Below are positions 1 to 64,000 of a stretch of DNA of 64,000 bases, in pieces (positions within the stretch are counted from its first letter, which is position 1; the number at the start of each line of letters is the position of its first letter). A program made the translations under genes and the position numbers. The stretch lies in IMG/VR virus record IMGVR_UViG_3300031759_000010. One strand, given 5' to 3'. This DNA is from a virus. The notes beneath the pieces are model-generated. The model made no database searches. It saw only the letters and a program-made list of their open reading frames with translations, and had not been told where the DNA came from.

Positions 1-677
1 AGGTGAAGGTAAACAGCATACTCTTCAGAATCTTTCTCCGCAGTCGGGCCATCGAAAATTCCCAAGTGCTGGCCGGTGACCCTTGCGCGATCAAAAGCCT
101 GTTCCTCGGTGAGGATGTGGCCAGCGGGAGTAATGCCTGGAGTTACCATCCACTTCGTGGTGCCGGGGATAGGCGTGTTGTAGCTGAACAGCGACCCCGA
201 TTGTCCATTGGGAAAATGAACCGACGGGCGCTTGGTGATGTCAATCGTTCCCGGCGCAATCATCCCCTTCGCCTTGCTTGGCCCCGTGTTCTTCCAGGTG
301 TTAAAAAGAGGAACATCTTCCGGGCGCGGCTTCTCTCCGACGCTATATGCGCCGTCATAGGTTTTTTCGGGAGACTTCTTGGGCTCCTTTTGAGACGGAA
401 GGAGGGGATTCACGGGAGGAGTGGCTGGAGGAGGAAGTTTGGTTTCTGTTCCAGCGCCACGGAACTGCGGAGACTGCCAGTGGGTCTGGCGCTTCTGCTG
501 CTCCGTCATGACCGGGGGAGCCTGGCTCACGGGAGTGCGTGGCGGAGGGGCAGATGACTGCATCCGCGCATCGTTGCCTGTGCCAACGACCGTAGGCGAT
601 GCCCAGTGCGTGTGCTGCCTCTGCCAGTCCGTCATGTTCTGGCCCAGCGTAGTGTCGAGGTTGTTGTTGTCTTCCAT
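1..677 (-). CDS. hypothetical late-operon protein, partial (C-terminus beyond window edge)
   Basis: Frame open without stops from ATG 677-675 (overlaps upstream stop as TAATG) down to position 1. It is missing from the ORF track only because it has no stop in the window. Begins MEDNNNLDTTLGQNMTDWQ. Confidence 0.5.
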   Translation of the reverse strand, partial: MEDNNNLDTTLGQNMTDWQRQHTHWASPTVVGTGNDARMQSSAPPPRTPVSQAPPVMTEQQKRQTHWQSPQFRGAGTETKLPPPATPPVNPLLPSQKEPKKSPEKTYDGAYSVGEKPRPEDVPLFNTWKNTGPSKAKGMIAPGTIDITKRPSVHFPNGQSGSLFSYNTPIPGTTKWMVTPGITPAGHILTEEQAFDRARVTGQHLGIFDGPTAEKDSEEYAVYLH

Positions 678-3001
678 TACGCAGCCTCAATTTGTCCAGT
701 CTCGTGATTATAGACGTGAGTGTAGTTCTTCGATTGCGGTTCGGGTGCCTTCTCCTTGCCGCCCTCGGGGGACTCTACATCTTTCAGCTTCTCCTCTTTC
801 TTGGGCTCCTCTTTTTTCTTGGGAGCCGGAGAAACACCACGCGCCACAATCATCAGACGCCGCATGGCAACCCTCAGCTCCGCAGGAGTTTTTGCCTTGC
901 TCAGGGCCCTCATGGCGCTCACTCCGTCAATATCGGTCATGGCGATAACCAGCCTCTGCTCTCCAATCTTCTGGATGGCAAAACCAAGCAACGCGCCCAT
1001 CTCGAACCCTGTCGCAAGAGAACCGGAGAGCATACCAATGCCGCCTCCAATGGCTCCACCCACGGCCGCTCCAGTGAGATTCCCAGACAACCCGGAGATA
1101 AAGTGCGTGATTGCACGAGAGCGGGAGATTGACTCGCCGGAACTCATTCCCGGGGTGGCATCCTGAGAGCGCTTGATAATCTCCGCGCACTCGCGAAGGT
1201 TGGTAATCTGCCTGGCGTTGAACGCCTCTTCAAGAATACCGTCATCATACAAGGTGTTCAGAGTCCTGACCAGCCTCCTGCCCTGCATCTCGGTAGGAAC
1301 CTGCTTGATAAGTGGATCCTTGATGACACCTTCAGGAGTTCCCTCGGTGTCCTTCTTTAAAGCATCGGAGATCTCGGAAAGAGCATACCCCTTCGACCAT
1401 AGCTTGTTTGCCTCCATCCAGTTCTCATACATATCCGAGTCCTTGAAGGCAACCTTGGCATCCTCATTCATGGTCCTGATTTCTTTTCCGACCTCGTAAG
1501 AGGTTTTTGCGTCATTCGCGTCCAGCGCCGCTCTTTGCATCTTGAGAAGCTGCGAGCGAACCTCCATATACGTTTGCAGTGGCTGTTTCGCCATCTTCAT
1601 CGGCTCGATGCGAAGGTTTCCTTCCTTGATGGCCTTCTCTATCGTTGACTGGCCGTAATCGAGTTTGTGAACCAGGTTGCCGTTCCTGTCAACAAGGAAA
1701 TTCTTCTCCTCTTCTGCGGAATCAATTTTGATGCCAAATTTCTCGGCCCTCGCAATGGCCGTCTTGACCAAGGAGCTGGCATCCGCCCAATCCTTTGGAA
1801 CGTATTCCAAAGAGCGGTCCATGGCAGCATAGATCGGCTTGGCTCTCATAAAAGACGCGGTTGCCGCATCCTTCATGGCCGCCCCGGGCTCATATTGAAT
1901 CGGCCCGGTCATGCCGGAGGTTTCACGGGCAACATCGCGAATCACCTGCTTCAGGGCTGCCTGCTGTGCCAGTCCAACCTTTGCCCAATGCTTTCTTCCA
2001 ACACCAGACTTCTTCAGGTTGGTTGCGATGTCTCCGGCGCGGCTTTGCGGGTCTTTTTCTATGATGGTAACTGGAACCTTTGTTCCGTTGATATCAACCT
2101 CGGATGGCTTGATATCTCCGACGACCTTCTCTACCACCTTGTCGCCAATCTTTGATGCGGCCTCTTTGACGAACTCTTTTCCCGGGAACCTTTTTAATCC
2201 TAAAGCATAGAGGGGTATATCCACCAACCCGCGCCCCCACGCCCCGGAGATGTCTCCGCGATCCATGGCATCGTTGATGTTAAGAGCTACCCCGGCAATT
2301 CCAGCAATAGGAGTGACAGATGCCGCTAAAGTAGTACCGCCGCGAATATACTCCAGCATTTTGACAAGATCATTACCTTTCGGGATATCATTGTGCGCCT
2401 GAACGATATACCTCTCTGCCTCTTCCGCAGCCGCCTGGCGCGACCCCATTTCGGATTTCGCAAAGCGCTCTGCGGCAATCGCGGCCGGAGCGACAGGAGG
2501 ATCCACCTTGAACATGATTTTCTCTGCGGGAGTCGCAGGCGGAGCAAGCATGGATGCCGCCCCCTCCGGAATACCCTTCAGTTCCGCTTTTACGTTCGCC
2601 CAAAGTCCAACAGGGGGCGCGTTCTCTTTTTCCACCTTAGGGCCATGTGCAACATCGTGCTCATACTGCCTCTTCAGGTCCGGGTCAGTGAAGTCATATC
2701 CAAGCTCTTTGGCCTCCCCCACCTTTCCATACAGAACACTCACCGGCTTGCCGCCGCCCTTGGGGCGCATCAGGTAGTGGCCCTGCGGCTCCTTGTCTTT
2801 CTGTTGATCGGCCCAATACGTCTCTTGCAGCTTCGAGACATTGCTCTTGATCCTTTCATCATCAAGATGAGCATACTCCGGAAAGGCTGACCTGAACTTG
2901 GCGGGGTCAGACATGTTTTCCAAGATGCGTCCATCGCCCCAATCCTTGAGGCCCGGATACCTCTTGCGAACATCCTCTATTGGATTCCAACGATCAGGCA
3001 T
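677..3001 (-). CDS. hypothetical large virion-operon protein (774 aa)
   Basis: Track ORF, co-directional and tightly packed with neighbours. Gly-rich hydrophobic segment GAAVGGAIGGGIGMLSGSLATGF and a K/E-rich tail. No catalytic motif recognised. Confidence 0.6.
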   Translation of the reverse strand: MPDRWNPIEDVRKRYPGLKDWGDGRILENMSDPAKFRSAFPEYAHLDDERIKSNVSKLQETYWADQQKDKEPQGHYLMRPKGGGKPVSVLYGKVGEAKELGYDFTDPDLKRQYEHDVAHGPKVEKENAPPVGLWANVKAELKGIPEGAASMLAPPATPAEKIMFKVDPPVAPAAIAAERFAKSEMGSRQAAAEEAERYIVQAHNDIPKGNDLVKMLEYIRGGTTLAASVTPIAGIAGVALNINDAMDRGDISGAWGRGLVDIPLYALGLKRFPGKEFVKEAASKIGDKVVEKVVGDIKPSEVDINGTKVPVTIIEKDPQSRAGDIATNLKKSGVGRKHWAKVGLAQQAALKQVIRDVARETSGMTGPIQYEPGAAMKDAATASFMRAKPIYAAMDRSLEYVPKDWADASSLVKTAIARAEKFGIKIDSAEEEKNFLVDRNGNLVHKLDYGQSTIEKAIKEGNLRIEPMKMAKQPLQTYMEVRSQLLKMQRAALDANDAKTSYEVGKEIRTMNEDAKVAFKDSDMYENWMEANKLWSKGYALSEISDALKKDTEGTPEGVIKDPLIKQVPTEMQGRRLVRTLNTLYDDGILEEAFNARQITNLRECAEIIKRSQDATPGMSSGESISRSRAITHFISGLSGNLTGAAVGGAIGGGIGMLSGSLATGFEMGALLGFAIQKIGEQRLVIAMTDIDGVSAMRALSKAKTPAELRVAMRRLMIVARGVSPAPKKKEEPKKEEKLKDVESPEGGKEKAPEPQSKNYTHVYNHETGQIEAA

Positions 3002-3007
3002 AGATTA

Positions 3008-4651
3008 TTACCATCCATCAGGCATAGATTTCGGAGCAGAACCCGCAGGTGCCGGTTGCGTAACAACTCCGGGAGTTATCCTCTTCCTGTTCAACGAAGA
3101 TGATCCAACTGCCGAAACAGCATCAGGGTTGAACTCTTCAGCGCCAGACAAAAATGCCTCGCGCCTTGCTTTCATTTTATCTGCCGCAGATTTGATGATG
3201 GAGGCCATCTGCTTCCGTTGGGTGTCGTCGTAAAGAGTACCGCTTCCCCATCTCTCCGCATTAGCGGTCGCAGCATCCGCCCATCCACGAGAACCCTGAA
3301 TCAACTTTTGTTCCTGTTGCGTAAAGCGAATACCAGCACCACTCCCGGGAGCAGCATCCTTGGCAACCTCAAAGAAGGCAAGCGTAAGCGCAACATCTCC
3401 CGGGCCGGTCGGATTGGATATGTAATCATCGGCAGCGCTTGCGGTGGTTTCAATCTTATCCATTGGGGCAAGTTGCTTCTGAAAAGCGAGAAAGTCTTTC
3501 AGGTTTGTCTCAGACCTCCTCAACTGATAATTCAAGTCGGCCAAGTGGGATGCGTGGCCCGCCAACGCCATGCGCTTGGAAGCATACGGGTTCTTGCTGT
3601 CGTAGCGAGACTTGTAAAACTGTCCCTCCTCGTTCCACCCCCACTCACTCACTGGCTTGCTGATAGACTTCGCAAACAGTTCTTTGTCCTGATCCTCCGC
3701 GCTCTTCTTGGCTGTCGAGGCAAACGTCAGACCTGGAGGGATGCTGGAGCTTACCTTTCCACTTGGATCCTTGTACTCCCCACTGTTCTCGTTATAGAAG
3801 TATGGGTAGTGCTGCCCAGACTCGTCCACCATGTCAAGTTTCTTCCACTTTTCCTTCTCGACGATTGGAGAAAGGGTCTCTGTCAATCTCTGCAATTCAC
3901 CATCTTCTTCTTCACCCCGGTGGCTCTTCAACAGTAAGGCCTCGCGCCTGTCCATCAGTTCTTTGGTCTTCTTCGCGGATGAGAATTGCGAGTCTTCTAG
4001 TTGAATCGCCTGCGCCGCCTGGTGAGCTTGCTGCGCCACTCCAAGAAGGGTTCCATAGACCGGCGGAGGCATCTTTGACCACATCTCGATGATTCCCTCC
4101 CGCTTCGTGGCGGGATCGGGAGACTGGGCCTTCTGCTGAGGAGTCATTTCATCCTGCTTCTTGCCGCCCTTTTTCTTTTTCCCGTCATCCCATTGCGACA
4201 CGCGAAACTGCTTGACCTTTCCCCACGCGTTATCCACCAGAGCCTTGTCGTCATGAAGGAGCTTGAAGTCCTCGTCAGTCATGCCCTCCGGCTTCTGGTT
4301 GGGGTTCTGCATGAGCTTCTGGATGTCTTCCGGCTTGACGCTCTTCTGAACGGCACCGGCAATCGTCCCCTGGAGCTTCTGCGCCGCCATCGTGTAGAGG
4401 GCGACATTGGTCTTGTCGGTACGATCAAGCTCCTTGGCTTGCTTCTCCTGAGCCTGTGCCCTTCCAGCCATGATGCCGCGCATCACGGAATCAAGGACAG
4501 ATGCCACGCCTCCAGCCTTGGTCGGAGCCACCGAAAACTGCTTCGTCTCCGGAGCAGGAATAGGAGAAGGACTCGGCTCCCTCAGCGGAGGAAGCTCTGG
4601 TGCTTGATAAGGAGTCGGATTGGTTGGATCATACTGTGCCACATTTGCCAT
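3008..4651 (-). CDS. hypothetical virion-operon protein (547 aa)
   Basis: Track ORF, 6 nt from the next gene. No motif recognised. Confidence 0.6.
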   Translation of the reverse strand: MANVAQYDPTNPTPYQAPELPPLREPSPSPIPAPETKQFSVAPTKAGGVASVLDSVMRGIMAGRAQAQEKQAKELDRTDKTNVALYTMAAQKLQGTIAGAVQKSVKPEDIQKLMQNPNQKPEGMTDEDFKLLHDDKALVDNAWGKVKQFRVSQWDDGKKKKGGKKQDEMTPQQKAQSPDPATKREGIIEMWSKMPPPVYGTLLGVAQQAHQAAQAIQLEDSQFSSAKKTKELMDRREALLLKSHRGEEEDGELQRLTETLSPIVEKEKWKKLDMVDESGQHYPYFYNENSGEYKDPSGKVSSSIPPGLTFASTAKKSAEDQDKELFAKSISKPVSEWGWNEEGQFYKSRYDSKNPYASKRMALAGHASHLADLNYQLRRSETNLKDFLAFQKQLAPMDKIETTASAADDYISNPTGPGDVALTLAFFEVAKDAAPGSGAGIRFTQQEQKLIQGSRGWADAATANAERWGSGTLYDDTQRKQMASIIKSAADKMKARREAFLSGAEEFNPDAVSAVGSSSLNRKRITPGVVTQPAPAGSAPKSMPDGW

Positions 4652-4711
4652 TTTTATCTCCTACGTCCTAATTCACCGACCGCCAACACCACCAAATATG
4701 CCACCACCACC

Positions 4712-5323
4712 TCACTTTCCACCGCCACCGCCCCCATGGGCAATACCGGCCGCGCCCATGGTGGCGGCATCTCCAGCCAGAGAAGTAAACGCCCCCAGCG
4801 TCTGACCCTTCTGCTGAAGCTGAAGCTGTTGGGTTTCAAGCTGCTGGCTCCCCATGGTTGAGGAGAGGTTTCCTGCGGCACTGGTTCCCTGGATACCAAG
4901 ACTTCCCGCTCCCTGTGAAAGGCCTACAGTCTGAGATCCTATCTGGCCGAGCGCATTGAAGGATCCCAGGTAACCCTGCGTGGCAGCCGCGCCCACGTCT
5001 GCCCCCTGCTTGGCAGATACGCCCTCCAAGGCGAGATTCTTTTCGCCGCCCGCCGGAGCGTTCTGCATGATGTTTTGTTTGGCACCGGCCGCAGCCTCGT
5101 TGACCTGTTGCTCGATAGGAGCAATGGCCGTGTGAATCGCGGAGGGAGATCCGCTGGCTTCAGCCTGATAAAACTGATTGGCGGCGCTGATACCCTGAAT
5201 CCCGGTCTCGTACATCTGGTTCGACTGGGACATGAAGTTGTTGGCATTCCGCGTCAGAGCGTTGACATCTGCCGTCTGGGCGCTGGTAGTGCTTGGGGAT
5301 ATCCCGATATTTGGTTTTCCCAC
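4712..5323 (-). CDS. hypothetical Q/G/A-rich protein with poly-Gly C-terminus
   Basis: Track ORF. Low-complexity composition, ends GIAHGGGGGGK. Confidence 0.5.
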   Translation of the reverse strand: MGKPNIGISPSTTSAQTADVNALTRNANNFMSQSNQMYETGIQGISAANQFYQAEASGSPSAIHTAIAPIEQQVNEAAAGAKQNIMQNAPAGGEKNLALEGVSAKQGADVGAAATQGYLGSFNALGQIGSQTVGLSQGAGSLGIQGTSAAGNLSSTMGSQQLETQQLQLQQKGQTLGAFTSLAGDAATMGAAGIAHGGGGGGK

Positions 5324-5368
5324 AGGAGGTTACCTCAGTAACATCCTAGACCAAAACACCGGCAACGA

Positions 5369-5983
5369 CTAGGTTTGCAGCATCCATTGTGTCAAACGAA
5401 TCTCAAAATCCTCTCGGGAAAGAGTGGAGATAACACCTCCCACCAAGCCATCTCCTCGGGCAATCATCTTGGGAACTGTCGCCAGATCCCTGAAGCCAAA
5501 CCGTTTCAGGTAGTTGGCGGACAGATGATTGTCTTCGTAGCGCTGTGCGTGGATATAGAGCAGGTTCATCTCATTGAAGAGGTGAGAAATTCCGAGCCAG
5601 GTCATAATCTCCTGGTCTTCTGTCCCCCACGTCCACCGAATGAAACCGTAGGCCCCAAAAGCGGAGCGCTCCTTGCCGCCCATCACGGATACCGTCCAAA
5701 CCATCCCGCCGGTTCTGAAGACGTCCCCCTCCCACTTGCCCATAATCACCATGGGCTGCATGGCTAGATAGGTAGTTATCGCGTCGAAGGATAGATCTTT
5801 CACGCCGCAAAACATGGCCTGGAGGTTTTCCCGGCGATAAACAGAGCGCCTGCCACCGGCCAAGGCAAAATAGAGGTTGCCGAGGAATCCGTCTGGAAAG
5901 ATGGGATTATTGCGGTCGTACCGGATCGCCTGCCAATCACCAATCCGGTAGTTCTCTTTCTTTAGTTCGTCGAAGATGGACAT
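5369..5983 (-). CDS. hypothetical protein (204 aa)
   Basis: Track ORF. The ATG directly follows the TAG-fused palindrome at 5983-5996. Confidence 0.6.
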   Translation of the reverse strand: MSIFDELKKENYRIGDWQAIRYDRNNPIFPDGFLGNLYFALAGGRRSVYRRENLQAMFCGVKDLSFDAITTYLAMQPMVIMGKWEGDVFRTGGMVWTVSVMGGKERSAFGAYGFIRWTWGTEDQEIMTWLGISHLFNEMNLLYIHAQRYEDNHLSANYLKRFGFRDLATVPKMIARGDGLVGGVISTLSREDFEIRLTQWMLQT

Positions 5984-5996
5984 TCCGTATACGGAC
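5983..5996. promoter_or_regulatory. palindrome tTCCGTATACGGAC (13 of 14), fused to a TAG stop
   Basis: Gene-sense reads CAG TAG TCCGTATACGGA ATG, between the stop of 5996-6259 and the start of 5369-5983. Confidence 0.5.
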
Positions 5997-6259
5997 TACT
6001 GTGGACGCCCGGGGATGGCGATATTCGATGGGCCGGAAAGTTCGCGCACCGCGTGGTTCAGAGTCGCCACAACGTTCATCAGCAGAACCGTCCTCTGGTC
6101 AGCGATGGCCAGCTCACGCTTGCCGATGGCATCGGTAACCACATCATCAAGAAACAGCTTGATCTGGTTGACAGCCCGGGCGATCTGGGCAACAGATGCC
6201 CCTGGCTCCAGAGTGATGGACGGAAGAGTATTACCGACAGGCATCGTTACAAGCGACAC
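5996..6259 (-). CDS. hypothetical small protein
   Basis: Track ORF 5996-6373 trimmed to the GTG at 6259, which follows AGGAGGA and lies just after the upstream stop. Start is uncertain. Confidence 0.4.
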   Translation of the reverse strand: MSLVTMPVGNTLPSITLEPGASVAQIARAVNQIKLFLDDVVTDAIGKRELAIADQRTVLLMNVVATLNHAVRELSGPSNIAIPGRPQ

Positions 6260-6267
6260 ATTTCCTC

Positions 6268-6540
6268 CTAAAACGTCAAAACATTTCCCTTGAGAGATTC
6301 TACAGCATCCGACATGGCCGTAACCTCGCGGCTGCGCCCCATCTCTCCGGCGTGACGATCCCTCAACCAGCACCCGATAGCCCTTTGGATGCTTTCCTTG
6401 GTGGGAGATCCTGCTCCGTGGTAGTTGCTGATCAGAGAATCCACATCAATCCATGCAGGCTCACACACGCCATTCACATGAACATGAACAGCAATCTCGC
6501 CGGTCTGCCGATCAAACTCCGAATTGAGAATCCGCAACAT
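6268..6540 (-). CDS. hypothetical small protein
   Basis: Track ORF 6268-6639 trimmed to internal Met 34 to avoid overlap with the upstream gene. Start is uncertain. Confidence 0.4.
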   Translation of the reverse strand: MLRILNSEFDRQTGEIAVHVHVNGVCEPAWIDVDSLISNYHGAGSPTKESIQRAIGCWLRDRHAGEMGRSREVTAMSDAVESLKGNVLTF

Positions 6541-6610
6541 GCCTATAGCATGGCACGGCCGCTGCGTCAAAGTCAAAACATTTCTGCGGTCAATTCGTCT
6601 GATCGATTGT

Positions 6611-7087
6611 CTAGCTCGGTGCCGTGAAAGCCGTAACAATGCCGTTCTTGAAGGTCAATGACCCGTTCGATCCGCCGCCTGTCAGCTTGGCCAGAACCAC
6701 GGTTCCACTCGCCCCACTCTGCGTCAACTGATTGAATTGAAGCTGGAGTCCGGTGAGACCCTTCAGGGCGCTCGGTCCGCCAAGGTCCAACTGGGGGCCG
6801 AGGGCTGGGGCGCTATACGAACTGTTCGCGTGAGACAGAGAAACGGCATCCGTGGGGTTCTCTGGCTTTGCCAGGCCCGTTAGCTTACCCCCGGCCACAT
6901 CCACACCGGCAGGAAGAACGGACGGGCCTACGGCCCCATTCGCCAGATTGGCGGCGTTGACAATCTGATCCATGAACTGGTTGAAATATGCCAACCCCCC
7001 CTCTGGAGCCAAATCCTCGGGGCGGAAGTTGGGCCTTTGAATAGGAACCGGATTGCTCTTTGTGGGCGCAACACTGCCTTTTGCCAT
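6611..7087 (-). CDS. hypothetical protein (158 aa)
   Basis: Track ORF in the late operon. Confidence 0.55.
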   Translation of the reverse strand: MAKGSVAPTKSNPVPIQRPNFRPEDLAPEGGLAYFNQFMDQIVNAANLANGAVGPSVLPAGVDVAGGKLTGLAKPENPTDAVSLSHANSSYSAPALGPQLDLGGPSALKGLTGLQLQFNQLTQSGASGTVVLAKLTGGGSNGSLTFKNGIVTAFTAPS

Positions 7088-7095
7088 ATATCCTC

Positions 7096-7305
7096 CTACG
7101 CCATCAAGCCGACGCTGCGGCTCGGTCTACGCCGGTCCTCATACCACTTCTCGCAGTCTGTAAGGCGATGAATGGAGAGTTCGAAGATATCGCGGCTCTC
7201 CATATGAGCCGCCCCGCACGAGTTGCAGTACGGGTGGTGGTCAATAAGCCACACGCAGCGCTTGCGGCGATTGTTGCACTTGAAGCAAAGGAGCCTTACG
7301 GTCAT
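7096..7305 (-). CDS. small Cys-rich (zinc-ribbon-like) protein
   Basis: CFKC...CNSC pairs in 69 aa. 4-nt overlap with the upstream 1442-aa gene. Confidence 0.45.
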   Translation of the reverse strand: MTVRLLCFKCNNRRKRCVWLIDHHPYCNSCGAAHMESRDIFELSIHRLTDCEKWYEDRRRPSRSVGLMA

Positions 7306-10300
7306 GTCGTCAAATCCGCCTGTTTATATCCAACCGACTCAAGGCAGGCCTTCCACCAAAGCTGAGGAGACTGCCACATTTGGAAGCCCGTAGACCCCGA
7401 GGCGATGTTTCCCACCATTCTGAAGTCGCGCAGCTTGATTGCCGGGAAACGAACGCGCACCGTCGCGCGTCCAGGTTCTGCCGGGAGAGTGAAAGTGTAA
7501 TAGGGGACCGTTGATCCGTCGGCATACAAGCCAAACGTCACGGCCAGTGCACTCGTGTAATCAAACACGCACTGCTTGACCAGCTTGTTAAGCTCGGTCC
7601 CGCCAAGAATCCAGTAAGTGTCAAACGTGTAGCGGAACGCCGCCAGCTCGGCCGCGTATACGTTCTCCTGATAGAGAATAGGAGCCACGGTGACCGGCAT
7701 GGTGTGAGTCAGAGACATGCGGTACCCCTGCTGCCCAAGACCGGCATTGACCTCAAGCTGCACTTTCTGGCGAGAGGTTGTTGACGCCGTGGCCAGCGGG
7801 ACGGTAACCGAACCATCATCGAAGGTCAGCGAAGTCGTCATCACCTGACCCTGGGTGTTTACGTCCGTCTCGATCACGTTCCACTGCTTCGGATAGTGGG
7901 GCTTCCCAAGATCCTGATATGGCATCTGGATTGCGATGTTGATTGGGTTCTTGAGAAGGTATCCCGAGTACCACCCTCCATCGTCGTAATCCATTGAGTA
8001 CACCTGATCCTGAACAATGGCGTAGTTCCCGGCGGAGATGAGATATGAGCCCAAAAAGGTGTTTGTGTCGCGCTCCCACAACATCGCCGTCATCGGCAAA
8101 GAGTCGTTCCTGAAGCGCTTGTATACCGTGTCGTAGATCAGGCGATAACGCAAACCGCTCAGAGAGATGTAGGAAACATACACCTCGTTGTTGTAGTAGC
8201 ACATCACATCGTTTGCGGCTTGAGAGTTGTCGGCCAGAGGAAGTGGCGTGAGTGGATTGTTGCGGTATACCCACTCCACGGGAAGGCTCATATACGCGCC
8301 CTCCGAACCTTTGAACTCGCGCAGCCCGTCCGCCGCACGATACCAGATTGCCCCCTCCGTCTGAGTCCACCCTTGCTGGGCCACAATGCCATGCTGTGAG
8401 CCCGTTGGCTGCGCGATGGGGTTTGCCCCACCCTGGATGACATACCAGGTCGTCAGAGTGCCAACAAAGAGCGTTCCGCGCCAGTTGATCACCGCGTTGA
8501 TTGGATCCGACGGGGTGGATACGTTCAGGTAGTTCTCTGGACCAAAGTTTTCCGGCTGCCCCGGCTTCGAGAAGTAAAGATATCCGGGGTTGTTTTTGTC
8601 TCCGGCCAGCCACACGCGATTGTACGCAAGGGCGCACAGGTTACATGGTTGGCGAGGAACGGCATAGACGTTTACCGGCTCTCCCTGATTGTGCTTCAGG
8701 CGGAGGATCGCATAAAACGTGGTCGTCGTGCTGGTTGTTCCTCCAACCTGAGTAATTGCCACCTCCTCCAGGTTTGAAGGGTTGCCGACAATAACAATTT
8801 GATTGACGACCAATCCCGAATACACGCCATTGACTGTCACCGCCTGCGGAGAAAAGGTGCTATAGGCGGAGTTAAGACCAGCCTGGGTGGTGGACAGTGC
8901 GAGTGTGGTCTGAATCGGGTTCACGAGAGAGCTTGTGACCGGCGGGTCGTTGTCTTCCACCAGAATCTGCGCCTGACCAACATAGGAATCGGAGATCACA
9001 TCCTTGAACACATATTGGCCGCCGCCGGTAATGTTGGGAATCTGTCCCACCTGAACCCAGTCCTGGGAAAGAACTCCGCCACGGCGATAGTTGCGAACAT
9101 GAGTCACCTGCGGATCGGAAGAATACTGGCCAGTCACCCGAACAGCCTGACGAAGAACCGTCAGCGGATCTGTTGAGGCGAGATATCCGAAATCCTCATT
9201 GAAGGTCTGTTCTGGACACGGAGAAGACTCCGTTCCGGTGTTCGCGTTGTAATAGGTTTGGCGGTAATCGTACCCCACTCCAGCAAAAGACGATAGACCA
9301 TACCCCCACTGCAAATACAGGCCGTTGACAGAAAACGTAACCCCCCCTGTATTGGTGTTGGTGGTAACGCCAAGGGTCCACCCGGTGACGTTCGACCAAT
9401 TCAATCCGGGTTGACCGGCCTGTCCGACCGGCAAAAAATCTCCCCTCCTCATGTAGCAAGCAGACCAGGAACCAGCGCCTGAAGAGATATTAGATGGCTG
9501 AATCTGTGCCGAGATAGACCCCGGAGGCTGACCAGTAACCAGGTTGAGGCTGTCAGCTAGAATCTGCTGCTCCGTTGCCGAATATGCCAGTTGGGTCTCT
9601 GCGACCGCCTGCTGGTAATAGGCTGGCGAAATGAACTTGGTGTAGTAGTTGACCGGATTGCCTAGATTGCTTGCCCCAACCCAGAATTGAAGCTGAATCT
9701 GAGACACATTGATAGGTGCCGATGTAAGGAGCGTTAACACAATCAGGTCGTCATCGGTAACCTGATTGTTCTGGTTCAGGTCAAGGGCAACCGTTCTTGA
9801 GATGGTTCCAGTTGTTGGGGTTGATCCGCTACTTGCCGCCACGGTCCCAGACCACGCGCCAATAGGAAAACTGTTCAACGTGCTCGATGCGGTTCCGCTG
9901 TCAGAGGTAGACCCAACAGCTCCCGGGGTAAACGACGAATTGCTTGCCGTAAAGGTCGATCCGGTCGAGGCCACCGTGAACAGAAGACCATTCATCTGAA
10001 GCCCAATGGTTGTGCTTAGTCCGGCGATCAAAACCACCTGTCCAGAAACAAAGGAATTGGACGCAGTAACAAAGCTGACCACATTCCCGGCCGACACAGA
10101 GTACGATGTAATCGCCGCCGACACGGTAGACCCAACAGGAACCCACTGATAGAAACCCCAAGCCGTCATCTGAGATGGATAGGGAGTCGTGTACTGGTTG
10201 GACAAAGCGCAGGCATATGGAGACGACGCTCCTCCAGTAACATACCCCCCAGTGGCTCCAATGATCGTTGCCGAAGTAAATGGAATGGTGAATGTGTTCG

Positions 10301-11630
10301 ATGTCGGTGTGGCGGCAACCTGATAAAAACCATCCACTAAATCGCTGGAGGAGGCATAAATTCCAATCATGCTTCCAGCAGATAATCCGTGGGCGGTTGT
10401 CGTGGTGACAAGGAGTTGCGTATACAGCCCCCCCACCAAGGTCTGCGCTGTAACGGTGGAGATGGGAACATTGATCGTGGTGTTGGTGTTAAGAATTGAC
10501 ACCATGCCGTTCTGAACAGGACCAAATGCTCCGGGGTTGGAAACGGTGATTACGGCCCCGGTGATTGAGGCGCTGCACGAGATGATGTTGTAGCTGAACG
10601 CTGTCGCTTGACACGTTACATTCAAATACACCGTATTGATGTTTGCCACGGAAAACGTCGCAGCCCCTCCGGCAGACACGACATTTCCGGTTATCGTATT
10701 CGAGTAGCTGTTCAAGGGTATCCATGTGACCCCAGAGTCCAGGCTATACTCATACGTCGCCGTAGCGTTGCCGTTGGCGTTGCTGGAAAATGAGAAGCTT
10801 ACGCTTCCAAACACCTGCACGGTGACGGTCTGTCCAGACACCGGAACCAGAGAAGGAAAACCATAAACATTTGCTCCCGCCTGCGGGCCCACGCTCCCGG
10901 GAACGCTTATCGAAACAGAAGAAATGTTCGTCGATGATGTTGGGGTATACTGAGAGCCTCCTCCGCCAGCCGGAGATATCTGCGAAAACTGACTGAAATC
11001 CGTAACCATAGAACCGGACGATGCGTTAAGGGTTTCAATGTTCGACCACCCCCACCCGGTCACGCTTGCTGATACGCTGTACGGGTTTGATATATTCGCA
11101 AACGAGTCGATCATCGACAGAAGCGGCGCATACGGAATAGAGTTCACCGTATACGGAGACATGTCGATGCCTGTCAACTGTGAAGCTGAAAGGCTGCCGT
11201 TGTCTTTGATTGAAACGCTCTGGTCGTAGATGAACAGGTATGGCTGGCTGGTCTCAAAACAGGCAGTAATCAGGGAATCGAATGGCTTTCCAGACATCCC
11301 TGAGTAAATAGACGTGTAGCTTCCCTGAGAGTTTCCGGAGATGCGGTAAAGACTCCCGTCAGATGTCCCCGCATACCGCCACGCGCTGCCTTGATAGGTC
11401 AGCCGGGCAAGCGATGTCACAGGGTATGAGAAGTAGTAGTTGTTGGCGGTGACGGCGTTGCGATTGATCACAAGCGTACCGTACCGCGAGGACATGGACG
11501 TCTCTTCGCGAACCTGACAGTTCAGGGTCGTCAGATATGTGTACTCGGGAGCGCGGTCCGTGATATCCCGCGCAATCAAACCCTTCGATGAATAAAGGTA
11601 CGATACCGGCCGGTAGGCTGTGTCTGTCAT
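7302..11630 (-). CDS. very large tail / host-recognition-size structural protein (1442 aa)
   Basis: Longest ORF in the window, S/T/G/V-rich central region, sits in the late operon. Function is inferred from size and position only. Confidence 0.7.
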   Translation of the reverse strand: MTDTAYRPVSYLYSSKGLIARDITDRAPEYTYLTTLNCQVREETSMSSRYGTLVINRNAVTANNYYFSYPVTSLARLTYQGSAWRYAGTSDGSLYRISGNSQGSYTSIYSGMSGKPFDSLITACFETSQPYLFIYDQSVSIKDNGSLSASQLTGIDMSPYTVNSIPYAPLLSMIDSFANISNPYSVSASVTGWGWSNIETLNASSGSMVTDFSQFSQISPAGGGGSQYTPTSSTNISSVSISVPGSVGPQAGANVYGFPSLVPVSGQTVTVQVFGSVSFSFSSNANGNATATYEYSLDSGVTWIPLNSYSNTITGNVVSAGGAATFSVANINTVYLNVTCQATAFSYNIISCSASITGAVITVSNPGAFGPVQNGMVSILNTNTTINVPISTVTAQTLVGGLYTQLLVTTTTAHGLSAGSMIGIYASSSDLVDGFYQVAATPTSNTFTIPFTSATIIGATGGYVTGGASSPYACALSNQYTTPYPSQMTAWGFYQWVPVGSTVSAAITSYSVSAGNVVSFVTASNSFVSGQVVLIAGLSTTIGLQMNGLLFTVASTGSTFTASNSSFTPGAVGSTSDSGTASSTLNSFPIGAWSGTVAASSGSTPTTGTISRTVALDLNQNNQVTDDDLIVLTLLTSAPINVSQIQLQFWVGASNLGNPVNYYTKFISPAYYQQAVAETQLAYSATEQQILADSLNLVTGQPPGSISAQIQPSNISSGAGSWSACYMRRGDFLPVGQAGQPGLNWSNVTGWTLGVTTNTNTGGVTFSVNGLYLQWGYGLSSFAGVGYDYRQTYYNANTGTESSPCPEQTFNEDFGYLASTDPLTVLRQAVRVTGQYSSDPQVTHVRNYRRGGVLSQDWVQVGQIPNITGGGQYVFKDVISDSYVGQAQILVEDNDPPVTSSLVNPIQTTLALSTTQAGLNSAYSTFSPQAVTVNGVYSGLVVNQIVIVGNPSNLEEVAITQVGGTTSTTTTFYAILRLKHNQGEPVNVYAVPRQPCNLCALAYNRVWLAGDKNNPGYLYFSKPGQPENFGPENYLNVSTPSDPINAVINWRGTLFVGTLTTWYVIQGGANPIAQPTGSQHGIVAQQGWTQTEGAIWYRAADGLREFKGSEGAYMSLPVEWVYRNNPLTPLPLADNSQAANDVMCYYNNEVYVSYISLSGLRYRLIYDTVYKRFRNDSLPMTAMLWERDTNTFLGSYLISAGNYAIVQDQVYSMDYDDGGWYSGYLLKNPINIAIQMPYQDLGKPHYPKQWNVIETDVNTQGQVMTTSLTFDDGSVTVPLATASTTSRQKVQLEVNAGLGQQGYRMSLTHTMPVTVAPILYQENVYAAELAAFRYTFDTYWILGGTELNKLVKQCVFDYTSALAVTFGLYADGSTVPYYTFTLPAEPGRATVRVRFPAIKLRDFRMVGNIASGSTGFQMWQSPQLWWKACLESVGYKQADLTT

Positions 11631-12739
11631 TTCTTTACCCCCATCGCCGCTCCCTGCTCACCCTCGAAAAACCTCTGTACGATAGCAATCCCGCGATCCA
11701 CTCTCATCTTGCAATACCCCGCGCGTTGCGGAGAAGCCCATATTCCATCCTTCGAACAGGCATACTCCAGCGCCTTCCATTTCGCCAGATACACCAAGCA
11801 GTCAGGAAGAACGAACCCGTCAGCCAGGGTCAGTGTGTCGTTGTCGCGGATGCTGTACGTCAGGTTTATGGGAAAATTACTCTGCGGCTTCGCGTTCAAG
11901 CCCCACTTATAATTCCCAGCCCTATCCTCAAACCAAGATGTCGGCGGGATAAACGTATCGTTCCTCCATGTCCTCTCCTGCATTGTCTGCTCCTCCTGGG
12001 TAATCTCATAGAGGCGGTTAAACAATGCGAAGGATGCCGTAGCCGATGATGCCGATCCATATTGGATATAGGTTATTGTCGTCAAGGAAACGACAGAGGC
12101 GACACTGAACGCACCCAGGAACGACGTATCGGGAGACGACGCGTAAACCGTGAACGTCTGCCCTTGAGTCATGCCGTGATTATAAGGAAACACGGCGGTC
12201 ACGGTTCCCGTTCCGTTCCTTGTCAGAGCAACCATTGTCAGCGATTGCGTGGACAAGGACACCCGCTCCATCTCCACCATGTTCGCCGGAGAACTCTGGA
12301 ATATCTGACCAAACACAGCCGTCGCCGGAGACTGCGAATACACCACGGGGAGCTGGGAAAGAATCTCATTTTGGGCGCGAGACAGGTAGCTTAAAAACTC
12401 GGCCTGGGTGTAGATTGGATCGGTTGCCTGCTGAAGCGGCCAAGTGGCCCCACTGACCACCACTCCGGCGGCATGAGCATAAACAAAACTTGCAGATACA
12501 GTGCTCGAAGACACCGCAGTCAAGGTGATAACCTCGTTGCCGTTCGTCGCATCAGTGACCAGAAGTTGAGCCCCCACATACACCGCATATGTGGGGATCC
12601 CAAAAGACGACAACGCAAAGACATTTGGACCCACCGTTACAGGATTGGACAATGTTGCATAGACTATCGGCTGAACGAGGTGAAGAGAGCACTCGATCAA
12701 AACATCGTTCGCCAGCCTGTATCCATTGCCGGGGATCAC
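11627..12739 (-). CDS. hypothetical virion-operon protein (370 aa)
   Basis: Track ORF, 4-nt overlap with the downstream gene. Confidence 0.6.
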   Translation of the reverse strand: MIPGNGYRLANDVLIECSLHLVQPIVYATLSNPVTVGPNVFALSSFGIPTYAVYVGAQLLVTDATNGNEVITLTAVSSSTVSASFVYAHAAGVVVSGATWPLQQATDPIYTQAEFLSYLSRAQNEILSQLPVVYSQSPATAVFGQIFQSSPANMVEMERVSLSTQSLTMVALTRNGTGTVTAVFPYNHGMTQGQTFTVYASSPDTSFLGAFSVASVVSLTTITYIQYGSASSATASFALFNRLYEITQEEQTMQERTWRNDTFIPPTSWFEDRAGNYKWGLNAKPQSNFPINLTYSIRDNDTLTLADGFVLPDCLVYLAKWKALEYACSKDGIWASPQRAGYCKMRVDRGIAIVQRFFEGEQGAAMGVKK

Positions 12740-12764
12740 CTTGCACCTCGAATGTCAGTTGCGG

Positions 12765-13121
12765 TTAGAGACTGGCAACCGTCTCCGGCATGATCAGCCT
12801 CTGCTTCTCGGAGTTGGTAACCTCGGGAAAAAGCGGAGCGCCTTCCTTTTCCTCAGCGCTGACCGCATCGGGGTGCTCTGCCAGATATGCCTCCTTGGAG
12901 GCCGGGAAGTGCCCCTTGCCGCCACAAAGATTGCAGGTGGACTCCATGGTTCCAACAGATCCGCCAACCGAAACCACTGTCTTCCCCTTGCCATCACAGT
13001 TCAGGCAAAGAGCCACATAGCCACGGTCAAAACAGTGCTGACAAAACACATGGCTCACTCCCTGGTTGGGAAGGCACAGTCCACACTTACTGACCGGCCC
13101 ACGATAATCGCTCAGATTCAT
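12765..13121 (-). CDS. DnaJ-type CxxCxGxG zinc-finger protein
   Basis: CQHCFDRG, CLNCDGKG and CNLCGGKG repeats match the DnaJ cysteine-rich-domain pattern. Confidence 0.6.
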   Translation of the reverse strand: MNLSDYRGPVSKCGLCLPNQGVSHVFCQHCFDRGYVALCLNCDGKGKTVVSVGGSVGTMESTCNLCGGKGHFPASKEAYLAEHPDAVSAEEKEGAPLFPEVTNSEKQRLIMPETVASL

Positions 13122-13133
13122 ACTTCCTCCTCG

Positions 13134-13832
13134 TTACCTTTGATCCGGAGCCTGTCCCCGGTCTGCTGCCGCGCCAACCCCGCGCGTGAAAATGTAGGGG
13201 TCGCGGCGATCCTCGATGGCGGTCATGCGCTTCATATCCGCCAAGAACCCATCATACAGGCTGATGGCTGTCTGAAACTCAATTCCGCTCTCCTTGAAGC
13301 GAAGGTAGTGGGCGGCATACTTCTCTACCGCCTGGACGAATTCATCGTGAAGATTGATGGTCTGGGTACCCAGGAACGGCCACGCCGTCTGTATGGGGCT
13401 CTGGATGCCGGTAATGGTCACATTCTGAGCCTGTGGGACACATGGCCACACGAAAAATTTGGTGAACCCCAAGGGCCCCCACCGCATGATTGTCTGGCCG
13501 GGCGTCACGTCATTCTCCCAGTCAGACCCATTCCCCGACTGAAGAAAATCCATGTCCCTCAAGGTCCACTTCCACACCTGAGACGCCGGGCCCTGAATAT
13601 CGGTAATCGCCAACACCCCTGTCGGCATTGTCTGCCAGGGAGTATTGGGGGCGATGGACATCACCTGTGTCACAGTTTGGGTGGGGCGGCCGACAAGAAG
13701 GGTGGCCTCACATAGAGCCTCATTGATTGCGGTGAATATCTCGAAGGACTCGCTCCAGAAAACGGGAGCCCCGCGTACTTCCTCAACGCGATCCTCAACA
13801 AGATACGCGGACTGCTGCACCGTTATCGACAT
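13134..13832 (-). CDS. hypothetical virion-operon protein (232 aa)
   Basis: Track ORF, tight spacing. Confidence 0.6.
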   Translation of the reverse strand: MSITVQQSAYLVEDRVEEVRGAPVFWSESFEIFTAINEALCEATLLVGRPTQTVTQVMSIAPNTPWQTMPTGVLAITDIQGPASQVWKWTLRDMDFLQSGNGSDWENDVTPGQTIMRWGPLGFTKFFVWPCVPQAQNVTITGIQSPIQTAWPFLGTQTINLHDEFVQAVEKYAAHYLRFKESGIEFQTAISLYDGFLADMKRMTAIEDRRDPYIFTRGVGAAADRGQAPDQR

Positions 13833-13834
13833 GA

Positions 13835-14419
13835 TTAGCCCTGCGTCATCTGCACAACAACCTTGTCCCCGTTTGCGCCGTTGATCCAGAACTCCGTCGT
13901 GTTGTACGCATGCGCCTTATCCGTGGTCGGAGTCTGAAAGACATTGAACACATAGGTTCCGGTCGAGGGATTGGTCAAAATCGAATAGGTCTGCGTACTC
14001 GCGGCTCCAGTTGTCCAATCCCTGCCCAAGTAAATAAGGGCGGAGTTTCCCTGAACCGGGGCGACTGTCACCGTCTGGATCGCCTCATTGAGAAGAACAT
14101 ACGCACCACTCGGAACAGAGGCGTTCAAGCCTTTTACCGAGATGGTCGAGGCAGCCGAATTGAGGCCCGTAATCAGACCAACGTTCGGCTGGATGCTGGA
14201 GTTGTAAAGAGTGCTGCTCGTTCCGCATATGATCATCTGCCCGATGCGGAACCCCATCATCGAGGTCAGGGCCAGGGTTGTCTGGGACTGGTTTGCGCCA
14301 GTCACGTTTCCCGCGAATTGATCGTATACCGGCGTAGCTGCCGCGCTCGTCGTCGTGCCAAACAACGGCTGCGCCGACCCATTCAATGTCAACAATCCAC
14401 CAAAACCATAAATCGGCAT
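13835..14419 (-). CDS. hypothetical virion-operon protein (194 aa)
   Basis: Track ORF, tight spacing. Confidence 0.6.
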   Translation of the reverse strand: MPIYGFGGLLTLNGSAQPLFGTTTSAAATPVYDQFAGNVTGANQSQTTLALTSMMGFRIGQMIICGTSSTLYNSSIQPNVGLITGLNSAASTISVKGLNASVPSGAYVLLNEAIQTVTVAPVQGNSALIYLGRDWTTGAASTQTYSILTNPSTGTYVFNVFQTPTTDKAHAYNTTEFWINGANGDKVVVQMTQG

Positions 14420-14420
14420 C

Positions 14421-14750
14421 TTACCGCTCCTTGCGCCTGGGCTCAGACTTATAGCTGGTCCCGTTCAGTACGCCGCCCATGCTCTCTCTCACGTTGTCCA
14501 TGACGCTGGCTTTGACTTCAATCATCTTCCCCGGCGGCACGCCAATTGATGTCCAAACCCCAGACCTGTCCATCTTCTCCGCTTTTTTCTGATAGGCAGG
14601 ATTGGTCTCCCACTTCAACTTGGTCTTCAAGCGGCTCTGGTCAATCGCGAAGCTCGACTCCGGAGAAATAGAATCCCTGGTTGCCTCAACGCCCCAATCG
14701 GAGGCGTTGCGGCGGTTGCGGAGCCCGTAAAAGTCATCAATCTTCGGCAT
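14421..14750 (-). CDS. hypothetical protein (109 aa)
   Basis: Track ORF. Confidence 0.5.
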   Translation of the reverse strand: MPKIDDFYGLRNRRNASDWGVEATRDSISPESSFAIDQSRLKTKLKWETNPAYQKKAEKMDRSGVWTSIGVPPGKMIEVKASVMDNVRESMGGVLNGTSYKSEPRRKER

Positions 14751-15136
14751 CAGCTTCTCCTTAGATACTTCGTGTCGATTCCGCGCTCAACCAGCCGCGA
14801 AGTTACATATTCCCTGCGGTCCCTGATGTTCTTGTACAGCCCAGAGTCAAAGGTGTTTGCCTTCTGGTCCGGAGGGATATAGTTCTCACCGTAAGATGTC
14901 ACGGCGTGGACAAAGTGATACTTCTCCTCAGCCTTGCTCATATCCCTCAAGCTGTTCACGACTATCGGCCTTCCGTTTTCATCGTGAGCATGCTCAAGAA
15001 CCAGGCCCTGATACGGAGAATTCACGTTGTCGGCAGAGTGGTCTTTTCCCAAGCATCCGCAATCGGTTCCAATCCACTCTTTGCCACGAAGGGCCCGGCG
15101 GTATTGTGGCACCTGACATCTATCGCAAACCTGCAT
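14750..15136 (-). CDS. hypothetical Cys-containing protein
   Basis: Track ORF 14750-15247 trimmed to Met 38, whose ATG abuts the upstream stop. Confidence 0.5.
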   Translation of the reverse strand: MQVCDRCQVPQYRRALRGKEWIGTDCGCLGKDHSADNVNSPYQGLVLEHAHDENGRPIVVNSLRDMSKAEEKYHFVHAVTSYGENYIPPDQKANTFDSGLYKNIRDRREYVTSRLVERGIDTKYLRRS

Positions 15137-16146
15137 TACCAACCCTCTCCCAACGGTCCCCATCCACCCATGGTGGCGGGTGAGGCGTGAGTCGCATCCC
15201 AATAAGCCCCGCCGGGGTTGAACATCGGCAACTGCTCCGACTTCCACTCCACATTCTGGCGGTACAGATTCTCATCAGCCCTTGCCATCTGGTCGAGTTC
15301 AGAATTGAACTCCCCCATCAACTGAGCCGCTCTCTGAAGATTATAGTACGGATTCTTCTTGGGGCCGCGCCAGGTTAGCGCCTGGGCTATCGCATGCTTG
15401 GCAACAATGTCTCCGCGAATAAACGGAGGCAGGTTATCGGTATCGTAGACCAGATTCGGAGGCTGTATGTAGGCCGAGTAGGGGAAGCTCTGCTGGATAA
15501 TCGGCACCGGATACATCTCGATGACATAGTTGCCGTATTGGTCGGGGGCGGTCGGAGCAATGCCATACGGAGAGAACTGCTGCGCCCTCCATGGATCAGT
15601 CGAATCCAGGGTCTTCTGATTGAGATTCGTCCACATCCTGTAACCCAGCAACAGGTTCTTCATTTCGTAGACGTATTTGATGTTCCCGCCGATGTTGTAA
15701 TAATACTGGGCAATGAAGTATCCCCAGGTGCCGCTATTCCATCCCCACGGCAGATTTATGGTCAGGGAGGTGGTCGAGTTCACGGCCGTGATGGTGTAGA
15801 TCGGCGCGTTATAGCCAACGCGAAACTGCCTGCCAACCATTGAACTCGTCCAGGTGGTTCCCGTTCCGGTAACCGATTGGGATCCATTCGCCACCGTGGC
15901 TGTGCCGATATTGTAGACCTGCGGAGAATTGACCTGCCCGTTGATCATCAAGCCGAACCAGTTGCGCCGGTCATAGATGACGCGCACCGCCTCGTTCACA
16001 AAGATGCCAGCCTGCGATCCCCCGGTGTCTGGATTCTCTGACGCCACTCTTCCCTGCAATTGTCCATAATTATATTGCTGACTGTAAGGAGGCGAAGAGT
16101 TAGGCAATAATTGACCACTTGGTTGTGGTGGTGCTGGTAACGGCAT
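15136..16146 (-). CDS. hypothetical virion-operon protein (336 aa)
   Basis: Track ORF. Confidence 0.6.
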   Translation of the reverse strand: MPLPAPPQPSGQLLPNSSPPYSQQYNYGQLQGRVASENPDTGGSQAGIFVNEAVRVIYDRRNWFGLMINGQVNSPQVYNIGTATVANGSQSVTGTGTTWTSSMVGRQFRVGYNAPIYTITAVNSTTSLTINLPWGWNSGTWGYFIAQYYYNIGGNIKYVYEMKNLLLGYRMWTNLNQKTLDSTDPWRAQQFSPYGIAPTAPDQYGNYVIEMYPVPIIQQSFPYSAYIQPPNLVYDTDNLPPFIRGDIVAKHAIAQALTWRGPKKNPYYNLQRAAQLMGEFNSELDQMARADENLYRQNVEWKSEQLPMFNPGGAYWDATHASPATMGGWGPLGEGW

Positions 16147-16156
16147 GTCTTACCTC

Positions 16157-17062
16157 CTATCCTGCCACTACTTGAAGTTTACCGCACATTACCAGAAAAC
16201 CAATCTTTTCAGCTTCATGATGAAGCTTCTTGTGCTCCGAATTTGTAACTATCTTAAAGTTCTCCACGCGGTTGTCCTGGTGATCTCCATTGATGTGATG
16301 GATATGTTCGCTAGGCTTTAGTTTTCTTCCGATATGGACCTCCATGATATACCTATGCTCTGGAATCCATTTCCCATCCTCCGCCCTAACGCACCACTCG
16401 TTACTGCTTGGCCACCACCTGCGAGATCCAATTGTTCCGCTCGAAAGGCTTGATTGGTACTTCCCTTGGCACTCCTTACCGCAGAGCATATTATTCCTCT
16501 TCCACGACTTGCTCCTGTCTTTAGGTATAGGATTCCCGCAGTATATGCACTTCTTTTCCGGGTAGGCGTCATGCCACTTTTGCTCTGCAATCCTCTTCTT
16601 CAACAGCACCGCGCACCGCACCTTACAGCACACCTTTTCCGAGGAAGGTATAACATCGAACTTATCCCCACACTCCACACACTCGCGGGTTTCAATCTTT
16701 CTCATAATCACAGAACGGCACTTTCTGCTGCATGTTTTTCTTAAGTTATCCTCACACTGGCTTATCCAAAAACTACCCCCGCACGCGAGGCACTTCTTTT
16801 CGATCTTCTTGCCGCTTCCCGGCCTGTATAGGCGACGATAATTGCGATTCGCGCAGGATTTGCTGTGATACTTCCTCCTTCCAATATGGCTCGGAACAAC
16901 GCGCATCATAACCCCGCATCCCAAGCATGGAATCTCGACACTATTTCTTGCCCTCCACCTATAAGAACACGACTTACCGCAAGTGGGGCGATCTGCATCT
17001 CTTTCGGCAACAATAAAATTGTTACCACATACCTCACAGCGTTTTTCTACCATCTTAGCCAT
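16157..17062 (-). CDS. HNH homing endonuclease with five tandem CxxC...CxxxC zinc-ribbon modules
   Basis: C-terminal HIHHINGDHQDNRVENFKIVTNSEHKKLH (HNH). N-terminal repeats CEVCG..CGKSC, CLGCG..SKSC, CLACG..CSRKC, CVECG..CKVRC, CIYCG..CGKEC. Confidence 0.8.
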   Translation of the reverse strand: MAKMVEKRCEVCGNNFIVAERDADRPTCGKSCSYRWRARNSVEIPCLGCGVMMRVVPSHIGRRKYHSKSCANRNYRRLYRPGSGKKIEKKCLACGGSFWISQCEDNLRKTCSRKCRSVIMRKIETRECVECGDKFDVIPSSEKVCCKVRCAVLLKKRIAEQKWHDAYPEKKCIYCGNPIPKDRSKSWKRNNMLCGKECQGKYQSSLSSGTIGSRRWWPSSNEWCVRAEDGKWIPEHRYIMEVHIGRKLKPSEHIHHINGDHQDNRVENFKIVTNSEHKKLHHEAEKIGFLVMCGKLQVVAG

Positions 17063-17169
17063 GAGGTTATTTTACAACAAAACAATTACTCCTGAGGCAT
17101 GTTTCGTCCTCATACACCAAGGGGCTGACCGCTTATCGCAGCCAGCCCCGAAGCGGTTAAAGATGCCAG

Positions 17170-17544
17170 TTAGTAGCCGTACACGATCAGACCAAACGGG
17201 AATCCGCTGAGATCGGTGCTGGCCGAAACTTCCGGCTGCAATCCGGCAGAAGACGCATCGCCATACGCGCTAACCGCGAAGCTCGTGCCTGTCGGCTGCT
17301 GACTCGTGTAGAAGGAGGAGGGCATGTTGACCATGAAGTCATATGATCCACCGGACACATACTTCTGGCCCAACAACTGAGCCCCAAAGATGTTTCCGTT
17401 CCCAAATCCAACCTGGGTCGGAGTGATCACCCACCCGCCAGTCGGATAATCCGAGACTGCCGGAGCACAGGTGACCATCTGTGCCTTCATCGAGGGCCCC
17501 ACATAGAACAGGGTATCGGGAACAATTGTGATCGTAAGCGCCAT
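17170..17544 (-). CDS. hypothetical protein (124 aa)
   Basis: Track ORF downstream of the capsid-region genes. Confidence 0.5.
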   Translation of the reverse strand: MALTITIVPDTLFYVGPSMKAQMVTCAPAVSDYPTGGWVITPTQVGFGNGNIFGAQLLGQKYVSGGSYDFMVNMPSSFYTSQQPTGTSFAVSAYGDASSAGLQPEVSASTDLSGFPFGLIVYGY

Positions 17545-17553
17545 GACTTCTCC

Positions 17554-18438
17554 TTAAATCTGTTGCAACGCCGGGTTCAGAAGCACGTCGCAGGTGGTGT
17601 TGGTCGAAAGATTGGACCACGCCACGCCGAGGTAGTTCTGATACGGGTTGGCTGTTCCCTGGGCTGTGCGTACCACCGTAAACGCGTTCGTCGATGTCAC
17701 CGACATAGACAAAGAGTCTCCGATGACCACCGAGGCCACAGCCGAAACGTTTGGCACCAGTCCGCCGACCGCGATCCAGCACCAGTTGCCATTCAAGGCA
17801 GCCGCTGTTGCACCAGAGGTCGTGTTGGCCAAAAGAACCCCGGCGCATGCGTTCGGGATCATGGCGGCGTTGTTGGTTGTTACGCCATACGCTTCGTTCG
17901 CGTATCCAGAAACCGTCGTGCATGTCGAGTCGGTGTAGTAAACACCGGCCGAGTAGGCCAGCAACGTCGGGTTGTTCTGGCTCGAATAGCGCACATACTT
18001 CACAACCGGAGGAACGCCGTTCGGAACCTTGGAGCCAAAGAAGCAGGTCAACTGGGCCAAGGTAACGCTGGTCGTCGTCGCCTTTGAGAGCGTCAGGGTT
18101 GTCGTGCTCGGGATGGCCGCAATCGTGGTGCCGGTAGGCACACCGGATCCGGTGACCGTCATTCCGACAGACAACTGGGTGGTGTTGGTTACGGCCGTCA
18201 CGTTCACGGATGTGCTGGTCGTGCCAAGCACCGTGGTTGCCGGGGCATAGTTCGTGCTGAACCCGGAGTATTGGGTGAAATACTGCCACGGAAGGCCAGC
18301 ATACACCGCGCCCGGAGGATTCAGTGCGCCATTCGGCCACTGGGTTTGGCTGGTCTGGCTGCCGGTCGCCACATAGGGGTCGATGGCGGTATACAGGTTT
18401 CCAGTCGAGATATTCGGGAAATCAATTCCGTAGCTCAT
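17554..18438 (-). CDS. hypothetical T/S/A/V-rich virion protein (294 aa)
   Basis: Track ORF directly downstream of the capsid-like gene. Composition suggests a surface/decoration protein; that is inference only. Confidence 0.55.
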   Translation of the reverse strand: MSYGIDFPNISTGNLYTAIDPYVATGSQTSQTQWPNGALNPPGAVYAGLPWQYFTQYSGFSTNYAPATTVLGTTSTSVNVTAVTNTTQLSVGMTVTGSGVPTGTTIAAIPSTTTLTLSKATTTSVTLAQLTCFFGSKVPNGVPPVVKYVRYSSQNNPTLLAYSAGVYYTDSTCTTVSGYANEAYGVTTNNAAMIPNACAGVLLANTTSGATAAALNGNWCWIAVGGLVPNVSAVASVVIGDSLSMSVTSTNAFTVVRTAQGTANPYQNYLGVAWSNLSTNTTCDVLLNPALQQI

Positions 18439-18555
18439 TACATGTCTCCTTGAAGGTCTACTGTCCCATTAGTTGTTCCAACTGTTCAACCTCTTCTGAC
18501 TTCTTGTAGTCGAGAAGGTTTTCTCCATCTACAATAGTCGGAACAACAGTTGTTT

Positions 18556-19530
18556 TTAGCCAGTTATACCCGTCAGCACAAAGCCGGTGCGCGGCATCGA
18601 AACAACGACGTCGCCGATAAAGCAAAGCTGTCCAGCGGCCTGCCATGCGTTCGGAAGCTCCTTGAAGCCGGTGAATCCGAAAGCAAACTGCTCCTGCGTC
18701 GAGATGTACACCGTGAGAGCGTTGGTGTTCATGCCGAACAGATAGCCAGCCGGGCAATACTGGTCAACCACAACACGCTGGCCGTTGAAGCGGAACGAGT
18801 TGAAGCCGATGTTCTGGGTGTTGTCCTCGCCAAAGTTATCCATAACGCGCTGCGCCGGGAGCATCTTGGCCCACAGGGCGTTGTAGATGATCTGCGTGGT
18901 TGAGAACAGGTTCGGCTGCATGGGGCCAAACGTCGCCTGACCGTATGCCTTCTGAAGCGTGTTCAGGGAGACGATTCCACCCACGTTCAGGTAGTAACCG
19001 TTGATTCCAGCTGAGGCTCCAGTACCAACCAGCGACCGCGACACGTTGCCGTAGGAGGGATAGTTGGTGCCGTCGTCATATGCGGCCTGTAGGCCGTCCA
19101 GCGCGATGATCGAGGAGTTTGTTCCCTGGCCATCCAGATAGAAGTCGGTAACCAGGTTGGTTGCCATCGCCTGACCGCCGTTCACCATCTGCTGCTCGAC
19201 GTAGCCCATCACACCAGCGCCGCCATGGTTAATGGCAAGCTGCGCCTCGTCGATGGTCACGTTGACGTAATACTGCTTCGGGTTGAAGGTCATCGCAGTG
19301 TCAACCTGAACCTGCGAAATGTCGAAGGTTGAGCCGAAGGTAGTCGCCCCGCCCTTCAGCGGTGCATACTGGAACGGCTGCTGAATCCAGGTGCCGCCGT
19401 TGTAATCGGCTGTCCGATCACCCTTGAACATCAAGTAGAAAACTGGCGAATACTTATAATAGTTGTCCGCCATCTCCGGCACGATGAATGGGAGGGTGAT
19501 CGCATTGATGTTGTTGTAATTCAGCGCCAT
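18556..19530 (-). CDS. putative major capsid protein
   Basis: 324-aa ORF directly downstream of an acidic coiled scaffold-like gene, in portal-scaffold-capsid order. Called from position and size, not from a motif. Confidence 0.55.
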   Translation of the reverse strand: MALNYNNINAITLPFIVPEMADNYYKYSPVFYLMFKGDRTADYNGGTWIQQPFQYAPLKGGATTFGSTFDISQVQVDTAMTFNPKQYYVNVTIDEAQLAINHGGAGVMGYVEQQMVNGGQAMATNLVTDFYLDGQGTNSSIIALDGLQAAYDDGTNYPSYGNVSRSLVGTGASAGINGYYLNVGGIVSLNTLQKAYGQATFGPMQPNLFSTTQIIYNALWAKMLPAQRVMDNFGEDNTQNIGFNSFRFNGQRVVVDQYCPAGYLFGMNTNALTVYISTQEQFAFGFTGFKELPNAWQAAGQLCFIGDVVVSMPRTGFVLTGITG

Positions 19531-19546
19531 TGCTCATTCTCCTTGG

Positions 19547-20206
19547 TTAGCTTGCCCGTTCCAACTGGGACAGCTTCTCGTTCAATACTTCAGCCCGCGT
19601 CTTGCCATCAGCGTTCACGGCCCGCCCAAAAGCCTTCAGGGCCCCACGGACCCCGGTTGCTGCCGCAGGAGTAACCCCGGGAATCGACTGAGAAGAACTC
19701 TTCTCCTTCGCTTTCTCCTCCGCGCGGCGCTCAACCTCAAGCTCCGTGTGGCGGTCGCGGGTCCACTCCTTGTAGGCTTCCTTCGGAGACGAGAAAGTCC
19801 TCCCCGAGTCACCCACAAACTTGTTCAAGGCTTCCAAATCAAGATCCTCGCCAAAGAGCTGCTTGTGCTCGTTGCGGATCTGCATGGTGTCGTCAGCCAT
19901 CCTGATCGCGCGGCCGAGAAAGGCAGAGCCCTCAGCCTGAACAACAGCCTTGGCTTGCTCTTTTGCGATCTCGCTAAACTTCGGCGTCAGAGATGTCTCA
20001 AAATCTGTAAACGATGTCTTCAGGGTCTTGGTCAAATCTTCCAAGGTGAAACCAGAAATAGAGCCAGACTCAGGAATACCCCTTCCATCGTCCAGATAGG
20101 TGACCAGCTCTTCGCCGCGCACCAACTTGTCCGCAAGGCCTGCCGCCTGAATCTTGGCGATTGCGTCTTCCCCGAGAACACCCTTCAGCTCGTCAATGAT
20201 TGCCAT
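19547..20206 (-). CDS. putative scaffolding protein
   Basis: 219 aa, charged and predicted helical (E/K/A-rich), immediately upstream of the capsid-like gene. Confidence 0.45.
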   Translation of the reverse strand: MAIIDELKGVLGEDAIAKIQAAGLADKLVRGEELVTYLDDGRGIPESGSISGFTLEDLTKTLKTSFTDFETSLTPKFSEIAKEQAKAVVQAEGSAFLGRAIRMADDTMQIRNEHKQLFGEDLDLEALNKFVGDSGRTFSSPKEAYKEWTRDRHTELEVERRAEEKAKEKSSSQSIPGVTPAAATGVRGALKAFGRAVNADGKTRAEVLNEKLSQLERAS

Positions 20207-20223
20207 AAAATCCTATCCTCCTG

Positions 20224-20613
20224 TTACGCGCCCGGAACAGCCTCGGGACCTGGTTGCGGCGGAGGAGCCGAAGCCTCAGCCGGTGGGGGTGCTTGTCCGC
20301 CAGGAGCGCCGCCGCCATCAAGAACGGAGGGATCCTGCTTCATAGAGGTTGCAACAAATTTCTTGAGGCTATCCTTGGCCGCATCCAGATTTGGATCCGG
20401 CTTTCCGCCAAGTTTGGCTTCGAGCTTCTTGAAAACCTCAAACACGGCCTTCAATGCCTCGATAACCTCGTCACCTGCCCCACCCTTCTTAGCCGGAGGA
20501 GGCGCTTGACGCATGGACGCGACCCTGGAGTAGTAGTCCGGGGGGGTGGACCCAGAAGGCCCCCCACCGCTGCCGCCGCCGAAGCTGTCCGCTACTACGT
20601 TTGCGTTTGCCAT
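20224..20613 (-). CDS. hypothetical G/P/A-rich protein (129 aa)
   Basis: Track ORF. Confidence 0.45.
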   Translation of the reverse strand: MANANVVADSFGGGSGGGPSGSTPPDYYSRVASMRQAPPPAKKGGAGDEVIEALKAVFEVFKKLEAKLGGKPDPNLDAAKDSLKKFVATSMKQDPSVLDGGGAPGGQAPPPAEASAPPPQPGPEAVPGA

Positions 20614-20621
20614 CTTGTCCC

Positions 20622-20801
20622 TTACTGGTTATCCGGGTAGGCGTTCTTCACGTTGGGAGAGATACCCTTGGCCGGGATCTTTCCGGCATCGTGATAGGAC
20701 ACGCCAATTGCATGAAACACACCCTTCTTCAGCTTTGCCGTCTTGGCTGCTGGTCCGAAGGTGTCTTCCGTCGCCTTGTTGGTCTCAACAAACTTCTTCA
20801 T
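20622..20801 (-). CDS. hypothetical small protein (59 aa)
   Basis: My own translation (below the track size cutoff): MKKFVETNKATEDTFGPAAKTAKLKKGVFHAIGVSYHDAGKIPAKGISPNVKNAYPDNQ. Stop lies 9 nt before the next ATG. Confidence 0.35.
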   Translation of the reverse strand: MKKFVETNKATEDTFGPAAKTAKLKKGVFHAIGVSYHDAGKIPAKGISPNVKNAYPDNQ

Positions 20802-20818
20802 CTGGATTCTCCAGTTGT

Positions 20819-20842
20819 GAGGGGGATGTCTCCATCCCCCTC
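20819..20842. other. perfect 10-bp hairpin GAGGGGGATG-TCTC-CATCCCCCTC
   Basis: Lies between the 22-aa micropeptide ORF and the 59-aa ORF. A T-run follows only on the plus strand (TTGGTTTT). Confidence 0.5.
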
Positions 20843-20865
20843 TTGGTTTTAAATCTGCTGCGTGA

Positions 20866-20934
20866 TTACTTCACGCGCTTTGCGCTACGCTTGCCGTGGC
20901 GCTTTCCACCCTTGCGGCCCTTGTGACGTGCCAT
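20866..20934 (-). CDS. 22-aa Arg/Lys-rich micropeptide candidate
   Basis: My own translation: MARHKGRKGGKRHGKRSAKRVK stop. First ORF of the leftward unit, divergent from the glycosyltransferase cassette. Confidence 0.25.
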   Translation of the reverse strand: MARHKGRKGGKRHGKRSAKRVK

Positions 20935-20938
20935 ATGG

Positions 20939-22309
20939 ATGTACTCCTTTCGTGAAAGGATCGGCGTTTTTAACGTGCCCGTCTCCACGAACACCAAAGT
21001 AACCAAACATGGTTACCTTGGAGTTGATTTAACTGTACCCAATCAGATTGGCGTGTCAAGAGATACGTCCAAATTGACATCTTTTTTCCTCGACCCGTTC
21101 TGCGCCAGAGTAAAATGTTCTTGCGGAGGAGACGTGCCACATAAAATCCTTGTTCTCTCGGACTTACCGACATCCAGCTCTGGATTAGCGAAAATATCGC
21201 GCGAACTGGCGTGCAGAATCAATAAGATGGAAGATTTCGAGGTTGCCAGTTATGGGTCTGGAGGAATCGCCTCCAAGCGCTTCCCGTGGCCACAATGCGA
21301 ACTGGCTGGTCCAAATGCTCTTGCCCCTCAAAATCTCCCAGAAGCATGGACAGACTTCGCCGGAAATGAAAGAGGAACCCTGCTTACGATATGGAATCCG
21401 GGATGGCTCGGGTGGCTTACGCATCCAGAGCTTCTGCCGGACGGGAAGCTGAAAAACTTCATCCAATCCGATCCATTTGATGTTTGGGCATACCTCCCCC
21501 TGGACGCCGAAGGCCCGGACGGCCGCGTACCACTGGGAATTGCGAATATCATCAAGAGGTTCGACCGGCCCCTGGCTTACACGCAATGGGAGGCCGACAT
21601 GATCGACAAGACCATCGGCGGCAACATAGAACATCTTCCACATGGAACCGACTCGTCAATCTTCTATCCGCGAGACAGAGAGTCATCCCGGTCCTCCCTG
21701 GTCAACTTGGTCACAGAAAAAGGCGACTATCCAATCAAAGATGGAACCCTGATGATTGGGGTTGTGGCCACAAACAGCGCCAGAAAGGATTGGCAACTGG
21801 CGTTCCAAGTTGGGCGGGAACTCGTGAATCGCGGACTCAATATCGGCCTCTGGTGCCACACGGATGCCTATGTAAAATACTGGGATATCCCCGCCCTTAT
21901 TGCCGAATACGGGTTGGATGGGAGGGTTATCGTCTCCAACAAACACCTCACCGACAACGAGGTGGCTACCTGCTTTTCCGCCTGCGACGTCACCTTTGGA
22001 ATAGGTAGGGGCGAGGGGTGGGGATTACCCCTAAGCGAATCTCTTGCGGCCGGGACTCCGGTTGTTCATGGAAAATACGCCGGAGCCACCGAATTCATAC
22101 CGCCCAATATGCTCGTTGAGCCCATAGCGCTTTTCAACGACGACTTCTACGGACACCAGAGGCCGGTCTTCAATGTGTCAGACTGGGCAGACAAAACCAT
22201 CTTCGCGGCATCGCTCGGAACCGGAAAATCTCTCCTCGATCCCAAGTTCTACTGGGACAACTGCTGGGCGAGCTGGGAAGAGTGGCTGAAGAGAGGAATT
22301 GCCAAGTGA
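20939..22309 (+). CDS. glycosyltransferase, GT4/GT1-like (GT-B fold)
   Basis: C-terminal GRGEGWGLPLSESLAAGTPVV matches the E-x7-E retaining-GT motif region. The likely true start is GTG 21134, after GGAGGA (VPHKILVLSD...). Confidence 0.75.
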   Translation: MYSFRERIGVFNVPVSTNTKVTKHGYLGVDLTVPNQIGVSRDTSKLTSFFLDPFCARVKCSCGGDVPHKILVLSDLPTSSSGLAKISRELACRINKMEDFEVASYGSGGIASKRFPWPQCELAGPNALAPQNLPEAWTDFAGNERGTLLTIWNPGWLGWLTHPELLPDGKLKNFIQSDPFDVWAYLPLDAEGPDGRVPLGIANIIKRFDRPLAYTQWEADMIDKTIGGNIEHLPHGTDSSIFYPRDRESSRSSLVNLVTEKGDYPIKDGTLMIGVVATNSARKDWQLAFQVGRELVNRGLNIGLWCHTDAYVKYWDIPALIAEYGLDGRVIVSNKHLTDNEVATCFSACDVTFGIGRGEGWGLPLSESLAAGTPVVHGKYAGATEFIPPNMLVEPIALFNDDFYGHQRPVFNVSDWADKTIFAASLGTGKSLLDPKFYWDNCWASWEEWLKRGIAK

Positions 22310-23715
22310 GAATCTGTCTGGTTACTCCACCCAGCCCATTCCTCCTCGACCAGCGGGTCTTTGTCTCTCTCGGAATCCTGAAGGTCGGAGCCGTACTTGA
22401 GCGCCAAGGGTTCTCCGTTGACCACGTTGACCTGACTGGAGTCTCCAACTACGAGGAGGCTATAAGGGACTACCCCCACAAAGACGCAATCTTCGCCCTC
22501 ACGGCAACCACCCCTCAAATGCCATCCGCGATAGCCATCAGATCTGCCCTTGCAGGCTCTCGCACCATCCTGGGAGGCCCACATACCACCCTAATCAACG
22601 CAGCGGCCAAGAAGGGCAACCAGAGGTCAGCAGAGATGCTGTCAGAGCTGGTCTCCATATTTGGAACAGTGGTCGCCGGAGATGGAGAGAAGTCAATTTT
22701 CACCGCCATACACCAGCGGGGGCTTATTGACGCCGACGACCCCAAGTCGATCCTCTGGAATACCTCCAAAGACTTCACAGATGACCCATGGCCAGCCCGT
22801 CACCTGGTGGACATGTCTTCCTACCACTACACGGTAGACGGAAGAAAGTCATACTCTCTGATCGGCCAAACCGGGTGCCCGATGCACTGCAACTTCTGCG
22901 GAGGAAGAAACTCTCCCATGTTGAGGCAGATTCGCAAGCGGTCCACAGAAAACATCGTCGCCGAAATGATGCACCTTCACGACGTGTATGGTGCCGATGG
23001 AGCCATGTTTTACGACGACGAACTCAATATCAACAAAAGCATCATCCCACTGATGAGGCAAATTGCCAACACCGGGGTTGACTGGCGTCTGCGCGGATTC
23101 GTGAAGTCTGAATTGTTCACCGAAGAGCAGGCGGAGTCGATGTATGCGGCCGGTTTTCGCTGGCTTCTCTGTGGATTCGAGGCGGCGCATCCGCGCATCC
23201 TCCGCAATATCGCCAAAAACGCCACCGTCCAAGACAACACTAACATGCTAAGAATCGCCCACAAGCACGGCTTAAAGGTCAAAGCCCTCATGAGCGTCGG
23301 CCACCCCGCAGAGAGCGAAGAGACAATCCTCGCCATGCGCGACTGGCTGCTCGACGAAAAGCCCGACGACTTCGACGTAACCGTGATCACTGTGTATCCG
23401 GGAACTCCGTACCATGACAGCGCTATCGAGGTCGCGCACCCGATATACAGGTTCGACACGTTTGGCGATTCTCTCTACTTTGAGAGCGTTGACTTCAACA
23501 AAGAGCAAGCCTTTTACAAGGGAAAGCCGGGAGAATACCGCTCCTATGTGTGGACAGACTTCATTTCGCGCGAACGCCTGGCGCAGATGCGAGATGAGAT
23601 AGAAGATGAGGTGCGGTCAAAACTGTCCATCCCTTACCCCACGGCGGCGGAAGCAGTAGCCTATGAACACAGCATGGGCATGAGCCTGCCCACCAACATA
23701 TTGAGGACAAAATGA
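22282..23715 (+). CDS. B12-binding-domain radical SAM protein
   Basis: CPMHCNFCGG is a CxxxCxxC 4Fe-4S/SAM motif. The N-terminal VRICLVTPP...ILGGPHTT resembles a cobalamin-binding Rossmann domain. Probable start is GTG 22306, overlapping the upstream TGA. Confidence 0.8.
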   Translation: MAEERNCQVRICLVTPPSPFLLDQRVFVSLGILKVGAVLERQGFSVDHVDLTGVSNYEEAIRDYPHKDAIFALTATTPQMPSAIAIRSALAGSRTILGGPHTTLINAAAKKGNQRSAEMLSELVSIFGTVVAGDGEKSIFTAIHQRGLIDADDPKSILWNTSKDFTDDPWPARHLVDMSSYHYTVDGRKSYSLIGQTGCPMHCNFCGGRNSPMLRQIRKRSTENIVAEMMHLHDVYGADGAMFYDDELNINKSIIPLMRQIANTGVDWRLRGFVKSELFTEEQAESMYAAGFRWLLCGFEAAHPRILRNIAKNATVQDNTNMLRIAHKHGLKVKALMSVGHPAESEETILAMRDWLLDEKPDDFDVTVITVYPGTPYHDSAIEVAHPIYRFDTFGDSLYFESVDFNKEQAFYKGKPGEYRSYVWTDFISRERLAQMRDEIEDEVRSKLSIPYPTAAEAVAYEHSMGMSLPTNILRTK

Positions 23716-24245
23716 ACATTGAGAAAGCCCTCGCAACACCCGGATGGATGGGGGAAAGGGACCTGGAGTACCTTGCCCATGCCGCATCCAAATCCTCAAC
23801 CATCGTTGAAGTAGGGTCGTGGATGGGACGCAGCACCCTGGCCCTGGCCTGCAATACCGCCGGAACAATCTATGCCGTGGATACATGGCAAGGAACCGAA
23901 CAGCAGGGCGACTTTTTGGCAGACAAGGATCCGGACTGGCTCCTTGGAGAATTCAGAAAATACACCTCATGCGCGGCAAATATCATCATCTGCAAGGGGC
24001 CATCGGCAGATATCGCCGCATCCTTTCCAGACATCACCGCCGACCTGATCTTCATCGATGGGTATCACACCTATGAAGGAGTGAGAGACGACATCCTGGC
24101 ATGGAGACCCAAACTTCGCCCCGGAGGAATCCTCTGCGGACACGATTACGGAGCCCCGCCTTGGGATGGAGTCAAGCAGGCGGTGGATGAGCTGGTACCC
24201 AAGTTTCGCATTATCGATTCAATCTGGACTACGGAGGAAGAGTGA
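23712..24245 (+). CDS. class I SAM-dependent methyltransferase (Methyltransf_24-like)
   Basis: VEVGSWMGRST (glycine-rich SAM loop) and FIDGYHTYEGV...GGILCGHDY pattern. 4-nt overlap with the radical SAM gene. Confidence 0.75.
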   Translation: MNIEKALATPGWMGERDLEYLAHAASKSSTIVEVGSWMGRSTLALACNTAGTIYAVDTWQGTEQQGDFLADKDPDWLLGEFRKYTSCAANIIICKGPSADIAASFPDITADLIFIDGYHTYEGVRDDILAWRPKLRPGGILCGHDYGAPPWDGVKQAVDELVPKFRIIDSIWTTEEE

Positions 24246-24892
24246 GCGATTACAAGATGTGGATTCCATACCTTAACCGTCCCGACCTTCTCGATACGGC
24301 CGTAAGGTCATCTGAAGCCTACGGTTCAAACCGTATCATTATTGACAACTCCCCAGAAGGCCTGCCAACAGACACCTGGATGCACTGGCATGGAGTCTAC
24401 GTTCTTCGCCCCCTGGTTCCCCTTTCATGCCCCCAAACCTTCAACTACATCATGAGGACGACACAAGAACAGGGAGCAAACATCTGCATCTGGATGCACA
24501 ACGACGCCGAGCCCCACCCAGGCGTATGCGAAGAGCTTCTCAAGATCGCGCGTCAGTCCAACCTTCAAGGCAGAAAGTGGGGAGTCCTGTGGACCCACTA
24601 CGACACGCTGTCGGCTATCAACACAGATTTACTGTCGGCAGGCGTCGAGTGGGACACAACCTTTTGGCAGTATTTTTGCGACAACGACTTCTATCGGAGG
24701 GTTCGTCTGGCTGGATACGAGTGCATTGACACTGGTCTTCAGGTGAACCACCCCGGAAGCCAGACCATCAACAGCGATCCAGCCATAAAACTGAAGAACA
24801 ATGCAACCTTCATGCTCTACAGGGACTACTACATCCGCAAGTGGGGCGGAGAGCCGGGGCACGAAGCATTTACAACCCCATTCGGAGTCTAA
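24242..24892 (+). CDS. glycosyltransferase family 2-like protein
   Basis: N-terminal IPYLNRPDLLDTAV...IIIDNSP is typical of small GT-A enzymes. 4-nt overlap with the upstream gene. Confidence 0.55.
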   Translation: MSDYKMWIPYLNRPDLLDTAVRSSEAYGSNRIIIDNSPEGLPTDTWMHWHGVYVLRPLVPLSCPQTFNYIMRTTQEQGANICIWMHNDAEPHPGVCEELLKIARQSNLQGRKWGVLWTHYDTLSAINTDLLSAGVEWDTTFWQYFCDNDFYRRVRLAGYECIDTGLQVNHPGSQTINSDPAIKLKNNATFMLYRDYYIRKWGGEPGHEAFTTPFGV

Positions 24893-26716
24893 CTACTTCT
24901 TCTTCCCAGATTCCTTTGCTTGGTGGGCAGCCTGCCCCATAGCCATGGCCATCTGCGCCTTCTTCGCGGACTCTTCGTCGAGGCGGCGCTGAATCAGTGA
25001 GATGTTCAGGTTCGCGTTGAACTTGGAGTTCAGGAACTCAAGGAAGGTGGTGTGATCAATCTCACCCGCCCTGCGAAGCTGCGACATCTGCGCCAGCTCA
25101 TCCGTGCGCTCAATCGCCAGCAAAGAACCACGGCGAATCGTAAACGACACGTTGCGAACGAAATCCTCGGGCTCCATGGTGGCTGGGCAGAGGTGCTTGT
25201 AGTAGGGGTGGAAGTCGGAGTCGGTCAATCCCTTCGATCCATACTGAGCCACGCGCTTATCGGCCGTCTCAAACTGCAACATGTTGCTGACAACCATCAC
25301 GCCGACCTCTTCCATAAAAGACTGGAGGCCGCGCCCATACAGGCGAATGTTTCCCGCCCGCGAGTTGACAATCATTTCCAGGGAATCGCCGCCCGGAATC
25401 TGTTTCTTCTGGAGGGTCTGGTTCACTGCCGCCGCGCCAGAGTTCATCGCCATCTCCTTGTCGATTCCGTCACGCATCGGCATGGTGTAGTTGCCAAGCT
25501 CGGGAGGCTTGCGAAACTCAGGAGGACGAGGAGAGTTGTTGCGGTAGAAAATCTTGCCACCAGGGGCTCCGGGGTCAATTGAGTCTTTGTCCTGATCGCT
25601 AAACGCCGCCATAGGGGCCATCATCGTCGGCTCTATAGTGGAGTTGATTACATCCAGAACTCCTCCCTCAATCCGATTCAAAATAGCCTGCATGGCGCAC
25701 AGGGGATCCATGATGCTTTGACCGGCAAACTTCCACGGAACGCGGAGTGGGCGATAGATCGCGAACGGAAACCGGCCGTGCCAATATGGATTCGGCGCAT
25801 CCTCAAGAACCCTTCCTCCGGCCACCGCCAACACGCGGCCACGAGGATACTTCGGCATGCCCGGTTCAACCCGATACGACCAGCAGGCGTTCGGATCTCC
25901 AATGATTATCGACTCCGACCCATCCCAAATGCTGTCGTCCTTAAACCAGAACTCCTTGTAAATCACCTTGGGAAACTTGGTGGTTGGAGCCCCGGCCCCA
26001 GAGTTGGCCAATTTGGAGTGGATGTTCCTCATCAAAGGACTCAATTTGGCCCAGCGGCGAGAAGACACAGCGTTCGGCCTTTGCGGGGTAGCCGACATCT
26101 CCGACTCGATGTCAGGCTGAACTCCGTAAGCAACCTCCCCAAACCGGCGGACCAGCCATGGCTTGGTAACCACCCGGCGAACAATGCAAACCTCAGCCTC
26201 GGCCTGAAGACGGCCAGAAGCGCCAATCTGAAGAAAATCGAGGGGCGACAGCGGCTGGAAATCGTTGCTTCCCATGCCGTTTCGCAGATAGGGGTTCCAC
26301 TGAACCTTGACGGGACCATAGGAGATCAGGCCATACATGACCACCTGAACCAGTTCCTGCTCGAAATCGGACATATACGTCCAATCCGTGAGCATCCGAT
26401 TCATCAGGCTTTCGACTTCAGAGTAGTTCTCGTCCGCATCGGTGAACTTGACCCGGACATCCGGCTGAATATCGGTGAGCATCGACGCCATCTCGACAAA
26501 CTGACGAACAACGCGATTAGCCACCGGACGTGAGCGTCCGTGCCTGGCCGTTGAAGCCCACTGTTTTCCCTCAAGGAAGTCGATGACTCTCTGAACCTGT
26601 TTCGATTCGGGAGACGACATAAGCTCTGAATCGGCTTCCTCATAGACAGAATTTGCCCAATCGAGGACTTCGGCTTCCAGCTTAACTTCGGGGCGCTCTT
26701 GTAGGGAGGCGTTCAC
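24893..26716 (-). CDS. putative portal protein
   Basis: 607-aa ORF one gene downstream of the large terminase. Called from size and position. Confidence 0.6.
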   Translation of the reverse strand: MNASLQERPEVKLEAEVLDWANSVYEEADSELMSSPESKQVQRVIDFLEGKQWASTARHGRSRPVANRVVRQFVEMASMLTDIQPDVRVKFTDADENYSEVESLMNRMLTDWTYMSDFEQELVQVVMYGLISYGPVKVQWNPYLRNGMGSNDFQPLSPLDFLQIGASGRLQAEAEVCIVRRVVTKPWLVRRFGEVAYGVQPDIESEMSATPQRPNAVSSRRWAKLSPLMRNIHSKLANSGAGAPTTKFPKVIYKEFWFKDDSIWDGSESIIIGDPNACWSYRVEPGMPKYPRGRVLAVAGGRVLEDAPNPYWHGRFPFAIYRPLRVPWKFAGQSIMDPLCAMQAILNRIEGGVLDVINSTIEPTMMAPMAAFSDQDKDSIDPGAPGGKIFYRNNSPRPPEFRKPPELGNYTMPMRDGIDKEMAMNSGAAAVNQTLQKKQIPGGDSLEMIVNSRAGNIRLYGRGLQSFMEEVGVMVVSNMLQFETADKRVAQYGSKGLTDSDFHPYYKHLCPATMEPEDFVRNVSFTIRRGSLLAIERTDELAQMSQLRRAGEIDHTTFLEFLNSKFNANLNISLIQRRLDEESAKKAQMAMAMGQAAHQAKESGKKK

Positions 26717-26760
26717 GCTTGGATTTTATCCTGACATCACTGTTTTGTCGCGAGTTACGT

Positions 26761-27294
26761 CTATTCCTGTGAACCCTGCCCCTGTAGACCCTTGGCCGCA
26801 TTGGCAAACAGGGCCGCCAAACGCTGGGAGTCGCGCGTAACCTGCTCGTTCTCGGCAACCAGACGAGCGTTGTCCTCAACCACAGCCAAAATGTCCTCCT
26901 GCTTGCGAATGTTGGACTTTTGCAGCTTCCTCACCGTATCCCCGGTCAGAAACAAAAAGTCGTCATCCAGCATGGTTGAGAGAACAGAGTTCAAGGTAGA
27001 GTTCACGCGCCCCGAGAATTTAGAGGAAAAGCGATTCCAGATATCCTTCCGCAGCCAGCACTCCGCCTTCACGTCCAGGGTAGGATTCGGAATCTCCTTG
27101 GTGACGAACGGCACCATGTCAGGGTGCATAGACTGAAGCTGCATATAGGGAATCTCGTGGCCAACATCACACTTAAACAGGTGGGCAGAGCGCTTCAGGT
27201 TGACATCTCTCACCCCGCGCGTATCCCTGCACATTGGGCAATACATACCACTTTCCGCACTCATGGGCGGTAAAAACTGACCCGTCGTCGCCAT
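26761..27294 (-). CDS. hypothetical zinc-ribbon plus coiled-coil protein
   Basis: CPMC...C..GH near the N-terminus. Sits between the terminase and portal genes. Confidence 0.5.
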   Translation of the reverse strand: MATTGQFLPPMSAESGMYCPMCRDTRGVRDVNLKRSAHLFKCDVGHEIPYMQLQSMHPDMVPFVTKEIPNPTLDVKAECWLRKDIWNRFSSKFSGRVNSTLNSVLSTMLDDDFLFLTGDTVRKLQKSNIRKQEDILAVVEDNARLVAENEQVTRDSQRLAALFANAAKGLQGQGSQE

Positions 27295-27306
27295 TACTCC
27301 TCCAAA

Positions 27307-29520
27307 CTACCAATCATCATTGTAGCCGACCAACTCCTCCGCGCTCGATCCGGAACGGGCGGACTCCCTCCAGTTGCGGAACGCAGAAACCATCTCGGGC
27401 GTTATCTCTTGATCTGGAACACCTAGAACCCTCTTTGCCTGATACTGTATGCTACTTCCGGAGTAGCCCGGCGGAGAGGATTGGTGAATCGGGGAAACCA
27501 GGGGGTTCGCTGCCGCAAAAGCCCAGTGAGGACTGACTGTGTATACCCCCTTCAGCCCCTTGATCGCCCTCTCGGCGTCCTCCCGGCGCTGGAAAACACC
27601 ATCCGCAATTGGACGCATCGCTGAGTCGCGGATAACCCACGGACCCTGCCACGAAAAAGGCAGAGATCCCCAAATCTTCCCCTCGGCATCGCGTGGCTGC
27701 GCCATCGCCAAACCTGGAGACTCTCTCACCGACTGTAGCGTCTCACGCAGGCAATAGAGACAAATTGTCGAAGCCAGCACTCCGTCGTCGTTGGAATCAA
27801 CACCCTCGTATCTCTTGCGCCCCGGCCCCTCGTCGAGGGTTGCGAAGTCGCCCATCTCATCCAAAAGATCATGTGAGTAGATGACAATCGAATCAGTCAG
27901 AAGGGCATCGCGCATCTCGTCAATCACCAGGTCGCGCGTCTTGATTGAAGTCACCCAGTGAAGGTAGGGGGTGAAGGTTGTTTGAACCCTGTCCTTATGT
28001 CTCGGCCTCCACAGGTTTGGATAGTCCATATCGACCAAGGCGTCTCCGGTGGTGATTCCGGGTCCATTGTATTCATTTGTCACCTCAGCCCCGTTATACC
28101 AATACCCCAGGGCGGCCACGATTCCGGCAAATCTCTTCGGCGATTCCCAGCCCCACCACTCGGCAACCTGAACGTCTTTCTGCCCCAGAGACCCGGCCAT
28201 AAACACCTCAGCCACGCTATAGTCTCCGCCATTTCCAAGAGCAGCATCCGAGCCGACATAGTAAGACCTTCCCGGCTCAGGCAAATGCCAAACATGAAGA
28301 CGGTGACCACCTTTTCCACGCTTGCGAACAGGAAGATCTTCCCCCGGATCCACGGCGCGAATATCAAGCTCCTCGCGCTTTCCTCTGAGACGAATCTCTC
28401 CCGCATAAGCAGGATTCTTAGGGGCCCTCATTCTCTGCTCATCCATAGCATCGCGATCAAAGGCGCACAGGCCGGAGTTCTGGAACGCCTCTTCCGGGGT
28501 AATCGGGTAGGACTCCAGAAAACCGGCTTTGTTCTTTTTGGAACGCTTCAGGCCAAAATGGCGAAACTTCCAAAAACCGAGAGGAATTTCGTATTTTTGC
28601 TCCTTTTTCACCCGGTCATGAAACACCTGCTCAGTCTCGCTGAGGACGATATTGTCCGACTTTGAAACCGGAAGAAAATACTTCCTAACCCGATAGGTAG
28701 GAACAAATACCGGACGCCATCCGGTATCGCCAGCCACCGTATCTTGCCACCAATCGTAGAAAAGGCCATTCTTTCCCAGACCAGTTGATTCCATCACATA
28801 GAACCCATCAATAGCGTTCATTGAGGGAAGAATGTCAGCCTCAAAAACCTGAGCATCAGGCCAGCGCGAAACCTCGCTATAGTGGCCACTCCGTATGCTG
28901 CGGCCGATAGCCACGCCGCTCATCTTTTGAGCGTGAGAGATCTTCAACACAGATCCCAAGCCGGGATCGGACATAACCTGGTCCTCACCCTCGCGTTGAA
29001 AGTCAATACCTTCCGCGACCGACTTGTATCTCCACTCCGGCCTCATCCACCACGGGAGATTCTCATACGCCTTCACAGACATCTTGTAGATGTGTGTGGA
29101 CACAACTTTATCCTGAGCGACAATCAAGGTGAAGGTGTGGGGATAGAAGATCGTGCGGTGGAACATGTGCGCCTGAATATGTGTGCTGCCGCCAAACTGA
29201 CGCCCCTTGAGAAGAATCAGCTTGCAGCATCCGTTGTTCTCCCACTCCTCCTTCATTGCCGCGCTGACGATCTCCTGCTGATCCCAGTACGGATACAGGG
29301 TTTTCAGTTCGCCATTTTCGGTTGTGATTGTAAAGTAGTTTTTCGTCCAGTAGTCGGGATCAATGCACCTCTCCAGCTCCTCGTTGATCCAATCGTTTTC
29401 CGAGCGAGACAAGGCGGCGCTGGCCTCATCAACAGCATTGTTCCCGTGGAATCTTGCGAAGTGGCGCTCCAGCTCCTCGATGGCGTCGTTCAGGTCGGGG
29501 TCTTGTCTAGGAAGCCTCAT
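27307..29520 (-). CDS. terL: terminase large subunit
   Basis: 737 aa. Walker-A-like KGRQFGGST and an acidic nuclease-half pattern. Sits adjacent to the small-subunit-like and portal-like genes. Confidence 0.7.
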   Translation of the reverse strand: MRLPRQDPDLNDAIEELERHFARFHGNNAVDEASAALSRSENDWINEELERCIDPDYWTKNYFTITTENGELKTLYPYWDQQEIVSAAMKEEWENNGCCKLILLKGRQFGGSTHIQAHMFHRTIFYPHTFTLIVAQDKVVSTHIYKMSVKAYENLPWWMRPEWRYKSVAEGIDFQREGEDQVMSDPGLGSVLKISHAQKMSGVAIGRSIRSGHYSEVSRWPDAQVFEADILPSMNAIDGFYVMESTGLGKNGLFYDWWQDTVAGDTGWRPVFVPTYRVRKYFLPVSKSDNIVLSETEQVFHDRVKKEQKYEIPLGFWKFRHFGLKRSKKNKAGFLESYPITPEEAFQNSGLCAFDRDAMDEQRMRAPKNPAYAGEIRLRGKREELDIRAVDPGEDLPVRKRGKGGHRLHVWHLPEPGRSYYVGSDAALGNGGDYSVAEVFMAGSLGQKDVQVAEWWGWESPKRFAGIVAALGYWYNGAEVTNEYNGPGITTGDALVDMDYPNLWRPRHKDRVQTTFTPYLHWVTSIKTRDLVIDEMRDALLTDSIVIYSHDLLDEMGDFATLDEGPGRKRYEGVDSNDDGVLASTICLYCLRETLQSVRESPGLAMAQPRDAEGKIWGSLPFSWQGPWVIRDSAMRPIADGVFQRREDAERAIKGLKGVYTVSPHWAFAAANPLVSPIHQSSPPGYSGSSIQYQAKRVLGVPDQEITPEMVSAFRNWRESARSGSSAEELVGYNDDW

Positions 29521-30133
29521 CGTCGTCCCCTTCCTCCAAGTCCTCCAGGTCGCCGTCCTCCAAATCTATTCCAGCCTCCTCAAACTCTGCAACAATTTTC
29601 TCGGCGCGAGTCATTTGTGGAGGAGCCTCCAAGAGCATCGGATTATTCCCCGGAATCTGCTGAACCTCCCGCTTTGCCCTTATCTCGCGAAGCCGCTGCT
29701 CAAAACTCATGCCGCCGCTTGCCCCAACCCCACTCGCCACATTTTGCTGCACATTGACCTGCGTGGATGGAACCCTCGGCCGGGTCACCTCAATCAACTC
29801 CCTCGCGGTATCGATTGCCTTCAGCCTCGTCAGATGGTCAGGAATCGACTCCTGCCTGCCGTCAGGAAATGTCCTCCACGTCTCAGCCACCATCGCGCTG
29901 CGAAGGGTGTTTTCCTGATCTTCAATCAGATTCAAGGCGAGATGATTGTAAGCAACATCCACCTCCTCCACGGAGGCGATGAAGCGATATGCCTCAACCC
30001 TGTCGATGGACTTTCGAATGGTCTCTACGGATGCCCGTTCCCGGGCCGCAATCTCCTCAAGAGGCTTCTCGCTGCGCCAGAGATACCAGCGCTGCCTGTC
30101 GCGCACCGTGGGCTTTTGTAGGGCCATTGTCAT
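29507..30133 (-). CDS. putative terminase small subunit / HTH DNA-binding protein
   Basis: Sigma-region-4-like HTH (EKPLEEIAARERASVETIRKSI) and an acidic tail. Overlaps the terL start. Confidence 0.4.
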   Translation of the reverse strand: MTMALQKPTVRDRQRWYLWRSEKPLEEIAARERASVETIRKSIDRVEAYRFIASVEEVDVAYNHLALNLIEDQENTLRSAMVAETWRTFPDGRQESIPDHLTRLKAIDTARELIEVTRPRVPSTQVNVQQNVASGVGASGGMSFEQRLREIRAKREVQQIPGNNPMLLEAPPQMTRAEKIVAEFEEAGIDLEDGDLEDLEEGDDDEAS

Positions 30134-30720
30134 TGAGTAAACAGCTCCCCGCCAACCATGCGATCAAAAGCCTCCCCGGTCTCAGTCTCATCCACCGCAT
30201 CGCGGTCATAGACAGAACGGCCAACCCTCGACTGCTCTGGAGAAGCTGACTCCGTAGCCCGCGCCGACTCTGACCACTCTGAGGGGGTTCCATCCGCAGC
30301 TCCCGCTGAAGATATCAACTCGCCAAGAGACTGGGCCACAAATTCAAGACGCTTCACGGCTGAAACGTTTTGCTTTGACGCCTCCATCATGGCCTTGCCG
30401 TTCAGGTTCCTCAAGGCCCCACGAAACGCATCTTCAAACATCTTGAAGGTTTGACGCATTTCGCTGGACTGGGCATCCAGAATGGACTTCATATCCGCCC
30501 TGATGCCCTGGAACACACCCTTCCCCGACTCCATGGCTTTGCTCTGGGCCTCCAAGTGTTGAACCTGAAGGGCGTCATAAGCCTCCAGAGCAACCCTCAA
30601 AGCCTTCACCTGCTTGTATACAAACCACGAGATCCACAGGGAGGCCGCCAGGGCCAAGCAGACCACGATGAGAAAGATCCCCCCGATAAAGGCAAGAGCA
30701 ACAACGCCGATAGTGTTCAT
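30130..30720 (-). CDS. membrane-anchored hypothetical protein
   Basis: N-terminal hydrophobic helix VVALAFIGGIFLIVVCLALAASLWISWFV. First gene of the leftward late unit. Confidence 0.5.
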   Translation of the reverse strand: MNTIGVVALAFIGGIFLIVVCLALAASLWISWFVYKQVKALRVALEAYDALQVQHLEAQSKAMESGKGVFQGIRADMKSILDAQSSEMRQTFKMFEDAFRGALRNLNGKAMMEASKQNVSAVKRLEFVAQSLGELISSAGAADGTPSEWSESARATESASPEQSRVGRSVYDRDAVDETETGEAFDRMVGGELFTQ

Positions 30721-30869
30721 AGGTTACAAAATAGCAGCACTTGTGCGGCATCGCAACGGGTTTAAGCGGGGACATGGCTGGGGGAGGATGCCCAGCAGGG
30801 AGGTCGGCGTCTCTCGGTGCCCCCGCTAAAAACAGTCTGCCCCACCACAACCATCCACGCAAGAGATAT

Positions 30870-30880
30870 GGTTACCAAAG
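30870..30880 (+). promoter_or_regulatory. GGTTACCAAAG motif, copy 1
   Basis: Exact 11-mer in the divergent region upstream of the plus-strand genes starting 30912/30936. Confidence 0.5.
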
Positions 30881-30911
30881 TAACAATTACCAGAAATACC
30901 TTGCCAATTAG

Positions 30912-31103
30912 ATGTGCCCGGTAGAAAATGTGAACATGAACAAAGGCGAGCTTTTCCACATCATCGACCAAGAAATTATCAGGCTGAAAAAAATCGCCGC
31001 GCGAGGAACTATTCCTCTTGTTGGAACTCAGTCTGGCATTGCCGCCCTCAATGAACTCAAGGTAAAGATCGAGGAGCTACTTGAACAAGTTCCGCAATCG
31101 TAA
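30912..31103 (+). CDS. hypothetical small protein
   Basis: Track ORF. The real start may be ATG 30936. Confidence 0.35.
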   Translation: MCPVENVNMNKGELFHIIDQEIIRLKKIAARGTIPLVGTQSGIAALNELKVKIEELLEQVPQS

Positions 31104-31398
31104 GACCGGCGGCTTTGACAGCAAGAAAGAGTTCAATCGGGCTCAGGAACTCAGGCTCCTGGAAAAGGCAGGAGCCATCTCTGGTTTGGAGTTTCAGATC
31201 ACCTTCGTTCTCATCCCAAAACAAGTGGACGACAAAGGAAAGACCATCGAGAGGGCCTGCTCCTATGTCGCCGACTTCCAATATGTGGAGGATGGAAGGA
31301 TTGTTGTCGAGGACTGCAAGGGGTTCCGCACTCCGGATTACATCTTGAAGCGGAAGATGATGCTTTACTTTTACAAGATCAGAATTCGGGAAACCTAA
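31081..31398 (+). CDS. DUF1064-family protein
   Basis: FDSKKEFNRAQELRLLEKAGAISGLEFQ...YVADFQY...VVEDCKG follows the DUF1064 consensus as I remember it. Confidence 0.7.
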   Translation: MNKFRNRKTGGFDSKKEFNRAQELRLLEKAGAISGLEFQITFVLIPKQVDDKGKTIERACSYVADFQYVEDGRIVVEDCKGFRTPDYILKRKMMLYFYKIRIRET

Positions 31399-31576
31399 AG
31401 TGCATCTGGCTGGACCCAAGAAACCCCCTGGCATCCTTGGACCACTCAGAAAGCAACTTTTTCTCGCCACACGCCGGACACTCGTATACCCGCCCAAGAC
31501 GAACCAGGCGAACACGAGACCTCCAAAGAAAACCAAACACGCGATGGCGATAGCAGAAATAGCCGCTCTTCTTCAT
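31379..31576 (-). CDS. 65-aa Cys/His protein, downstream partner of the Phd-like gene
   Basis: Track ORF trimmed to Met 25, whose ATG overlaps the Phd-like stop. FCYRH...CPACG. Confidence 0.4.
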   Translation of the reverse strand: MKKSGYFCYRHRVFGFLWRSRVRLVRLGRVYECPACGEKKLLSEWSKDARGFLGSSQMHFRFPEF

Positions 31577-31734
31577 TTTTCCTCTTTGTAGGGGATGATC
31601 TTTACGATTGGAGTTTTTACGGGTCTCACGCCAGCGCCACCATGGCAAATGATTACAGTTTTTCCAGACTCCACCTCCCTGAGAATCTTGTGCAGGATCT
31701 TCTTGGCCTGAGAAATCGTGTACACGCTGGGCAT
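31573..31734 (-). CDS. Phd/YefM-like antitoxin-fold protein
   Basis: MPSVYTISQAKKILHKILREVESGKTVIICHGG matches the Phd/YefM N-terminal pattern. AAGGAG ribosome-binding site before ATG 31734. Confidence 0.55.
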   Translation of the reverse strand: MPSVYTISQAKKILHKILREVESGKTVIICHGGAGVRPVKTPIVKIIPYKEEK

Positions 31735-31778
31735 AACCACTCCTTGAAGTATCCGCACAAACGGGGTACTATTACCAT

Positions 31779-32027
31779 GTGGAATCAAAAAAGTTTTTCA
31801 GTCCAGAAGATGCTGTTCTTATGATTCGGTCCAGGATGGGAGCAAGAAGCTCGTCGGCCTATGCCAGGGCCATGGGGGTTTCCCGCCAATTCATGTCCGA
31901 TGTCTTGACAGGAAACCGTGGCCCCTCAAAAGAAATGCTTGCCTCGATTGGTTTGGAGCGGGTAATCATGTACCGCCGCCTTCGCTACTCGGGGAAGCCT
32001 GCATCCCAATCTGACCCCGACGACTGA
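31779..32027 (+). CDS. HTH DNA-binding protein (XRE-like)
   Basis: AYARAMGVSRQFMSDVLTGNRGPS helix-turn-helix. Paralogous to 36790-37092. Divergent from the Phd-like gene. GTG start. Confidence 0.5.
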   Translation: MESKKFFSPEDAVLMIRSRMGARSSSAYARAMGVSRQFMSDVLTGNRGPSKEMLASIGLERVIMYRRLRYSGKPASQSDPDD

Positions 32028-32386
32028 GGGTCGTCTTGAGCATCCTTGGGTTTGTTGCCGAGAAGCACCAGCTCGAACGCCATAATCTCCGTCCGGTACT
32101 TTTTCTCGCCCGTATTCTTGTCGTTCCAGCTCTGGGTGCGGAGCTTCCCCTCGATGTAAATCTTGTCGCCCTTGTGGACATAATCCCTGATCACTTCGGC
32201 CGTCTTCGAGAAGGTCACGATGTTGTGCCACTCGGTCCTGTCTGTCCAGTTACCACCAGAATCCTTTTCGCGCTCCGTGGTGGCAATAGAAAAGTTGGCA
32301 ACAACCGTACCCCCGGGAGTTACCTTGACGTCTGGATCCTTGCCCACATGGCCAAGAATCTGCACCTTGTTCACTGTCTTGCTCAT
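31985..32386 (-). CDS. ssb: single-stranded DNA-binding protein
   Basis: VNKVQILGHVGKDPDV...TEWHNIVTF...GDKIYIEGKLRTQSW is the canonical SSB OB-fold signature. Confidence 0.9.
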   Translation of the reverse strand: MSKTVNKVQILGHVGKDPDVKVTPGGTVVANFSIATTEREKDSGGNWTDRTEWHNIVTFSKTAEVIRDYVHKGDKIYIEGKLRTQSWNDKNTGEKKYRTEIMAFELVLLGNKPKDAQDDPQSSGSDWDAGFPE

Positions 32387-32400
32387 TCTTCCTCCTGTTT

Positions 32401-32414
32401 GTCCGTATACGGAC
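32401..32414. promoter_or_regulatory. palindrome GTCCGTATACGGAC, fused to a TAG stop
   Basis: Gene-sense reads CAG TAG TCCGTATACGGAC AAACAGGAGGAAGA ATG(ssb). Confidence 0.5.
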
Positions 32415-32959
32415 TACTGTCCGTTTTGTAAAATGCTCATCACTGTCTTCTGCATTACAGCAGAGAGTTCCAGTGGATTGAAGGTTGTAAGGGTTTCCAC
32501 GCGTCCGCTTCCACCATGATCCATAAACCTGAAGACAATGACATCCTTGACGGCATCCATGTTCTCCATGGCCTTAATCATTAACCCCGTCAGGCTTCTG
32601 TCGCTCTTCAGCTCGGTCAACACTTCGTCTCCCTCTGCTGGCTTGGCATCCTCCTCCTCCTGGGCGTTCAGTAAGCCTTGGAGTATATCGCCGTGATTCG
32701 AAGACCCAATACACCCCGCAGGACAGGCCATAGAAAACTCCACGGGAACCCCACAAAAAAACAATCTCTTATCCAGCTTGCGAAACGGATGAAGAATGGA
32801 AAAGTGAGAGCATGGGAATGGATCAGCTCCCCACTCAATCAGGTATGCAACAAGCTGGGAAGCGCTGGATGGATGAACCACAAGGCGCTCGATCTCCAGG
32901 CCCCGCCTACGCATACTCCAGATGGCATCTTTGAATGATTCAAACCTCATATCAGACAT
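32414..32959 (-). CDS. hypothetical protein (181 aa)
   Basis: Track ORF. Preceded by the GTTACCAAAG / TTGATT / TAGACT promoter-like arrangement. Confidence 0.55.
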   Translation of the reverse strand: MSDMRFESFKDAIWSMRRRGLEIERLVVHPSSASQLVAYLIEWGADPFPCSHFSILHPFRKLDKRLFFCGVPVEFSMACPAGCIGSSNHGDILQGLLNAQEEEDAKPAEGDEVLTELKSDRSLTGLMIKAMENMDAVKDVIVFRFMDHGGSGRVETLTTFNPLELSAVMQKTVMSILQNGQ

Positions 32960-32961
32960 GG

Positions 32962-33010
32962 TGAAAGTCTACCCCCTCATCGATTTGTAATCAACAAAAC
33001 TTTGGTAACA
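32962..33010 (-). promoter_or_regulatory. GTTACCAAAG motif copy 5 (10 of 11) plus -35/-10-like hexamers, minus strand
   Basis: Minus sense: tGTTACCAAAG-N5-TTGATT-17 nt-TAGACT-ttcacc-ATG(32959). Confidence 0.45.
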
Positions 33011-33066
33011 AACAACCTCAGTGGCCCTTCTTTGCCTTGCGTAAGGCGTCCTTCGAAAACAGGGCA

Positions 33067-33384
33067 TCATCCCTTTCTTTTTTTCTGTTTTTCGATAATT
33101 GCAGCCCTCGCCTCGAAACGCTCCCTGCACTTAACCCTCTTCGCCTCGGCCTCGCGATAGTGGTCCGAGCAAAACACAAGAACCCCCACCTTGTACAAGC
33201 CGGTTTTTCCGCAATGACAGAGGCGGTGCTTGTATGCCGACTCCCCGAGACGAATGTATCCATGCTCGTTAACCAGGTGATCAGTAAACTCGGCGTGATT
33301 CACAAATGTCCTTTTTCCAAGACACTCCATACACGACGCCTCTTTCTTGCCGTAACTCGGAACAAAGCGCGGAAGCAGACTCAT
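33067..33384 (-). CDS. hypothetical Cys/His-rich protein
   Basis: Track ORF directly downstream of dnaB. CMEC...HLVNEH, CHC..C..H. Confidence 0.45.
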   Translation of the reverse strand: MSLLPRFVPSYGKKEASCMECLGKRTFVNHAEFTDHLVNEHGYIRLGESAYKHRLCHCGKTGLYKVGVLVFCSDHYREAEAKRVKCRERFEARAAIIEKQKKRKG

Positions 33385-33386
33385 CG

Positions 33387-34739
33387 CTACCCTCTTTCAA
33401 ACGTCGCAAAGTCGGTGTTGAATTTTGTTTTCACGTTGCCCGTAAACCCAAAACGCTGCTTGGGAACCACAATCATTCCGCTGGTTGAGTGGTACCCCTT
33501 CTCTTTGTCGTACTCCCTCCAGAGAAGGGCGATACAGTGGGCGTCGTTCTCAATCTGCCCACTCTCCCTCAAGTCGCGCATGGTTGGAAAAGAATTGTCG
33601 TCGCGGCGGCGCAGTTGACTCAAAAGCATCAGATGGGCCCCCGTTCCCTTGATTAGATCCGCAAGCCTCTTGGAACACTCCGCCACCTTCAGGCGCTCAT
33701 CCTTGTTGCCGGGAACCGTAATCCTCTGAAGATAGTCCACGCCGACAAAACGAACTCCCTTGCGCTTGATGTGAAGACGGGCTGTAGCCAAAATCTCATT
33801 CAGACTCATGCCGCCGCGATCATAGATATCCAGAGGCCACTCTGCAATCTCCAAAGCCGCAGAACGAATCCTCCTCACCTGCTCCTCGGTTGCCGTCCTT
33901 GGGAACCTGACAAACCGATATGGAACCTCGGCGACAATTGACCACATCTTGCCAAGAAGCTGGCTCTTGGTCATCTCCAGTGAATAGCAAACCGAAGGAT
34001 AGCCGTTCCGGCCGGTGCGAATCAAAGCCTGTGCCAGAGCGGAACTCTTGCCAACCCCCGACTCGCCGCCAACCACCGTAACCTCTCCGGCAAACATACC
34101 CCCAGTCAACTCATCCATCTCTGGGGTCATGCCATAGGAAAGAGTTTCGTCGCTTTCCGCCTGCCGCCTGGACTCAAACTCATTCAGGGCGGCCATTGTT
34201 GCCTCAGAAACGTCCGTGCTGACACGATCAACGCTTCCGGCACCCTCAACTATCGAACCGATCTTCTCGCCCGCCCATGAGGCGATGTCGAGAGCTGGTT
34301 CCGATTGGTCCTGAGCCCGGTCCGCCATGGCACCCGACACGCGCATCAACTCGCGCAACATGGCGCGATCCTTCACGATGTCGATGTACTCCGCAATAAC
34401 CGGACGGCGCGGAAGGCCCTCTGTCAGGGATGCCAGGTACGCAACCCCGCCAATAGCATCGATCTCCTTCCTGCGAGACAGCTCATTGACCAAGGTCACA
34501 AGATCGACCGACTTCTGTCCATCCACCAAGCCAACCATTGCGTGGAAGATGCGGCGATGCGAGTCGTATGCGAAGTCGTCCGAACAAAGAACCTCAGACG
34601 CCTCCAACAAAGCATTGTTGTCCAACAACACCGCCCCGAGAATCGTCTTCTCGGCGTGTTCGTTCATGGGAAGAGACTTGTAAGAAACATCAACAATCTC
34701 CGGGGCCTCCTCGGGAACCGACCAGTCATCGTATTTCAT
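33387..34739 (-). CDS. dnaB: replicative DNA helicase DnaB
   Basis: N-terminal EKTILGAVLLDN, Walker A GGESGVGKSS, Walker B FVGVDYLQ, and C-terminal QLRRRDD...ENDAH motifs. Confidence 0.9.
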   Translation of the reverse strand: MKYDDWSVPEEAPEIVDVSYKSLPMNEHAEKTILGAVLLDNNALLEASEVLCSDDFAYDSHRRIFHAMVGLVDGQKSVDLVTLVNELSRRKEIDAIGGVAYLASLTEGLPRRPVIAEYIDIVKDRAMLRELMRVSGAMADRAQDQSEPALDIASWAGEKIGSIVEGAGSVDRVSTDVSEATMAALNEFESRRQAESDETLSYGMTPEMDELTGGMFAGEVTVVGGESGVGKSSALAQALIRTGRNGYPSVCYSLEMTKSQLLGKMWSIVAEVPYRFVRFPRTATEEQVRRIRSAALEIAEWPLDIYDRGGMSLNEILATARLHIKRKGVRFVGVDYLQRITVPGNKDERLKVAECSKRLADLIKGTGAHLMLLSQLRRRDDNSFPTMRDLRESGQIENDAHCIALLWREYDKEKGYHSTSGMIVVPKQRFGFTGNVKTKFNTDFATFERG

Positions 34740-35065
34740 TTGCCCCCCACAAACGAGACATTCGCCATCTCTGGATTAGAGAACCCCATCTTGGCGGCCC
34801 TTACCCGGCGAACCTCCACAAGAATCGTTCCAAGATCGGGAAGCGCAAACTCCCCCTGCTGGCGCGGCCTTTTTCCCAAGCACTCCAGGGCCGCGAGAAC
34901 CTCATCCAAGGGCTCACTCGATAGAGCTTTCGAGAAGAGCGGCAGAAAGTTCTCTGGTATCGTTGCCTGGCGGTAACACGCCATCTCCGTCAACGCACAC
35001 TTGATCTTGCCCAAGTGAATCGCGGAGCATTTGGATGTTGTGATTGATTTTTCCTGATTTTCCAT
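34736..35065 (-). CDS. hypothetical protein (109 aa), possible helicase-loading accessory
   Basis: Track ORF, 4-nt overlap with the dnaB start. Function is guessed from position only. Confidence 0.4.
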   Translation of the reverse strand: MENQEKSITTSKCSAIHLGKIKCALTEMACYRQATIPENFLPLFSKALSSEPLDEVLAALECLGKRPRQQGEFALPDLGTILVEVRRVRAAKMGFSNPEMANVSFVGGK

Positions 35066-35780
35066 TCATTCCCCCTTCGATTGGCCGACCAAACTCCCCG
35101 GCGGCCCCATTCAACCAACTTGCCGCATACCGGATCCAGGCACTCAACGGATTGCCGTGGGCCACAGGACTCCGTGCCCGATTCCGAAGAATTGCCCCCC
35201 ACTGTTCCAGCGAAACGGTTGGGTTGGACTCCAGCCACACCTTCAAATCTTTTGCCTCGCGCCCGTTCCAAGGAGCGGGGATTCCGTTCCTGCTTTGGTA
35301 GTACCCGCAGAAGGCTTCCTTGAAGGGAGAGAACCGGGACGTGACCGCTTCAGCGGAATAGTTCTTCTTTCCTTCTTTTTCATTCTTATTGTTAGGGTAG
35401 CTATTAGCACCCACCCCCTTGCTATTAGCAACCGGGGGGTGGTAGCTATTAGCACCCACCCCCTTGCCAATAGAGCCGATATTGACCTGAAGGAGGATGT
35501 ACTGGTTGGAGTCTCGCGCCCCATCCGACTGCCTCACCTCAACGCTTATCAGGAGGTGTTTTTCGAGATCCTTCAATCCATCAGACACGGTATCCTTCGA
35601 CACCCCCAAGAGGGAGGCTAGGGTTGATTTGGACGGGAAGCAGGCCTGACTCGTTCCGTTGGCAAATGCAACCAGCCCCATGTACACGAGGTTGGCCTTC
35701 CACCCCAAACCCATTTTCAAGATCGATTTATTGAACCACGCAAAATCCCCATCGCGAAGATCACGAATACTGTCAGCCAT
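34914..35780 (-). CDS. replication initiator / replisome organiser with winged-helix N-terminus
   Basis: Track ORF 34914-36140 trimmed to Met 121 (MADSIRDLRDGDFAWFNKSILK). HTH LASLLGVSKDTVSDGLKDLE. Internal 45-nt direct repeat encoding GVGANSY twice. Confidence 0.55.
   Translation of the reverse strand: MADSIRDLRDGDFAWFNKSILKMGLGWKANLVYMGLVAFANGTSQACFPSKSTLASLLGVSKDTVSDGLKDLEKHLLISVEVRQSDGARDSNQYILLQVNIGSIGKGVGANSYHPPVANSKGVGANSYPNNKNEKEGKKNYSAEAVTSRFSPFKEAFCGYYQSRNGIPAPWNGREAKDLKVWLESNPTVSLEQWGAILRNRARSPVAHGNPLSAWIRYAASWLNGAAGEFGRPIEGGMNGKSGKINHNIQMLRDSLGQDQVCVDGDGVLPPGNDTRELSAALLESSIE
35396..35467. repeat. 27-nt direct repeat (2 copies, 45-nt period) with internal inverted CCACCCCC/GGGGGGTGG, inside the initiator gene
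   Basis: GGTAGCTATTAGCACCCACCCCCTTGC at 35396-35422 and 35441-35467. A partial GCTATTAGCA lies between them. Confidence 0.8.
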
Positions 35781-35956
35781 TACCGCTCCCAGCTTCTTTT
35801 GAGCACAACTCTCCCGTAGGCGCTGGACTTTCGGTCTGCGGATAAGGATGTGCCAATGGATTTCCCAGCTCGGGGTATTGCGGGGGCTGATTGGGCAACC
35901 AACCCCCGAAACCACTCCATCGGCTAGGCATCGGGTGATCAAGCCCGACAGTGACC

Positions 35957-35986
35957 ACTTTAGGTCATCGCTTGTTTTTTTGTCAA
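35957..35986 (-). promoter_or_regulatory. sigma70-like promoter candidate for the replication initiator gene
   Basis: Minus sense TTGACA(35986-81)-18 nt-TAAAGT(35962-57), flanked by a C8 tract and an A7 tract. About 175 nt upstream of ATG 35780. Confidence 0.35.
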
Positions 35987-36155
35987 GAGGGGGGGGTGGG
36001 CACTCTGTTTCATGGGGGGAATCAGAAAGAGGAAAAAGCCCCGTCCGGAACTCTCTTCCGGAACCATAACGCGCCCACCTGCTCAGTGTACCACGTTTCT
36101 GTGGACAGCGAGGGGGTACCTGTACGATACCCCCAAGCACTCGTCGAACATGCTC

Positions 36156-36911
36156 TTATTTTACGCGACGGCTCATCCCGGCAGCAGCCACCTTCCCGCC
36201 ACGCACATGCGTCAGGAAGTCCTGTGTGTTTGATTGCAGGCTGGATGTGTATGCGGAGGTCGCATCAGCCAGACAGCTCATGGTCATCCCCATGTTGGCC
36301 TGGTTGTACATAATTGAGTTCGCCGTCCTGATTCCCATCTGATCTCCCACTTGGTAGGCAGAGATATCCGCTCCAAGGAAAACGAAGGTCCAGTTGCCCA
36401 AATCCTCCTTGGATTTGATCAGGGACTTGATCGCGGACAACGTAAACTCCCGCGAAGAATTCTCTTCCCCGTCGGTCAGGATCACGGTCAACACCTTGTC
36501 GTACTTCTTGCCCAGGTCGTCTACCGCCGCAACCGTTTTTCCGATGGCGTCATACAGAGCCGTCCACCCGTTGGGGGTATAGGTCTTCAGGTTGAGTTCC
36601 TGGACATCCTTGAGATCCACCGAGACATAGCGGGTCTCGTAAGAGGTATCGAATAAGGTGAGGCTGAACGCGTACTCGTTCTTCTTGTCCGCCTTCAGCG
36701 TGTTGATGTAGGAGTTGAATCCGCCGATGGTGTCGTTGATGCACGATTGCATCGATCCCGACCTGTCGAGCACAAAGTTGACCAGCATCTTACCGGCGGC
36801 TTTTGCGCTTTTTGCTGGAGACTTCCTTGGGCTTTTTGTTGCTGGCTTTTTGACTGCCTTCTTTGCTGGCATTGCTTCCTCCGATACTGCTGGTGAATGT
36901 TTCTGGAACAA
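36156..36911 (-). CDS. von Willebrand factor A (vWA) domain protein
   Basis: MIDAS motif VLDRSGSMQS, later TALYDAIG and LTDGEEN. Lys/Pro/Ala-rich N-terminus if the start is 36911; alternative start 36788. Confidence 0.7.
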   Translation of the reverse strand: MFQKHSPAVSEEAMPAKKAVKKPATKSPRKSPAKSAKAAGKMLVNFVLDRSGSMQSCINDTIGGFNSYINTLKADKKNEYAFSLTLFDTSYETRYVSVDLKDVQELNLKTYTPNGWTALYDAIGKTVAAVDDLGKKYDKVLTVILTDGEENSSREFTLSAIKSLIKSKEDLGNWTFVFLGADISAYQVGDQMGIRTANSIMYNQANMGMTMSCLADATSAYTSSLQSNTQDFLTHVRGGKVAAAGMSRRVK

Positions 36912-37092
36912 GGTACGATCTCGTCGCCCCCATGGAGCTAAGGATCGCAGGTCCAGGTTCGCGGCGCTGTTTGTAGACGTCGCAAAGATATTGAGGTGTC
37001 ACGCCAATACTTCTTGCGTACTCGGCCTGCGTCTTACCCCCCTGCATGATTCTCATGATTTCAAGGAGTCCCTTGACGTCGGTGTTGTACAT
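36790..37092 (-). CDS. HTH DNA-binding protein (XRE-like)
   Basis: Track ORF trimmed to Met 31. GGKTQAEYARSIGVTPQYLCDVYKQRR helix-turn-helix. Confidence 0.5.
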   Translation of the reverse strand: MYNTDVKGLLEIMRIMQGGKTQAEYARSIGVTPQYLCDVYKQRREPGPAILSSMGATRSYLVPETFTSSIGGSNASKEGSQKASNKKPKEVSSKKRKSRR

Positions 37093-37312
37093 GATTTTGA
37101 GTATACCCTTCCTTGTGGTACATGGCAACTGTTTTTTTGTTTGGTTGACATCCATCGTCCGATATGTGATGATGTGAACCATGAGCTTCCGCGCCCATAC
37201 CGCATTTACACCAGCGACGGCACAGCCGCGCCAGGGTAACGATATGTAAGCGCCGGGAGATCTCCAAGTTTCGAGACCCTCGGCCGCAAGGTTCGAGGGT
37301 TTTTAGTTGGGG

Positions 37313-37341
37313 TTGAATAATGGTAGCATGCGTGTTAATGT
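37313..37341 (+). promoter_or_regulatory. sigma70-like promoter candidate at the head of the plus-strand HNH/tRNA array
   Basis: TTGAAT-17 nt-TAATGT, ending 5 nt before ATG 37347. Confidence 0.3.
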
Positions 37342-37346
37342 AAGGC

Positions 37347-37823
37347 ATGCGAAACGGCCTCTATGAACTCGTCATCGCTCCAGAAGGATATCCCGGGAAG
37401 CTGTATCGAGGAAGATACTGCTATGAACACCACTTAGTGTGGTGGAAAAACACTGGGGAATTGGTAGTCGAGCCAATGCTCATTCACCACAAGAATGACC
37501 AAAAGCGCGACAATCGTTTTGAAAATTTGGAGAAGAAAGAACGCGCCAAGCATAGTAGCGACCATACCAAAGAAAGAATGGGACCTCCTGGTTACGTTGA
37601 ATTGAAATGCGCTTGGTGTGAAAAAACTTTTCAGATTCTTCGCAGAAATTTTGCTTTCAGAAGGCGATACACGAACAACCACTGCTCCAGATCTTGTGCG
37701 GTCAAGAATCAGTGGCGGTTAGGGTTTGTAAATGTTGGCAAGAAAAAGTTTATTCACGGGAAGCTCTATGGCGAGCATTCCGCTGTTAACGGAAAAGGTG
37801 TGGGTTCGAATCCCTCCCCGTGA
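37347..37823 (+). CDS. HNH homing endonuclease
   Basis: YEHHLVWW...IHHKNDQKRDNRFENL (HNH) plus one CAWC...CSRSC module. The last 70 nt run through tRNA-Asn. Confidence 0.75.
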   Translation: MRNGLYELVIAPEGYPGKLYRGRYCYEHHLVWWKNTGELVVEPMLIHHKNDQKRDNRFENLEKKERAKHSSDHTKERMGPPGYVELKCAWCEKTFQILRRNFAFRRRYTNNHCSRSCAVKNQWRLGFVNVGKKKFIHGKLYGEHSAVNGKGVGSNPSP

Positions 37824-37824
37824 G
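37754..37824 (+). tRNA. tRNA-Asn (GTT)
   Basis: Acceptor TCACGGG/CCCGTGA, D stem GCTC/GAGC, anticodon arm TTCCG-CTGTTAA-CGGAA, T loop TTCGAAT. Confidence 0.75.
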
Positions 37825-37839
37825 CCTTTAGAAGTATGT

Positions 37840-37914
37840 TGCGCGTTGGTGAAATTGGAATCACAGATGGCTCTGAACCATCAGTAGGGGGATCAAAACC
37901 TCCACGCGCAGCCA
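37840..37914 (+). tRNA. tRNA-Gln (CTG)
   Basis: Acceptor TGCGCGT/ACGCGCA (U1:A72, G73), anticodon arm GATGG-CTCTGAA-CCATC, encoded CCA. Confidence 0.75.
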
Positions 37915-37920
37915 AGTTAT

Positions 37921-37994
37921 AGCGGGATGGCCGATTGGTTAGGCACTGGCCTTTGGCACCAGTAAGACAGGTTCAATTCCTGTTCCCGCTGCCA
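37921..37994 (+). tRNA. tRNA-Gln (TTG)
   Basis: Acceptor AGCGGGA/TCCCGCT, G73, anticodon loop CTTTGGC with one C-A mismatch in the stem, T arm ACAGG-TTCAATT-CCTGT, CCA. Confidence 0.6.
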
Positions 37995-37995
37995 T

Positions 37996-38071
37996 GCGGA
38001 CGTAGCTCAATTGGTAGAGCATTGCGCTGCCAGCGCGAAGGTTGCCGGATCATTGCCGGTCGTCCGCTCCA
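37996..38071 (+). tRNA. tRNA-Gly (GCC)
   Basis: Acceptor GCGGACG/CGTCCGC, D arm GCTC-AATTGGTA-GAGC, anticodon loop CTGCCAG, CCA. Confidence 0.8.
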
Positions 38072-38077
38072 GGTTTT

Positions 38078-38151
38078 GCCGGGTTGGTTTAGTGACATAA
38101 CGGCGGGTCCGTACCCCGCAAGCAGGCGTTTGAATCGCCTACCCGGCTCCA
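38078..38151 (+). tRNA. tRNA-Thr (CGT), C at position 33
   Basis: Acceptor GCCGGGT/ACCCGGC, anticodon arm GCGGG-TCCGTAC-CCCGC, T arm AGGCG-TTTGAAT-CGCCT, CCA. Confidence 0.65.
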
Positions 38152-38171
38152 ACTATGATACGATTTAATTT

Positions 38172-38936
38172 ATGAGACTCGTATCAAAGCAGCAGTTTAA
38201 TTCCGCTCGCAGTCGCGACCTTATCGACTTACGTTGCGATTTTTGCGACAGGATTTTCTGGTTACCGAAGCACGAGGCGATGAGGAGAGCAAAACGCGGA
38301 ACAGGAAAAACGTACTGCTCTCCTCTTTGCTCAAATGATTCACAGAGGAGGAATAAGCCAAAGCCTTGCAAGCAGTGCGGAAAAGATTGCCGCAAGATTT
38401 TTTGTTCTCACAGGTGTTCTGCGTTATTCAACAACCCCCTCAAGGCTAACAAGAAGAAAAAGTGCCTTGAGTGTGGAGTAAAGCACTCGAACAAAAAATT
38501 TTGTAGCCATGGATGCAATCAGAAAAACAAAGAGAAAGCGGTGCTCGTAGAATGGCGATCCGGAGCGCGTAGTGGGTTAACAAAGAATGGCTTTCTTTGT
38601 GAAACCGTAAGACGGTACCTTCTTGGGAAATACGACAACAAGTGCTCTAGGTGTGGATGGTGCGAGGTTAACCATAAAAGTGGAAAGGTGCCGGTTCAGA
38701 TCGAGCATATCGACGGGGATTTTCGCAATTGCAGTGAAAGCAATTTGATCGTTTTGTGCCCTAATTGCCATTCTTTAACTCCGACATACATGTCGCTTAA
38801 TCGGGGCAATGGAAGAGACGTTAACGGAATGAGGCGCAAAAAGGATGCCGGAATAGCTCAACAGGAAGAGCATATCATCGGTAATGATACGACTGGGGTT
38901 CGAGGCCCCATTTCGGCTCCAAGGTTTTTAATGTAA
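38172..38936 (+). CDS. HNH homing endonuclease with three zinc-ribbon modules
   Basis: HIDGDFRNCSESNLIVLCPNCH (HNH). CDFC..CSPLC, CKQC..CSHRC, CLEC..CSHGC. The 3' end runs through tRNA-Thr(GGT). Confidence 0.8.
   Translation: MRLVSKQQFNSARSRDLIDLRCDFCDRIFWLPKHEAMRRAKRGTGKTYCSPLCSNDSQRRNKPKPCKQCGKDCRKIFCSHRCSALFNNPLKANKKKKCLECGVKHSNKKFCSHGCNQKNKEKAVLVEWRSGARSGLTKNGFLCETVRRYLLGKYDNKCSRCGWCEVNHKSGKVPVQIEHIDGDFRNCSESNLIVLCPNCHSLTPTYMSLNRGNGRDVNGMRRKKDAGIAQQEEHIIGNDTTGVRGPISAPRFLM
38847..38921 (+). tRNA. tRNA-Thr (GGT), C at position 33
   Basis: Acceptor GCCGGAA/TTTCGGC, D arm GCTC-AACAGGAA-GAGC, anticodon arm TATCA-TCGGTAA-TGATA, T loop TTCGAGG, CCA. Confidence 0.65.
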
Positions 38937-38942
38937 GTTTTT

Positions 38943-39017
38943 GCCCTGCAAGCATTGCCGTCGATGCACCGGGCCTGTACCCCGGACAATGCCGTTAGAC
39001 TCGGCAGCAGGGCTCCA
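38943..39017 (+). tRNA. tRNA-Thr (TGT), C at position 33
   Basis: Acceptor GCCCTGC/GCAGGGC, D stem GCAT/ATGC, anticodon arm CCGGG-CCTGTAC-CCCGG, T arm TGCCG-TTAGACT-CGGCA, CCA. Confidence 0.6.
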
Positions 39018-39020
39018 AGT

Positions 39021-39100
39021 GTGGCCGTGCCGACTATTGGTATGTCGGGCATGTCTGTGGAACATGTCTCTTGTGGATTCGATTTCCACCGGCCACCCCA
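39021..39100 (+). tRNA. tRNA-His (GTG)
   Basis: Acceptor GTGGCCG/CGGCCAC with C73, anticodon arm CATGT-CTGTGGA-ACATG, T arm GTGGA-TTCGATT-TCCAC, CCA. No encoded G-1. Confidence 0.7.
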
Positions 39101-39107
39101 TTTACGC

Positions 39108-39183
39108 GGGCCCTTAGCTCATTTGGGAGAGCGCCTCGTTTGCACCGAGGAGGCGGTCGGATCGAAGCCGACAGGGTCCACCA
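39108..39183 (+). tRNA. tRNA-Ala (TGC)
   Basis: Acceptor GGGCCCT/AGGGTCC with the G3:U70 identity pair, anticodon arm CCTCG-TTTGCAC-CGAGG, CCA. Confidence 0.85.
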
Positions 39184-39245
39184 GTTTTGCCGATTGAGCT
39201 AGTGCGGTCATAGCAGTGGTTTGATTTTAATGGTATAATGCTTGC

Positions 39246-40250
39246 ATGTTCAGAACTATACCATGTAGTAAATGTGGGACAGAAATAGGGATGAATCGTA
39301 TCAAGACGCATGAACGTCTGTGCGATGGTTTTGGACCTGCCCGCCGCAGGAAAACAGTGATTTTCGAGACCGATGTAGACGGCAAGAAGATTTGTCCAGA
39401 TTGCGGTAAGAAGTGCAGCAAATATGGCGCTGCAACTCACTGGAGGATTGCTCATCGTGGCGATTATGCTGGAAGACCGTTAGGCACTGGGCCAGCAAAA
39501 GGGAAATCTTGGAACAGAGGTCTGACAAAGGAAACGGACGAAAGGATAGCGAGAGCCTGTGCCAATGTCAGTGAAGGAGTAAGGCGATACGTTGCCAACA
39601 TGACCGATGAGGACCGCAAGAAGCGATCTGAAATTGGAAGGAGAAAAAGTCCGACTAAAGGTGGCCCAAGAAAGGGGGCTGGACGTGGTAAAAGTGGGTG
39701 GTATCAAGGATTTTGGTGTGATTCGTCTTGGGAGTTGGCTTGGGTAATACACGCTATCGATCATTCAATTTCTTTCAGCAGAAATACGCTTGGTTATGAA
39801 TATGAGTTTGAGGGTAAGCGATCCAAGTTTTATCCAGACTTTCTTTTGGGTGCTGGAAACCTAGTCGAAGTCAAGGGGTATTTTGACCGACGCAACAATG
39901 CAAAGATAGCAGCAGTTGAAGGATTAACGGTTTTAGGCGAAAAAGAAATAAAGCCGTATTTGTTATATGCGGTTGAAAGGTTTGGTACTGATTTCGTTTC
40001 TGCTGCTTATCAACAACCGCCAGAATACAGATGTTGTGATTGTGGCACTGCCGTAACAAATAATGCTCCGCGCTGTGCAAGATGTGCTGGATTGAAGAGT
40101 GCGAAGTATAAGATTCAATGGCCGACAAATGAACAGTTGATCGATATGATTGGTTTAAGTAACCGAAATCAAGTTGCAAAACGGCTAGGGGTATCATTTA
40201 GTGCGATTGCGAAGCGTTTGAAAGTTCATGGACTCGTAGCTCCAATGTAG
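39246..40250 (+). CDS. putative homing endonuclease (NUMOD-like N-terminus, PD-(D/E)XK-like core, C-terminal HTH)
   Basis: SWNRGLTKETD is NUMOD3-like. YPDF...LVEVKG is PD-ExK-like. The last 21 nt overlap tRNA-Phe. Confidence 0.5.
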   Translation: MFRTIPCSKCGTEIGMNRIKTHERLCDGFGPARRRKTVIFETDVDGKKICPDCGKKCSKYGAATHWRIAHRGDYAGRPLGTGPAKGKSWNRGLTKETDERIARACANVSEGVRRYVANMTDEDRKKRSEIGRRKSPTKGGPRKGAGRGKSGWYQGFWCDSSWELAWVIHAIDHSISFSRNTLGYEYEFEGKRSKFYPDFLLGAGNLVEVKGYFDRRNNAKIAAVEGLTVLGEKEIKPYLLYAVERFGTDFVSAAYQQPPEYRCCDCGTAVTNNAPRCARCAGLKSAKYKIQWPTNEQLIDMIGLSNRNQVAKRLGVSFSAIAKRLKVHGLVAPM

Positions 40251-40304
40251 AGCGACACGTTGAAGCCGTGTGCGGTGCTGGTTCAAGTCCAGTCGAGTCC
40301 ACCA
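40230..40304 (+). tRNA. tRNA-Phe (GAA)
   Basis: Acceptor GGACTCG/CGAGTCC, A73, anticodon arm ACACG-TTGAAGC-CGTGT, T loop TTCAAGT, CCA. Confidence 0.8.
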
Positions 40305-40312
40305 TAGTTTAT

Positions 40313-40389
40313 CCGGGCCTAGCCTAGCGGCTTCAGGCACCTGTTTCGGGAACAGGATGAGCGGCGTTCAACTCGCCGGGTCCGGACCA
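40313..40389 (+). tRNA. tRNA-Pro (CGG)
   Basis: Acceptor CCGGGCC/GGTCCGG, anticodon arm CCTGT-TTCGGGA-ACAGG, T arm CGGCG-TTCAACT-CGCCG, CCA. Confidence 0.8.
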
Positions 40390-40395
40390 GCTTAA

Positions 40396-40472
40396 CCGTG
40401 TGTGGCGCAGCCAGGAAGCGCACCTGATTTGGGATCAGGGGGTCATCAGTTCGAATCTGATCACGCGGACCA
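40396..40472 (+). tRNA. tRNA-Pro (TGG)
   Basis: Acceptor CCGTGTG/CACGCGG, anticodon arm CCTGA-TTTGGGA-TCAGG, T arm ATCAG-TTCGAAT-CTGAT, CCA. Confidence 0.8.
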
Positions 40473-40476
40473 TTGA

Positions 40477-40553
40477 GGGGCTGTAGCTCATCTGGATAGA
40501 GCGCCGGTTTGCGGAACCGGAGGCAGCAAGTTCGAACCTTGCCAGCCCCACCA
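40477..40553 (+). tRNA. tRNA-Arg (GCG)
   Basis: Acceptor GGGGCTG/CAGCCCC, D arm GCTC-ATCTGGATA-GAGC, anticodon arm CCGGT-TTGCGGA-ACCGG, CCA. Confidence 0.75.
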
Positions 40554-40559
40554 TACTTC

Positions 40560-40635
40560 GCACCTGTGGCAGAGTGGATTATGCTCCTGTATTCGAAACA
40601 GGAAGACGCGGGTTCGAATCCTGCCAGGTGCCCCA
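40560..40635 (+). tRNA. tRNA-Arg (TCG)
   Basis: Acceptor GCACCTG/CAGGTGC, anticodon arm CCTGT-ATTCGAA-ACAGG, T arm GCGGG-TTCGAAT-CCTGC, CCA. Confidence 0.75.
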
Positions 40636-40682
40636 GGTTACCAAAGTTCTCTTGCAATCTTCCCCCAGACCGGCGTTATACT
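40636..40682 (+). promoter_or_regulatory. GGTTACCAAAG motif copy 2 plus sigma70-like promoter inside the tRNA array
   Basis: GGTTACCAAAG-N5-TTGCAA(40652-57)-19 nt-TATACT(40677-82). The 5' end of the CAT tRNA lies 8 nt after the -10 hexamer. Confidence 0.5.
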
Positions 40683-40689
40683 TGTCTCC

Positions 40690-40766
40690 AGCGGATATGG
40701 AGAAAGGGAGTCTCGTCAGCCTCATAAGCTGAATATCGCCGGAGTCGGGGTCCGGATCCGCAACCA
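40690..40766 (+). tRNA. tRNA with CAT anticodon (Met or Ile2-type)
   Basis: D arm GAGA-AAGGGAG-TCTC, anticodon arm TCAGC-CTCATAA-GCTGA, T stem CCGGA/TCCGG, 3' ATCCGCA-A-CCA. The 5' acceptor register is ambiguous (A1-A72 mismatch or one extra nucleotide). Confidence 0.55.
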
Positions 40767-40771
40767 AGTTT

Positions 40772-40845
40772 GGACCATTGTTCTATGGGTATGATGTTCG
40801 GCTGTCTACCGAACAGAGCGAGTTCGAGTCTCGCATGGTCCGCCA
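40772..40845 (+). tRNA. tRNA-Asp (GTC)
   Basis: Acceptor GGACCAT/ATGGTCC, G73, anticodon arm TTCGG-CTGTCTA-CCGAA, T arm GCGAG-TTCGAGT-CTCGC, CCA. The D stem is weak. Confidence 0.6.
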
Positions 40846-41152
40846 ATGTCCGGGCTGGTGTAGGCCTCCTTTCCTCCGCGCCCACCGGAGGGGACAAAGT
40901 GGGCACAAGTTTTGGAGGAACAATGATTCACGCGGAGGATGCCATGACAAGTACATAGTGAAAGGAGACTTGTCATGGGCAATGCACACGCTTCAAGGCA
41001 CCGTCGTGGGCTCGGAAAGCCATGTTCCATCGGTTGCCTTTATTGCGCGATGCGCCCCAAGGATGGGCCACCCGGGAAGCGGCGCAAAAACTACGCCAAC
41101 AAAACTTCCAGGGGCCGCCATGTTCCCCATGGGCGCAACGCAAACCGCCGCA

Positions 41153-41221
41153 AGGGTTAAGCATGTCAACGCTGTAGGGATGTGGTTTCGGACGCGGGTT
41201 CAATTCCCACCGGGTCCACCA
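41153..41221 (+). ncRNA. ssrA: tmRNA acceptor (3') piece: P2 3' strands, T arm, 3' acceptor strand, CCA
   Basis: GTTAAGCATGTCAACGCTGTAGGGATGTGGTTTCGGACGCGGGTTCAATTCCCACCGGGTCCACCA closely parallels the E. coli ssrA 3' end as I remember it. The 5' limit of the piece is not determinable by eye. Confidence 0.6.
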
Positions 41222-41293
41222 GAGAGGGTTGGAAGCTGCTTTAGGACTTACCCCCTTGGAAAAAGTGAGCGGTTAATGTCAACCCTCTCTTGT
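41222..41293 (+). other. intervening segment of the permuted tmRNA locus, closed by a perfect 10-bp stem
   Basis: GAGAGGGTTG (41222-31) pairs with CAACCCTCTC (41280-89). It starts directly after CCA and ends 4 nt before the GGGCCCG 5' end. Confidence 0.6.
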
Positions 41294-41465
41294 GGGCCCG
41301 TCACGGTTTCGACGGGATCAGGGATCTACAGTTTCATGCCGGGATTGATGCTCACCGCAACGAGAATCAAACCATAAGTGCAGCAGCATTTGCGCTCCCG
41401 GTTGCCGCCTAAACAACGGTAACCCGTGGACGGCCGGGTTCCATGTAAAAAAACACCCGGCAAGG
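41294..41465 (+). ncRNA. ssrA: tmRNA coding (5') piece: 5' acceptor strand, D-loop analogue, PK1 region, tag reading frame
   Basis: GGGCCCGTCACGGTTTCGACGGGAT...TTCATGCCGGG is the canonical tmRNA 5' domain. Tag frame 41359-41412 encodes NENQTISAAAFALPVAA then stop. The 3' limit is set arbitrarily before tRNA-Glu. Confidence 0.6.
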
Positions 41466-41469
41466 TTTT

Positions 41470-41546
41470 GGCCCTGTCTGCTAAGTGGATAGGCAACTGG
41501 ACTCTCACTCCGGAAATGACGGGTTCGAATCCCGCCAGGGCTACCA
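41470..41546 (+). tRNA. tRNA-Glu (CTC)
   Basis: Acceptor GGCCCTG/CAGGGCT (G1-U72), anticodon arm CTGGA-CTCTCAC-TCCGG, T loop TTCGAAT, CCA. Confidence 0.7.
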
Positions 41547-41593
41547 AGTTGCATTTGTTTGGGAATTACGTACTTAACTCCCTTGGAGGGTAA

Positions 41594-42067
41594 ATGAGCA
41601 TCGTTCATCAAAGTCAGTTGATGCCAGCCGAGAACAAGTTTCACGTCGGCAATAGCGAAGATGGAAAACATTACTGGATCACTCCGCCTGATCTCTATTC
41701 GGCGCTGGACACAGAGTTTCACTTCGATTTTGACCCATGCCCCTTCCCGCTTCCGGTAGGCTTTGACGGCCTCACTTGCGAATGGGGTAAGTCTAATTAC
41801 GTCAATCCGCCGTTTGGGTCCATCATTCATCAAGGCAAGAAGAAAGGTCCGACCGCTTGGGTCCGTAAGTCCATTGAAGAGCAGCAAAAAGGGAACCTCG
41901 TTGTGCTTGTCTACCCCGTCGATAAATGGGTGCTCATGATGCTCAAGGCTATCGGGACTAAAGTCCGAAACCTTGGCGACGTTCGATGGCTTGCAACTGA
42001 GGACATGTCCATCGGCAAAGGTACTGGAAGGCATATTGCAGCTTTCATTTTGGAGCCGAAACTGTGA
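41594..42067 (+). CDS. DNA N6-adenine methyltransferase, phage Dam (T1-type) family
   Basis: FDFDPCP ... NYVNPPFG (motif IV NPPF) ... VVLVYP. Small single-domain enzyme. Confidence 0.75.
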   Translation: MSIVHQSQLMPAENKFHVGNSEDGKHYWITPPDLYSALDTEFHFDFDPCPFPLPVGFDGLTCEWGKSNYVNPPFGSIIHQGKKKGPTAWVRKSIEEQQKGNLVVLVYPVDKWVLMMLKAIGTKVRNLGDVRWLATEDMSIGKGTGRHIAAFILEPKL

Positions 42068-42100
42068 AAGGGACTCAAGTATATAAGTCCCATTTGTTTT

Positions 42101-42178
42101 GAGATGGCAGGCTGCGTCGGTTTGGCCCACGGTCTTTCACACCGTGCTACGCGGGTTCGACTCCCGTCCATCTCGCCA
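42101..42178 (+). tRNA. tRNA-Glu (TTC)
   Basis: Acceptor GAGATGG/CCATCTC, anticodon arm ACGGT-CTTTCAC-ACCGT, T arm GCGGG-TTCGACT-CCCGT, CCA. Confidence 0.75.
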
Positions 42179-42196
42179 GTTCTATGAGGAGGAATC

Positions 42197-42379
42197 GTGA
42201 AGGTTGCAAGGAGTCACATCGTCGCCGCAATCGAGGTAGCTGATCAGATCAAGAACGGCAAGATTCTTTTTTATCCCAAATACGCCATCAAGGCCAAACG
42301 CTATGCCGGAAAAGACAAATCCACCGGCGAGTTTGGGTGGACGGTATCGGTTGTTCCTCTCCGGCCAGTCAAAGCATAA
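42197..42379 (+). CDS. hypothetical small protein (60 aa)
   Basis: Track ORF. Stop lies 2 nt before the GGQ-protein ATG. Confidence 0.4.
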   Translation: MKVARSHIVAAIEVADQIKNGKILFYPKYAIKAKRYAGKDKSTGEFGWTVSVVPLRPVKA

Positions 42380-42381
42380 AA

Positions 42382-42714
42382 ATGAAAACCCTCTTGTTTT
42401 CCCTTACTTCAAAAGATTTCGAGTTTCAGACTTTTTGCACTGGCGGCAACGGCGGCCAACACCGCAACGCAAAGCAAAACGGTGTGCGGTGTATCCATAC
42501 AGCCTCTGGGGCCAGGGCCGAACACCGCGACGGACGCGATCAGCGGAAGAATAAGGAAGAAGCCTTCCGCAAATGCGCCGAGACCCCTCAGTTTAAGGCT
42601 TGGCACAGGGCTGAAACTATGCGCCGCATGGGCCTCATGAAGAGCGTTGACCGGGCCGTTGATGAGGCTATGAGGCCAGAAAACATCAAGGTCGAGATTT
42701 TGAATGGGATCTAA
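42382..42714 (+). CDS. GGQ-motif release-factor-domain protein (ArfB/RF-1-domain-like peptidyl-tRNA hydrolase)
   Basis: TGGNGGQHRNAKQNGVRCIHTASG...RDQRKNKEEA matches the class I release factor PTH domain with the catalytic GGQ. Only 110 aa, so no codon-recognition domains. Confidence 0.8.
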   Translation: MKTLLFSLTSKDFEFQTFCTGGNGGQHRNAKQNGVRCIHTASGARAEHRDGRDQRKNKEEAFRKCAETPQFKAWHRAETMRRMGLMKSVDRAVDEAMRPENIKVEILNGI

Positions 42715-42738
42715 AGAGGACTTCGAGGAGTCTGATTG

Positions 42739-42812
42739 TGGAGCGGCCGAGGAGATTCAAACTCCCGTCATCGGATTGGAAGTCCGAGGCCCTATCATTG
42801 GACGACGGCCGC
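42739..42812 (-). tRNA. tRNA-Gly (TCC)
   Basis: Minus strand: acceptor GCGGCCG/CGGCCGC, anticodon arm TCGGA-CTTCCAA-TCCGA, T arm GGGAG-TTTGAAT-CTCCT, CCA. Confidence 0.8.
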
Positions 42813-42817
42813 AAATT

Positions 42818-42855
42818 TGGTGCCGGATGCTGGGCTTGAACCAGCTACCTCTCGC
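42818..42855 (-). tRNA. 3' half of a split tRNA gene (anticodon-stem 3' strand, variable loop, T arm, acceptor 3' strand, CCA)
   Basis: Minus strand: GCGAG-AGGTA-GCTGG-TTCAAGC-CCAGC-ATCCGGC-A-CCA. The acceptor strand is perfectly complementary to GCCGGAT at 43424-43430. Confidence 0.6.
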
Positions 42856-43320
42856 TTATATCGTATCCAATTGATCAACCGATTTTAATTCATAGTCTGA
42901 TGCCAATCTAACTCCTCGCACTTGATTGTTGGCTGACGGCTTGAATCTCAAGGCAATATCCCTTTTCAATTGTCTCAATAAATCTGGTCCGAATAGATAG
43001 AACTTCCGATCATTCGGTTCGTAAGCTACGAGTGCATCTACTTGATTTTCGTAGCTACGATGAACAACTTTTCCGTGGTCAGTTGTATTATTTACAAATG
43101 ATACCGAGAATGTCTTACCATTATTACGCCATGTTGTTTTTACCTGCACTCGTAGCAGTCGTTTTCCAGTGTCTACGATCATATCGTAGCGGTGGCGGTC
43201 TCCAAGTGGAACAGATACCGCTAATCCTTGTTCAACACACCATAGAGCAAACCTCATCTCAGATATGTCGCCTGTCTGCTTGGTGTTAATTTTTGTTGTC
43301 GCGTTAATCATCGAACTCAC
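42856..43320 (-). CDS. PD-(D/E)XK endonuclease, I-Ssp6803I-like (PDDEXK_5-like)
   Basis: GDISEMRFALWCVEQGLAVSVPLGDRHRYDMIVD...LLRVQVKTT follows the E...D...QVK pattern of that family as I remember it. Sits between the two halves of a tRNA gene. Confidence 0.55.
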   Translation of the reverse strand: MSSMINATTKINTKQTGDISEMRFALWCVEQGLAVSVPLGDRHRYDMIVDTGKRLLRVQVKTTWRNNGKTFSVSFVNNTTDHGKVVHRSYENQVDALVAYEPNDRKFYLFGPDLLRQLKRDIALRFKPSANNQVRGVRLASDYELKSVDQLDTI

Positions 43321-43395
43321 AACCTTTCCATTATCGATGGAATCCTATTCCAAATTTATCTACGCTACAATCATATAACACATTACTCCTGTATA

Positions 43396-43430
43396 CCGAA
43401 CGCTCTAAGCCATCGGTGAGCTAATCCGGC
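43396..43430 (-). tRNA. 5' half of the same split tRNA gene (acceptor 5' strand, D arm, anticodon-stem 5' strand)
   Basis: Minus strand: GCCGGAT-TA-GCTC-ACCGATGGCTTA-GAGC-G-TTCGG, followed by TATACAGG... and the endonuclease ORF. Confidence 0.6.
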
Positions 43431-43435
43431 AAACC

Positions 43436-43511
43436 TGGTGCGGAGTGAGGGACTCGAACCCCCGACGACCTGCTTGTAAGGCAGACGATCTAGCCGCTGA
43501 TCAAACTCCGC
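43436..43511 (-). tRNA. tRNA-Val (TAC)
   Basis: Acceptor GCGGAGT/ACTCCGC, D arm GATC-AGCGGCTA-GATC, anticodon arm TCTGC-CTTACAA-GCAGG, T loop TTCGAGT, CCA. Confidence 0.8.
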
Positions 43512-43584
43512 AAAATACCCTAAACAACTTATAACTTAGGCGTATACATCAAAAAACCGGAACACGCCCAAGATACAAAGCAAC

Positions 43585-43661
43585 TGGAGCTGCCGACAGG
43601 ACTCGAACCTGCCTTATCCACCTACGGTGTTCGCCTTCGGAGGGCGACCCGGTACGGCAGC
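43585..43661 (-). tRNA. atypical tRNA-like gene, Arg (CCG)-type anticodon hairpin, no recognisable D arm
   Basis: Acceptor GCTGCCG/CGGCAGC, T arm GCAGG-TTCGAGT-CCTGT and CCA are canonical. The only good internal hairpin, TCGCC-CTCCGAA-GGCGA, starts 7 nt after the acceptor and is followed by an 18-nt segment containing the mini-hairpin CACC-GTA-GGTG. Confidence 0.4.
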
Positions 43662-43665
43662 AAAC

Positions 43666-43742
43666 TGGTGGTCGCAGGAAGAGTCGAACTTCCGGCCTAC
43701 GGTTTAGGAAACCATCGCTCTATCCGTCTGAGCTATGCGACC
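43666..43742 (-). tRNA. tRNA-Arg (CCT)
   Basis: Acceptor GGTCGCA/TGCGACC, D arm GCTC-AGACGGATA-GAGC, anticodon arm ATGGT-TTCCTAA-ACCGT, T arm GGAAG-TTCGACT-CTTCC, CCA. Confidence 0.8.
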
Positions 43743-43759
43743 AAATCTGGTGATCCTAA

Positions 43760-43834
43760 TGGAAGACCTATCCCGGATCGAACGGGAATCATTCGCTTAG
43801 AAGGCGAGGCTCTATCCCTTTGAGCTATAGGTCC
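43760..43834 (-). tRNA. tRNA-Arg (TCT)
   Basis: Acceptor GGACCTA/TAGGTCT, D arm GCTC-AAAGGGATA-GAGC, anticodon hairpin TCGC-CTTCTAA-GCGA (4 bp plus a C-A mismatch), T arm TCCCG-TTCGATC-CGGGA, CCA. Confidence 0.65.
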
Positions 43835-43836
43835 AT

Positions 43837-43915
43837 TGGTGAGACGGGTGAGATTTGAACTCACGTTTATGACGACTTAAAAGGTCGTTGCCGAACCAGA
43901 CTAGGCGACCGTCTC
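43837..43915 (-). tRNA. tRNA-Lys (TTT)
   Basis: Acceptor GAGACGG/CCGTCTC, anticodon arm ACGAC-CTTTTAA-GTCGT, T arm GTGAG-TTCAAAT-CTCAC, CCA. Confidence 0.75.
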
Positions 43916-44500
43916 TCGTAAATTCTTGGTATATTCTCTGTTTGCTCTTGTACAACCATCGCAATGCCGAAGACCGCGACGAGCTTCTGCTAAGTATCCC
44001 GACCTTGTTCCGTGCTGAATTTCAAGCAGTTTTCTCGGACCACCGTTGTTCTTCTTTTGATATTTACGAACGCAATCCTTGCAGTCAGATGCTAAACCAT
44101 CCCAACGGCTTTTGTTCTTGCTGAACATCGCAACTGGCTGAGGCTTTTTGCAGGTTGAGCATCGTTTTGTCCCGTCTTCTTGGAGAGCGTTTCTGTACCT
44201 GCCGGATTGTTCCGCGCAATTCTGCATCTGTGAAACAATCCTTATGTTTCCAAGTTCGTAGTGACCAGAATCGCCAATCCTTGCCGCGTTAGGTGTAACG
44301 TCAGGATTCTCTTTTTGAAACTTCTCGTATTCAGGGATGGCCCATTTCAGCCATTCATCCCACGTCATTCGTAATTCCACATTCGCGTAAGAGGGGTTCT
44401 TCCCATCTTTATTAAGACACCTTTTCAACATCCCATAATACGCTGCTTTTGCTCGATAAAGAGGGGTGCGATGAATCTCCGGGCTTTTGTAGGCAATCAT
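43901..44500 (-). CDS. putative HNH_3-type homing endonuclease
   Basis: GDSGHYELGNIRIVSQMQN resembles the HNH_3 core. Cys pairs CSTC, CKDC, CDGC. The last 15 nt overlap the 5' end of tRNA-Lys(TTT). Confidence 0.5.
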   Translation of the reverse strand: MIAYKSPEIHRTPLYRAKAAYYGMLKRCLNKDGKNPSYANVELRMTWDEWLKWAIPEYEKFQKENPDVTPNAARIGDSGHYELGNIRIVSQMQNCAEQSGRYRNALQEDGTKRCSTCKKPQPVAMFSKNKSRWDGLASDCKDCVRKYQKKNNGGPRKLLEIQHGTRSGYLAEARRGLRHCDGCTRANREYTKNLRETVA

Positions 44501-44535
44501 GTCTTAAACTTAAAATAATCTTGCCTACGTGTCAA

Positions 44536-44611
44536 TGGTGGATGCGGAAGGATTTGAACCTTCATCTTCACGGGTAAGGGCCGTGCATACTAGCCGTTGT
44601 ACTACGCATCC
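44536..44611 (-). tRNA. tRNA-Lys (CTT), C at position 33
   Basis: Acceptor GGATGCG/CGCATCC, anticodon arm CACGG-CCCTTAC-CCGTG, T arm GAAGG-TTCAAAT-CCTTC, CCA. Confidence 0.7.
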
Positions 44612-44613
44612 AC

Positions 44614-44708
44614 TGGGGCCGGAAGAGGGAATCGAACCCGTCTCGCATCGGTAATCTACCGACAACTACAAGGCTTATAAGACCTCGCGGCAACCTATGC
44701 TTTCCGGC
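44614..44708 (-). tRNA. atypical 95-nt tRNA-like gene, anticodon loop CTTATAA (TAT), long extra arm
   Basis: Perfect acceptor GCCGGAA/TTCCGGC, C73, CCA, and T loop GGGTTCGATTCCC. Anticodon hairpin GAGGT-CTTATAA-GCCTT, extendable to 7 bp. Extra arm TCGGTA-GAT-TACCGA. The D stem and outer T stem do not pair canonically. Confidence 0.4.
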
Positions 44709-44822
44709 AAAACTGCTGTTGTGCGATCCGGCCCTTACATCGGAAAAGATGCAGGATATTCCGGTTACTCGCTAGTCAGGCTCTCGCCCTTCTGCTGCCG
44801 CGTTTCACCCGCACAACAACCT

Positions 44823-44895
44823 TGGTGCCGCACGGGGGAAACGATCCCCTACTCCGTCTGCTTTATGAGGGCAGCGTTCCTCTTGGATATGCGGC
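44823..44895 (-). tRNA. tRNA with CAT anticodon (Met or Ile2-type)
   Basis: Acceptor GCCGCAT/GTGCGGC, anticodon arm CTGCC-CTCATAA-AGCAG (one C-A mismatch), T loop ATCGTTT, CCA. Short D region. Confidence 0.55.
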
Positions 44896-44900
44896 GAGTC

Positions 44901-44971
44901 TGGCGCGGGACCGGAGAGTCGAACTCCGCACGGCGGCGTTTGGAGTGCTGCCTGATCTCGGATCGTCCCGC
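44901..44971 (-). tRNA. tRNA-Trp (CCA), compact
   Basis: Acceptor GCGGGAC/GTCCCGC, G73, T arm CGGAG-TTCGACT-CTCCG, anticodon loop CTCCAAA in a stem with two A-C mismatches. Small D arm. Confidence 0.5.
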
Positions 44972-44987
44972 ATTTTCAAAGAGCATT

Positions 44988-45011
44988 AAAAAACCCCCAC
45001 CTGAGTGGAGG
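44988..45011 (-). terminator. intrinsic terminator inside the minus-strand tRNA array
   Basis: Minus-strand sense CCTCCAC-TCAG-GTGGGGG (7-bp stem), followed by TTTTTT. Confidence 0.6.
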
Positions 45012-45138
45012 TCTGGTGGTGCCAACACGCAGACCCCTAAGACACGACTCCCCAAATGACCCGCTTGGTCATCCTGGTTATCGGTTTGGTCTTGGTCATC
45101 ATGTTGTTAATCTTCCCATGGATGGGCTGCGATGTCAA

Positions 45139-45229
45139 TGGTGCGTTCGGCAGGATTCGAACCTGCAGCGTCCTCAAAGAGGATTCCGGGTTACAGCCGG
45201 ACAGTGTCCACCGTCTCACCAGCGAACGC
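45139..45229 (-). tRNA. tRNA-Tyr (GTA), type II
   Basis: Acceptor GCGTTCG/CGAACGC, A73, anticodon arm TCCGG-CTGTAAC-CCGGA, long variable arm CCTC-TTTG-GAGG, T arm GCAGG-TTCGAAT-CCTGC, CCA. Confidence 0.8.
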
Positions 45230-45235
45230 ACAATA

Positions 45236-45322
45236 TGGTGGAGGGTAATGGTATCCATCCATCATCCCTTACGGGAGCCACGGTGTTCAGGACCGTTTGC
45301 CTCAGCATCGGCGGTACCCTCC
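45236..45322 (-). tRNA. tRNA-Ser (TGA), type II, C at position 33
   Basis: Acceptor GGAGGGT/ACCCTCC, anticodon arm ACGGT-CCTGAAC-ACCGT, variable arm TCCC-GTAA-GGGA, T arm GATGG-ATGGATA-CCATT, CCA. Confidence 0.65.
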
Positions 45323-45327
45323 AAACT

Positions 45328-45414
45328 TGGCGGTAGCGGCGTGAGTCCAACACGCAACGGCTTTCACCGTGTCCGCTTTCGAGGCGGGTGGGCTTGGCAA
45401 TGCCCAACGCTACC
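45328..45414 (-). tRNA. tRNA-Ser (CGA), type II
   Basis: Acceptor GGTAGCG/CGCTACC, G73, D stem GGGC/GCCC, anticodon loop CTCGAAA, variable arm ACGG-TGAAAG-CCGT, T arm GCGTG-TTGGACT-CACGC, CCA. Confidence 0.75.
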
Positions 45415-45415
45415 G

Positions 45416-45501
45416 TGGAGGAAGGCAGGTCACTCGAAGACCAGTCCTTACGGACCTCATCGCTTTCCAAGCGAGACCACAACCTCAGTGGTTTACCTTC
45501 C
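45416..45501 (-). tRNA. tRNA-Ser (GGA), type II
   Basis: Acceptor GGAAGGT/GCCTTCC, anticodon loop TTGGAAA, variable arm GTCC-GTAA-GGAC, T loop TTCGAGT, CCA. Confidence 0.7.
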
Positions 45502-45506
45502 CAAAC

Positions 45507-45593
45507 TGGCGGAGAGCCGAGGTCTTGATCCCCACTCCCGAAGGAGCCATCGGTTTAGCAAACCGCGCCCATGCCCTGACGGGTTGACTCTCC
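45507..45593 (-). tRNA. tRNA-Ser (GCT), type II
   Basis: Acceptor GGAGAGT/GCTCTCC, G73, anticodon loop TTGCTAA, variable arm CTCC-TTCG-GGAG, CCA. Confidence 0.7.
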
Positions 45594-45658
45594 AAAATAT
45601 CTACTGCATCGACATATCACCAAAACATGTCGATTTTCTGCCCATCTTTCGACGTATT

Positions 45659-45739
45659 TGGTGCCGCACGTCAGAATCGAACTGACAAACAATCAACAGT
45701 TTTTGAAACTGTCCGCTTTACCTATTTGCGTAGTGCGGC
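45659..45739 (-). tRNA. tRNA-Leu (CAA)
   Basis: Acceptor GCCGCAC/GTGCGGC, A73, anticodon arm ACAGT-TTCAAAA-ACTGT, T arm GTCAG-TTCGATT-CTGAC, CCA. Confidence 0.75.
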
Positions 45740-45746
45740 ACAATTT

Positions 45747-45838
45747 TGGTAGGCGTGGTGGGGGTCGAACCCACAGGTGACCGTTTAGGGTACGGCAGTT
45801 TCTAAGACTGCTGGCTGATCCAATTCGCCGTCACGCCC
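45747..45838 (-). tRNA. tRNA-Leu (TAG), type II
   Basis: Acceptor GGGCGTG/CACGCCT, A73, anticodon arm GCAGT-CTTAGAA-ACTGC, long variable region, T arm GTGGG-TTCGACC-CCCAC, CCA. Confidence 0.75.
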
Positions 45839-45914
45839 ACGTTTTTGTTTTTTCTTCCACTCGTTAATAGTAAAATTGTGAGCTTTCTTGCAAGCATCAC
45901 ATCTGCACCCACGT

Positions 45915-45988
45915 TGGAGAGCGCGAGAGGAATCGGACCTCCGTAAACGGCTTTGCAGGCCGCTGCATGACCACTCTGCCACGCGCTC
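45915..45988 (-). tRNA. tRNA-Cys (GCA)
   Basis: Acceptor GAGCGCG/CGCGCTC with U73, anticodon arm GCGGC-CTGCAAA-GCCGT, T arm GGAGG-TCCGATT-CCTCT, CCA. Confidence 0.8.
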
Positions 45989-45989
45989 G

Positions 45990-46064
45990 TGTGGGAACCG
46001 GGAGTCGAACCCGGAGACAACGGTTTTTAAGACCGTCCGCTCGATCCATTCGGCGTGTTCCCAC
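45990..46064 (-). tRNA. tRNA-Leu (TAA), short variable loop, no encoded CCA
   Basis: Acceptor GTGGGAA/TTCCCAC, A73, anticodon arm ACGGT-CTTAAAA-ACCGT, T arm CCGGG-TTCGACT-CCCGG. Confidence 0.7.
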
Positions 46065-46099
46065 AAAAGAAAAACCCTCCAAACCTTTCGGCTGGAGGG
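46065..46099 (-). terminator. intrinsic terminator between the leftward small-gene unit and the tRNA array
   Basis: Minus-strand sense CCCTCCA-GCCGAAAGGTT-TGGAGGG, followed by TTTTTCTTTT. Confidence 0.6.
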
Positions 46100-46221
46100 C
46101 GCTTCCTCACGAATCTCTTATCGTGTCAGGCGCACCCATCCCCGCAGGATGACAGATACGAACTGAGCGACAAGTTCTTCATGTGTTCCACCTTCTCACA
46201 AGAGCAACCGCATGACAAGGT

Positions 46222-46665
46222 TTATTTTTTGGGATCCATCGCCGCATCCCCAAATCCTGCTGCCCGCATGCTATCCCGGCCGCGACGATAGGCTTCGAGG
46301 ACATTGTGATTGTAGATTTTCATGTGTTTCAACGCGGGCCAGGGATTGCCGTCATCCCACGCATCATCGACAAACAGGTCTTTTACCGCGTCGGCTCCTG
46401 ATTCGTCCACGGGAACGTCATACATTTCCCGCTGCCATTTCTGAATACACTTTTGGATAAATTCGCTTGGCGGCAGGCAGCTAAAATATGTCCAGAATTC
46501 TCTTGCCTGGCTCTCGCTCGGCACGATTGGGTTCTCTGACTGCCAGCGAAGAGCGGCTTCAACGATTCCCCTTACCGAGCTTTTCGATCTCGCTCCAGTG
46601 GACTCCCACTCTACCTCAGCCGCCTTCAACATCCCCTCGGGTACCTTGATCTTTTTCGCCGTCAT
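46222..46665 (-). CDS. hypothetical protein
   Basis: Track ORF 46222-46842 trimmed to Met 60, after AAGGGAGA. Confidence 0.45.
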   Translation of the reverse strand: MTAKKIKVPEGMLKAAEVEWESTGARSKSSVRGIVEAALRWQSENPIVPSESQAREFWTYFSCLPPSEFIQKCIQKWQREMYDVPVDESGADAVKDLFVDDAWDDGNPWPALKHMKIYNHNVLEAYRRGRDSMRAAGFGDAAMDPKK

Positions 46666-46685
46666 CCCATCATCTCCCTTGCTCG

Positions 46686-46967
46686 TCAATGCAAAACAAT
46701 CTTTTTCCCTGTTTGCGCGGTGAGCCTTGCCTCGTAGCGACCAACCTCGCGCTCCACCTCGTCGGCAAGCTCCTTCCAGTATTCCTCTATCGTGATGATG
46801 CCCTTTCCGATAAGAAGGCGCAGCAGCGCCGTGTTCTCGCAAAGCGCCGAGTTGACGCCGACGCGCAAATGCTTCGGCTCCGCATCCTTTGATCCCAACT
46901 CCCTCTCTGCCGCCACACCGGCCTGCATGGCCTGCATGGCCTTTTCATAGCGATCCCTGTCGCTCAT
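46686..46967 (-). CDS. hypothetical protein (93 aa)
   Basis: Track ORF. GAGGAGG ribosome-binding site. Confidence 0.5.
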   Translation of the reverse strand: MSDRDRYEKAMQAMQAGVAAERELGSKDAEPKHLRVGVNSALCENTALLRLLIGKGIITIEEYWKELADEVEREVGRYEARLTAQTGKKIVLH

Positions 46968-47353
46968 CGATCCTCCTCAGTATTTCTTCCCGTTTGGTTT
47001 AAGGCGCTCCTCGCGCGTGTGGTCCTTGCGGGTAAGGTTGTAGGCCATCTTCTCCTGAAACGCCCCACCCAGGTCAATTCTGAGCCCGCAGACATATCCA
47101 GGATGCGGATCAGGCAATCCGCCATCTCGACCTCCAGCATTGTCCGGTGGGGCAGCTTGTCATCCATCAGGTTCTTGCGATGACCCTCCATTGCCTCCGC
47201 CAGCTCGGACACGCAAAGCATGAGCATCTCGCCGACATTGCGCTCGACGGGTTGACCTGTCTCCAGATCCACCCACCACTTTTTGTTGTTTTCATGAACC
47301 TCTTCAGCGAGGCTGTTGATCTTTTCTGCGGACGTCATGGTCTCCTCACGCAT
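46964..47353 (-). pseudogene. MazG-like NTP pyrophosphohydrolase with apparent frameshift
   Basis: EMLMLCVSELAEAMEG...EVEMADCLIRILD is the MazG EExxE/D core. The family-typical C-terminus IDLGGAFQEKMAYNLTRKDHTREERLKPNGKKY is encoded in another frame from about 47078 to stop 46977. Confidence 0.6.
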
Positions 47354-47906
47354 AGATGTATTTCTCCCAACAGCTATCCTCTTCGAGCCCCACCAGCCTC
47401 AGCAGCGCCCTGGAGGTGTGAATGGTCAAGCGCCTCGGCCTCTTGATCAGCTTCATGTCGGCCTCCTCGGGAGTTCTGTCGGCCTTCTTGTGGTTGCAGA
47501 GATGGCAGCAGGTGACCAGGTTCTCCCACTTGTTCTGGCCGCCCCTCGATTTGGGAACGATATGGTCGAGCGTCATTCTCAGGGACGTCTTTTTCCCTCC
47601 GGAGACGACAATCTCCCCTGCCTTCCGGCCGCAATACTGGCACACCTTCCTGTCCCGGGAGTAGATGTTCTCGCGGGTGAGCATGGTGATGCGTATGGGG
47701 ACTTTTGCCAGATGAGCCAATCTGATCACGGAAGGAAGCATGATCCCCGGGTACACCTCCCGGCCGTAGTCCTCCACAATGACGCAGGCCTCCTTGACGT
47801 AGAGCGTGATGGCTCTACGCGCGGAGCACACTGCAATCGGCTCGTAGGATGCGTTCAGCACCAGGCAGGCCTTGTGGATGCTCATACCAGCTCCCTTGAG
47901 TTCCAT
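47346..47906 (-). CDS. HNH endonuclease (McrA-like)
   Basis: CQYCGRK...LDHIVPKSRGGQNKWENLVTCCHLCNHKK. Confidence 0.8.
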   Translation of the reverse strand: MELKGAGMSIHKACLVLNASYEPIAVCSARRAITLYVKEACVIVEDYGREVYPGIMLPSVIRLAHLAKVPIRITMLTRENIYSRDRKVCQYCGRKAGEIVVSGGKKTSLRMTLDHIVPKSRGGQNKWENLVTCCHLCNHKKADRTPEEADMKLIKRPRRLTIHTSRALLRLVGLEEDSCWEKYIYA

Positions 47907-48175
47907 GATTCAGCGCGGTGTTTCTTGTTGGCAATGGATTTGGGGACGACGAGTGTCGAGAGGCCATGGGCGCAGCATCCGGCGTTGATCATGCCCGGAC
48001 CCGCGCAGTTGCATACCAGCTTTGCCTTGGCCTTGTACTCGGCGCTCTTGGGGTGCAGCAGGGACATATCCGCCAGGATCTGCCTCTTCTCCTGGTAGAT
48101 CAGCTCGATGCGGATCGACTCTTCCGAGTTTTTTTTTCCTCGCTGCTCAAAGTAGCTTTCTGTTGTGGTGTCCAC
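47882..48175 (-). CDS. hypothetical protein (97 aa)
   Basis: Track ORF. Confidence 0.4.
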   Translation of the reverse strand: MDTTTESYFEQRGKKNSEESIRIELIYQEKRQILADMSLLHPKSAEYKAKAKLVCNCAGPGMINAGCCAHGLSTLVVPKSIANKKHRAESWNSRELV

Positions 48176-48435
48176 TATGTGATCCTCATGGGGTTGAGCG
48201 ACTTGAGGGGCGAGTTTTCCAGCATGGCGCGTTTCATCTTTCTTCTCTCGCGCCTGCGGGCCGAACGTTCCTTGCGCTGCACAATCTCCTGCTGGGCTTC
48301 CTCAATGCAGAGGCAGTCGCATCCGACGTTCTGGCATCCGCCCTCTTTGTGGTCCCGGTGCCAGCACATGTAGCAGATTTGCTTGTGCGTGAGAGGATCT
48401 TCCTGTGTTGGATTCAGGATCCAATTGTGTTCCAT
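48175..48435 (-). CDS. hypothetical Cys-rich protein with basic tail
   Basis: Track ORF. CYMCWHRDHKEGGCQNVGCDCLC. Confidence 0.45.
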   Translation of the reverse strand: MEHNWILNPTQEDPLTHKQICYMCWHRDHKEGGCQNVGCDCLCIEEAQQEIVQRKERSARRRERRKMKRAMLENSPLKSLNPMRIT

Positions 48436-48486
48436 GTTTCCTCCATTCGACGACCATCGTAAGTACGGCGGAAGGGGTTGTCAAGA

Positions 48487-48849
48487 TTACTCCGGTAACC
48501 TGTCCGCCGCGCGGACCGTATCCGCTTCCAGGGGGTACCGTAGCAAACTTTGCCGGACCCCCTCGTAAACTTTGCTGATCCGTCCAGGTTCTTCCAAGAA
48601 GGATGTAGTTGTTGCTGTGCCGATCTGTTCCCGGCCGATGCCGGTGAGACGCCAGTAGACGCCGTAGACGTTGGTCAGCGGGTGAACCTCCGACCTGTAC
48701 CCAGTGTGGATTTTCCCTTCTTTCGAGATTATCCACTGGATGAGGATCTCTGGGGGCGGGGGGATAAGGGCCCATGACACCCAGTTGCTGGCGTCCACAT
48801 AATCCTCGCTGTTTGCGTTTGATTCGACATTAGAAGCGTGGATAGTCAT
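48487..48849 (-). CDS. hypothetical protein
   Basis: Track ORF trimmed to Met 13. Confidence 0.4.
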   Translation of the reverse strand: MTIHASNVESNANSEDYVDASNWVSWALIPPPPEILIQWIISKEGKIHTGYRSEVHPLTNVYGVYWRLTGIGREQIGTATTTSFLEEPGRISKVYEGVRQSLLRYPLEADTVRAADRLPE

Positions 48850-49000
48850 CGCTCCCCCGGAAGAACGTCCAGAGAGTGATGGCAAAGGCGAGGAGCGCCG
48901 CGACCCTCTGTGTGTCGATGCCTCCGCCGATCACGCCAATCGCCCATCCGACGACGAGGCTGGCGAAGAGGGAACTCAGGATTGCGATGGTGAACCTCAT
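48830..49000 (-). CDS. small membrane protein (56 aa)
   Basis: Track ORF trimmed to Met 57, after GAAGGAGGAAAA. Two hydrophobic helices. Confidence 0.4.
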   Translation of the reverse strand: MRFTIAILSSLFASLVVGWAIGVIGGGIDTQRVAALLAFAITLWTFFRGSDDYPRF

Positions 49001-49281
49001 TTTTCCTCCTTCTTGCAGGTTCTGGTTACGATTGCCTTGCCGTCGTATACGACGGTCACCTGTCCGTAGCGGCTGGTGGAGTAGTAGCGGTAGGAGCCAT
49101 CCGCACTGACGATGAAGGGGTTGGCTTCTGGCAGCGTCATCTTGCTGTCGGCGTAGATGTCCTGCCATTGCCCGTTGCAGGTTTGCACCCAGACCATGGC
49201 GACGACCGGCTGGGGCAGGATCTGGTGTGTTCCGAGGATTGAGCCGGAGTGGGCCACGGCGGCGAGGAGGAGTTCGATCAT
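48997..49281 (-). CDS. hypothetical protein
   Basis: Track ORF trimmed to Met 27, whose ATG overlaps the upstream stop (ATGA). Confidence 0.4.
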   Translation of the reverse strand: MIELLLAAVAHSGSILGTHQILPQPVVAMVWVQTCNGQWQDIYADSKMTLPEANPFIVSADGSYRYYSTSRYGQVTVVYDGKAIVTRTCKKEEK

Positions 49282-49580
49282 TTGTCTTTCCACCTTTCTA
49301 GTGAATCGGCTTTTTGCGACAGCGCATCTTCCCATGCCAAGCGGCAGGCCTCTTGCCAACCAAGGCGCTCAAAGTCAAACGCGGCCGAATAAGAGACAGT
49401 ACAAACATGGTCCGTAAACTCCATCCGAACCGGGCTCTTGTCCGCCATCCTCCGCGTAAACCCTCCCCGGTGCCACACCCTCCTCCACACCGGCCCCCCG
49501 ATCATCACAACACCACACCCATGACAGGGAGACGCGTCAGGGTGCAGCACAAGAAACTCCCTTACCGTTTTCATCGCCAA
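49278..49580 (-). CDS. hypothetical protein (100 aa), first gene of leftward unit
   Basis: Track ORF bordering the 800-bp non-coding region. Confidence 0.45.
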   Translation of the reverse strand: MAMKTVREFLVLHPDASPCHGCGVVMIGGPVWRRVWHRGGFTRRMADKSPVRMEFTDHVCTVSYSAAFDFERLGWQEACRLAWEDALSQKADSLERWKDK

Positions 49581-49777
49581 TCCCTTAAACCCTTAATCAG
49601 GAATCCTTTAATCAGAGAAACACCCAATCAACCAATCAAGAAGGCATCCGCCCTCCCACCAACTCACGCCCCCCCCGGGGAGGAATGTTCCACCTCGGGC
49701 TCTTGCACAAAGGACAATAACGGGGATTCTCCACCTTCGGCTCCCACGTCCCCCTACACCGCATGCACGTCTTCATA

Positions 49778-49840
49778 ATAATCATCATCATCATCACTTT
49801 TATAACCGGGTGTCAAGAAAAAAATGATGATGATGATTAT
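49778..49840. repeat. 17-bp perfect inverted repeat with 29-nt spacer in the control region
   Basis: ATAATCATCATCATCAT (49778-94) and ATGATGATGATGATTAT (49824-40). Confidence 0.8.
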
Positions 49841-50226
49841 GATCAGACCGTGTAAATTTTACATACCATCCACATTTTTGCGGACAACTGGATCGGATAG
49901 TGGGGATTTTTTCGCTGAAGGGGTAACTGTTTCTATCACCCCCCACCATAGGGGGTGTACCCCTTGGTACCCCATCCCGGTCCCGCTCTGTACCTGCATT
50001 GCATGGACCCACATGATCTCATGTACGGTCCCATGGTATGAACAGGGTACACTCTAGAGAGACACTCCAACGCTCCCCGCGCAGTGTCTAATTGATTGAG
50101 GCTGATAGACTCACCATCCAATTGTCTATCACTCTCTATGAGATTGAATAGATATATCTGGATGAGGATATCTCCGCTATGGTCCCGAGCTATATCGTGT
50201 ATGTCATTCCATAGTAATCACTTGCA

Positions 50227-50237
50227 GGTTACCAAAG
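50227..50237 (+). promoter_or_regulatory. GGTTACCAAAG motif, copy 3
   Basis: Exact 11-mer, 143 nt upstream of the first rightward gene (50380). TTGCAC-17-TATTCG follows at 50265-50293. Confidence 0.45.
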
Positions 50238-50379
50238 AGTTGGCCGGTATGTTACCTCCGTGACGTTGCACTAGCGTGGGATGTGTATTATTCGCTTGCA
50301 TTATGTCTATTCCATTGTATGATGAATCTATGAAAGTAATCCACTCCACCTATATCAGCGTGGAGTCTACGAGGATCAA

Positions 50380-51108
50380 ATGAGACAATCGAATCGAAAT
50401 GGAAGGGTACTCTACTCGGATGATAACGTCACTGTTATCGTCACCGGATTATCCCGCAAGAGCGAGAACGTGAAAACGGGACCCATGTTGCAGGTATTCA
50501 TCCTGCAAACTGGAGTATCTCCACTAGATGGAGTTAAAACCGGCAGTGATTACGCTATCTGCGGGAATTGTCCGCATCGTAGAAACCCCATTACTGGTAA
50601 ACGTTCCTGTTACGTCAATGTGGGCCAATCGCCACAAAATGTCTGGATATCCTTTAAATCAGGGGCTTATGCGCCGTTGGCGATCGAAGACTACGGCACA
50701 GTATTCAATGGTAAGCGAGTGCGATTAGGTGCCTATGGTGACCCTGCTTTTATCCCACAAAACATTGTCAGTGCTATTTGCTCCTCGTCCGCTAAGTGGG
50801 CGGGATACACTCACCAGTGGAAACGGGCAGAATGGTTAAAACCATACACCATGGCCAGTGTGGACAGTCCGGCAGAGCAAGCTATTGCCGCGGGGCGGGG
50901 GTGGCGGACGTTTCGAGTTAACTCCGACAATTCACCCATAGCCGGTGAGATCCGCTGTCCCTCGTCACCCGAGGGGGGGGACAAGGTTCAGTGTTATAAC
51001 TGCTGCCTTTGTCATGGGGCGGGATCTGAACGAAACATTACAATTCAGGTACATGGATCTGGCAAAGCCAACTTTGTCTCTCTCGCGTCATTGACGGCAC
51101 GCTCTTAA
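50380..51108 (+). CDS. hypothetical Cys-rich protein (242 aa), first gene of rightward unit
   Basis: Track ORF. CGNCPHR...CYV and CYNCCLCHG. Confidence 0.55.
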   Translation: MRQSNRNGRVLYSDDNVTVIVTGLSRKSENVKTGPMLQVFILQTGVSPLDGVKTGSDYAICGNCPHRRNPITGKRSCYVNVGQSPQNVWISFKSGAYAPLAIEDYGTVFNGKRVRLGAYGDPAFIPQNIVSAICSSSAKWAGYTHQWKRAEWLKPYTMASVDSPAEQAIAAGRGWRTFRVNSDNSPIAGEIRCPSSPEGGDKVQCYNCCLCHGAGSERNITIQVHGSGKANFVSLASLTARS

Positions 51109-51175
51109 TTGGGCGCGCCGTTTTTTGTTTGCACATCAGCCGAGCTCGGGCGCATCCGGGCATGAGGATAGGACC

Positions 51176-51391
51176 ATGAAAGATACCAGAACGGCAATTG
51201 ATCAGTACGTTGATTCCGAGGAGTATGAACAGGAACGGGATAAACGGGAACATGATGACGCAATCAAAGCATTTCAGGAGCAAAATCTTGCATGGGCAAG
51301 AATCCGCGAACTACCACGCAAGGACAATGTTTACAGCGCTATGATGCGCCGTTTCTATGGTCCTCCCCCAGATCCGCGTCCCGGCCTGTAA
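51176..51391 (+). CDS. hypothetical acidic small protein
   Basis: Track ORF trimmed to Met 18, after GAGGA. Confidence 0.4.
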   Translation: MKDTRTAIDQYVDSEEYEQERDKREHDDAIKAFQEQNLAWARIRELPRKDNVYSAMMRRFYGPPPDPRPGL

Positions 51392-51468
51392 TGCCGAAAC
51401 CCCCCCATGGGGGTCCGCCGGAAATAGCCTACCGGCGCTGATAAGGCAGGCTAGAGAGCAGGGAATCA

Positions 51469-51711
51469 ATGAAGCAGGGAATCAGAGTACCAGAACCGCG
51501 AACCTATGACCTTAACGGGGGAAGTTGTCTCACTGCCACCGTTGCCGGAATTCCAGATCTTCAACTCGCCATCGTGGTAGACCATCGAGACGCGGCCCTG
51601 ATAGCAGATGCACTCGCCATTCTTGAGCCGGACAATGACGACGATAGGGAGGCTGCCCAAAAGCTATCAGCCCTTATCGCTGAAGAGATTGGCCGTCCCA
51701 TGTCGGCATGA
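51469..51711 (+). CDS. hypothetical protein (80 aa)
   Basis: Track ORF. Confidence 0.4.
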   Translation: MKQGIRVPEPRTYDLNGGSCLTATVAGIPDLQLAIVVDHRDAALIADALAILEPDNDDDREAAQKLSALIAEEIGRPMSA

Positions 51712-51734
51712 GAAAGGCAGAGGGGGGAGAGAAC

Positions 51735-51938
51735 ATGAGACCTGATCACAAGTACCTCGTAGACCATGGGTGGGTTCGTGACCCCAACCGGCCACAAAAC
51801 ACCATGGGAAACCGCATCCAGTACCTCTGGATGCACCCGCAGCTACGTCCGCAGGGACTAGCGCCAACCAGCCACGCGCTGTATGTACAGCAGAGAAAGG
51901 GGAATCACAATGAAAATCCATCGGGCAATCTGGTATAA
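51735..51938 (+). CDS. hypothetical small protein
   Basis: Track ORF 51708-51938 trimmed to Met 10. Start is uncertain. Confidence 0.35.
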   Translation: MRPDHKYLVDHGWVRDPNRPQNTMGNRIQYLWMHPQLRPQGLAPTSHALYVQQRKGNHNENPSGNLV

Positions 51939-52290
51939 GGCGGACGGGTCCATCATGAACGTCCAGCCTGTTGACGGTAAGAAGTTCGACTACAGGGAAC
52001 TACAGAAGGCCGTCGGCGGCCTGATCGAGAGCATTATCCCGAACAAGGGACGAGTTAACCTGGATACCGGGCGGGTCGAGGTCACGGCCACGGGGCCCAA
52101 GTGCTCTCAAGTGTGGGCCAACGAAGAGGGGTTGCTCCTGGGCCTGAGCCCCAACCCGTTCACCCCGGTATTCGCCAACATGGAAGTCTACCGGTGCAAT
52201 GGGTACGGGCCTGGCTGGAGAGTGGCAGGGAATGCCATTGCCGTCTACAGCGTCGAGAAGGATGCTGCACCCACCTACCCCGTCATCTAG
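51910..52290 (+). CDS. DUF3846-like protein
   Basis: DYRELQKAVGGLIESI and overall pattern resemble DUF3846. The TAG stop is fused to the palindrome. Confidence 0.45.
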   Translation: MKIHRAIWYKADGSIMNVQPVDGKKFDYRELQKAVGGLIESIIPNKGRVNLDTGRVEVTATGPKCSQVWANEEGLLLGLSPNPFTPVFANMEVYRCNGYGPGWRVAGNAIAVYSVEKDAAPTYPVI

Positions 52291-52303
52291 TCCGTATACG
52301 GAC
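52290..52303. promoter_or_regulatory. palindrome GTCCGTATACGGAC, fused to a TAG stop
   Basis: ATC TAG TCCGTATACGGAC AAAACC at the end of the DUF3846-like gene. Confidence 0.5.
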
Positions 52304-52397
52304 AAAACCGCCCGCCGGAGCGCATCCGGCAGGGTCCATCGGCAAGCCTTCATGGGGCGGACCTGAGCACCTACCGATTGCCGGGAAAGAGGAGCAC

Positions 52398-52727
52398 ATG
52401 ACAAGGAAAAACCACAAGGTCGCCGATCTTGGCAGTTTCGCCACTCGAATCAATCCCATGACCATGGGATTCTCGCCCAAGATGGCCGCCATCGTCGGCG
52501 CTATCATCGGCCACGATTACGGCGTTAAGGACCGCAGGGGCAGACGCCCCACCGGGATCTCCATTACCAGCGATGGATTCGTCATCGCATCCAGCACAGC
52601 ATCGGACGGCGGCGGTGTCTTTATCGGCGGCGCTGGCGACCTGGAACAGAACCTCTCCATCTGGAAAGCCGACCAGTCGGAGTTCGAAACCCACTACGCC
52701 AAAGTAACCGACTGGCGCAAACGGTAA
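52398..52727 (+). CDS. hypothetical protein
   Basis: Track ORF 52101-52727 trimmed to Met 100, after GAGGAG. Confidence 0.45.
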   Translation: MTRKNHKVADLGSFATRINPMTMGFSPKMAAIVGAIIGHDYGVKDRRGRRPTGISITSDGFVIASSTASDGGGVFIGGAGDLEQNLSIWKADQSEFETHYAKVTDWRKR

Positions 52728-52800
52728 CCGTTACTTTCGTGATGTAGACAGTCAATCAGACACCCTGTAGAGTGGTTTGTGACATCGAGGGAGGTGAGGT

Positions 52801-52953
52801 TTGGTATTCACGGCGTTTCTGCTTGTGGCGGGTGGAGTTTCAATCTGGGCAGTCAGAAGGGCCCGGAACAACTCCACCCTTGTGATAGGGGGGTTGGCCC
52901 TCTATTGGATCTTCGGACGGCTGATGGCCATTCTGGCCCACCTGCTCTCCTAA
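52801..52953 (+). CDS. small membrane protein candidate (50 aa, TTG start)
   Basis: My own translation, LVFTAFLLVAGGVSIWAVRRARNNSTLVIGGLALYWIFGRLMAILAHLLS, after GGGAGGTGAGG. Confidence 0.3.
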   Translation: MVFTAFLLVAGGVSIWAVRRARNNSTLVIGGLALYWIFGRLMAILAHLLS

Positions 52954-53062
52954 CCGGCAGCATGGGCTGCCGTCAGGGTTCCGGCGCAAGTCGTAATCCT
53001 GACGGGAGCCCAAAGCTCCAAATTGCCCACCGGGGGGCTATCCCGGAAGGAGGATTCACCCA

Positions 53063-53575
53063 ATGGAAAACACACCCACCGTCGGCCAGATCACTGAACT
53101 GGCTCTCCGCTACGACAAGGCCCGTTCCGCCCGGAACCTGGCGCAGGAAGCCCTGAGCCAGATCGAGGCCGAGGCCGTCGCCATGGTCGAGAAGTATGGC
53201 CACTGCCCGGCAAAGGCTGAAAAATCCCGGCGTCTCTCCGGGCTCGGCTGCGACATCACCGTCACCCATGCCGATGCCGTCTCGGTCGTCACCGAGCGTG
53301 TCCTCGACCTGAAAAAGGCCCTCGAAGCCAACAAGAAAGACTCTGCCTTCGATGGCCTGTTCCGTGAGCGCATCTCCTATGAGGCGGTGCAGAACCCACA
53401 GGAGACCATCGCCAACCTGCCCAAGAGGCTCTCTGTGCGTATCGGCAAGATGTTTGCCGGATGCTTCAAGATCAGCCCCAAGAAACCGGCCCTGAAGGTC
53501 ACCGTGACCGATCAGGCGAAGGTTATCGGAGAGGGTCAGGGGTTCAAAGAGTACGTCGCGCAGATCGCGGCCTAA
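53063..53575 (+). CDS. hypothetical protein (170 aa)
   Basis: Track ORF. N-terminal helical region. Confidence 0.5.
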   Translation: MENTPTVGQITELALRYDKARSARNLAQEALSQIEAEAVAMVEKYGHCPAKAEKSRRLSGLGCDITVTHADAVSVVTERVLDLKKALEANKKDSAFDGLFRERISYEAVQNPQETIANLPKRLSVRIGKMFAGCFKISPKKPALKVTVTDQAKVIGEGQGFKEYVAQIAA

Positions 53576-53628
53576 CCGCCCGCCCCGGGCGTACCGGGGT
53601 AACCCTCATCAGCACCAGCGCCGCCAGA

Positions 53629-53910
53629 GTGCGGGCTGAGGAAGCTGCCGAACGGGCTGCAATCCAAGCCGTAGAGGCTGAGCAGGAACGGCAAGCAACG
53701 GCGGCGCGCAAGGAAGCCGAAGAGAAGGCCGCCCGCGAAGCCAACAAAGAGCACTCCCGGAAGATCAACTCCGAGGCCCTCGAAGGCATCGTCCAGGCCA
53801 TCGTGAGCGCCAACACCAACCTCGACGCTGACCAGATAACAGCGGTCGCCCGCGCCGTCACAGTCGCAATCATCAAGGGCGAAGTTCGCCACACCTCCAT
53901 CACCTACTAA
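53629..53910 (+). CDS. hypothetical A/E-rich protein
   Basis: Track ORF 53461-53910 has no credible ATG. A GTG at 53629 is assumed. Confidence 0.3.
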   Translation: MRAEEAAERAAIQAVEAEQERQATAARKEAEEKAAREANKEHSRKINSEALEGIVQAIVSANTNLDADQITAVARAVTVAIIKGEVRHTSITY

Positions 53911-53928
53911 CCAGCAAGGAGACCGACC

Positions 53929-54663
53929 ATGGAAATTCTCAAGATCACAAAGGCTGATCTAAACGAGCGGAACGAATACACCCGCTCACGCGACCTTGAA
54001 TTTGAAGGCCACATCGAAGTTGAAGCATCGCTCGGGCTGGTCAGCGTGCTCGGATTTATCCGAGCCGCCGGCGGGTTGTTCATCAAGGCCGGGTCGTCCA
54101 TCAAGGCCGGGGAGTCCATCGAGGCCGGGGAGTTCATCAAGGCCGGGTCGTCCATCAAGGCCGGGGAGTTCATCAAGGCCGGGTCGTCCATCAAGGCCGG
54201 GTGGTCCATCAAGGCCGGGGAGTTCATCAAGGCCGGGTCGTCCATCGAGGCCGGGGAGTTCATCAAGGCCGGGTGGTCCATCGAGGCCGGGGAGTTCATC
54301 AAGGCCGGGTCGTCCATCAAGGCCGGGGAGTTCATCAAGGCCGGGTCGTCCATCGAGGCCGGGTCGTCCATCAAGGCCGGGTCGTCCATCAAGGCCGGGT
54401 CGTCCATCAAGGCCGGGTCGTCCATCGAGGCCGGGTCGTCCATCAAGGCCGGGGAGTCCATCGAGGCCGGGTGGTCCATCAAGGCCGGGTGGTCCATCCG
54501 TTGCAAAGCGAAGCTCACCGTCAAGCTCCGGATCTTCGCGGGCCTTTGCACCTGGCGCCTGCCGAAACCCGAGGAGCAAATCATCGAGTGCGCCGAACTG
54601 GCCCAAGGCACCGTTTGTTTCGGTGAACTGAAGCTCCTATCCGCCAAGACTGAAGCCGCCTAA
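53929..54663 (+). CDS. hexapeptide tandem-repeat protein (predicted beta-helix-like)
   Basis: About 23 consecutive 6-aa units G(S/E/W)(S/F)I(K/E)A, encoded by an 18-bp DNA repeat, flanked by unique N- and C-terminal sequence. Confidence 0.65.
54082..54497 (+). repeat. 18-bp tandem repeat, about 23 units
   Basis: Units of the form ATCAAGGCCGGGTCGTCC with point variants. Open in all six frames. Confidence 0.9.
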
Positions 54664-54715
54664 CCCAACCGGGGCGGTCTACCAGCCGCCCCCACTACCC
54701 GCAAGAGGGGGAACG

Positions 54716-54892
54716 ATGGCAGCAACGATCACATTACGCGAACACGCCGCCCGGATGAACAGCGTGCTGCACCTGACCGCGCCGCGGGGAACGGGCTCAT
54801 CACCCAGACGAGCCGGTTTCGCAAGTCCAGCCGGGTATCTGCCCGTCGGCGCAATGTGCAGGTTTGGAAGTCGCTGCTCTATACCGGGGTGA
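54716..54892 (+). CDS. hypothetical small protein (58 aa)
   Basis: My own translation after AGAGGGGGAACG. Begins MAATITLREHAARMNSVLHL. Confidence 0.3.
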   Translation: MAATITLREHAARMNSVLHLTAPRGTGSSPRRAGFASPAGYLPVGAMCRFGSRCSIPG

Positions 54893-54896
54893 CCGC

Positions 54897-55247
54897 GTGA
54901 GACCAAGGAAAAGCATCATCCTTTTCGACGAAGCTCAGCAGTCAGGGTCCGAGCTAACTTTCATTCTCAACACAGCCATTCATGCCAAGGTTCACCGGGT
55001 CGATTCGCCCGAATCTTACAGCGCGGCGCTTGAAACAGAAACCTACGATCTGGCCATTTTGATTGACTCCGGAGACAAGCGTCCGGCGCTAGTGGGCCTC
55101 AACGCGCACATCCCCATCCTCTTCACTTCCGCGAAGCGCACCAGTTGCAACGCGCAATTGATCGAAGAAGCCAAAAGGCTGCTGGCACGTAAGCGCGGCC
55201 CGCGCCCGGCAGTGATGCCGGTTCAGGTTCTATCGGAGGTGGCATGA
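54897..55247 (+). CDS. hypothetical protein
   Basis: Track ORF 54864-55247, with GTG 54897 assumed as the start. Confidence 0.4.
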   Translation: MRPRKSIILFDEAQQSGSELTFILNTAIHAKVHRVDSPESYSAALETETYDLAILIDSGDKRPALVGLNAHIPILFTSAKRTSCNAQLIEEAKRLLARKRGPRPAVMPVQVLSEVA

Positions 55248-55591
55248 TGGGCGCTAGCACCGCAATTGCCTGGACCGACGCGACGTGGAACTGCTGGCAG
55301 GGCTGCCACAAGGTCTCGACCGGCTGCAAGAACTGCTACATGTTCACCGACAAAAAGCGGTATGGACAGACGCCCGACGTGGTGATCCGTTCCGCCGCGG
55401 CGACCTTCAACGCCCCGCTGAAGTGGGCACAAAACCGCGAAAAGTACGGGCACATAAACCGCGTGTTCGTCGATTCATGGTCTGACTTCTTCATCGAAGA
55501 GGCCGACGCCTGGCGCGCTGAAGCCTGGGCCATCAGCACCAGCGCCGCCAAGAGGCTGAGGGTGGGCAACGGGGAACGGCGAACAAAGTAG
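55244..55591 (+). CDS. DUF5131 (phage Gp37/Gp68) N-terminal fragment
   Basis: IAWTDATWNCWQGCHKVSTGCKNCYMF and VFVDSWSDFF match the family N-terminus. The ORF stops after 115 aa, about half the usual length as I remember it. Confidence 0.55.
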   Translation: MMGASTAIAWTDATWNCWQGCHKVSTGCKNCYMFTDKKRYGQTPDVVIRSAAATFNAPLKWAQNREKYGHINRVFVDSWSDFFIEEADAWRAEAWAISTSAAKRLRVGNGERRTK

Positions 55592-55752
55592 TCACCCCCG
55601 GCCAAGGCTGGATGAAAAAGGGAAGGATGGGTATCGATGTGTAAGCGACTGGAGCCCCGCCGGGGGCGTGGTTCCCGGCACAGTCTTAACCCGCCAACGC
55701 CCGAGTCCCAAGCCTCGGGGTGAGAGAAGAGTGAGGGGGAAAAGAGGACACC

Positions 55753-56208
55753 ATGGGACTGGATATGTACCTGTCGGCGGAGAAGTATCTCTCTAACGCC
55801 GACTATAACGAAAGAGGCCGACAGCAGAAGGCTACGGGCGAGAAGGTTGCCGAGTTGATCAATACCCCGTTCTGCGTGAAGGGAGTCGAGATCGAACTGG
55901 CCTACTGGTGCAAGGCCAACCAGATTCACAACTGGTTTGTCACTCACTGTCAAGGGGGCCAGGACAATTGCCAGAAGACCTGCATCTCGAAGGTGCAATT
56001 GCAGAAGCTCCTCGATACCGTCAACGCGGTTCTCACCGGCCACTCAAAAGCCGAAGAACTGCTGCCGACGCGGAGAGGATTCTTTTTCGGCGGCACGGAC
56101 TACGACGAGAGCTACTACGGGGACCTGGAACACACCAAGACAGCATTGGAGAAGGCCCTCACCGCCGAGTTGGACGATTGGGACATCTACTACCAGTCAA
56201 GCTGGTAA
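55753..56208 (+). CDS. hypothetical protein (151 aa)
   Basis: Track ORF. Begins MGLDMYLSAEKYL. Confidence 0.55.
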   Translation: MGLDMYLSAEKYLSNADYNERGRQQKATGEKVAELINTPFCVKGVEIELAYWCKANQIHNWFVTHCQGGQDNCQKTCISKVQLQKLLDTVNAVLTGHSKAEELLPTRRGFFFGGTDYDESYYGDLEHTKTALEKALTAELDDWDIYYQSSW

Positions 56209-56276
56209 ACCGCCCGGCGGGGGCGTACCCCGCCACCTTTATACCGGCATCATTCATTACTGAAAGAGAGGACACC

Positions 56277-56429
56277 ATGGGACAGTATTGGAAACCAGTC
56301 AACCTGACGAAACGAGAGTTCATCAACCCCCATTTCCTGGGGGCCGGTCTGAAGCTGGGGGAGCAGGTTGGAACCTACCCCGGAACCGGCGATGGCTGGA
56401 GAGACTTCACCCCTGTGGCAAGGCGGTGA
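56277..56429 (+). CDS. hypothetical small protein
   Basis: Track ORF 55908-56429 trimmed to Met 124 (MGQYWKPVNLTKREFINPH). Confidence 0.4.
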   Translation: MGQYWKPVNLTKREFINPHFLGAGLKLGEQVGTYPGTGDGWRDFTPVARR

Positions 56430-56608
56430 GCTAATGCACGAAGGCAGAGTAAGCGGAACCGTCAACACCGACACCCACCCCCTCGAACGGTCCACAACGC
56501 GAGGACACAACGAGGTGATCCTGGGCCAGGAGATGCCCGAGAATACCGTGGTCATGAAGAGATCCAGGTGCCCGGTATGCTTCGAAACCTTCTGGTCCGT
56601 GAGCGGAA

Positions 56609-56628
56609 GTTGTCCGTATACGGACAAC
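56609..56628. promoter_or_regulatory. extended palindrome GTTGTCCGTATACGGACAAC (20 bp)
   Basis: Fourth copy of the 14-bp core, about 100 nt upstream of GGTTACCAAAG motif copy 4. Confidence 0.5.
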
Positions 56629-56728
56629 TATCTGCACCAAAGATTCACATGGAAGGGGGACCTGAGATGAGCGGAAGAAGGCAAAGAGGAATAAGACAGC
56701 CACCAGACGAGTGTCGTAACGTCTGTAT

Positions 56729-56772
56729 GGTTACCAAAGATTCCTTGCAAATTGTCTCATTGTCTGTATTGT
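56729..56772 (+). promoter_or_regulatory. GGTTACCAAAG motif copy 4 plus -35/-10-like hexamers
   Basis: GGTTACCAAAG-N5-TTGCAA(56745-50)-16 nt-TATTGT, upstream of the DUF932-like gene start 56839. Confidence 0.5.
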
Positions 56773-56838
56773 TTAGGAGTACCACACAACTGGCCGGGCA
56801 GACTCCCGGCAAGTTCCGAGGTCTTAAGGAGGACCAGA

Positions 56839-57720
56839 ATGAACATGCACAACTTCTCTACCGGCGCGGCCTACAACGGTCGCCAGCTTCACCCCCTCAC
56901 CCTCGAAGAGATCCGCCACGCGGCCCCCTCGGCCTTTGCGACGGAAGCACACGAGTCTCGCTCCAGCCGCTACACCTACATCCCCACCAGCCAGGTCATC
57001 GCTGGCCTGATGCGCGAGGGTTTCCAGCCCTTCAAGGCATCCCAATCCCACACCCGGGTTCCCGGCAAGGCGGACTTCACCAAACACATGATCCGCTTCC
57101 GCCACATGTCGTCCATGGACACGCTCCGTGTCGGCGACACCGTGCCCGAGGTGGTCCTCATCAACTCCCATGACGGCACGTCCAGCTACCAACTGCTCGA
57201 AGGCCTGTTCCGGCTGGTTTGCAGCAATGGCCTGATCGTTCCGGACGGGATCGTCCAGTCCCTCAAGGTCTACCACAAGGGCAATATCGTGGACGAGGTT
57301 GTCGAGGGCTCGTTCCAGATCATCCAGCAGTCTCAGGTGGTCCTGGATCGCGTCAAGGAGTTCCAGCAGCTTCAACTGACGGCCGGTGAGCGCACCGCCT
57401 TCGCCGAAACGGCGCGGGAGTATCGGTTCGCCGACAACGAGGGCAAGGTTGCCACTCCCATCTCCGCCACCCAGCTTCTGGCTCCACGCCGCGCCGAGGA
57501 TGTTGGCGACGACCTGTGGCGAGTAGGAAACCGGGTTCAAGAGCATGTAATTAAAGGCGGTCTCCGTGGCACCAAGGTTGTCACAAATCCCGACAACGGA
57601 AGACACATATCCCGGAGAATCACCACTCGCCCTGTCACCGGAATCGATCAAGATGTGAGGCTCAACAGGGCGATTTTTGCCCTCATGGAAAGAATGGCGC
57701 AGCTAAAAACTGCCGCCTAA
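56839..57720 (+). CDS. DUF932-like protein
   Basis: Track ORF trimmed to Met 30, after AGGAGGACC. SRYTYIPTSQVI...INSHDGTSSYQL resembles DUF932. Confidence 0.6.
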   Translation: MNMHNFSTGAAYNGRQLHPLTLEEIRHAAPSAFATEAHESRSSRYTYIPTSQVIAGLMREGFQPFKASQSHTRVPGKADFTKHMIRFRHMSSMDTLRVGDTVPEVVLINSHDGTSSYQLLEGLFRLVCSNGLIVPDGIVQSLKVYHKGNIVDEVVEGSFQIIQQSQVVLDRVKEFQQLQLTAGERTAFAETAREYRFADNEGKVATPISATQLLAPRRAEDVGDDLWRVGNRVQEHVIKGGLRGTKVVTNPDNGRHISRRITTRPVTGIDQDVRLNRAIFALMERMAQLKTAA

Positions 57721-57892
57721 CATTCTGGTTTTTATCCGGCCTGTCCTCTTTGGAACTGGTTCCCAAGGAGGGCGTTGACAAGGACAAGGCCATGCGCCAC
57801 ATCAAGGCGATCATGGCAAGCTGGCGTCCAAAACACGAGGACAAGGAAGCCGCATGCGCGTTTCTTTTCTCCGAGTGGTTTGAGTCTGCGAA

Positions 57893-58156
57893 ATGGAAGA
57901 AGGGGAAGAAATCATGACAACCGAAACCGCACGTCGAGTATTGCTGGACGTCATCAACTCCACGCCCGGGACACGCGAGGCCCTTGAGGCCGAGTTTGGT
58001 CAGGTGTGGGACACCACTCAACTCACCCAAGATTTCCGCGTCAAGGGGTTCGCCGCTCCGTTTGTCGTCGTGGAGCGCAAGACCGATGGGCAGGTGGGCA
58101 GCCTTACGTTTCAGCACTCGCCCCGCCTGTACTTCGACTTTCAGGAGGTCAAATGA
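57893..58156 (+). CDS. hypothetical protein (87 aa)
   Basis: Track ORF. Confidence 0.45.
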   Translation: MEEGEEIMTTETARRVLLDVINSTPGTREALEAEFGQVWDTTQLTQDFRVKGFAAPFVVVERKTDGQVGSLTFQHSPRLYFDFQEVK

Positions 58157-58335
58157 CTGCCGGCCGCGATGCTGCCGGCCGCTGGCTGGCCGCATCTTGG
58201 AGTAACGTTCTGGGCGGGGAGAACACATCTCTCCGTCCATCCATGGCCCTCCAGATCATCGCCTACGGGTCCATCGCCTTGGTAATCGCCGCAGTGATGG
58301 CCTTGGTGCTGTTCTGGCCAGAGGCGGTTCAGTAA
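58153..58335 (+). CDS. small membrane protein
   Basis: Track ORF trimmed to Met 50. C-terminal hydrophobic helix. Confidence 0.35.
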   Translation: MTAGRDAAGRWLAASWSNVLGGENTSLRPSMALQIIAYGSIALVIAAVMALVLFWPEAVQ

Positions 58336-58634
58336 TGGAACCACTCATGATCTACCTGTCGCAATGCAAGCCGGGGATACTGTACCGGCTTCGAGGACGG
58401 AAGCTGATGGCCGGAGTCTGGACAGGCAAGGAGTTCATCGGCACCCACGACTACAAGGGGCAGCCGTATCTCAATGGAGAGTATCATCGGGAGACAGATC
58501 GAGCCTACGGCATGACCTCTCCCATTGAAGTTCTTGCCGAGTGCCCGATTGCCCTGGCCGACGTCAACATTCACAACAAAGATCTCTACCTGTGGTTGGC
58601 GGAGGAAGAGAGAAAGGCGGGGCTGAGAAAATGA
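58335..58634 (+). CDS. hypothetical protein (99 aa)
   Basis: Track ORF. Confidence 0.45.
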   Translation: MEPLMIYLSQCKPGILYRLRGRKLMAGVWTGKEFIGTHDYKGQPYLNGEYHRETDRAYGMTSPIEVLAECPIALADVNIHNKDLYLWLAEEERKAGLRK

Positions 58635-58753
58635 TGAACCACGAGAAGAGTTCCGGCCCCACCCTCTTCGGGGGATTGTTTTGGATAGCCGTTCTCACCT
58701 CACCCCTCTGGGTGACTGTGGGGCTGGCCGTCTGGGAAAGGATGAAGCAATGA
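58631..58753 (+). CDS. small membrane protein (40 aa)
   Basis: ATGA overlap with the upstream stop. Hydrophobic core LFGGLFWIAVLTSPLWVTVGLAVW. Confidence 0.3.
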   Translation: MMNHEKSSGPTLFGGLFWIAVLTSPLWVTVGLAVWERMKQ

Positions 58754-59034
58754 GAGGCAACGATTTTCGCTTGCTCAAGGCAACCATGAGCGCATCTATC
58801 GTCATGGTGCCCGTACTCGCGGCCGTGGCGGCTTGCCTTACCTGGGGATCGCATCCCTATCTGGCCAAGATTATGACTGCGGTAAGCGTGTGCTCCGTGG
58901 GGGCCCTCGCCGATCTGGTGTGGGACATCCCATGGAGGCATGTGTTCGGAACCATAATTTCCATCGCGGCCGTGTCGCTGTTTGTCTACATGGTGCTGGT
59001 TATCTTGGGGGGACTATTCCCCGGGAGGTGGTGA
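58750..59034 (+). CDS. multi-pass small membrane protein
   Basis: Track ORF trimmed to Met 24. Three hydrophobic segments. Confidence 0.4.
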   Translation: MRGNDFRLLKATMSASIVMVPVLAAVAACLTWGSHPYLAKIMTAVSVCSVGALADLVWDIPWRHVFGTIISIAAVSLFVYMVLVILGGLFPGRW

Positions 59035-59306
59035 TGGCTGGAGAGAAAACATTCATCTGCGCGACCTGCGGTATCCAGAAGAGAGTCGCAAACCGATGGT
59101 TTGTGACGTGGAAGATTGACGGGGTTCTGCGTTTCGCCAAATTCACCTATCAACGGGCCGGGAGGAAATCCTCCATGTGCCTCTGCGGAGAAGGATGTGC
59201 CCACAAGCTGCTCTCTCAGGAGCTGTCAGCTTTGGAGGCTCCCGACCCGATAGAGGCATCGGCCGAAGAGTTGCCAACAGAATCACCAAGAGAGGAGGAG
59301 CTATGA
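59034..59306 (+). CDS. hypothetical Cys-containing protein
   Basis: Track ORF trimmed to Met 68. CATC...CLCGEGC. Confidence 0.4.
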   Translation: MAGEKTFICATCGIQKRVANRWFVTWKIDGVLRFAKFTYQRAGRKSSMCLCGEGCAHKLLSQELSALEAPDPIEASAEELPTESPREEEL

Positions 59307-60019
59307 TGGGAAAACGAGTAGGCTACATCCGCGTTTCCTCCGTCGATCAGAATACTGCCCGGCAGTTGGCGGACATCAAGCTGGACAGAATTTTCGAGGA
59401 CAAGGCCAGCGGTAAGAGCGCCAATCGCCCCGCCCTTCAGGAGGCCCTTGCCTATCTGCGCGAAGGGGACACCTTCATCGTTCACTCGATGGATCGCCTG
59501 GCGAGAAATCTGGACGACCTGCGGAAGATTGTCTTCAGTCTGGTCGAGAGGGGAGTCACGGTTGAGTTTGTCAAGGAGAGCATGAAGTATTCTCCCAACT
59601 CAGCCAATCCGATGAGCACTCTCCTTCTGTCGGTTATGGGAGCCTTCGCCGAGTTCGAAAGATCCATCATCAAGGAGCGCCAGCGCGAGGGCATTATGAT
59701 CGCGCGGCAAAACAACTTGTTTGGGGGCGGCAAGGAAGTCTTCACGGATGAACACATCCTCAACATGATCCATCGCATCGAGAACGGGGAACCGCTCTCC
59801 CGTGTCGCCAACAGCATCGGCTACCTGGGTATTCGCAGGGCGAATGGATCGCTCGTCACCAACATTGCCCGCTGCACCCTTAGTTCCCGGAGGTCACAGT
59901 ACGTCAATGCCCATCCGGAAATTGTCAACGTCTACCCGCGCCTGAAGATTTTCCTCAAGAGCGCCACAACCGGAAAGAAGGAGGAAGTGCATGACCGAGC
60001 AGATCAAAAAGATTCTTGA
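59303..60019 (+). CDS. small serine recombinase (resolvase/invertase family)
   Basis: VGYIRVSSVDQN (nucleophile Ser), DTFIVHSMDRLARN and AEFERSIIKERQREG are the canonical catalytic-domain motifs. Track ORF trimmed to Met 43. Confidence 0.85.
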   Translation: MMGKRVGYIRVSSVDQNTARQLADIKLDRIFEDKASGKSANRPALQEALAYLREGDTFIVHSMDRLARNLDDLRKIVFSLVERGVTVEFVKESMKYSPNSANPMSTLLLSVMGAFAEFERSIIKERQREGIMIARQNNLFGGGKEVFTDEHILNMIHRIENGEPLSRVANSIGYLGIRRANGSLVTNIARCTLSSRRSQYVNAHPEIVNVYPRLKIFLKSATTGKKEEVHDRADQKDS

Positions 60020-60344
60020 AGAGGAAATCGCGGCATCTCAACAGTACACGACCGAAAACTTTGGAGCCCGCAACGGGCGGGAGTTTCCCGAGTTGGCCGA
60101 GGCGGTCCTCGAAAACAAAACCATCAGCACCAAGCTGACGGTTTCGTTCCTGATAAACCTCCTGGAGTTGACCACGAGTAAAAACCAGACCCTGGAGAGG
60201 TTCTCCACCCCCAGCAAGACAGCCCGCGACGAGTCTGTCAACGGCGTTCCCCTGGACTTCTTCTGGCTTGGGTATCGCCTCGGGCGCAGGATGCAGATTG
60301 CCGAGGACGAGGCCCTCAAGAACATCGAGAAGGTCTCCGTTTAA
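59991..60344 (+). CDS. hypothetical protein (117 aa)
   Basis: Track ORF. Confidence 0.45.
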   Translation: MTEQIKKILEEEIAASQQYTTENFGARNGREFPELAEAVLENKTISTKLTVSFLINLLELTTSKNQTLERFSTPSKTARDESVNGVPLDFFWLGYRLGRRMQIAEDEALKNIEKVSV

Positions 60345-60392
60345 CCCGGGGAGGCTCCGGCCTCCCCATCACCATCGAGCAAGGAGGATGCA

Positions 60393-61214
60393 GTGGCCGT
60401 AGAATTCAACAGCGAAACTGTGAAGAGGGCCGGAGCACTCTACTGTGACTATCCGGAAAACATTCTCATCGACCCGGTTCTCAACGGCAGACATGAGCAC
60501 ACGGACATCGAGAGCTTGGCGGCCGACATCGAGGCCAACGGGCAGAACACGCCGGTTATTCTCCGCAAGGACGACCAGGGACGCCCCGTCCTCGTGGCCG
60601 GGCATCGCCGCTGGAGGGCGGTCTCCCTCCTGAACGAGAGATCTCCCGAACAGAAGAGAAAACTGGTCGGAAACTATTTCTCCCTCACCGAGGCTGAAGC
60701 CTTGGCTATGGCTGTGTCGGAGAATCGGTTCCGGCAGGACGTCTCTCCCATCGACGATGCCTCCAACATCAAGATCTTCCGCAAGCGTTTCGGATTGGCG
60801 GATGAGGACATCGCAAAAATCTACTTCCCGGGAGCCAAGACGGAGGCCGACAAGGCGACCGCCCTGCGCTTCATCGAGCAACGCGCCAGCTTGATCGAGT
60901 TGGCCCCAGAAGCCGCCCAGGCGGTTCGTGACGGCCGGATGAAGGTTACGGCCGCCGTGGCCCTCGCCAAGCTCTCCAAGGACCAGCAGAGGGCAAGAGT
61001 GGCCATCCCAGGCAAGGTCAAGGTAGCCGACGTGAAGCCGGTAAAGAAAGCCGACACCTCGGTTCCCTTCAAGGAGTTCGCGGACAACGCCATCGCGCTG
61101 GCCCAGGAGATCCTTTACGACCACACCGATAACGAGATCACCGGGAGGCTCTCCCGACTGATCCTCAGACTGGCCAAAAAGGCCGGGATGGAAATCATCC
61201 CGAGGGAGGAGTGA
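60393..61214 (+). CDS. ParB/Srx-fold N-terminal domain protein (ParB-like nuclease domain)
   Basis: IEANGQNTPVILRKD...VLVAGHRRWRAV is the ParB box GxxR region. Confidence 0.75.
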   Translation: MAVEFNSETVKRAGALYCDYPENILIDPVLNGRHEHTDIESLAADIEANGQNTPVILRKDDQGRPVLVAGHRRWRAVSLLNERSPEQKRKLVGNYFSLTEAEALAMAVSENRFRQDVSPIDDASNIKIFRKRFGLADEDIAKIYFPGAKTEADKATALRFIEQRASLIELAPEAAQAVRDGRMKVTAAVALAKLSKDQQRARVAIPGKVKVADVKPVKKADTSVPFKEFADNAIALAQEILYDHTDNEITGRLSRLILRLAKKAGMEIIPREE

Positions 61215-61224
61215 CCAGAGGATC

Positions 61225-61407
61225 ATGCCGACCCTGACAGTCACTAACGGAAGCTATCTGGTCGAGGGGATTCAGCTCACCCCTCGCCGGTTCATTGCCA
61301 AGCGGGTGGGGGATTTTATTCTCTGGCTGTTCTTCCACCGCCTGGACTCGACAACAACGATCAAGATTACCGGACTCGCCGAAGAGGACCGTGGATATCC
61401 GGTATAG
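61225..61407 (+). CDS. hypothetical small protein
   Basis: Track ORF. Confidence 0.35.
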   Translation: MPTLTVTNGSYLVEGIQLTPRRFIAKRVGDFILWLFFHRLDSTTTIKITGLAEEDRGYPV

Positions 61408-61415
61408 GAGGCACC

Positions 61416-61610
61416 ATGCAGAGTTCAGAGAAGAGGACGATTCTCGATGTTGCCCTGACGGGGATGAAGGTGGGAGAGGATCTCCTGGTGACATCGAGGG
61501 GGTTCAAGGCCATCAAGCAGAGGCTGGCGGTGTTCACGCAGTCTCAGCCCGGGAAAAGGTTTGTTGTGAATGGGGGGCCTTCGGTTCGTTTGATCCGAAG
61601 GACCCGGTAG
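61416..61610 (+). CDS. hypothetical small protein
   Basis: Track ORF. Confidence 0.35.
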   Translation: MQSSEKRTILDVALTGMKVGEDLLVTSRGFKAIKQRLAVFTQSQPGKRFVVNGGPSVRLIRRTR

Positions 61611-61634
61611 TTCATATGGGGGGGGGGTACGTTG

Positions 61635-62018
61635 TCAGCCAGTAGGCTGGGCGGGGGGCTCCAGAAGGGCCTCCCGCTCTTTTCTTTCTTTTACCCTCTT
61701 GGCCTCGGCCGTATAGCTCCTGGCTGGAGTGAGAAGGTGTTGCCGGATGCGTATGGTGGGGATCTTCACTCCCTTCCACCCACGCACGAAAGGGCCGTAT
61801 TCGAGGAGGCCGGACTTCACCAAGAAATCGACTCTCCGGTTGAGGGTGGTTTCATTTCTCCGAACCCCGAACCCTTCGTTGATGCCAAACTCAATCAGCT
61901 TCCTGGGGTTCATGGCGGTGAATTTTTTCAGGTCGAAGTTGGCCAGCAGGAACACCGTGAAACCAAGTTTCTCGGGACCAAATGAGGCGAGGATCTTGAA
62001 GCCTTCCCGGTTTAGCAT
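61635..62018 (-). CDS. hypothetical protein (127 aa), opposite strand
   Basis: Track ORF. Possibly winged-helix; no firm motif. Confidence 0.45.
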   Translation of the reverse strand: MLNREGFKILASFGPEKLGFTVFLLANFDLKKFTAMNPRKLIEFGINEGFGVRRNETTLNRRVDFLVKSGLLEYGPFVRGWKGVKIPTIRIRQHLLTPARSYTAEAKRVKERKEREALLEPPAQPTG

Positions 62019-62039
62019 AGGGATATTCTAGGAGACATC

Positions 62040-62240
62040 ATGAAGGACTGGAAGAATTTTCGATCCATTATGCGAAAGCACAACGGCACCCTGATCCGAA
62101 CCGGGAGGCATCAGGTCTGGAGGATTCCAGGGGTGGGGCAATTTTCCGTCTCCGTCTCTCCATCGGACAACAGGGCGGAGATCAACGCTGTCAAACTTGT
62201 AGAGAAGGCCCTTCGGCAGCACGGTATCACGGAAAGGTGA
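62040..62240 (+). CDS. HicA-like (YcfA-fold) small protein, tentative
   Basis: KHNGTLIRTGRHQVWRIPGVGQFSVSVSPSD...VKLVEKALRQHG parallels the HicA pattern G..R..GSH..y....t.vp.h. No HicB-like partner recognised. Confidence 0.35.
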   Translation: MKDWKNFRSIMRKHNGTLIRTGRHQVWRIPGVGQFSVSVSPSDNRAEINAVKLVEKALRQHGITER

Positions 62241-62589
62241 CGGGGTTTGTGACGGTGTTAAGCCATGCGCTGTAGGGGTAAATGGTTCCGCATACGCACG
62301 AGCAAAGCGGACAGCATATCAGGGCCACCGAGGAGGAGAGGGTGTAATCGTACTCTCTCACAACCAGGGGCTCATCGAAGAAATGAGAGCAGACTCCCGA
62401 CATCACGCCGGTCTGCTCTGTCACCGGCTGGCCACTGAAAGGGGCAATGGTGCTGGAGGGATTAACAATCTGCGCTGGAAGGACAGGGGTATTGGCCCCG
62501 CCTGGCTGGGTGAATCCCCGGCCGACGCCCGGGAGCCCAAAACCACCGCCGGGATAGTACATGGTCCCCAATTTCCAGCCATTCACCAT
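62227..62589 (-). CDS. hypothetical Gly/Pro/Cys-containing protein
   Basis: Track ORF, opposite strand. Confidence 0.35.
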   Translation of the reverse strand: MVNGWKLGTMYYPGGGFGLPGVGRGFTQPGGANTPVLPAQIVNPSSTIAPFSGQPVTEQTGVMSGVCSHFFDEPLVVREYDYTLSSSVALICCPLCSCVCGTIYPYSAWLNTVTNPVTFP

Positions 62590-62686
62590 GCAACCATTGT
62601 ACCTCCATACTGGTTACCAAAGGCATCTTGTGGTTTCTTGGAAAACAAACTATCCTCGGTTTCGACCAGGGAGACGTTTTTGGAGG

Positions 62687-63115
62687 ATGAAGATGGCAAC
62701 CGTTAGGACGCGCATCCACGGCATCTACTCCGCGCTAAAACGGCGGGTTGGCGCGAAGCATTGGCAGTCCGGCAAGCGCAAGGGCCAGTTGCGGCAAGTA
62801 GGCGAAGAACTACCCTTCAGCGAAGCTGAGTTGTTCCGCTGGTATGACGCACAGACATTGACCCGTTGCCCGTTCTGCCTTCAGCCCATCGACGCCCTGA
62901 GCGCATCCATCGACCACATGACGCCCCTGAGCCGTGGCGGGTCGCTTGGCTTGGACAATCTGGAGTGCATCTGCGAACTGTGCAATCGCATCAAGGGCGG
63001 ATTGACTCGAAGCGAGTTTGCCGAACTGAGCGAATGGATGATGCGGATTGAACCGCTGGCCCATGCCGATCTGGTGCGCCGTCTCCGGGCCGCGCCGATG
63101 TGGAGGCACAGATGA
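62687..63115 (+). CDS. HNH endonuclease
   Basis: CPFCLQPI...IDHMTPLSRGGSLGLDNLECICELCNRIK. Track ORF trimmed to Met 43. Confidence 0.75.
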   Translation: MKMATVRTRIHGIYSALKRRVGAKHWQSGKRKGQLRQVGEELPFSEAELFRWYDAQTLTRCPFCLQPIDALSASIDHMTPLSRGGSLGLDNLECICELCNRIKGGLTRSEFAELSEWMMRIEPLAHADLVRRLRAAPMWRHR

Positions 63116-63405
63116 GCCGCAACGCTGGCAACGTTGACAGCAGCATCAAGTTCCTCACCGCGCAAGAACTGGCAGCGGAGCGCGATGCACAACGCCTTGA
63201 AGACGAGAAAGCGCCGCCCGTCTGCACCTGCGCCCACAACCATGAACCCTACGAGGGACCGGACGGGCATATGTACATCAGCCAAGACCCAGGCTGCCGC
63301 GTCCATCCCGCCAGCTTCAGCCGGTGGGTGCCTCAGTCGATGGACATTAACCGCTCGTGGTCAAGAGACACGCGCAAACACGCGGCCACCCGGCCAAAGG
63401 AATAA
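63112..63405 (+). CDS. hypothetical protein
   Basis: ATGA overlap with the HNH stop. Confidence 0.4.
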   Translation: MSRNAGNVDSSIKFLTAQELAAERDAQRLEDEKAPPVCTCAHNHEPYEGPDGHMYISQDPGCRVHPASFSRWVPQSMDINRSWSRDTRKHAATRPKE

Positions 63406-63435
63406 CGCAACATCAACCGTGTAGTGGAGGAAAGA

Positions 63436-63732
63436 ATGGCAATCACCAAAGGAACCTATGTTATCGTTCGCACTTACAGCGCCGGAGTGTTTGCCGGTAC
63501 GCTCGCATCCCGCAAGGGAAGGGAAGTGGAACTCACCAATGCGCGCCGGATATGGTATTGGGATGGCGCTGCTTCACTTTCGCAACTGGCGGCGTTGGGA
63601 ACATCCAAGCCGCAGAACTGCAAGTTTCCCGTACCTGTGGGCCGCGTATTGCTTTTGGAGGCAATCGAAATTCTTCCGGCTACTTCCGTTGCCCAAAAAA
63701 GCATTGAGGGGGTGAAACCGTGGGAAGTCTAA
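63436..63732 (+). CDS. hypothetical protein (98 aa)
   Basis: Track ORF trimmed to Met 5, after GGAGGAAAGA. Confidence 0.5.
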   Translation: MAITKGTYVIVRTYSAGVFAGTLASRKGREVELTNARRIWYWDGAASLSQLAALGTSKPQNCKFPVPVGRVLLLEAIEILPATSVAQKSIEGVKPWEV

Positions 63733-64000
63733 AGATAGGCTACGGCTCCGGCTACGGCTCCGGCGACGGCTCCGGCTACGGCTCCGGCGACGGCTCCGGC
63801 TCCGGCTACGGCGACGGCTCCGGCTCCGGCTCCGGCGACGGCTACGGCTCCGGCTCCGGCTACGGCTCCGGCGACGGCTACGGCGACGGCTACGGCGACG
63901 GCTCCGGCTACGGCTCCGGCTCCGGCTCCGGCGACGGCTCCGGCTCCGGCTACGGCTCCGGCTACGGCTCCGGCTCCGGCGACGGCGACGGCTCCGGCGA
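63720..64000 (+). CDS. Gly-(Ser/Tyr/Asp) dipeptide-repeat protein, partial
   Basis: GTG start overlapping the upstream gene. GSLKIGYGSGYGSGDGSGYGSGDGSGSGYGDGSG... continues to the window edge. Confidence 0.45.
   Translation, partial: MGSLKIGYGSGYGSGDGSGYGSGDGSGSGYGDGSGSGSGDGYGSGSGYGSGDGYGDGYGDGSGYGSGSGSGDGSGSGYGSGYGSGSGDGDGSG
63741..64000 (+). repeat. 6-bp tandem repeat (GGCTCC / GGCTAC / GGCGAC), runs to the window edge
   Basis: Uninterrupted GGC-(TCC/TAC/GAC) units. Confidence 0.9.

What the first reader, a model, noticed from the sequence alone, without database searches (positions are those of the whole stretch)
20939..24892. Opposite-strand cassette inside the virion operon: GT-B glycosyltransferase, B12-binding radical SAM enzyme, SAM methyltransferase and GT-A glycosyltransferase
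Four translationally coupled plus-strand genes (overlaps GTGA, ATGA, ATGA) sit between the scaffold/capsid genes and the portal gene. All of those neighbours are on the minus strand. Motifs seen: EGWGLPLSESLAAGTPVV (GT4-like); CPMHCNFCGG plus an N-terminal cobalamin-type domain (class B radical SAM, typically C-methylation or other difficult alkylations); VEVGSWMGRS / FIDGYHTY (class I methyltransferase); and a short GT2-like protein. Virion glycosylation by phage-encoded glycosyltransferases is known for some mycobacteriophages. I know of no described phage system that couples glycosyltransferases with a B12-radical SAM enzyme. Candidate roles: building a methylated glycan on capsid or tail proteins, modifying host surface polysaccharide (superinfection exclusion / seroconversion), or modifying another macromolecule. 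The inverted orientation and divergent 200-bp leader (20935-21133) suggest an independently regulated moron.
Basis: partly seen in the sequence, partly recalled or inferred. Interest (0 to 1): 0.75.

Follow-up and report, generated by a model that had tools for sequence, protein, structure and literature searches.

The report
Phage glycan cassette with radical-SAM enzyme
An uncultured phage carries an inserted four-gene module (two sugar-adding enzymes, a methyltransferase and a B12-type radical SAM enzyme), and that radical enzyme belongs to a large uncharacterised family that sits in sugar-chain gene clusters of many phages and bacteria, so it points to an unknown sugar modification.

Summary
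Four overlapping + strand genes lie between the portal gene and the scaffold/capsid genes, which are on the - strand. They are a GT4-type GT-B glycosyltransferase (true start GTG 21134), a class-B-architecture radical SAM enzyme (22306-23715), a Methyltransf_24 methyltransferase and a GT-A-fold glycosyltransferase.

A close relative (portal 74%, capsid 94% identical) lacks the whole ~3.8-kb block. It has only a terminator and a promoter at that site, so the block is an inserted moron.

The new result concerns the radical SAM enzyme.
- It is not a one-off. It belongs to a conserved family with 98 IMG/VR matches, 381 GTDB genome matches and 227 clusters at E<=1e-30.
- Its neighbours are mostly glycosyltransferases, sugar-nucleotide enzymes and methyltransferases, in phages and in bacteria (for example an LPS-type cluster in Nitrospira moscoviensis).
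- Some bacteria fuse it to a GT4 or to a glucose-1-phosphate cytidylyltransferase.
- No cultured phage has it, and I found no paper that characterises it.

Its nearest solved structures are AprD4 (a sugar diol-dehydratase), TsrM and MgmA, so its chemistry is unresolved (C-methylation or dehydration). The acceptor is also unresolved (virion protein or host envelope glycan). I rate it a new variant of a known kind, of moderately high interest.

The parts
21060..21133 (+). Short 5' leader of the cassette. It runs from the insertion junction, just beyond the -35 box of the divergent head promoter, to the GT-B start. It contains a TAAAAT -10-like hexamer and a GGAGGA Shine-Dalgarno sequence 3 nt before GTG.
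   Evidence: Sequence. Homology with the cassette-less relative L167 stops at the TTGACA box. The scan found no canonical sigma-70 promoter on the + strand, and there is no Rfam or riboswitch match.
21134..22309 (+). GT-B fold, GT4-like (retaining-type EX7E motif) glycosyltransferase, 391 aa.
   Evidence: PF00534 3.5e-7, above its cut-off. PHROG 2170 'glycosyltransferase', 4.8e-26. PDB sequence matches to a D-inositol-3-phosphate glycosyltransferase (7qsg) and to glycosyltransferase B736L (3oy2). No transmembrane segment.
22306..23715 (+). Radical SAM enzyme with class B architecture, 469 aa. It has an N-terminal B12-binding-like Rossmann domain and a radical SAM barrel with C191-x3-C195-x2-C198. 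It is the most conserved gene of the cassette.
   Evidence: PF04055 6.6e-20 and PF02310 1.1e-5, the latter below its cut-off. NCBIfam best hits are HpnJ, PhpK, AprD4 and BchE, all far below their family cut-offs. AF2 model pLDDT 88.7. Foldseek top matches are AprD4, TsrM, MgmA, OxsB and CysS. Residues invariant in all 45 aligned relatives include the three Cys and G90-G91 (H93 also invariant).
23712..24245 (+). Class I SAM-dependent methyltransferase, Methyltransf_24 family (a related viral homologue also matches the CmcI / rhamnosyl O-methyltransferase family), 177 aa.
   Evidence: PF13578 3.1e-23. Related viral copies also hit PF04989 RMNT_CmcI. Methyltransf_24 is the most frequent Pfam family among the immediate neighbours of the radical SAM gene in viral loci.
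24242..24892 (+). Small GT-A fold (GT2-like) glycosyltransferase, 216 aa.
   Evidence: No Pfam hit. PHROG 29879 'galactosyl transferase', 1e-13. A family profile hits GmaR at 5e-4. AF2 pLDDT 96.1. Foldseek matches AvpGT, WrtF, RmlT and TarP. Some homologues are fused to a Methyltransf_24 domain (P0200, P0208).
21061..25001 (.). Extent of the insertion/deletion relative to the closest cassette-less relative (L167). The portal's last ~25 codons and its terminator are replaced on one side. The junction on the other side lies just outside the head-operon -35 box.
   Evidence: blastn: L167 585-2275 aligns to window 26692-25002, and L167 2485-4974 aligns to window 21021-18556. The alignment extends the homology to the TTGACA box. 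L167 has a terminator plus a promoter in the ~60-bp gap.
21032..21059 (-). Sigma-70-like promoter (TTGACA-16-TACAGT) of the scaffold/capsid operon, divergent from the cassette. It is conserved in position in L167 (TTGACA-16-TACTCT).
17554..18438 (-). Candidate acceptor (inference only). A 294-aa protein encoded directly after the major capsid gene. It is 26% Ser+Thr and has 7 N-x-S/T sites. It diverges faster than the capsid protein.
   Evidence: Composition. In L175 it is 65.6% identical while the capsid protein is 96% identical. It has a marginal PDB hit to a phage 'Decoration protein', 8eci, E=0.016. It has no PHROG hit.
18556..19530 (-). Major capsid protein. It flanks the cassette's side of the head operon and is an alternative candidate acceptor.
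   Evidence: PHROG 9953 major head protein, 3.3e-22.
24893..26716 (-). Portal protein (SU10-type). It is convergent with the cassette, and its stop codon directly abuts the GT-A stop codon with no spacer.

Best explanation
The block is an accessory ('moron') glycan-building cassette inserted between the portal gene and the head-assembly operon of an uncultured podovirus-like phage. The two soluble glycosyltransferases (GT4-type GT-B and a small GT-A) transfer sugars from host nucleotide-sugar pools onto an acceptor. The Methyltransf_24 enzyme methylates a sugar hydroxyl or amine. The radical SAM enzyme carries out a radical modification of a sugar, either at the nucleotide-sugar stage or on the glycan. 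I think this is most likely a B12-dependent C-methylation at an unactivated carbon, as GenK and Fom3 do (my knowledge of those enzymes). The next most likely chemistry is an AprD4-like dehydration or deoxygenation. I commit to virion surface proteins as the most likely acceptor, namely the capsid protein or the Ser/Thr-rich protein encoded just after it, which would give the particle a methyl-decorated glycan coat. Shown here: gene content, folds, the insertion, and the family-wide link of this radical SAM enzyme to glycan clusters. Inferred: the chemistry, cobalamin use and the acceptor. My step probabilities are: glycan cassette 0.85; radical SAM enzyme acts on a sugar 0.75; C-methylation 0.45, dehydration 0.3, other 0.25; acceptor virion 0.45, host envelope 0.35.
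For: Folds and families are. The insertion is shown against L167.

The radical SAM family is tied to sugars in four ways. (1) In 80 IMG/VR loci, 57 have an annotated sugar gene within six genes; GDP-mannose-dehydratase-like SDRs occur in 39 loci, and DegT, UDP-glucose dehydrogenase, PfkB, GT4, GT2, GT11 and NeuB also recur. (2) The commonest Pfam families among its +/-2 neighbours are Methyltransf_24, GT2, epimerase/GMD and GT_PLOD in viruses, and GT4, Glyco_trans_1_2, Methyltransf_11, GT2, GT9 and GMD in GTDB genomes. (3) In Nitrospira moscoviensis it lies between GT9, GT4 and GT2 genes, GMD and an ABC transporter. (4) It is fused in one ORF to a GT4 (L093) and to a glucose-1-phosphate cytidylyltransferase (L131 and L141; 8.5e-40).

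The radical SAM gene is far more conserved than its partners: 65-81% identity against 28-58%.

Points favouring a virion acceptor: the cassette lies inside the head module and diverges from the head promoter. Cultured Pontimonas phage phiPsal1 has the order capsid, GT-B, methyltransferase, GT2, neck, and its GT2 is 29% identical to the window's GT-A. None of the four proteins has a membrane segment. The only PDB sequence relative of the GT-A is GmaR, which to my knowledge is the Listeria flagellin O-GlcNAc transferase. A fast-evolving Ser/Thr-rich protein is encoded next to the capsid gene. Virion glycosylation by phage glycosyltransferases is established in mycobacteriophages Che8, Corndog and Myrna (PMC12363180 and PMC11256854, both citing Freeman 2023).
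Against: There is no direct evidence for any substrate, product or acceptor. In bacteria the same radical SAM family sits in LPS-type clusters, which fits envelope glycans as well as it fits virion glycans. Authors describing similar clusters in pelagimyophages favoured modification of the host O-chain (PMC7029224). Position within a structural operon is typical of morons in general and says little about function. The nearest solved structure is AprD4, which is not a methyltransferase and, to my knowledge, does not use B12. The Pfam B12-binding score is below its cut-off. The window's glycosyltransferases have no detectable homology to mycobacteriophage glycosyltransferases. The decoration-protein assignment of the 294-aa protein rests on E=0.016.
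Confidence: 0.45

Rival explanations
1. The biochemistry is the same, but the acceptor is a host envelope glycan (LPS core or O-antigen, or exopolysaccharide) built on a lipid carrier in the cytoplasm. The phage remodels the cell surface during infection or lysogeny. This would block superinfection by competitors or stop progeny from re-adsorbing to debris.
For: Bacterial homologues of the radical SAM enzyme sit in LPS-type clusters with GT9 heptosyltransferase, GMD and an ABC transporter. Many viral loci carry complete sugar-nucleotide pathways typical of O-antigen clusters. This is the published interpretation for glycosyltransferase-rich regions of pelagimyophages, where radical SAM cassettes were also noted (PMC7029224), and for viruses of methanogens (PMC9723712). 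A serine recombinase at 59177-60019 leaves a temperate lifestyle possible.
Against: None of the four cassette proteins has a membrane segment, so no Gtr-type membrane component lies within the cassette. The cassette lies in the head module next to a late-type promoter, not near lysogeny genes. The closest cultured-phage analogue of the GT-B / methyltransferase / GT-A trio lies between the capsid and neck genes.
Confidence: 0.33
2. This rival concerns the chemistry and is independent of the acceptor. The radical SAM enzyme is not a B12-dependent methyltransferase. It is an AprD4-like, cobalamin-independent enzyme that abstracts a sugar hydrogen and dehydrates, deoxygenates, epimerises or rearranges the sugar. 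All methylation is left to the class I methyltransferase.
For: AprD4 is the best match by sequence (2.3e-16 alone, 7.4e-19 with the family profile) and by structure. The top NCBIfam hit is HpnJ, which to my knowledge acts on an aminosugar moiety. SDR-type enzymes that could reduce a keto-deoxy product occur in 39 of 80 viral loci. The Pfam B12-binding score is below its cut-off.
Against: The whole protein, including the N-terminal domain, also aligns with the B12-dependent methyltransferases PhpK and HpnR. It matches TsrM, MgmA, OxsB and CysS structurally. G90 and G91 are invariant in the Rossmann domain, and to my knowledge a GG motif is typical of cobalamin-binding domains. The window cassette has no reductase partner. 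To my knowledge most characterised class B members are methyltransferases. Scores against the AprD4 and HpnJ models are far below their family cut-offs (66 against 500, and 82 against 578).
Confidence: 0.3
3. The cassette hypermodifies phage DNA by glycosylating hydroxymethylated bases and then tailoring the sugar, which would protect the genome from host nucleases.
For: Phage glycosyltransferases that decorate DNA with diverse glycans are known (bioRxiv 10.1101/2023.12.21.572611, listed). In about a dozen viral loci the radical SAM gene lies next to a dCMP deaminase.
Against: No hydroxymethylase, TET/JBP-type or thymidylate-synthase-like gene appeared among the window ORFs I scanned. The bacterial homologues lie in envelope-glycan clusters, not in nucleotide-metabolism contexts. 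The preprint on DNA-glycosylating glycosyltransferases has no occurrence of 'radical SAM'.
Confidence: 0.05
4. The cassette makes or tailors a small glycosylated metabolite (aminoglycoside- or nucleoside-like), or it is a decaying passenger with no current role.
For: The nearest structural relatives AprD4 and OxsB, and AvpGT for the GT-A, appear (from their PDB entry titles and my knowledge) to act on aminoglycoside or nucleoside-type small molecules.
Against: There is no scaffold-forming gene. All four ORFs are intact, tightly overlapped and identical across samples. The radical SAM gene is under strong conservation. The family context is polysaccharide-type, not a secondary-metabolite cluster.
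Confidence: 0.05

Closest known systems
Mycobacteriophage virion glycosylation (Che8 gp110, Corndog gp38, Myrna; Freeman et al. 2023, as cited in PMC12363180 and PMC11256854)
   Same: These are phage-encoded soluble glycosyltransferases that attach glycans to virion proteins. In both cases the genes are accessory to the structural genes.
   Different: At E<=1e-3 the window's GT-B has no detectable homologue in any Mycobacterium phage, and the GT-A's only cultured-phage hit is Pontimonas phage phiPsal1. No radical SAM enzyme was mentioned for that system in the secondary sources I could read; I could not read the primary paper. The host is probably not an actinobacterium. The acceptor here is untested.
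Pontimonas phage phiPsal1 head-module trio (capsid, group I GT, SAM methyltransferase, GT2, neck)
   Same: It has the same three enzyme classes inside the head module. Its GT2 is the only cultured-phage homologue of the window's GT-A (29% identity, 1e-10).
   Different: It has no radical SAM gene. It is a siphovirus of an actinobacterium. The genes are only annotated, not studied.
AprD4 (PDB 6fd2), radical SAM 1,2-diol dehydratase of apramycin biosynthesis
   Same: It is the best sequence and structure match. It has the same two-domain architecture of a B12-like Rossmann domain plus a radical SAM barrel, and its substrate is a sugar.
   Different: Identity over the Foldseek structural alignment is only about 17-18%. 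The NCBIfam AprD4 model scores 66 bits against a cut-off of 500. The context is an aminoglycoside pathway with the reductase AprD3, not a glycan cluster.
Class B (cobalamin-dependent) radical SAM methyltransferases such as TsrM, MgmA, CysS, PhpK, HpnR, GenK and Fom3
   Same: The domain architecture is shared, there is a single CxxxCxxC cluster, and TsrM, MgmA and CysS are structural matches. From my own knowledge, GenK methylates a sugar carbon and Fom3 acts on a cytidylylated substrate. The latter is echoed by the cytidylyltransferase fusion in L131.
   Different: No curated family model is reached. Neither cobalamin binding nor methyl transfer has been demonstrated.
Glycosyltransferase-rich hypervariable 'host recognition clusters' of pelagimyophages (PMC7029224)
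   Same: These are uncultured phages with clusters of glycosyltransferases and sugar-nucleotide genes in which 'radical SAM cassettes' come and go. Several of my T4-like loci (gp32 adjacent; L036, L044, L051, L056) look like this.
   Different: That paper did not analyse the radical SAM gene or assign it to a family. The cassette here is minimal (four genes), lies in a podovirus-like head module, and has no sugar-nucleotide synthesis genes.

Membership tests
Radical SAM superfamily | CxxxCxxC motif for the [4Fe-4S] cluster, and a Pfam PF04055 score above the gathering threshold | tested here: met
   The motif is C191-P-M-H-C195-N-F-C198, and all three Cys are invariant in 45 relatives. PF04055 scores 72.4 bits against a cut-off of 29.5.
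Radical SAM superfamily | Partial TIM-barrel fold matching solved radical SAM enzymes | tested here: met
   The AF2 model has pLDDT 88.7. Foldseek probability is 1.00 to AprD4, TsrM, MgmA, OxsB, CysS, RimO and MiaB.
Class B (cobalamin-dependent) radical SAM enzymes | N-terminal Rossmann-type B12-binding domain preceding the radical SAM domain | tested here: inconclusive
   The model has such a domain, and it aligns with TsrM, MgmA and OxsB and with PhpK and HpnR. However, PF02310 scores 25.6 bits, below its cut-off of 32.1. AprD4 has the same architecture and, to my knowledge, does not use B12.
Class B (cobalamin-dependent) radical SAM enzymes | Actual binding of cobalamin, and methyl transfer via methylcobalamin | not testable with these tools
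   This needs purified protein (UV-vis, metal and cofactor analysis, and the SAH to 5'-dA stoichiometry).
AprD4 family diol-dehydratases (NF033070) and HpnJ (TIGR03471) | Score at or above the curated equivalog cut-off | tested here: not met
   AprD4 scores 66.1 bits against a cut-off of 500. HpnJ scores 81.9 bits against 577.6.
GT4 / GT-B glycosyltransferases | PF00534 above threshold, and an EX7E motif in the C-terminal Rossmann domain | tested here: met
   PF00534 scores 30.4 bits against a cut-off of 26.4. The motif is E-GWGLPLS-E. PHROG 2170 scores 4.8e-26.
GT-A fold (GT2-like) glycosyltransferases | GT-A Rossmann-like fold | tested here: met
   The AF2 model has pLDDT 96.1. Foldseek matches AvpGT, WrtF, RmlT and TarP with probability 1.00.
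GT-A fold (GT2-like) glycosyltransferases | Pfam GT2 membership and a canonical DxD motif | tested here: inconclusive
   There is no Pfam hit for the window protein, and only 2 of the 91 listed homologues carry PF00535. The conserved acidic residues are D88 in an H-x-D context and D147-x-D149. I cannot say which of these binds the metal.
Methyltransf_24 class I methyltransferases | PF13578 above threshold, with the SAM-binding glycine motif | tested here: met
   PF13578 scores 83.1 bits against a cut-off of 26.3. The motifs are VEVGSWMG and FIDGYH.
Mycobacteriophage-type virion glycosylation system | Homology of the glycosyltransferases to the proven virion glycosyltransferases | tested here: not met
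   tblastn of the GT-B and the GT-A against 50,697 phage genomes returned no Mycobacterium phage at E<=1e-3.
Mycobacteriophage-type virion glycosylation system | Glycans covalently attached to capsid or tail proteins | not testable with these tools
   This needs virions or co-expression, followed by mass spectrometry.
Gtr-type seroconversion modules | Membrane proteins: a GtrA flippase, a GtrB bactoprenol glycosyltransferase and a GtrC-type transferase | tested here: not met
   The maximum 19-residue Kyte-Doolittle hydropathy is 0.7-1.5 in all four proteins, so there are no transmembrane segments.
Phage DNA glycosylation systems | A base hydroxymethylase or dioxygenase that creates the acceptor base | tested here: inconclusive
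   None was found among about 40 window ORFs scanned or looked up. Many window ORFs have no detectable family at all.
Phage moron (accessory insertion) | Present or absent between close relatives at a defined junction, with its own orientation and translation signals | tested here: met
   L167 (capsid 94%, portal 74% identical) lacks the block. The junction lies between the portal terminator and the head promoter. The cassette is on the opposite strand and has its own Shine-Dalgarno sequence.

The most novel reading that the evidence does not exclude
The 469-aa protein represents an uncharacterised, ancient and widely mobile clade of class-B-type radical SAM enzymes. Its job would be to install an unusual modification, such as a C-methyl branch or a radical deoxygenation, on nucleotide sugars or glycans. 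Hundreds of phage lineages would carry it to give their virions, or their host's surface, a sugar that common lectins, glycosidases, receptors or antibodies cannot recognise. That would be a new enzymatic step in glycan diversification, and the first radical SAM chemistry tied to phage glycans.
Probability: 0.35. Interest if true: 0.8.

Novelty: new variant of a known kind. Interest (0 to 1): 0.6.

Why it matters
Phage-encoded glycosylation is known, but it has been studied almost only in actinophages and giant viruses, and with ordinary glycosyltransferases and methyltransferases. This cassette adds a radical SAM enzyme.

That enzyme defines a large, conserved, uncharacterised family. The family is shared between many uncultured phage lineages (including marine T4-like phages and contigs of more than 200 kb) and bacterial LPS-type clusters. 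Gene fusions tie it to glycosyltransferases and to a sugar-1-phosphate cytidylyltransferase.

Working out its reaction would add a new step to sugar biochemistry. It would also explain a recurrent 'radical SAM cassette' in phage glycan islands. A cultured bacterium, Nitrospira moscoviensis, carries a homologue at 53% identity, and the window cassette is a minimal four-gene unit that could be synthesised and expressed. If the acceptor is the virion, glycan shielding of phage particles would extend beyond mycobacteriophages to environmental phages.

Tried and rejected
- **DNA similarity to cultured phages.** Megablast of window 17000-30000 found nothing.
- **Streptomyces phage SF3.** It is the only cultured-phage hit for the radical SAM protein (30% identity over 42% of the query). 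Its gene lies next to thymidylate kinase and NUDIX genes, so it is a different family and context.
- **B12 riboswitch or other RNA element in the leader or cassette.** There is no Rfam match at E<=1. The negative folding z-score of 20936-21140 mostly reflects the conserved head-operon leader on the other strand.
- **Canonical + strand promoter for the cassette.** The consensus scan found none.
- **More relatives of the phage, to score presence or absence of the cassette.** The portal scan of IMG/VR gave only three loci. The capsid scan of metagenome contigs gave one contig, which ends before the junction.
- **DNA-modification genes in the window.** None were found.
- **Mycobacteriophage methyltransferase homologues.** The OmniCritical O-methyltransferase is not next to any annotated glycosyltransferase, so it is not informative.
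- **Freeman et al. 2023.** The paper is not held, so I used secondary citations.
- **C-terminal extension of the L142 radical SAM ORF.** It has no PDB relative.
- **Joint clustering of viral and bacterial neighbours.** Single-linkage clustering merged glycosyltransferases with the radical SAM proteins through fusion proteins. I replaced it with per-protein Pfam scans.
- **Foreign-origin test by composition.** The cassette's GC (0.53-0.56) matches the rest of the phage, so composition gives no sign of recent foreign origin.
- **Cobalamin binding.** I could not test it, because model coordinates and cofactor docking are not available with these tools.

Full report
**1. The observation**

The ORF list shows four + strand ORFs at 20939-22309, 22282-23715, 23712-24245 and 24242-24892. 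Everything around them is on the - strand:
- the major capsid gene 18556-19530 (PHROG major head protein, 3e-22);
- a scaffold-position gene 19547-20206;
- small ORFs up to 20935;
- the portal 24893-26716 (PHROG portal; PF23899 SU10_portal);
- the large terminase 27307-29520.

The radical SAM gene starts at GTG 22306, which agrees with the 469-aa database protein that is 100% identical (P0001).

The GT-B gene starts at GTG 21134, three bases after GGAGGA. The longer ORF from ATG 20939 cannot be coding for GT-B. Window 20936-21059 is conserved in a relative that has no GT-B at all, and there it is the promoter and leader of the head operon.

The same cassette, with an identical radical SAM protein, is found on contigs from six JGI samples.

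**2. What the four proteins are**

*Gene 1 (391 aa).* It passes PF00534 (30.4 bits against a cut-off of 26.4) and matches PHROG 2170 'glycosyltransferase' at 4.8e-26. It has the EX7E motif. Its PDB relatives are a D-inositol-3-phosphate glycosyltransferase (7qsg) and glycosyltransferase B736L (3oy2).

*Gene 2 (469 aa).*
- It scores 72.4 bits on PF04055. It scores 25.6 bits on PF02310 (B12-binding), below the cut-off of 32.1.
- NCBIfam finds only far-sub-threshold similarity to HpnJ, PhpK, AprD4, BchE, the MCR glutamine C-methyltransferase, HpnR and others.
- An AlphaFold model built on 45 relatives has pLDDT 88.7.
- Its best PDB matches are AprD4 (6fd2), TsrM (6wte/6wtf), MgmA (9ccb), OxsB and CysS. 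Sequence searches of the PDB give the same order.
- The three cluster cysteines are invariant, and there is no second cysteine cluster.

Whether it binds cobalamin cannot be decided here. G90 and G91 are invariant in the Rossmann domain (H93 is also invariant), and to my knowledge a GG motif is typical of cobalamin-binding domains. On the other hand AprD4 shares the architecture and, to my knowledge, works without B12.

*Gene 3 (177 aa).* It is a clear Methyltransf_24 member (83 bits). Related viral copies also match the CmcI / rhamnosyl O-methyltransferase family.

*Gene 4 (216 aa).*
- It has no Pfam hit, but it matches PHROG 29879 at 1e-13.
- It has 91 homologues, some annotated GT2 and some fused to a Methyltransf_24 domain (P0200, P0208).
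- A family profile hits GmaR at 5e-4. To my knowledge GmaR is the Listeria flagellin O-GlcNAc transferase.
- Its model (pLDDT 96.1) is GT-A fold, matching AvpGT, WrtF, RmlT and TarP.

None of the four proteins has a membrane segment.

**3. The block is an insertion**

IMG/VR contig L167 has a portal 74% identical and a capsid protein 94% identical to the window's, but no cassette.
- L167 585-2275 aligns with window 26692-25002.
- L167 2485-4974 aligns with window 21021-18556.

In L167 the portal stop is followed by a GC-rich hairpin with a T-run, then TTGACA-16-TACTCT, then a conserved leader and a 22-codon basic ORF. The window has the equivalent TTGACA-16-TACAGT at 21059-21032 on the - strand, and homology starts exactly at that box.

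The cassette therefore occupies the gap between the portal terminator and the head promoter. The terminator is gone, and the stop codons of the portal and GT-A genes now abut.

The acidobacterial phage Tunturi_1 is the best cultured-phage match to the capsid protein by E-value (23% identity, 2e-12). It has the same gene order and carries an HNH endonuclease in the same gap, so this is an insertion-prone site. The cassette's GC content equals that of the phage.

**4. The radical SAM gene is the interesting part**

*Distribution.*
- No cultured phage among 50,697 genomes has it. The only hit, Streptomyces phage SF3, is 30% identical over 42% of the query and sits in a nucleotide-metabolism context.
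- The large protein collection returned 4,628 proteins at E<=1e-10, and the top 120 are almost all at least 63% identical to the query.
- The 50%-identity representative library has 227 clusters at E<=1e-30.
- IMG/VR has 98 confirmed relatives. These lie on contigs from under 5 kb to 393 kb, and some are T4-like, with gp32 nearby.
- GTDB species genomes have 381 relatives, mostly Nitrospirota, Elusimicrobiota, Patescibacteria and Acidobacteriota. They include the cultured Nitrospira moscoviensis at 53% identity.

*Gene neighbourhood.* I clustered all ORFs of the 80 viral loci and annotated cluster representatives with Pfam.
- The recurrent neighbours are GDP-mannose-dehydratase/epimerase-type SDRs (39 loci), DegT aminotransferases (18), UDP-glucose dehydrogenase (16), Methyltransf_24 (15), PfkB sugar kinases (15), cupins, several GT4 clusters, GT2, GT10, GT11 and NeuB.
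- 57 of 80 loci have at least one of these within six genes of the radical SAM gene.
- I scanned the +/-2 neighbours of 37 non-redundant viral loci. The commonest families were Methyltransf_24 (8), GT2 (5), epimerase/GMD (4), GT_PLOD (4), Glyco_trans_1_2 (4), GT1 (4) and UDP-galactopyranose mutase (3).
- The same scan for 37 bacterial loci gave GT4 (13), Glyco_trans_1_2 (12), Methyltransf_11 (12), GT2 (10), GT9 (4) and GMD (4).
- In N. moscoviensis the gene order is methyltransferase, GT2, GT4, GT9 heptosyltransferase, Glyco_trans_1_2, radical SAM, GT4, GT2, and then, after three ORFs I did not scan, GMD and an ABC transporter.

*Fusions.* Two kinds of single-ORF fusion link the family to sugars physically. 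One is radical SAM plus GT4 in an Elusimicrobiota genome (L093). The other is radical SAM plus glucose-1-phosphate cytidylyltransferase in two Acidobacteriota genomes (L131 and L141; 8.5e-40 to RfbF-type enzymes).

*Conservation.* The radical SAM gene is much more conserved than its partners.
- In the nearest viral loci it is 65-81% identical, while the GT-B is 35-41%, the methyltransferase 28-47% and the GT-A 40-58%.
- All eight nearest viral loci have a Methyltransf_24 gene within three genes of it.
- A relative at 80% identity sits in a larger + strand block with several glycosyltransferases and three methyltransferases. That block is flanked by - strand genes, one of which is related to a Tunturi phage 'lytic tail protein'.

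I conclude that this is a glycan-cluster enzyme that acts on a sugar. The window cassette is a minimal version: two transferases, one O- or N-methyltransferase and the radical enzyme, with no sugar-nucleotide synthesis genes.

**5. Mechanism**

Shown here: the folds, the insertion and the glycan association.

Inferred:
- (a) The two glycosyltransferases build a short glycan from host nucleotide sugars.
- (b) The Methyltransf_24 enzyme methylates a heteroatom on a sugar.
- (c) The radical SAM enzyme abstracts a hydrogen from a sugar carbon.

For (c) I give C-methylation via methylcobalamin 0.45. My reasons are the class B architecture, full-length alignment to PhpK and HpnR, and the structural matches to TsrM, MgmA and CysS. 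From my own knowledge, GenK (sugar carbon) and Fom3 (cytidylylated substrate) are precedents, and the cytidylyltransferase fusion echoes Fom3. I give AprD4-like dehydration 0.3, because AprD4 is the best sequence and structure match and SDR neighbours are frequent. I give other rearrangements 0.25.

For the acceptor I favour virion proteins (0.45). The reasons are:
- the position inside the head module, back to back with the head promoter;
- the capsid, GT-B, methyltransferase, GT2, neck arrangement in Pontimonas phage phiPsal1, whose GT2 is the only cultured-phage homologue of gene 4;
- the absence of membrane components;
- the GmaR resemblance;
- a 294-aa protein just after the capsid gene that is 26% Ser/Thr, diverges much faster than the capsid protein (65.6% against 96% in L175) and has a marginal match to a phage decoration protein.

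Host envelope glycan remodelling (0.35) is nearly as good. It is supported by the LPS-type bacterial contexts and by the published reading of similar phage regions (PMC7029224; PMC9723712).

DNA glycosylation is unlikely. I found no hydroxymethylase-type gene in the window, although some distant viral loci place the gene beside a dCMP deaminase.

**6. Comparison with what is known**

Virion glycosylation by phage glycosyltransferases is established for mycobacteriophages Che8, Corndog and Myrna (PMC12363180 and PMC11256854, citing Freeman 2023). The window's glycosyltransferases show no detectable homology to any Mycobacterium phage gene, and no radical SAM enzyme was mentioned for that system in the secondary sources I could read. 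The primary paper was not available to me.

My ten literature searches included queries pairing radical SAM or B12 terms with phage, glycosyltransferase, O-antigen or capsid. They found only passing mentions:
- B12-binding radical SAM enzymes counted in viruses of methanogens;
- a 'radical SAM maturase' next to a DegT-like gene in a cyanophage, interpreted there as antibiotic synthesis.

BFVD holds only distant viral structural relatives, at no more than 15% identity.

**7. Verdict**

It is not a singular oddity. It is a compact member of a widespread, unstudied pairing of glycan genes with a particular class-B-type radical SAM family. I rate it a new variant of a known kind (phage accessory glycosylation modules), with interest 0.6. 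The enzyme family has a tractable minimal cassette and a cultured bacterial carrier, and that is where the value lies.

Noticed in passing
P0119, P0057, P0102, P0111 and many 780-930-aa representatives: Many homologues of the radical SAM enzyme carry inteins (Hint / intein-splicing Pfam domains). In P0119 the intein sits exactly at the first cysteine of the CxxxCxxC motif: the N-extein ends ...AQLG, the intein starts CLTGDT and ends ...VHN, and the C-extein resumes CPFHCKFCGG. The split alignments suggest there may be other insertion points.
   Followed up: partly
L002:9522-10010, and homologues in L008, L055 and L058: An HNH/AP2-type homing-endonuclease-like ORF lies within a few genes of the radical SAM gene in four viral loci. 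Together with the inteins, this suggests that selfish elements target this conserved gene.
   Followed up: partly
L093:7956-10511; L131:7989-10346; L141; L142:7962-10916: There are bacterial single-ORF fusions of the radical SAM enzyme with a GT4 glycosyltransferase (L093) and with a glucose-1-phosphate cytidylyltransferase (L131 and L141). L142 has a 480-aa C-terminal extension with no PDB relative.
   Followed up: partly
window 20870-20935 (-): A 22-codon, extremely basic ORF (MARHKGRKGGKRHGKRSAKRVK) opens the head operon. It is conserved in the relative L167 (MARHKGRKGGKRSHKRGSKRSK), as is the ~90-nt leader with a hairpin that precedes it. It may be an internal or DNA-binding peptide, or a regulatory leader.
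   Followed up: no
window 24890-24895: The portal and GT-A genes converge with their stop codons directly adjacent and no terminator between them, whereas the cassette-less relative has a clear terminator after the portal gene. Transcription from each side should therefore run antisense into the other.
   Followed up: partly
window 17554-18438 (-): A 294-aa protein downstream of the capsid gene is 26% Ser+Thr with seven N-x-S/T sites. It has no PHROG family and a marginal hit to a phage decoration protein (8eci, E=0.016). It evolves much faster than the capsid protein.
   Followed up: partly
window 16157-17062 (-): An HNH endonuclease gene lies inside the structural module. The called gene varies in length (249, 250 and 298 aa) among otherwise near-identical contigs L081-L083. 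Further HNH genes lie at 37347-37823 and 62561-63115.
   Followed up: no
window 52000-64000; 59177-60019 (+): This part of the window has higher GC (0.57-0.63 against about 0.55). It encodes a small serine recombinase (Resolvase domain, 1.2e-34) and a DUF932 protein. Whether it is still phage, a lysogeny module or something else was not resolved.
   Followed up: no
L033 with L071 (IMGVR_UViG_3300042528_000138); L031 with L072 (3300044729_002129); L029; L045: Some viral contigs carry two divergent paralogues of the radical SAM gene (for example 51% and 45% identity to the window protein), either about 20 kb apart or within the same sugar cluster.
   Followed up: no
Tunturiibacter phages Tunturi_1 and Tunturi_2 (PP887698.1, PP885685.1); L170: By E-value, the best cultured-phage match to the window's capsid protein, and the only cultured-phage matches to the two L170 flanking proteins I queried, are phages of the acidobacterium Tunturiibacter. 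Several close homologues of the cassette proteins come from Acidobacteriota MAGs. This is a weak hint that the host is an acidobacterium.
   Followed up: partly
L171:7649-8713 and L172:498-1562: In the relative at 72% identity, a DUF5131 (PF07505) protein lies two genes upstream of the radical SAM gene, with one small ORF between them, and a CxxCxxCC protein lies nearby. Their roles are unknown.
   Followed up: no

Follow-up and report, generated by a model that had tools for sequence, protein, structure and literature searches.

Organization of the island

The locus, from a soil-type phage, is an 8.7-kb island of tRNA genes interspersed with a tmRNA gene, a gene for a small protein with a GGQ motif and several other open reading frames. 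It lies in the 64-kb window, the whole stretch of DNA that was analysed. The window contains portal, large terminase, tail fibre and DnaB genes, and the element is therefore a phage. The island consists of two convergent blocks, one on the plus strand (37347-42714) and one on the minus strand (46064-42739). Re-reading both ends in the sequence places the end of the GGQ stop codon at 42714 and the 3' end of tRNA-Gly (TCC) at 42739, in agreement with the 25-nt convergence described in the first-pass annotation. The same annotation had described about 38 tRNA genes together with a tmRNA, a GGQ protein and a Dam methylase; the island stands, but some four to five of those 38 tRNA genes are structurally defective.

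Identification of the tRNA genes

At default settings, ARAGORN detects 28 tRNAs and one permuted tmRNA, all within 37754-46064, and zero tRNAs in the rest of the 64 kb, while 25 tRNAs and tmRNA_permuted pass the Rfam gathering score. A custom cloverleaf scan of both strands, in which a score of at least 21 defines a candidate, returns 29 candidates in 37300-46200 versus one in the other ∼55 kb. The scan adds five well-formed genes (Thr TGT, one CAT, Ser TGA, Ser GGA and Ser GCT). Four further genes (Arg CCG, Trp CCA, a second CAT and a long-arm TAT) are aberrant. The total is 37 tRNA genes, 33 well-formed and 4 defective. The plus strand carries 18 of them and the minus strand 19, where hand-folding had suggested 18 and about 20; each anticodon listed earlier was recovered by ARAGORN, Rfam, the custom scan or folds. 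CCA is encoded in 35 of the 37.

tRNA genes of the plus strand
37754..37826, plus, tRNA-Asn (GTT); ARAGORN, Rfam 55.9 bits; CCA not encoded
37840..37914, plus, tRNA-Gln (CTG); ARAGORN, Rfam 50.5 bits
37921..37994, plus, tRNA-Gln (TTG); ARAGORN, Rfam 55.2 bits
37996..38071, plus, tRNA-Gly (GCC); ARAGORN, Rfam 56.1 bits
38078..38151, plus, tRNA-Thr (CGT); ARAGORN, Rfam 50.8 bits
38847..38921, plus, tRNA-Thr (GGT); ARAGORN, Rfam 54.9 bits
38943..39017, plus, tRNA-Thr (TGT); top custom scan score, 23; ARAGORN only at lowered threshold
39021..39100, plus, tRNA-His (GTG), 80 nt; ARAGORN, Rfam only tRNA-Sec model, 26.1 bits
39108..39183, plus, tRNA-Ala (TGC); ARAGORN, Rfam 54.8 bits
40230..40304, plus, tRNA-Phe (GAA); ARAGORN, Rfam 54.7 bits
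40313..40389, plus, tRNA-Pro (CGG); ARAGORN, Rfam 33.2 bits
40396..40472, plus, tRNA-Pro (TGG); ARAGORN, Rfam 60.8 bits
40477..40553, plus, tRNA-Arg (GCG); ARAGORN, Rfam 66.4 bits
40560..40635, plus, tRNA-Arg (TCG); ARAGORN, Rfam 58 bits
40690..40766, plus, tRNA CAT (Met or Ile2); custom scan score 21; MFE fold a cloverleaf
40772..40845, plus, tRNA-Asp (GTC); ARAGORN, Rfam 46.5 bits
41470..41546, plus, tRNA-Glu (CTC); ARAGORN, Rfam 43.4 bits
42101..42178, plus, tRNA-Glu (TTC), 78 nt; ARAGORN, Rfam only tRNA-Sec model, 31.1 bits

tRNA genes of the minus strand
42739..42812, minus, tRNA-Gly (TCC), last gene of the minus array; ARAGORN, Rfam 58.6 bits
43436..43511, minus, tRNA-Val (TAC); ARAGORN, Rfam 60 bits
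43585..43661, minus, aberrant tRNA-Arg (CCG); hand and MFE folds, ARAGORN at lowered threshold, tRNA-Sec model 23.2 bits
43666..43742, minus, tRNA-Arg (CCT); ARAGORN, Rfam 66.1 bits
43760..43834, minus, tRNA-Arg (TCT); ARAGORN, Rfam 47.6 bits
43837..43915, minus, tRNA-Lys (TTT); ARAGORN, Rfam 53.1 bits
44536..44611, minus, tRNA-Lys (CTT); ARAGORN, Rfam 61.8 bits
44614..44708, minus, long-variable-arm tRNA-like gene, TAT, 95 nt; folds, tRNA-Sec model 21.2 bits
44823..44895, minus, aberrant CAT tRNA; ARAGORN at lowered threshold, MFE cloverleaf, z = -2.1
44901..44971, minus, aberrant tRNA-Trp (CCA); hand fold, MFE, alignment to relatives
45139..45229, minus, tRNA-Tyr (GTA), class II; ARAGORN, Rfam 46.7 bits
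45236..45322, minus, tRNA-Ser (TGA); custom scan score 22, 8/4 geometry test, A73 discriminator
45328..45414, minus, tRNA-Ser (CGA), standard 7/5 geometry; ARAGORN, custom scan
45416..45501, minus, tRNA-Ser (GGA), 8/4 geometry; ARAGORN at lowered threshold, custom scan
45507..45593, minus, tRNA-Ser (GCT), 8/4 geometry; ARAGORN at lowered threshold, custom scan
45659..45739, minus, tRNA-Leu (CAA); ARAGORN, Rfam 53.7 bits
45747..45838, minus, tRNA-Leu (TAG); ARAGORN, Rfam 41.2 bits
45915..45988, minus, tRNA-Cys (GCA); ARAGORN, Rfam 59.2 bits
45989..46064, minus, tRNA-Leu (TAA), first gene of the minus array; ARAGORN, Rfam 43.1 bits; CCA not encoded

Several of the well-formed genes are unusual in structure. 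The tRNA-Thr (TGT) has four perfect stems, a D loop lacking GG and the T loop TTAGACT, and the plus-strand CAT tRNA has an A1-A72 mismatch and the T loop GTCGGGG; neither matches the Rfam tRNA models. The tRNA-His has a 5-bp D stem, C73 and a T rather than a G at position -1. The Ser UGA, GGA and GCU genes combine an 8-bp acceptor stem with a 4-bp T stem, the 8/4 geometry known for tRNA-Ser in phage tRNA clusters (PMC5389517). The anticodon GCG of one tRNA-Arg is also unusual, as the relatives carry ACG.

In each of the four aberrant genes the acceptor stem is perfect or nearly so, CCA is encoded and the anticodon loop is the one given above; the defects lie in the arms. The tRNA-Arg (CCG), which is canonical in relatives, pairs perfectly in its acceptor, anticodon and T arms, while a 7-nt linker replaces the D arm and the variable arm is 18 nt. 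The tRNA-Trp has good acceptor and T arms, three of five anticodon stem pairs and no normal D arm, in contrast with the nine aligned Trp tRNAs of relatives, which are canonical. The minus-strand CAT tRNA has a reduced D arm and the T loop ATCGTTT, and has no match in Rfam. The TAT gene carries the extra arm TCGGT-AGATT-ACCGA, a disrupted T stem and a C73 discriminator followed by CCA; its relatives in L007, L012, L034 and at least 98 other viral contigs are intact. A tRNA (UAU) whose extra arm retains GAU in its loop is widespread in phages. Some of the array may be in decay, since 12 of the 37 candidates score below the cut-off of the Rfam tRNA model and the arms of four are defective.

Codon coverage and host dependence

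Coverage was computed on the phage's other ORFs (60 ORFs, 15,774 codons). Together, the island tRNAs are able to decode every sense codon used by the phage except Ile AUC and AUU, which account for 650 of the codons (41 per 1000), and the Trp codon is covered solely by the aberrant tRNA-Trp gene. The set is close to complete; the missing gene is tRNA-Ile (GAU), which relatives carry. A 'split gene' at about 44710-44835, offered earlier as a possible cover for Ile, is not supported, as it lacks a CCA and an anticodon loop and its fold is insignificant (z = -1.25). Without tRNA-Ile (GAU) and with an aberrant Trp gene the set is not self-sufficient, it cannot replace the host pool, and the phage still depends on its host.

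A permuted tmRNA gene

Both ARAGORN and Rfam call a permuted tmRNA at the tmRNA locus recognised in the first-pass annotation, which had not noted its type. The tmRNA_permuted match at 41161-41412 scores 89.4 bits versus a gathering score of 47, and the gene reads as a complete tmRNA of the circularly permuted two-piece type.

41161..41221, plus, acceptor piece with T arm, 3' acceptor strand CGGGTCC, A73 and CCA; Rfam alignment
41222..41293, plus, intervening segment, presumably removed on processing and closed by a 21-nt inverted repeat
41294..41465 (3' end approximate), plus, coding piece with 5' acceptor strand GGGCCCG; ARAGORN, Rfam alignment

The inverted repeat, the presumed processing stem, pairs 41211-41231 with 41280-41300 (90% complementary). 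G3:U70, A73 and CCA can be read in the tRNA-like domain, and the tag ORF (41380-41412) encodes AAAFALPVAA followed by a stop. A search of the 64-kb window for SmpB, a weak test, found none; host factors are therefore the most likely providers of the rescue and charging steps.

Protein-coding genes of the island

37347..37823, plus, HNH endonuclease ORF, 158 aa; Pfam HNH_3 1.1e-7, PHROG 7545 1.7e-10
38172..38936, plus, HNH endonuclease ORF, 254 aa; PHROG 1271 1.2e-14, weak Pfam HNH_3
39246..40250, plus, endonuclease-like ORF, 334 aa; PHROG 945 6.6e-6, weak matches to C-terminal HTH
41594..42067, plus, N6-adenine DNA methyltransferase ORF (probable), 157 aa, NPPF motif; Pfam Dam, PHROG 111
42197..42379, plus, 60-aa ORF directly upstream of the GGQ gene; ORF list, gene call also on public contig
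42382..42714, plus, GGQ protein, 110 aa; Pfam RF-1 43.1 bits versus a cut-off of 35, PHROG 3122 4.9e-20
42856..43320, minus, PD-(D/E)XK endonuclease ORF, 154 aa; Pfam PDDEXK_5 1.1e-31
43901..44500, minus, Endonuclease VII/HNH-like ORF, 199 aa; PHROG 1035 1e-11 and other HNH PHROGs

Five homing-type nuclease ORFs, absent from the first-pass annotation, are interleaved with the tRNAs on the basis of Pfam and PHROG matches. The first HNH ORF runs into tRNA-Asn at its 3' end, the second overlaps tRNA-Thr (GGT), and the endonuclease-like ORF shares 21 nt with tRNA-Phe. The gene previously called a Dam methylase is probably an N6-adenine DNA methyltransferase, judging from PHROG 111 ('DNA methyltransferase', 1.7e-15) and the NPPF motif; its Pfam Dam score of 27.5 bits is just below the cut-off of 28.1. 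The 60-aa ORF has no family match in Pfam or PHROG.

The GGQ protein matches PHROG 3122 over nearly its full length, and its PDB matches are to domain 3 of RF1, RF2, mtRF1a and PrfH. Its AF2 model (pLDDT 84.7) matches RF1 and RF2 in Foldseek with a probability of 1.0, so the earlier assignment to the release factor peptidyl-tRNA hydrolase fold survives structural comparison. Sequence and model identify the protein as the GGQ domain (domain 3) of a class I release factor standing on its own. Two additional helices are present and conserved, and the stop-codon-reading domains and an ArfB-type basic C-terminal tail are absent. An ArfB/YaeJ-like identity was rejected on the absence of this tail and on the grouping of sequence and fold with domain 3 of RF1, RF2 and PrfH. 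In a comparison of 26 homologues (104-134 aa), the motifs GGQ-H-x-N and V-R-x-x-H vary little or not at all, and a conserved F71/W74/H75/E78 patch lies in the extra helices. A literature search found no biochemical activity for any phage small GGQ protein.

Relatives and precedents

The small GGQ protein recurs in tRNA-rich phages. Relatives include the Acidobacteriota phages Tunturi_3 and Tunturi_4, 34 IMG/VR loci and ∼205 mycobacteriophage records with a homologue. In 23 of the 34 IMG/VR loci, tRNAs (up to 38) lie within 10 kb of the GGQ gene. L004 has its gene order in common with this island, with the blocks rearranged; in cluster C mycobacteriophages, by contrast, the homologue lies among replication genes, outside the tRNA array. 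In four cases a permuted tmRNA lies less than 6 kb from the small GGQ gene; the two are separated by 5 nt in Tunturi_4, 5.4 kb in Tunturi_3 and 4 kb in L033. The link between them is loose, because 22 of the 23 IMG/VR loci tested have no tmRNA within 10 kb of the GGQ gene. Mycobacteriophages and other large phages are already known to carry similar blocks: the 'tRNA array units' reported in 2018 contain a tmRNA, an RF-1-domain CDS, Pth and HNH genes (PMC5966550).

Putative function of the island

The sequence supports a phage equipped with tRNAs of very wide range, a tmRNA gene that is complete and a GGQ peptidyl-tRNA hydrolase domain. Genes for the decoding capacity and for the two ribosome-rescue components proposed in the first-pass annotation are all present, the last as a domain of the release factor fold. 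The island is probably a phage 'tRNA array unit' that supports translation. Both tRNA blocks would be transcribed as polycistronic precursors, and the tRNAs processed by host enzymes and charged by host synthetases. The tmRNA would be charged by host AlaRS and, with host SmpB, would tag and free ribosomes trapped on broken mRNAs. The small GGQ protein may enter the A site, either of stalled ribosomes or of split large subunits, and hydrolyse peptidyl-tRNA without codon reading. The homing-type nuclease ORFs may be selfish passengers and reshuffle the array among relatives.

The depletion to be offset could come from the phage's own host shut-off or from a host defence, and the sequence does not distinguish between the two. 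A role in countering tRNA-targeting defence is plausible. Phage tRNAs and peptidyl-tRNA hydrolases have been interpreted as answers to tRNA-cleaving defences (PMC7824862), and the anti-defence view of the island is in line with ideas already published for phage tRNA arrays (PMC7824862, PMC12803027). Plain translational support fits as well, accounting for the same island facts. The net effect of the translation-support island would be to keep phage translation going in the face of depletion, degradation or cleavage of host tRNAs or mRNAs.

Genomic setting of the island

Among the open reading frames (ORFs) outside the island, family matches to portal, large terminase, tail-fibre, DnaB helicase and replication-initiator proteins mark the window as phage DNA, and GC content is ∼55% throughout with a slight dip in the island. 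Megablast of the island and of positions 1-25000 against 50,697 phage records returned trivial tRNA-Pro matches or none; as judged by this search, a close sequenced relative at the DNA level is absent from the collection. The elements to which the following sections refer are listed below.

Main features of the island
37347-46099: translation island, with a plus-strand followed by a convergent minus-strand tRNA block
40690-40766 (+): CAT-1, first of two tRNA genes with a CAT anticodon
41161-41412: permuted transfer-messenger RNA (tmRNA)
42382-42714 (+): GGQ gene, a 110-aa isolated release-factor domain 3 (peptidyl-tRNA hydrolase domain)
44614-44708 (-): TAT gene, a long-arm tRNA-like gene
44823-44895 (-): CAT-2, second tRNA gene with a CAT anticodon

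The island also contains a Dam-like ORF that falls just under the Pfam PF05869 gathering score (27.5 versus 28.1 bits), matches PHROG 111 'DNA methyltransferase' at 1.7e-15 and carries an NPPF catalytic-type motif, making it a probable N6-adenine methyltransferase. Outside the island lie a serine recombinase gene at 59177-60019 (+; Pfam Resolvase, 1.2e-34), a further HNH endonuclease at 47346-47906 (-) and, ∼5 kb from the island, an intergenic type II hammerhead ribozyme at 51392-51455 (+), which scores 41.9 bits in Rfam against a gathering score of 37. A scan for promoters and terminators gave signals not above shuffled expectation, so no claim is made about where operons begin or end. The 3' trailers of the tRNA-Lys(CTT) and tRNA-Tyr genes resemble each other over 40 nt, including a TTGACA that immediately follows the CCA (44530-44535 and 45133-45138, -), and a hairpin followed by a T6 run is present at ∼44985-45020 (-); the minus-strand array may be split by these elements, acting as internal promoter and terminator. 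A repeat search of the island detected only tRNA-arm similarity, with no flanking repeats that would mark a cassette.

Number and quality of the tRNA genes

With default settings, ARAGORN detects 28 tRNAs and a permuted tmRNA, all within 37754-46064 and none elsewhere in the 64 kb, while 25 tRNA genes reach the curated Rfam RF00005 cut-off (gathering score 29 bits). Twelve candidates lie below that cut-off, namely His, Glu-TTC, Thr-TGT, CAT-1, the four Ser genes, Arg-CCG, the TAT gene, CAT-2 and Trp. Our own cloverleaf scan, which counts base pairs in the four stems and adds a bonus for an encoded CCA, places 29 candidates with a score ≥21 inside the island and one in the remaining ∼55 kb. Combined with low-threshold ARAGORN, it adds the well-formed Thr-TGT, Ser-TGA, Ser-GGA and Ser-GCT genes and one CAT gene. 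A cloverleaf criterion of 7-bp acceptor stem, 7-nt anticodon loop, T arm, and discriminator plus CCA gives 33 genes, taken at a scan score ≥20 or from the ARAGORN default. The 8.7 kb of phage DNA therefore hold 33-37 tRNA genes, with none in the other 55 kb, and CCA is encoded in 35 of the 37.

Four genes have a defective arm, yet keep perfect or near-perfect acceptor stems, an encoded CCA and the anticodon loops for which they are named.

tRNA genes with defective arms
Arg-CCG (-): D arm absent, 18-nt variable arm
Trp-CCA (-): anticodon stem with 3/5 pairs
CAT-2 (-): D arm reduced
TAT gene, 95 nt (-): T stem disrupted

Since the Trp and Arg-CCG genes are canonical in relatives, the copies in the window appear to be damaged, or at any rate divergent.

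The first-pass annotation, made from the sequence alone, had counted 18 plus-strand and about 20 minus-strand tRNA genes. The tally is right, with the exception of a putative 'split gene' at ∼44710-44835 that folding does not support: it has a long closing stem but no CCA, no anticodon loop and a fold z of -1.25, which is not significant. Three kinds of software call are likewise set aside. A low-threshold ARAGORN tRNA-Ile(GAT) at 43295-43369 (-) has poor T and D stems, no CCA and 38.7% GC, and overlaps the start of a nuclease ORF. A further low-threshold Ile(GAT) call, at 44614-44691, arises when the UAU gene is folded differently, with the extra-arm loop taken as the anticodon. ARAGORN intron-mode calls invoke implausible, kilobase-sized introns.

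Two individual genes depart from common bacterial practice. The ACG anticodon needs deamination to inosine, and G-1:C73 is the usual genome-encoded identity pair of tRNA-His. The top-scoring tRNA of the array is tRNA-Arg(GCG) at 40477-40553 (+), for which relatives carry the usual bacterial ACG; a GCG anticodon would read CGC and CGU without host inosine modification. The tRNA-His gene at 39021-39100 (+) has C73 but T at position -1, so the usual pair is missing, together with a 5-bp D stem and a 6-nt variable region.

Decoding capacity

Coverage was assessed on 15,774 codons from 60 ORFs that do not overlap one another and lie outside the island, allowing Watson-Crick pairs, G:U and U:G wobble, and four-codon boxes read by U34. 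Under these rules the phage tRNAs cover all sense codons except Ile AUC and AUU, which comprise 650 codons or 41 per 1000. Ile-GAU, missing from the window, is encoded by several relatives, and the Trp codon is covered by the aberrant Trp-CCA gene only. The tRNA set can thus fairly be called near-complete, as the first-pass annotation had it, but not independent of the host, since these Ile codons are left uncovered. The rarest codons (CUA, 3.6 per 1000; UUA, 3.2; CGA, 4.6) are all served by island tRNAs, so the set is broad and not matched to demand.

One possible role of the island is codon supply, or compensation for host shut-off, and nothing more. Its tRNAs would increase the supply for the codons of the phage or sustain translation once the phage has degraded the host genome and transcripts, its rescue genes would handle the truncated mRNAs that result, and no defence would be involved. 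tmRNA works on non-stop mRNAs, and these increase as mRNA is degraded, which suits such a role, as do the ordinary GC content (∼55%) and codon use of the phage. This is also the classical account of phage tRNAs, cited for the phage Tunturi_5 (PMC11924767). Demand-matching, however, does not predict the pattern found, in which the most-used Ile codons have no tRNA while the rarest codons do, and the account is retained as a possible rather than a probable one.

Non-canonical tRNA geometry and the long-arm tRNA(UAU)

Ser-TGA, Ser-GGA and Ser-GCT fit an 8/4 register better than 7/5, each with 8/8 acceptor pairs and 4/4 T-stem pairs, while Ser-CGA has the 7/5 geometry. The Rfam tRNA-Sec model is the only one to match His, Glu-TTC, Arg-CCG and the TAT gene, and it does so weakly. 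Owing to this non-canonical geometry, standard finders miss a quarter of the array. In Mukai et al. 2017 (PMC5389517), a tRNA-Sec-type signature revealed '8/4' tRNA-Ser and tRNA-His in phage tRNA clusters, and matches to the tRNA-Sec model alone are how allo-tRNAs were first found. The same paper describes allo-tRNAs from Acidobacteria-derived metagenomes, with UAU as the most abundant, Acidobacteria-linked type, and a long-arm UAU tRNA is present in the window as well. Unlike the allo-tRNAs described there, the non-canonical tRNAs of the window lie in a phage array and not beside toxin-antitoxin or transposon genes.

The TAT gene of the window belongs to a widespread phage tRNA(UAU) family, although its own T stem is broken; intact long-arm UAU tRNAs (90-94 nt, A73) occur in the arrays of three IMG/VR loci with a GGQ homologue (L007, 8554-8647; L012, 12468-12557; L034, 9784-9877). 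In IMG/VR, at least 120 stretches fit a sequence pattern for such tRNAs (L038-L157); of those listed, 98 are ARAGORN tRNA-Ile(tat) calls of 88-99 nt, 89 of them unique. The extra arm has a 4-bp stem that is perfect in 78 of the 89 unique sequences among the matches listed. It is built from 32 different stem sequences, a pattern indicating covariation. Its loop is 7 nt long with the form Y-AGAU-N-R, and CAGAUUA accounts for 52 of the 89 unique sequences among the matches listed. When the scan was run without the AGAT requirement, AGAT was still present in ∼78 of 120 matches listed (∼65%), and several other long-arm UAU matches carry CGATTA or TGATTA in the loop. All three loop types keep GAU in the extra arm, the triplet that serves the major tRNA-Ile as its anticodon.

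In some members of the family, the D arm with its tetraloop and the long anticodon stem are like those of the allo-tRNA(UAU) of Mukai et al. According to the same source, allo-tRNA(UAU) with a changed anticodon were inactive as amber suppressors, an outcome that a dependence of their identity on Ile-type elements would predict. A GAU-bearing extra-arm loop was not found described in the literature searched, including the passages of PMC5389517 consulted. Speculatively, a long-arm tRNA(UAU) with a GAU loop may help explain how phages decode AUA.

A complete two-piece tmRNA

Two-piece permuted tmRNAs (RF04321) occur in Alpha- and Betaproteobacteria and in cyanobacteria, with the acceptor piece first, then a loop and then the coding piece. 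The G3:U70 pair of the tRNA-like domain is required by alanyl-tRNA synthetase. In the window, the Rfam RF04321 model tmRNA_permuted matches 41161-41412 with 89.4 bits against a gathering score of 47, over model positions 1-213, with ARAGORN in agreement on the permuted type. The last bases of the acceptor piece are ...CGGGTCC-A-CCA, up to 41221, and the coding piece begins GGGCCCG at 41294, a 21-nt inverted repeat bringing these two ends close to each other. The acceptor stem has 7 bp (GGGCCCG, 41294-41300, with CGGGTCC, 41211-41217), including G3:U70, and is accompanied by A73, CCA and the T loop TTCAATT. The tag frame at 41380-41412 (GCA GCA GCA TTT GCG CTC CCG GTT GCC GCC TAA) encodes AAAFALPVAA and a stop, and so has the GCA resume codon and the hydrophobic C-terminus of a tmRNA tag. 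The tmRNA gene of the window is complete and of the circularly permuted, two-piece type.

The gene shares its piece order, G3:U70 and a tag ending in VAA with the two-piece bacterial tmRNAs, and differs from them in its short tag of 10 codons. Against the beta-type Rfam model it gives a sub-threshold match (56.7 versus 84 bits). An SmpB gene was not found near the tmRNA: the best tblastn match in the 64 kb has E = 0.37, in a weak test that used an E. coli SmpB query. The tmRNA partner is presumed to be host SmpB.

Phage tmRNAs have been catalogued (PMC4131195), with 79 in a 2025 database (PMC11915505), and a two-piece tmRNA is on record in a marine methylophage (PMC9004378). Permuted tmRNAs are also present in two cultured phages of Tunturiibacter, Tunturi_4 (locus L035, 9344-9753, 79.2 bits) and Tunturi_3 (locus L037, 394-618, 63.3 bits), and are unannotated in the GenBank stretches inspected. 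The Tunturi paper (PMC11924767) reports tRNAs and does not mention a tmRNA or release factor; its 'tRNA (unknown)' for Tunturi_4 probably corresponds to the tRNA-like domain encoded by the tmRNA gene. The permuted tmRNA lies 5 nt downstream of the GGQ gene in Tunturi_4, 5.4 kb from it in Tunturi_3 and 4 kb from it in the IMG/VR locus L033. In the other 22 IMG/VR loci tested, Rfam detected no tmRNA within 10 kb of the GGQ gene. An nhmmer search of 35 related loci with the window tmRNA as query gave no match, the tmRNAs of relatives having been found via Rfam.

The GGQ protein as a stand-alone catalytic domain

The GGQ protein scores 43.1 bits against Pfam RF-1 (PF00472; cut-off 35), with the GGQ motif at residues 24-26. 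It matches PHROG 3122 'RF-1 domain peptide chain release factor', a family of ∼110-136 aa, at E = 4.9e-20 (residues 3-106 against profile positions 22-121 of 136). PDB sequence searches, with the single protein and with a 26-member profile, retrieve domain 3 of RF1, mtRF1a/mtRF1, RF2 and PrfH, and weakly C12orf65; no ArfB or ICT1 chain is among the 45-52 matches at E ≤1. The first-pass annotation had proposed a release-factor peptidyl-tRNA hydrolase domain, and structure prediction bears this out: the AlphaFold model (pLDDT 84.7) matches RF2, RF1 and mtRF1a with a Foldseek probability of 1.0.

A class I release factor can be rejected for this protein, which has 110 aa and aligns to RF1 residues 218-304 only. 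NCBIfam release-factor models give 35-42 bits, about a tenth of their cut-offs of 370-423, and domain 1 as well as the codon-recognition domains 2 and 4 (PxT/SPF motif) are absent. The GGQ protein is a stand-alone release-factor catalytic domain.

ArfB (YaeJ) and mitochondrial ICT1 are stop-codon-independent rescue factors whose linker and basic C-terminal helix sense the empty mRNA channel. The GGQ protein resembles them in consisting of the GGQ domain with the codon-recognition domains absent, and by analogy its chemistry is probably theirs, that is, peptidyl-tRNA hydrolysis in the peptidyl-transferase centre. It is nevertheless not a member of the ArfB family, as it lacks the basic tail for the empty mRNA channel and its PDB matches are to RF1, RF2 and PrfH rather than ArfB or ICT1. 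Residues 67-110 contain 8 K/R and 7 D/E with a pI of 8.6, versus ∼12 for the tail of E. coli ArfB. They are modelled as two helices with pLDDT 76-94. Across 26 homologues these extra C-terminal helices carry an invariant F71/W74/H75/E78 patch. PrfH (∼200 aa) retains a domain for reading the damaged decoding centre and has RtcB as its partner, while mtRF-R (C12orf65) needs MTRES1. Both are shortened release-factor relatives that act on damaged or split ribosomes; the GGQ protein is likewise a shortened relative of release factors and has both among its sequence and fold matches. No partner of the PrfH or mtRF-R type (RtcB, MTRES1) was detected among the window ORFs scanned, and the literature searched yielded no experimental study of any small phage GGQ protein.

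Integration offers another origin for both genes, in which the tmRNA is the remnant of an integration site (the 3' part of ssrA) and the GGQ ORF a truncated, captured release-factor gene without a function of its own. tmRNA genes are common integration targets (PMC4383910, PMC11915505), and the window does encode a serine recombinase. For the tmRNA, a remnant is ruled out by a gene that is complete in both pieces, tRNA-like domain, tag ORF and stop, and that spans the full Rfam model. The GGQ protein belongs to a conserved ∼110-aa family with conserved C-terminal helices of its own, which a random truncation would not have. This origin is accordingly regarded as extremely improbable.

Distribution and mobility of the locus

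More than 499 homologues of the GGQ protein were detected, mostly 104-134 aa long and 69-87% identical, and a public contig of up to 90.5 kb encodes an identical protein. The catalytic motif and length are kept across hundreds of the homologues at 70-87% identity, implying purifying selection. The protein occurs in 34 IMG/VR loci, and in 23 of these, tRNAs lie no farther than 10 kb from the GGQ gene, with the highest counts in L012 (38), L022 (35), L034 (34) and L011 (31). The closest cultured phages by this protein are Tunturi_4 (71% identity) and Tunturi_3 (66%), which infect Tunturiibacter (Acidobacteriota), followed by ∼205 mycobacteriophage records at 35-45%. In the Tunturi and the mycobacteriophage records alike, the homologue bears the annotation 'RF-1 domain peptide chain release factor', and GGQ-domain proteins of 60-135 aa exist in many other phages. 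Tunturi_4 and Tunturi_3 resemble the window in a permuted tmRNA near the GGQ gene and a similar GC content of ∼55%; unlike the window, they have only 1-3 tRNA genes (PMC11924767), and so carry the rescue pair without the array. The host phylum of the window phage is likely Acidobacteriota.

Several relatives encode further RNAs near the GGQ gene. A CUA (amber suppressor) tRNA, and one with a 4-base anticodon call, are found a few kilobases away (L001/L002, 12298-12372; L022, 6738-6813 and 6933-7030), a hint that some phages of the group reassign or suppress stop codons; the window has no suppressor tRNA. Group I introns, a twister-P5 ribozyme and a CyVA-1 RNA are likewise present near the gene (L008, 8087-8266; L017, 4149-4316 and 5271-5447; L005, 5108-5171; L033, 7245-7321).

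The island contains five nuclease ORFs among the tRNAs in its 8.7 kb (three HNH/endonuclease VII-like, one PD-(D/E)XK and one 'endonuclease'), and four of the five overlap the next tRNA gene. In L004, both blocks have the tRNA order of the window, but the blocks are arranged differently in order and orientation, a rearrangement that fits nuclease-driven shuffling. Such mobility could mean that the island is largely selfish cargo, a mosaic spread and shuffled by homing endonucleases, in which many tRNAs and perhaps the GGQ gene are neutral or decaying and matter little to phage fitness. The nuclease ORFs, the L004 arrangement and the four defective tRNA genes all point that way, as do HNH genes being the most widespread coding sequences (CDSs) of known tRNA arrays (PMC5966550). 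Against it, 33 genes retain perfect or near-perfect stems with encoded CCA, and the GGQ family is under the purifying selection noted for its motif and length, so that selfish cargo seems unlikely as the main explanation.

Relation to known tRNA arrays and possible functions

Morgado and Vicente 2018 (PMC5966550) described 'tRNA array units' in Mycobacterium chromosomes, plasmids and phages, including the cluster C phages Bxz1, Catera and Cane17. These units contain tmRNA, RF-1-domain CDSs, Pth and HNH endonucleases, and extra ribosome-rescue capacity was proposed for them. The island has the features by which such units are defined there, with its tRNA density in a mobile genome and its HNH, tmRNA and RF-1-domain CDSs. 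Like the mycobacterial units, it has dozens of clustered tRNAs for nearly all amino acids together with a tmRNA and HNH genes, and the RF-1-domain proteins of the two are 35-45% identical. Because this combination has already been described, the package is not new in kind. The mycobacterial units have hosts in Actinobacteria, unlike the window, and in Cane17 the RF-1-domain gene lies among replication genes and not in the tRNA array. The window tmRNA is permuted.

In the proposed mechanism, the island would be transcribed polycistronically, its tRNAs processed by the host and charged by host synthetases, and the phage tmRNA would carry out trans-translation with host SmpB. The small GGQ protein would hydrolyze peptidyl-tRNA independently of the codon, either on ribosomes that have stalled or on split large subunits. 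In later work, such arrays are described as putative anti-defence systems (PMC12803027), and Iyer et al. (PMC7824862) interpret the tRNAs and peptidyl-tRNA hydrolases of phages as a reply to defences that cleave tRNA. Applied to the island, the array would stand in for host tRNAs lost to cleavage or depletion by anticodon nucleases (PrrC, RloC, VapC, PARIS/retron-type), the odd tRNA shapes would be escape variants that go unrecognized, and the GGQ protein and tmRNA would clear jammed ribosomes. A broad set that includes rare-codon tRNAs and is not tuned to frequent codons, the frequency of non-canonical structures and the recurrence of rescue genes with tRNA arrays agree with this published view. 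The aberrant genes, on the other hand, look damaged rather than redesigned (Trp with 3/5 pairs and a UAU gene with a broken T stem, both intact in relatives), and Ile-GAU is missing. A specific anti-defence module is therefore put forward tentatively.

A bolder and rather unlikely proposal is a divergent translation kit. Here, the tRNAs of odd geometry (8/4 Ser, D-armless Arg and the GAU-loop tRNA(UAU)) would escape host tRNA nucleases, and the GGQ protein would represent a new class of rescue factor, acting alongside the phage two-piece tmRNA on stalls with mRNA in the A site, beyond the reach of ArfB and tmRNA.

Biological significance

The island extends the package of tRNA array, tmRNA and small release factor beyond mycobacteriophages to a large, mostly uncultured phage group. 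The hosts of the nearest cultured members of that group are Acidobacteriota, a phylum dominant in soil. The island further demonstrates that a two-piece tmRNA can form part of the package. The most useful lead is the small GGQ protein, whose homologues keep the catalytic motif together with a conserved extra helical patch. Because the culturable phages Tunturi_3 and Tunturi_4 carry this protein near a tmRNA, a direct genetic and biochemical test of its role is feasible.
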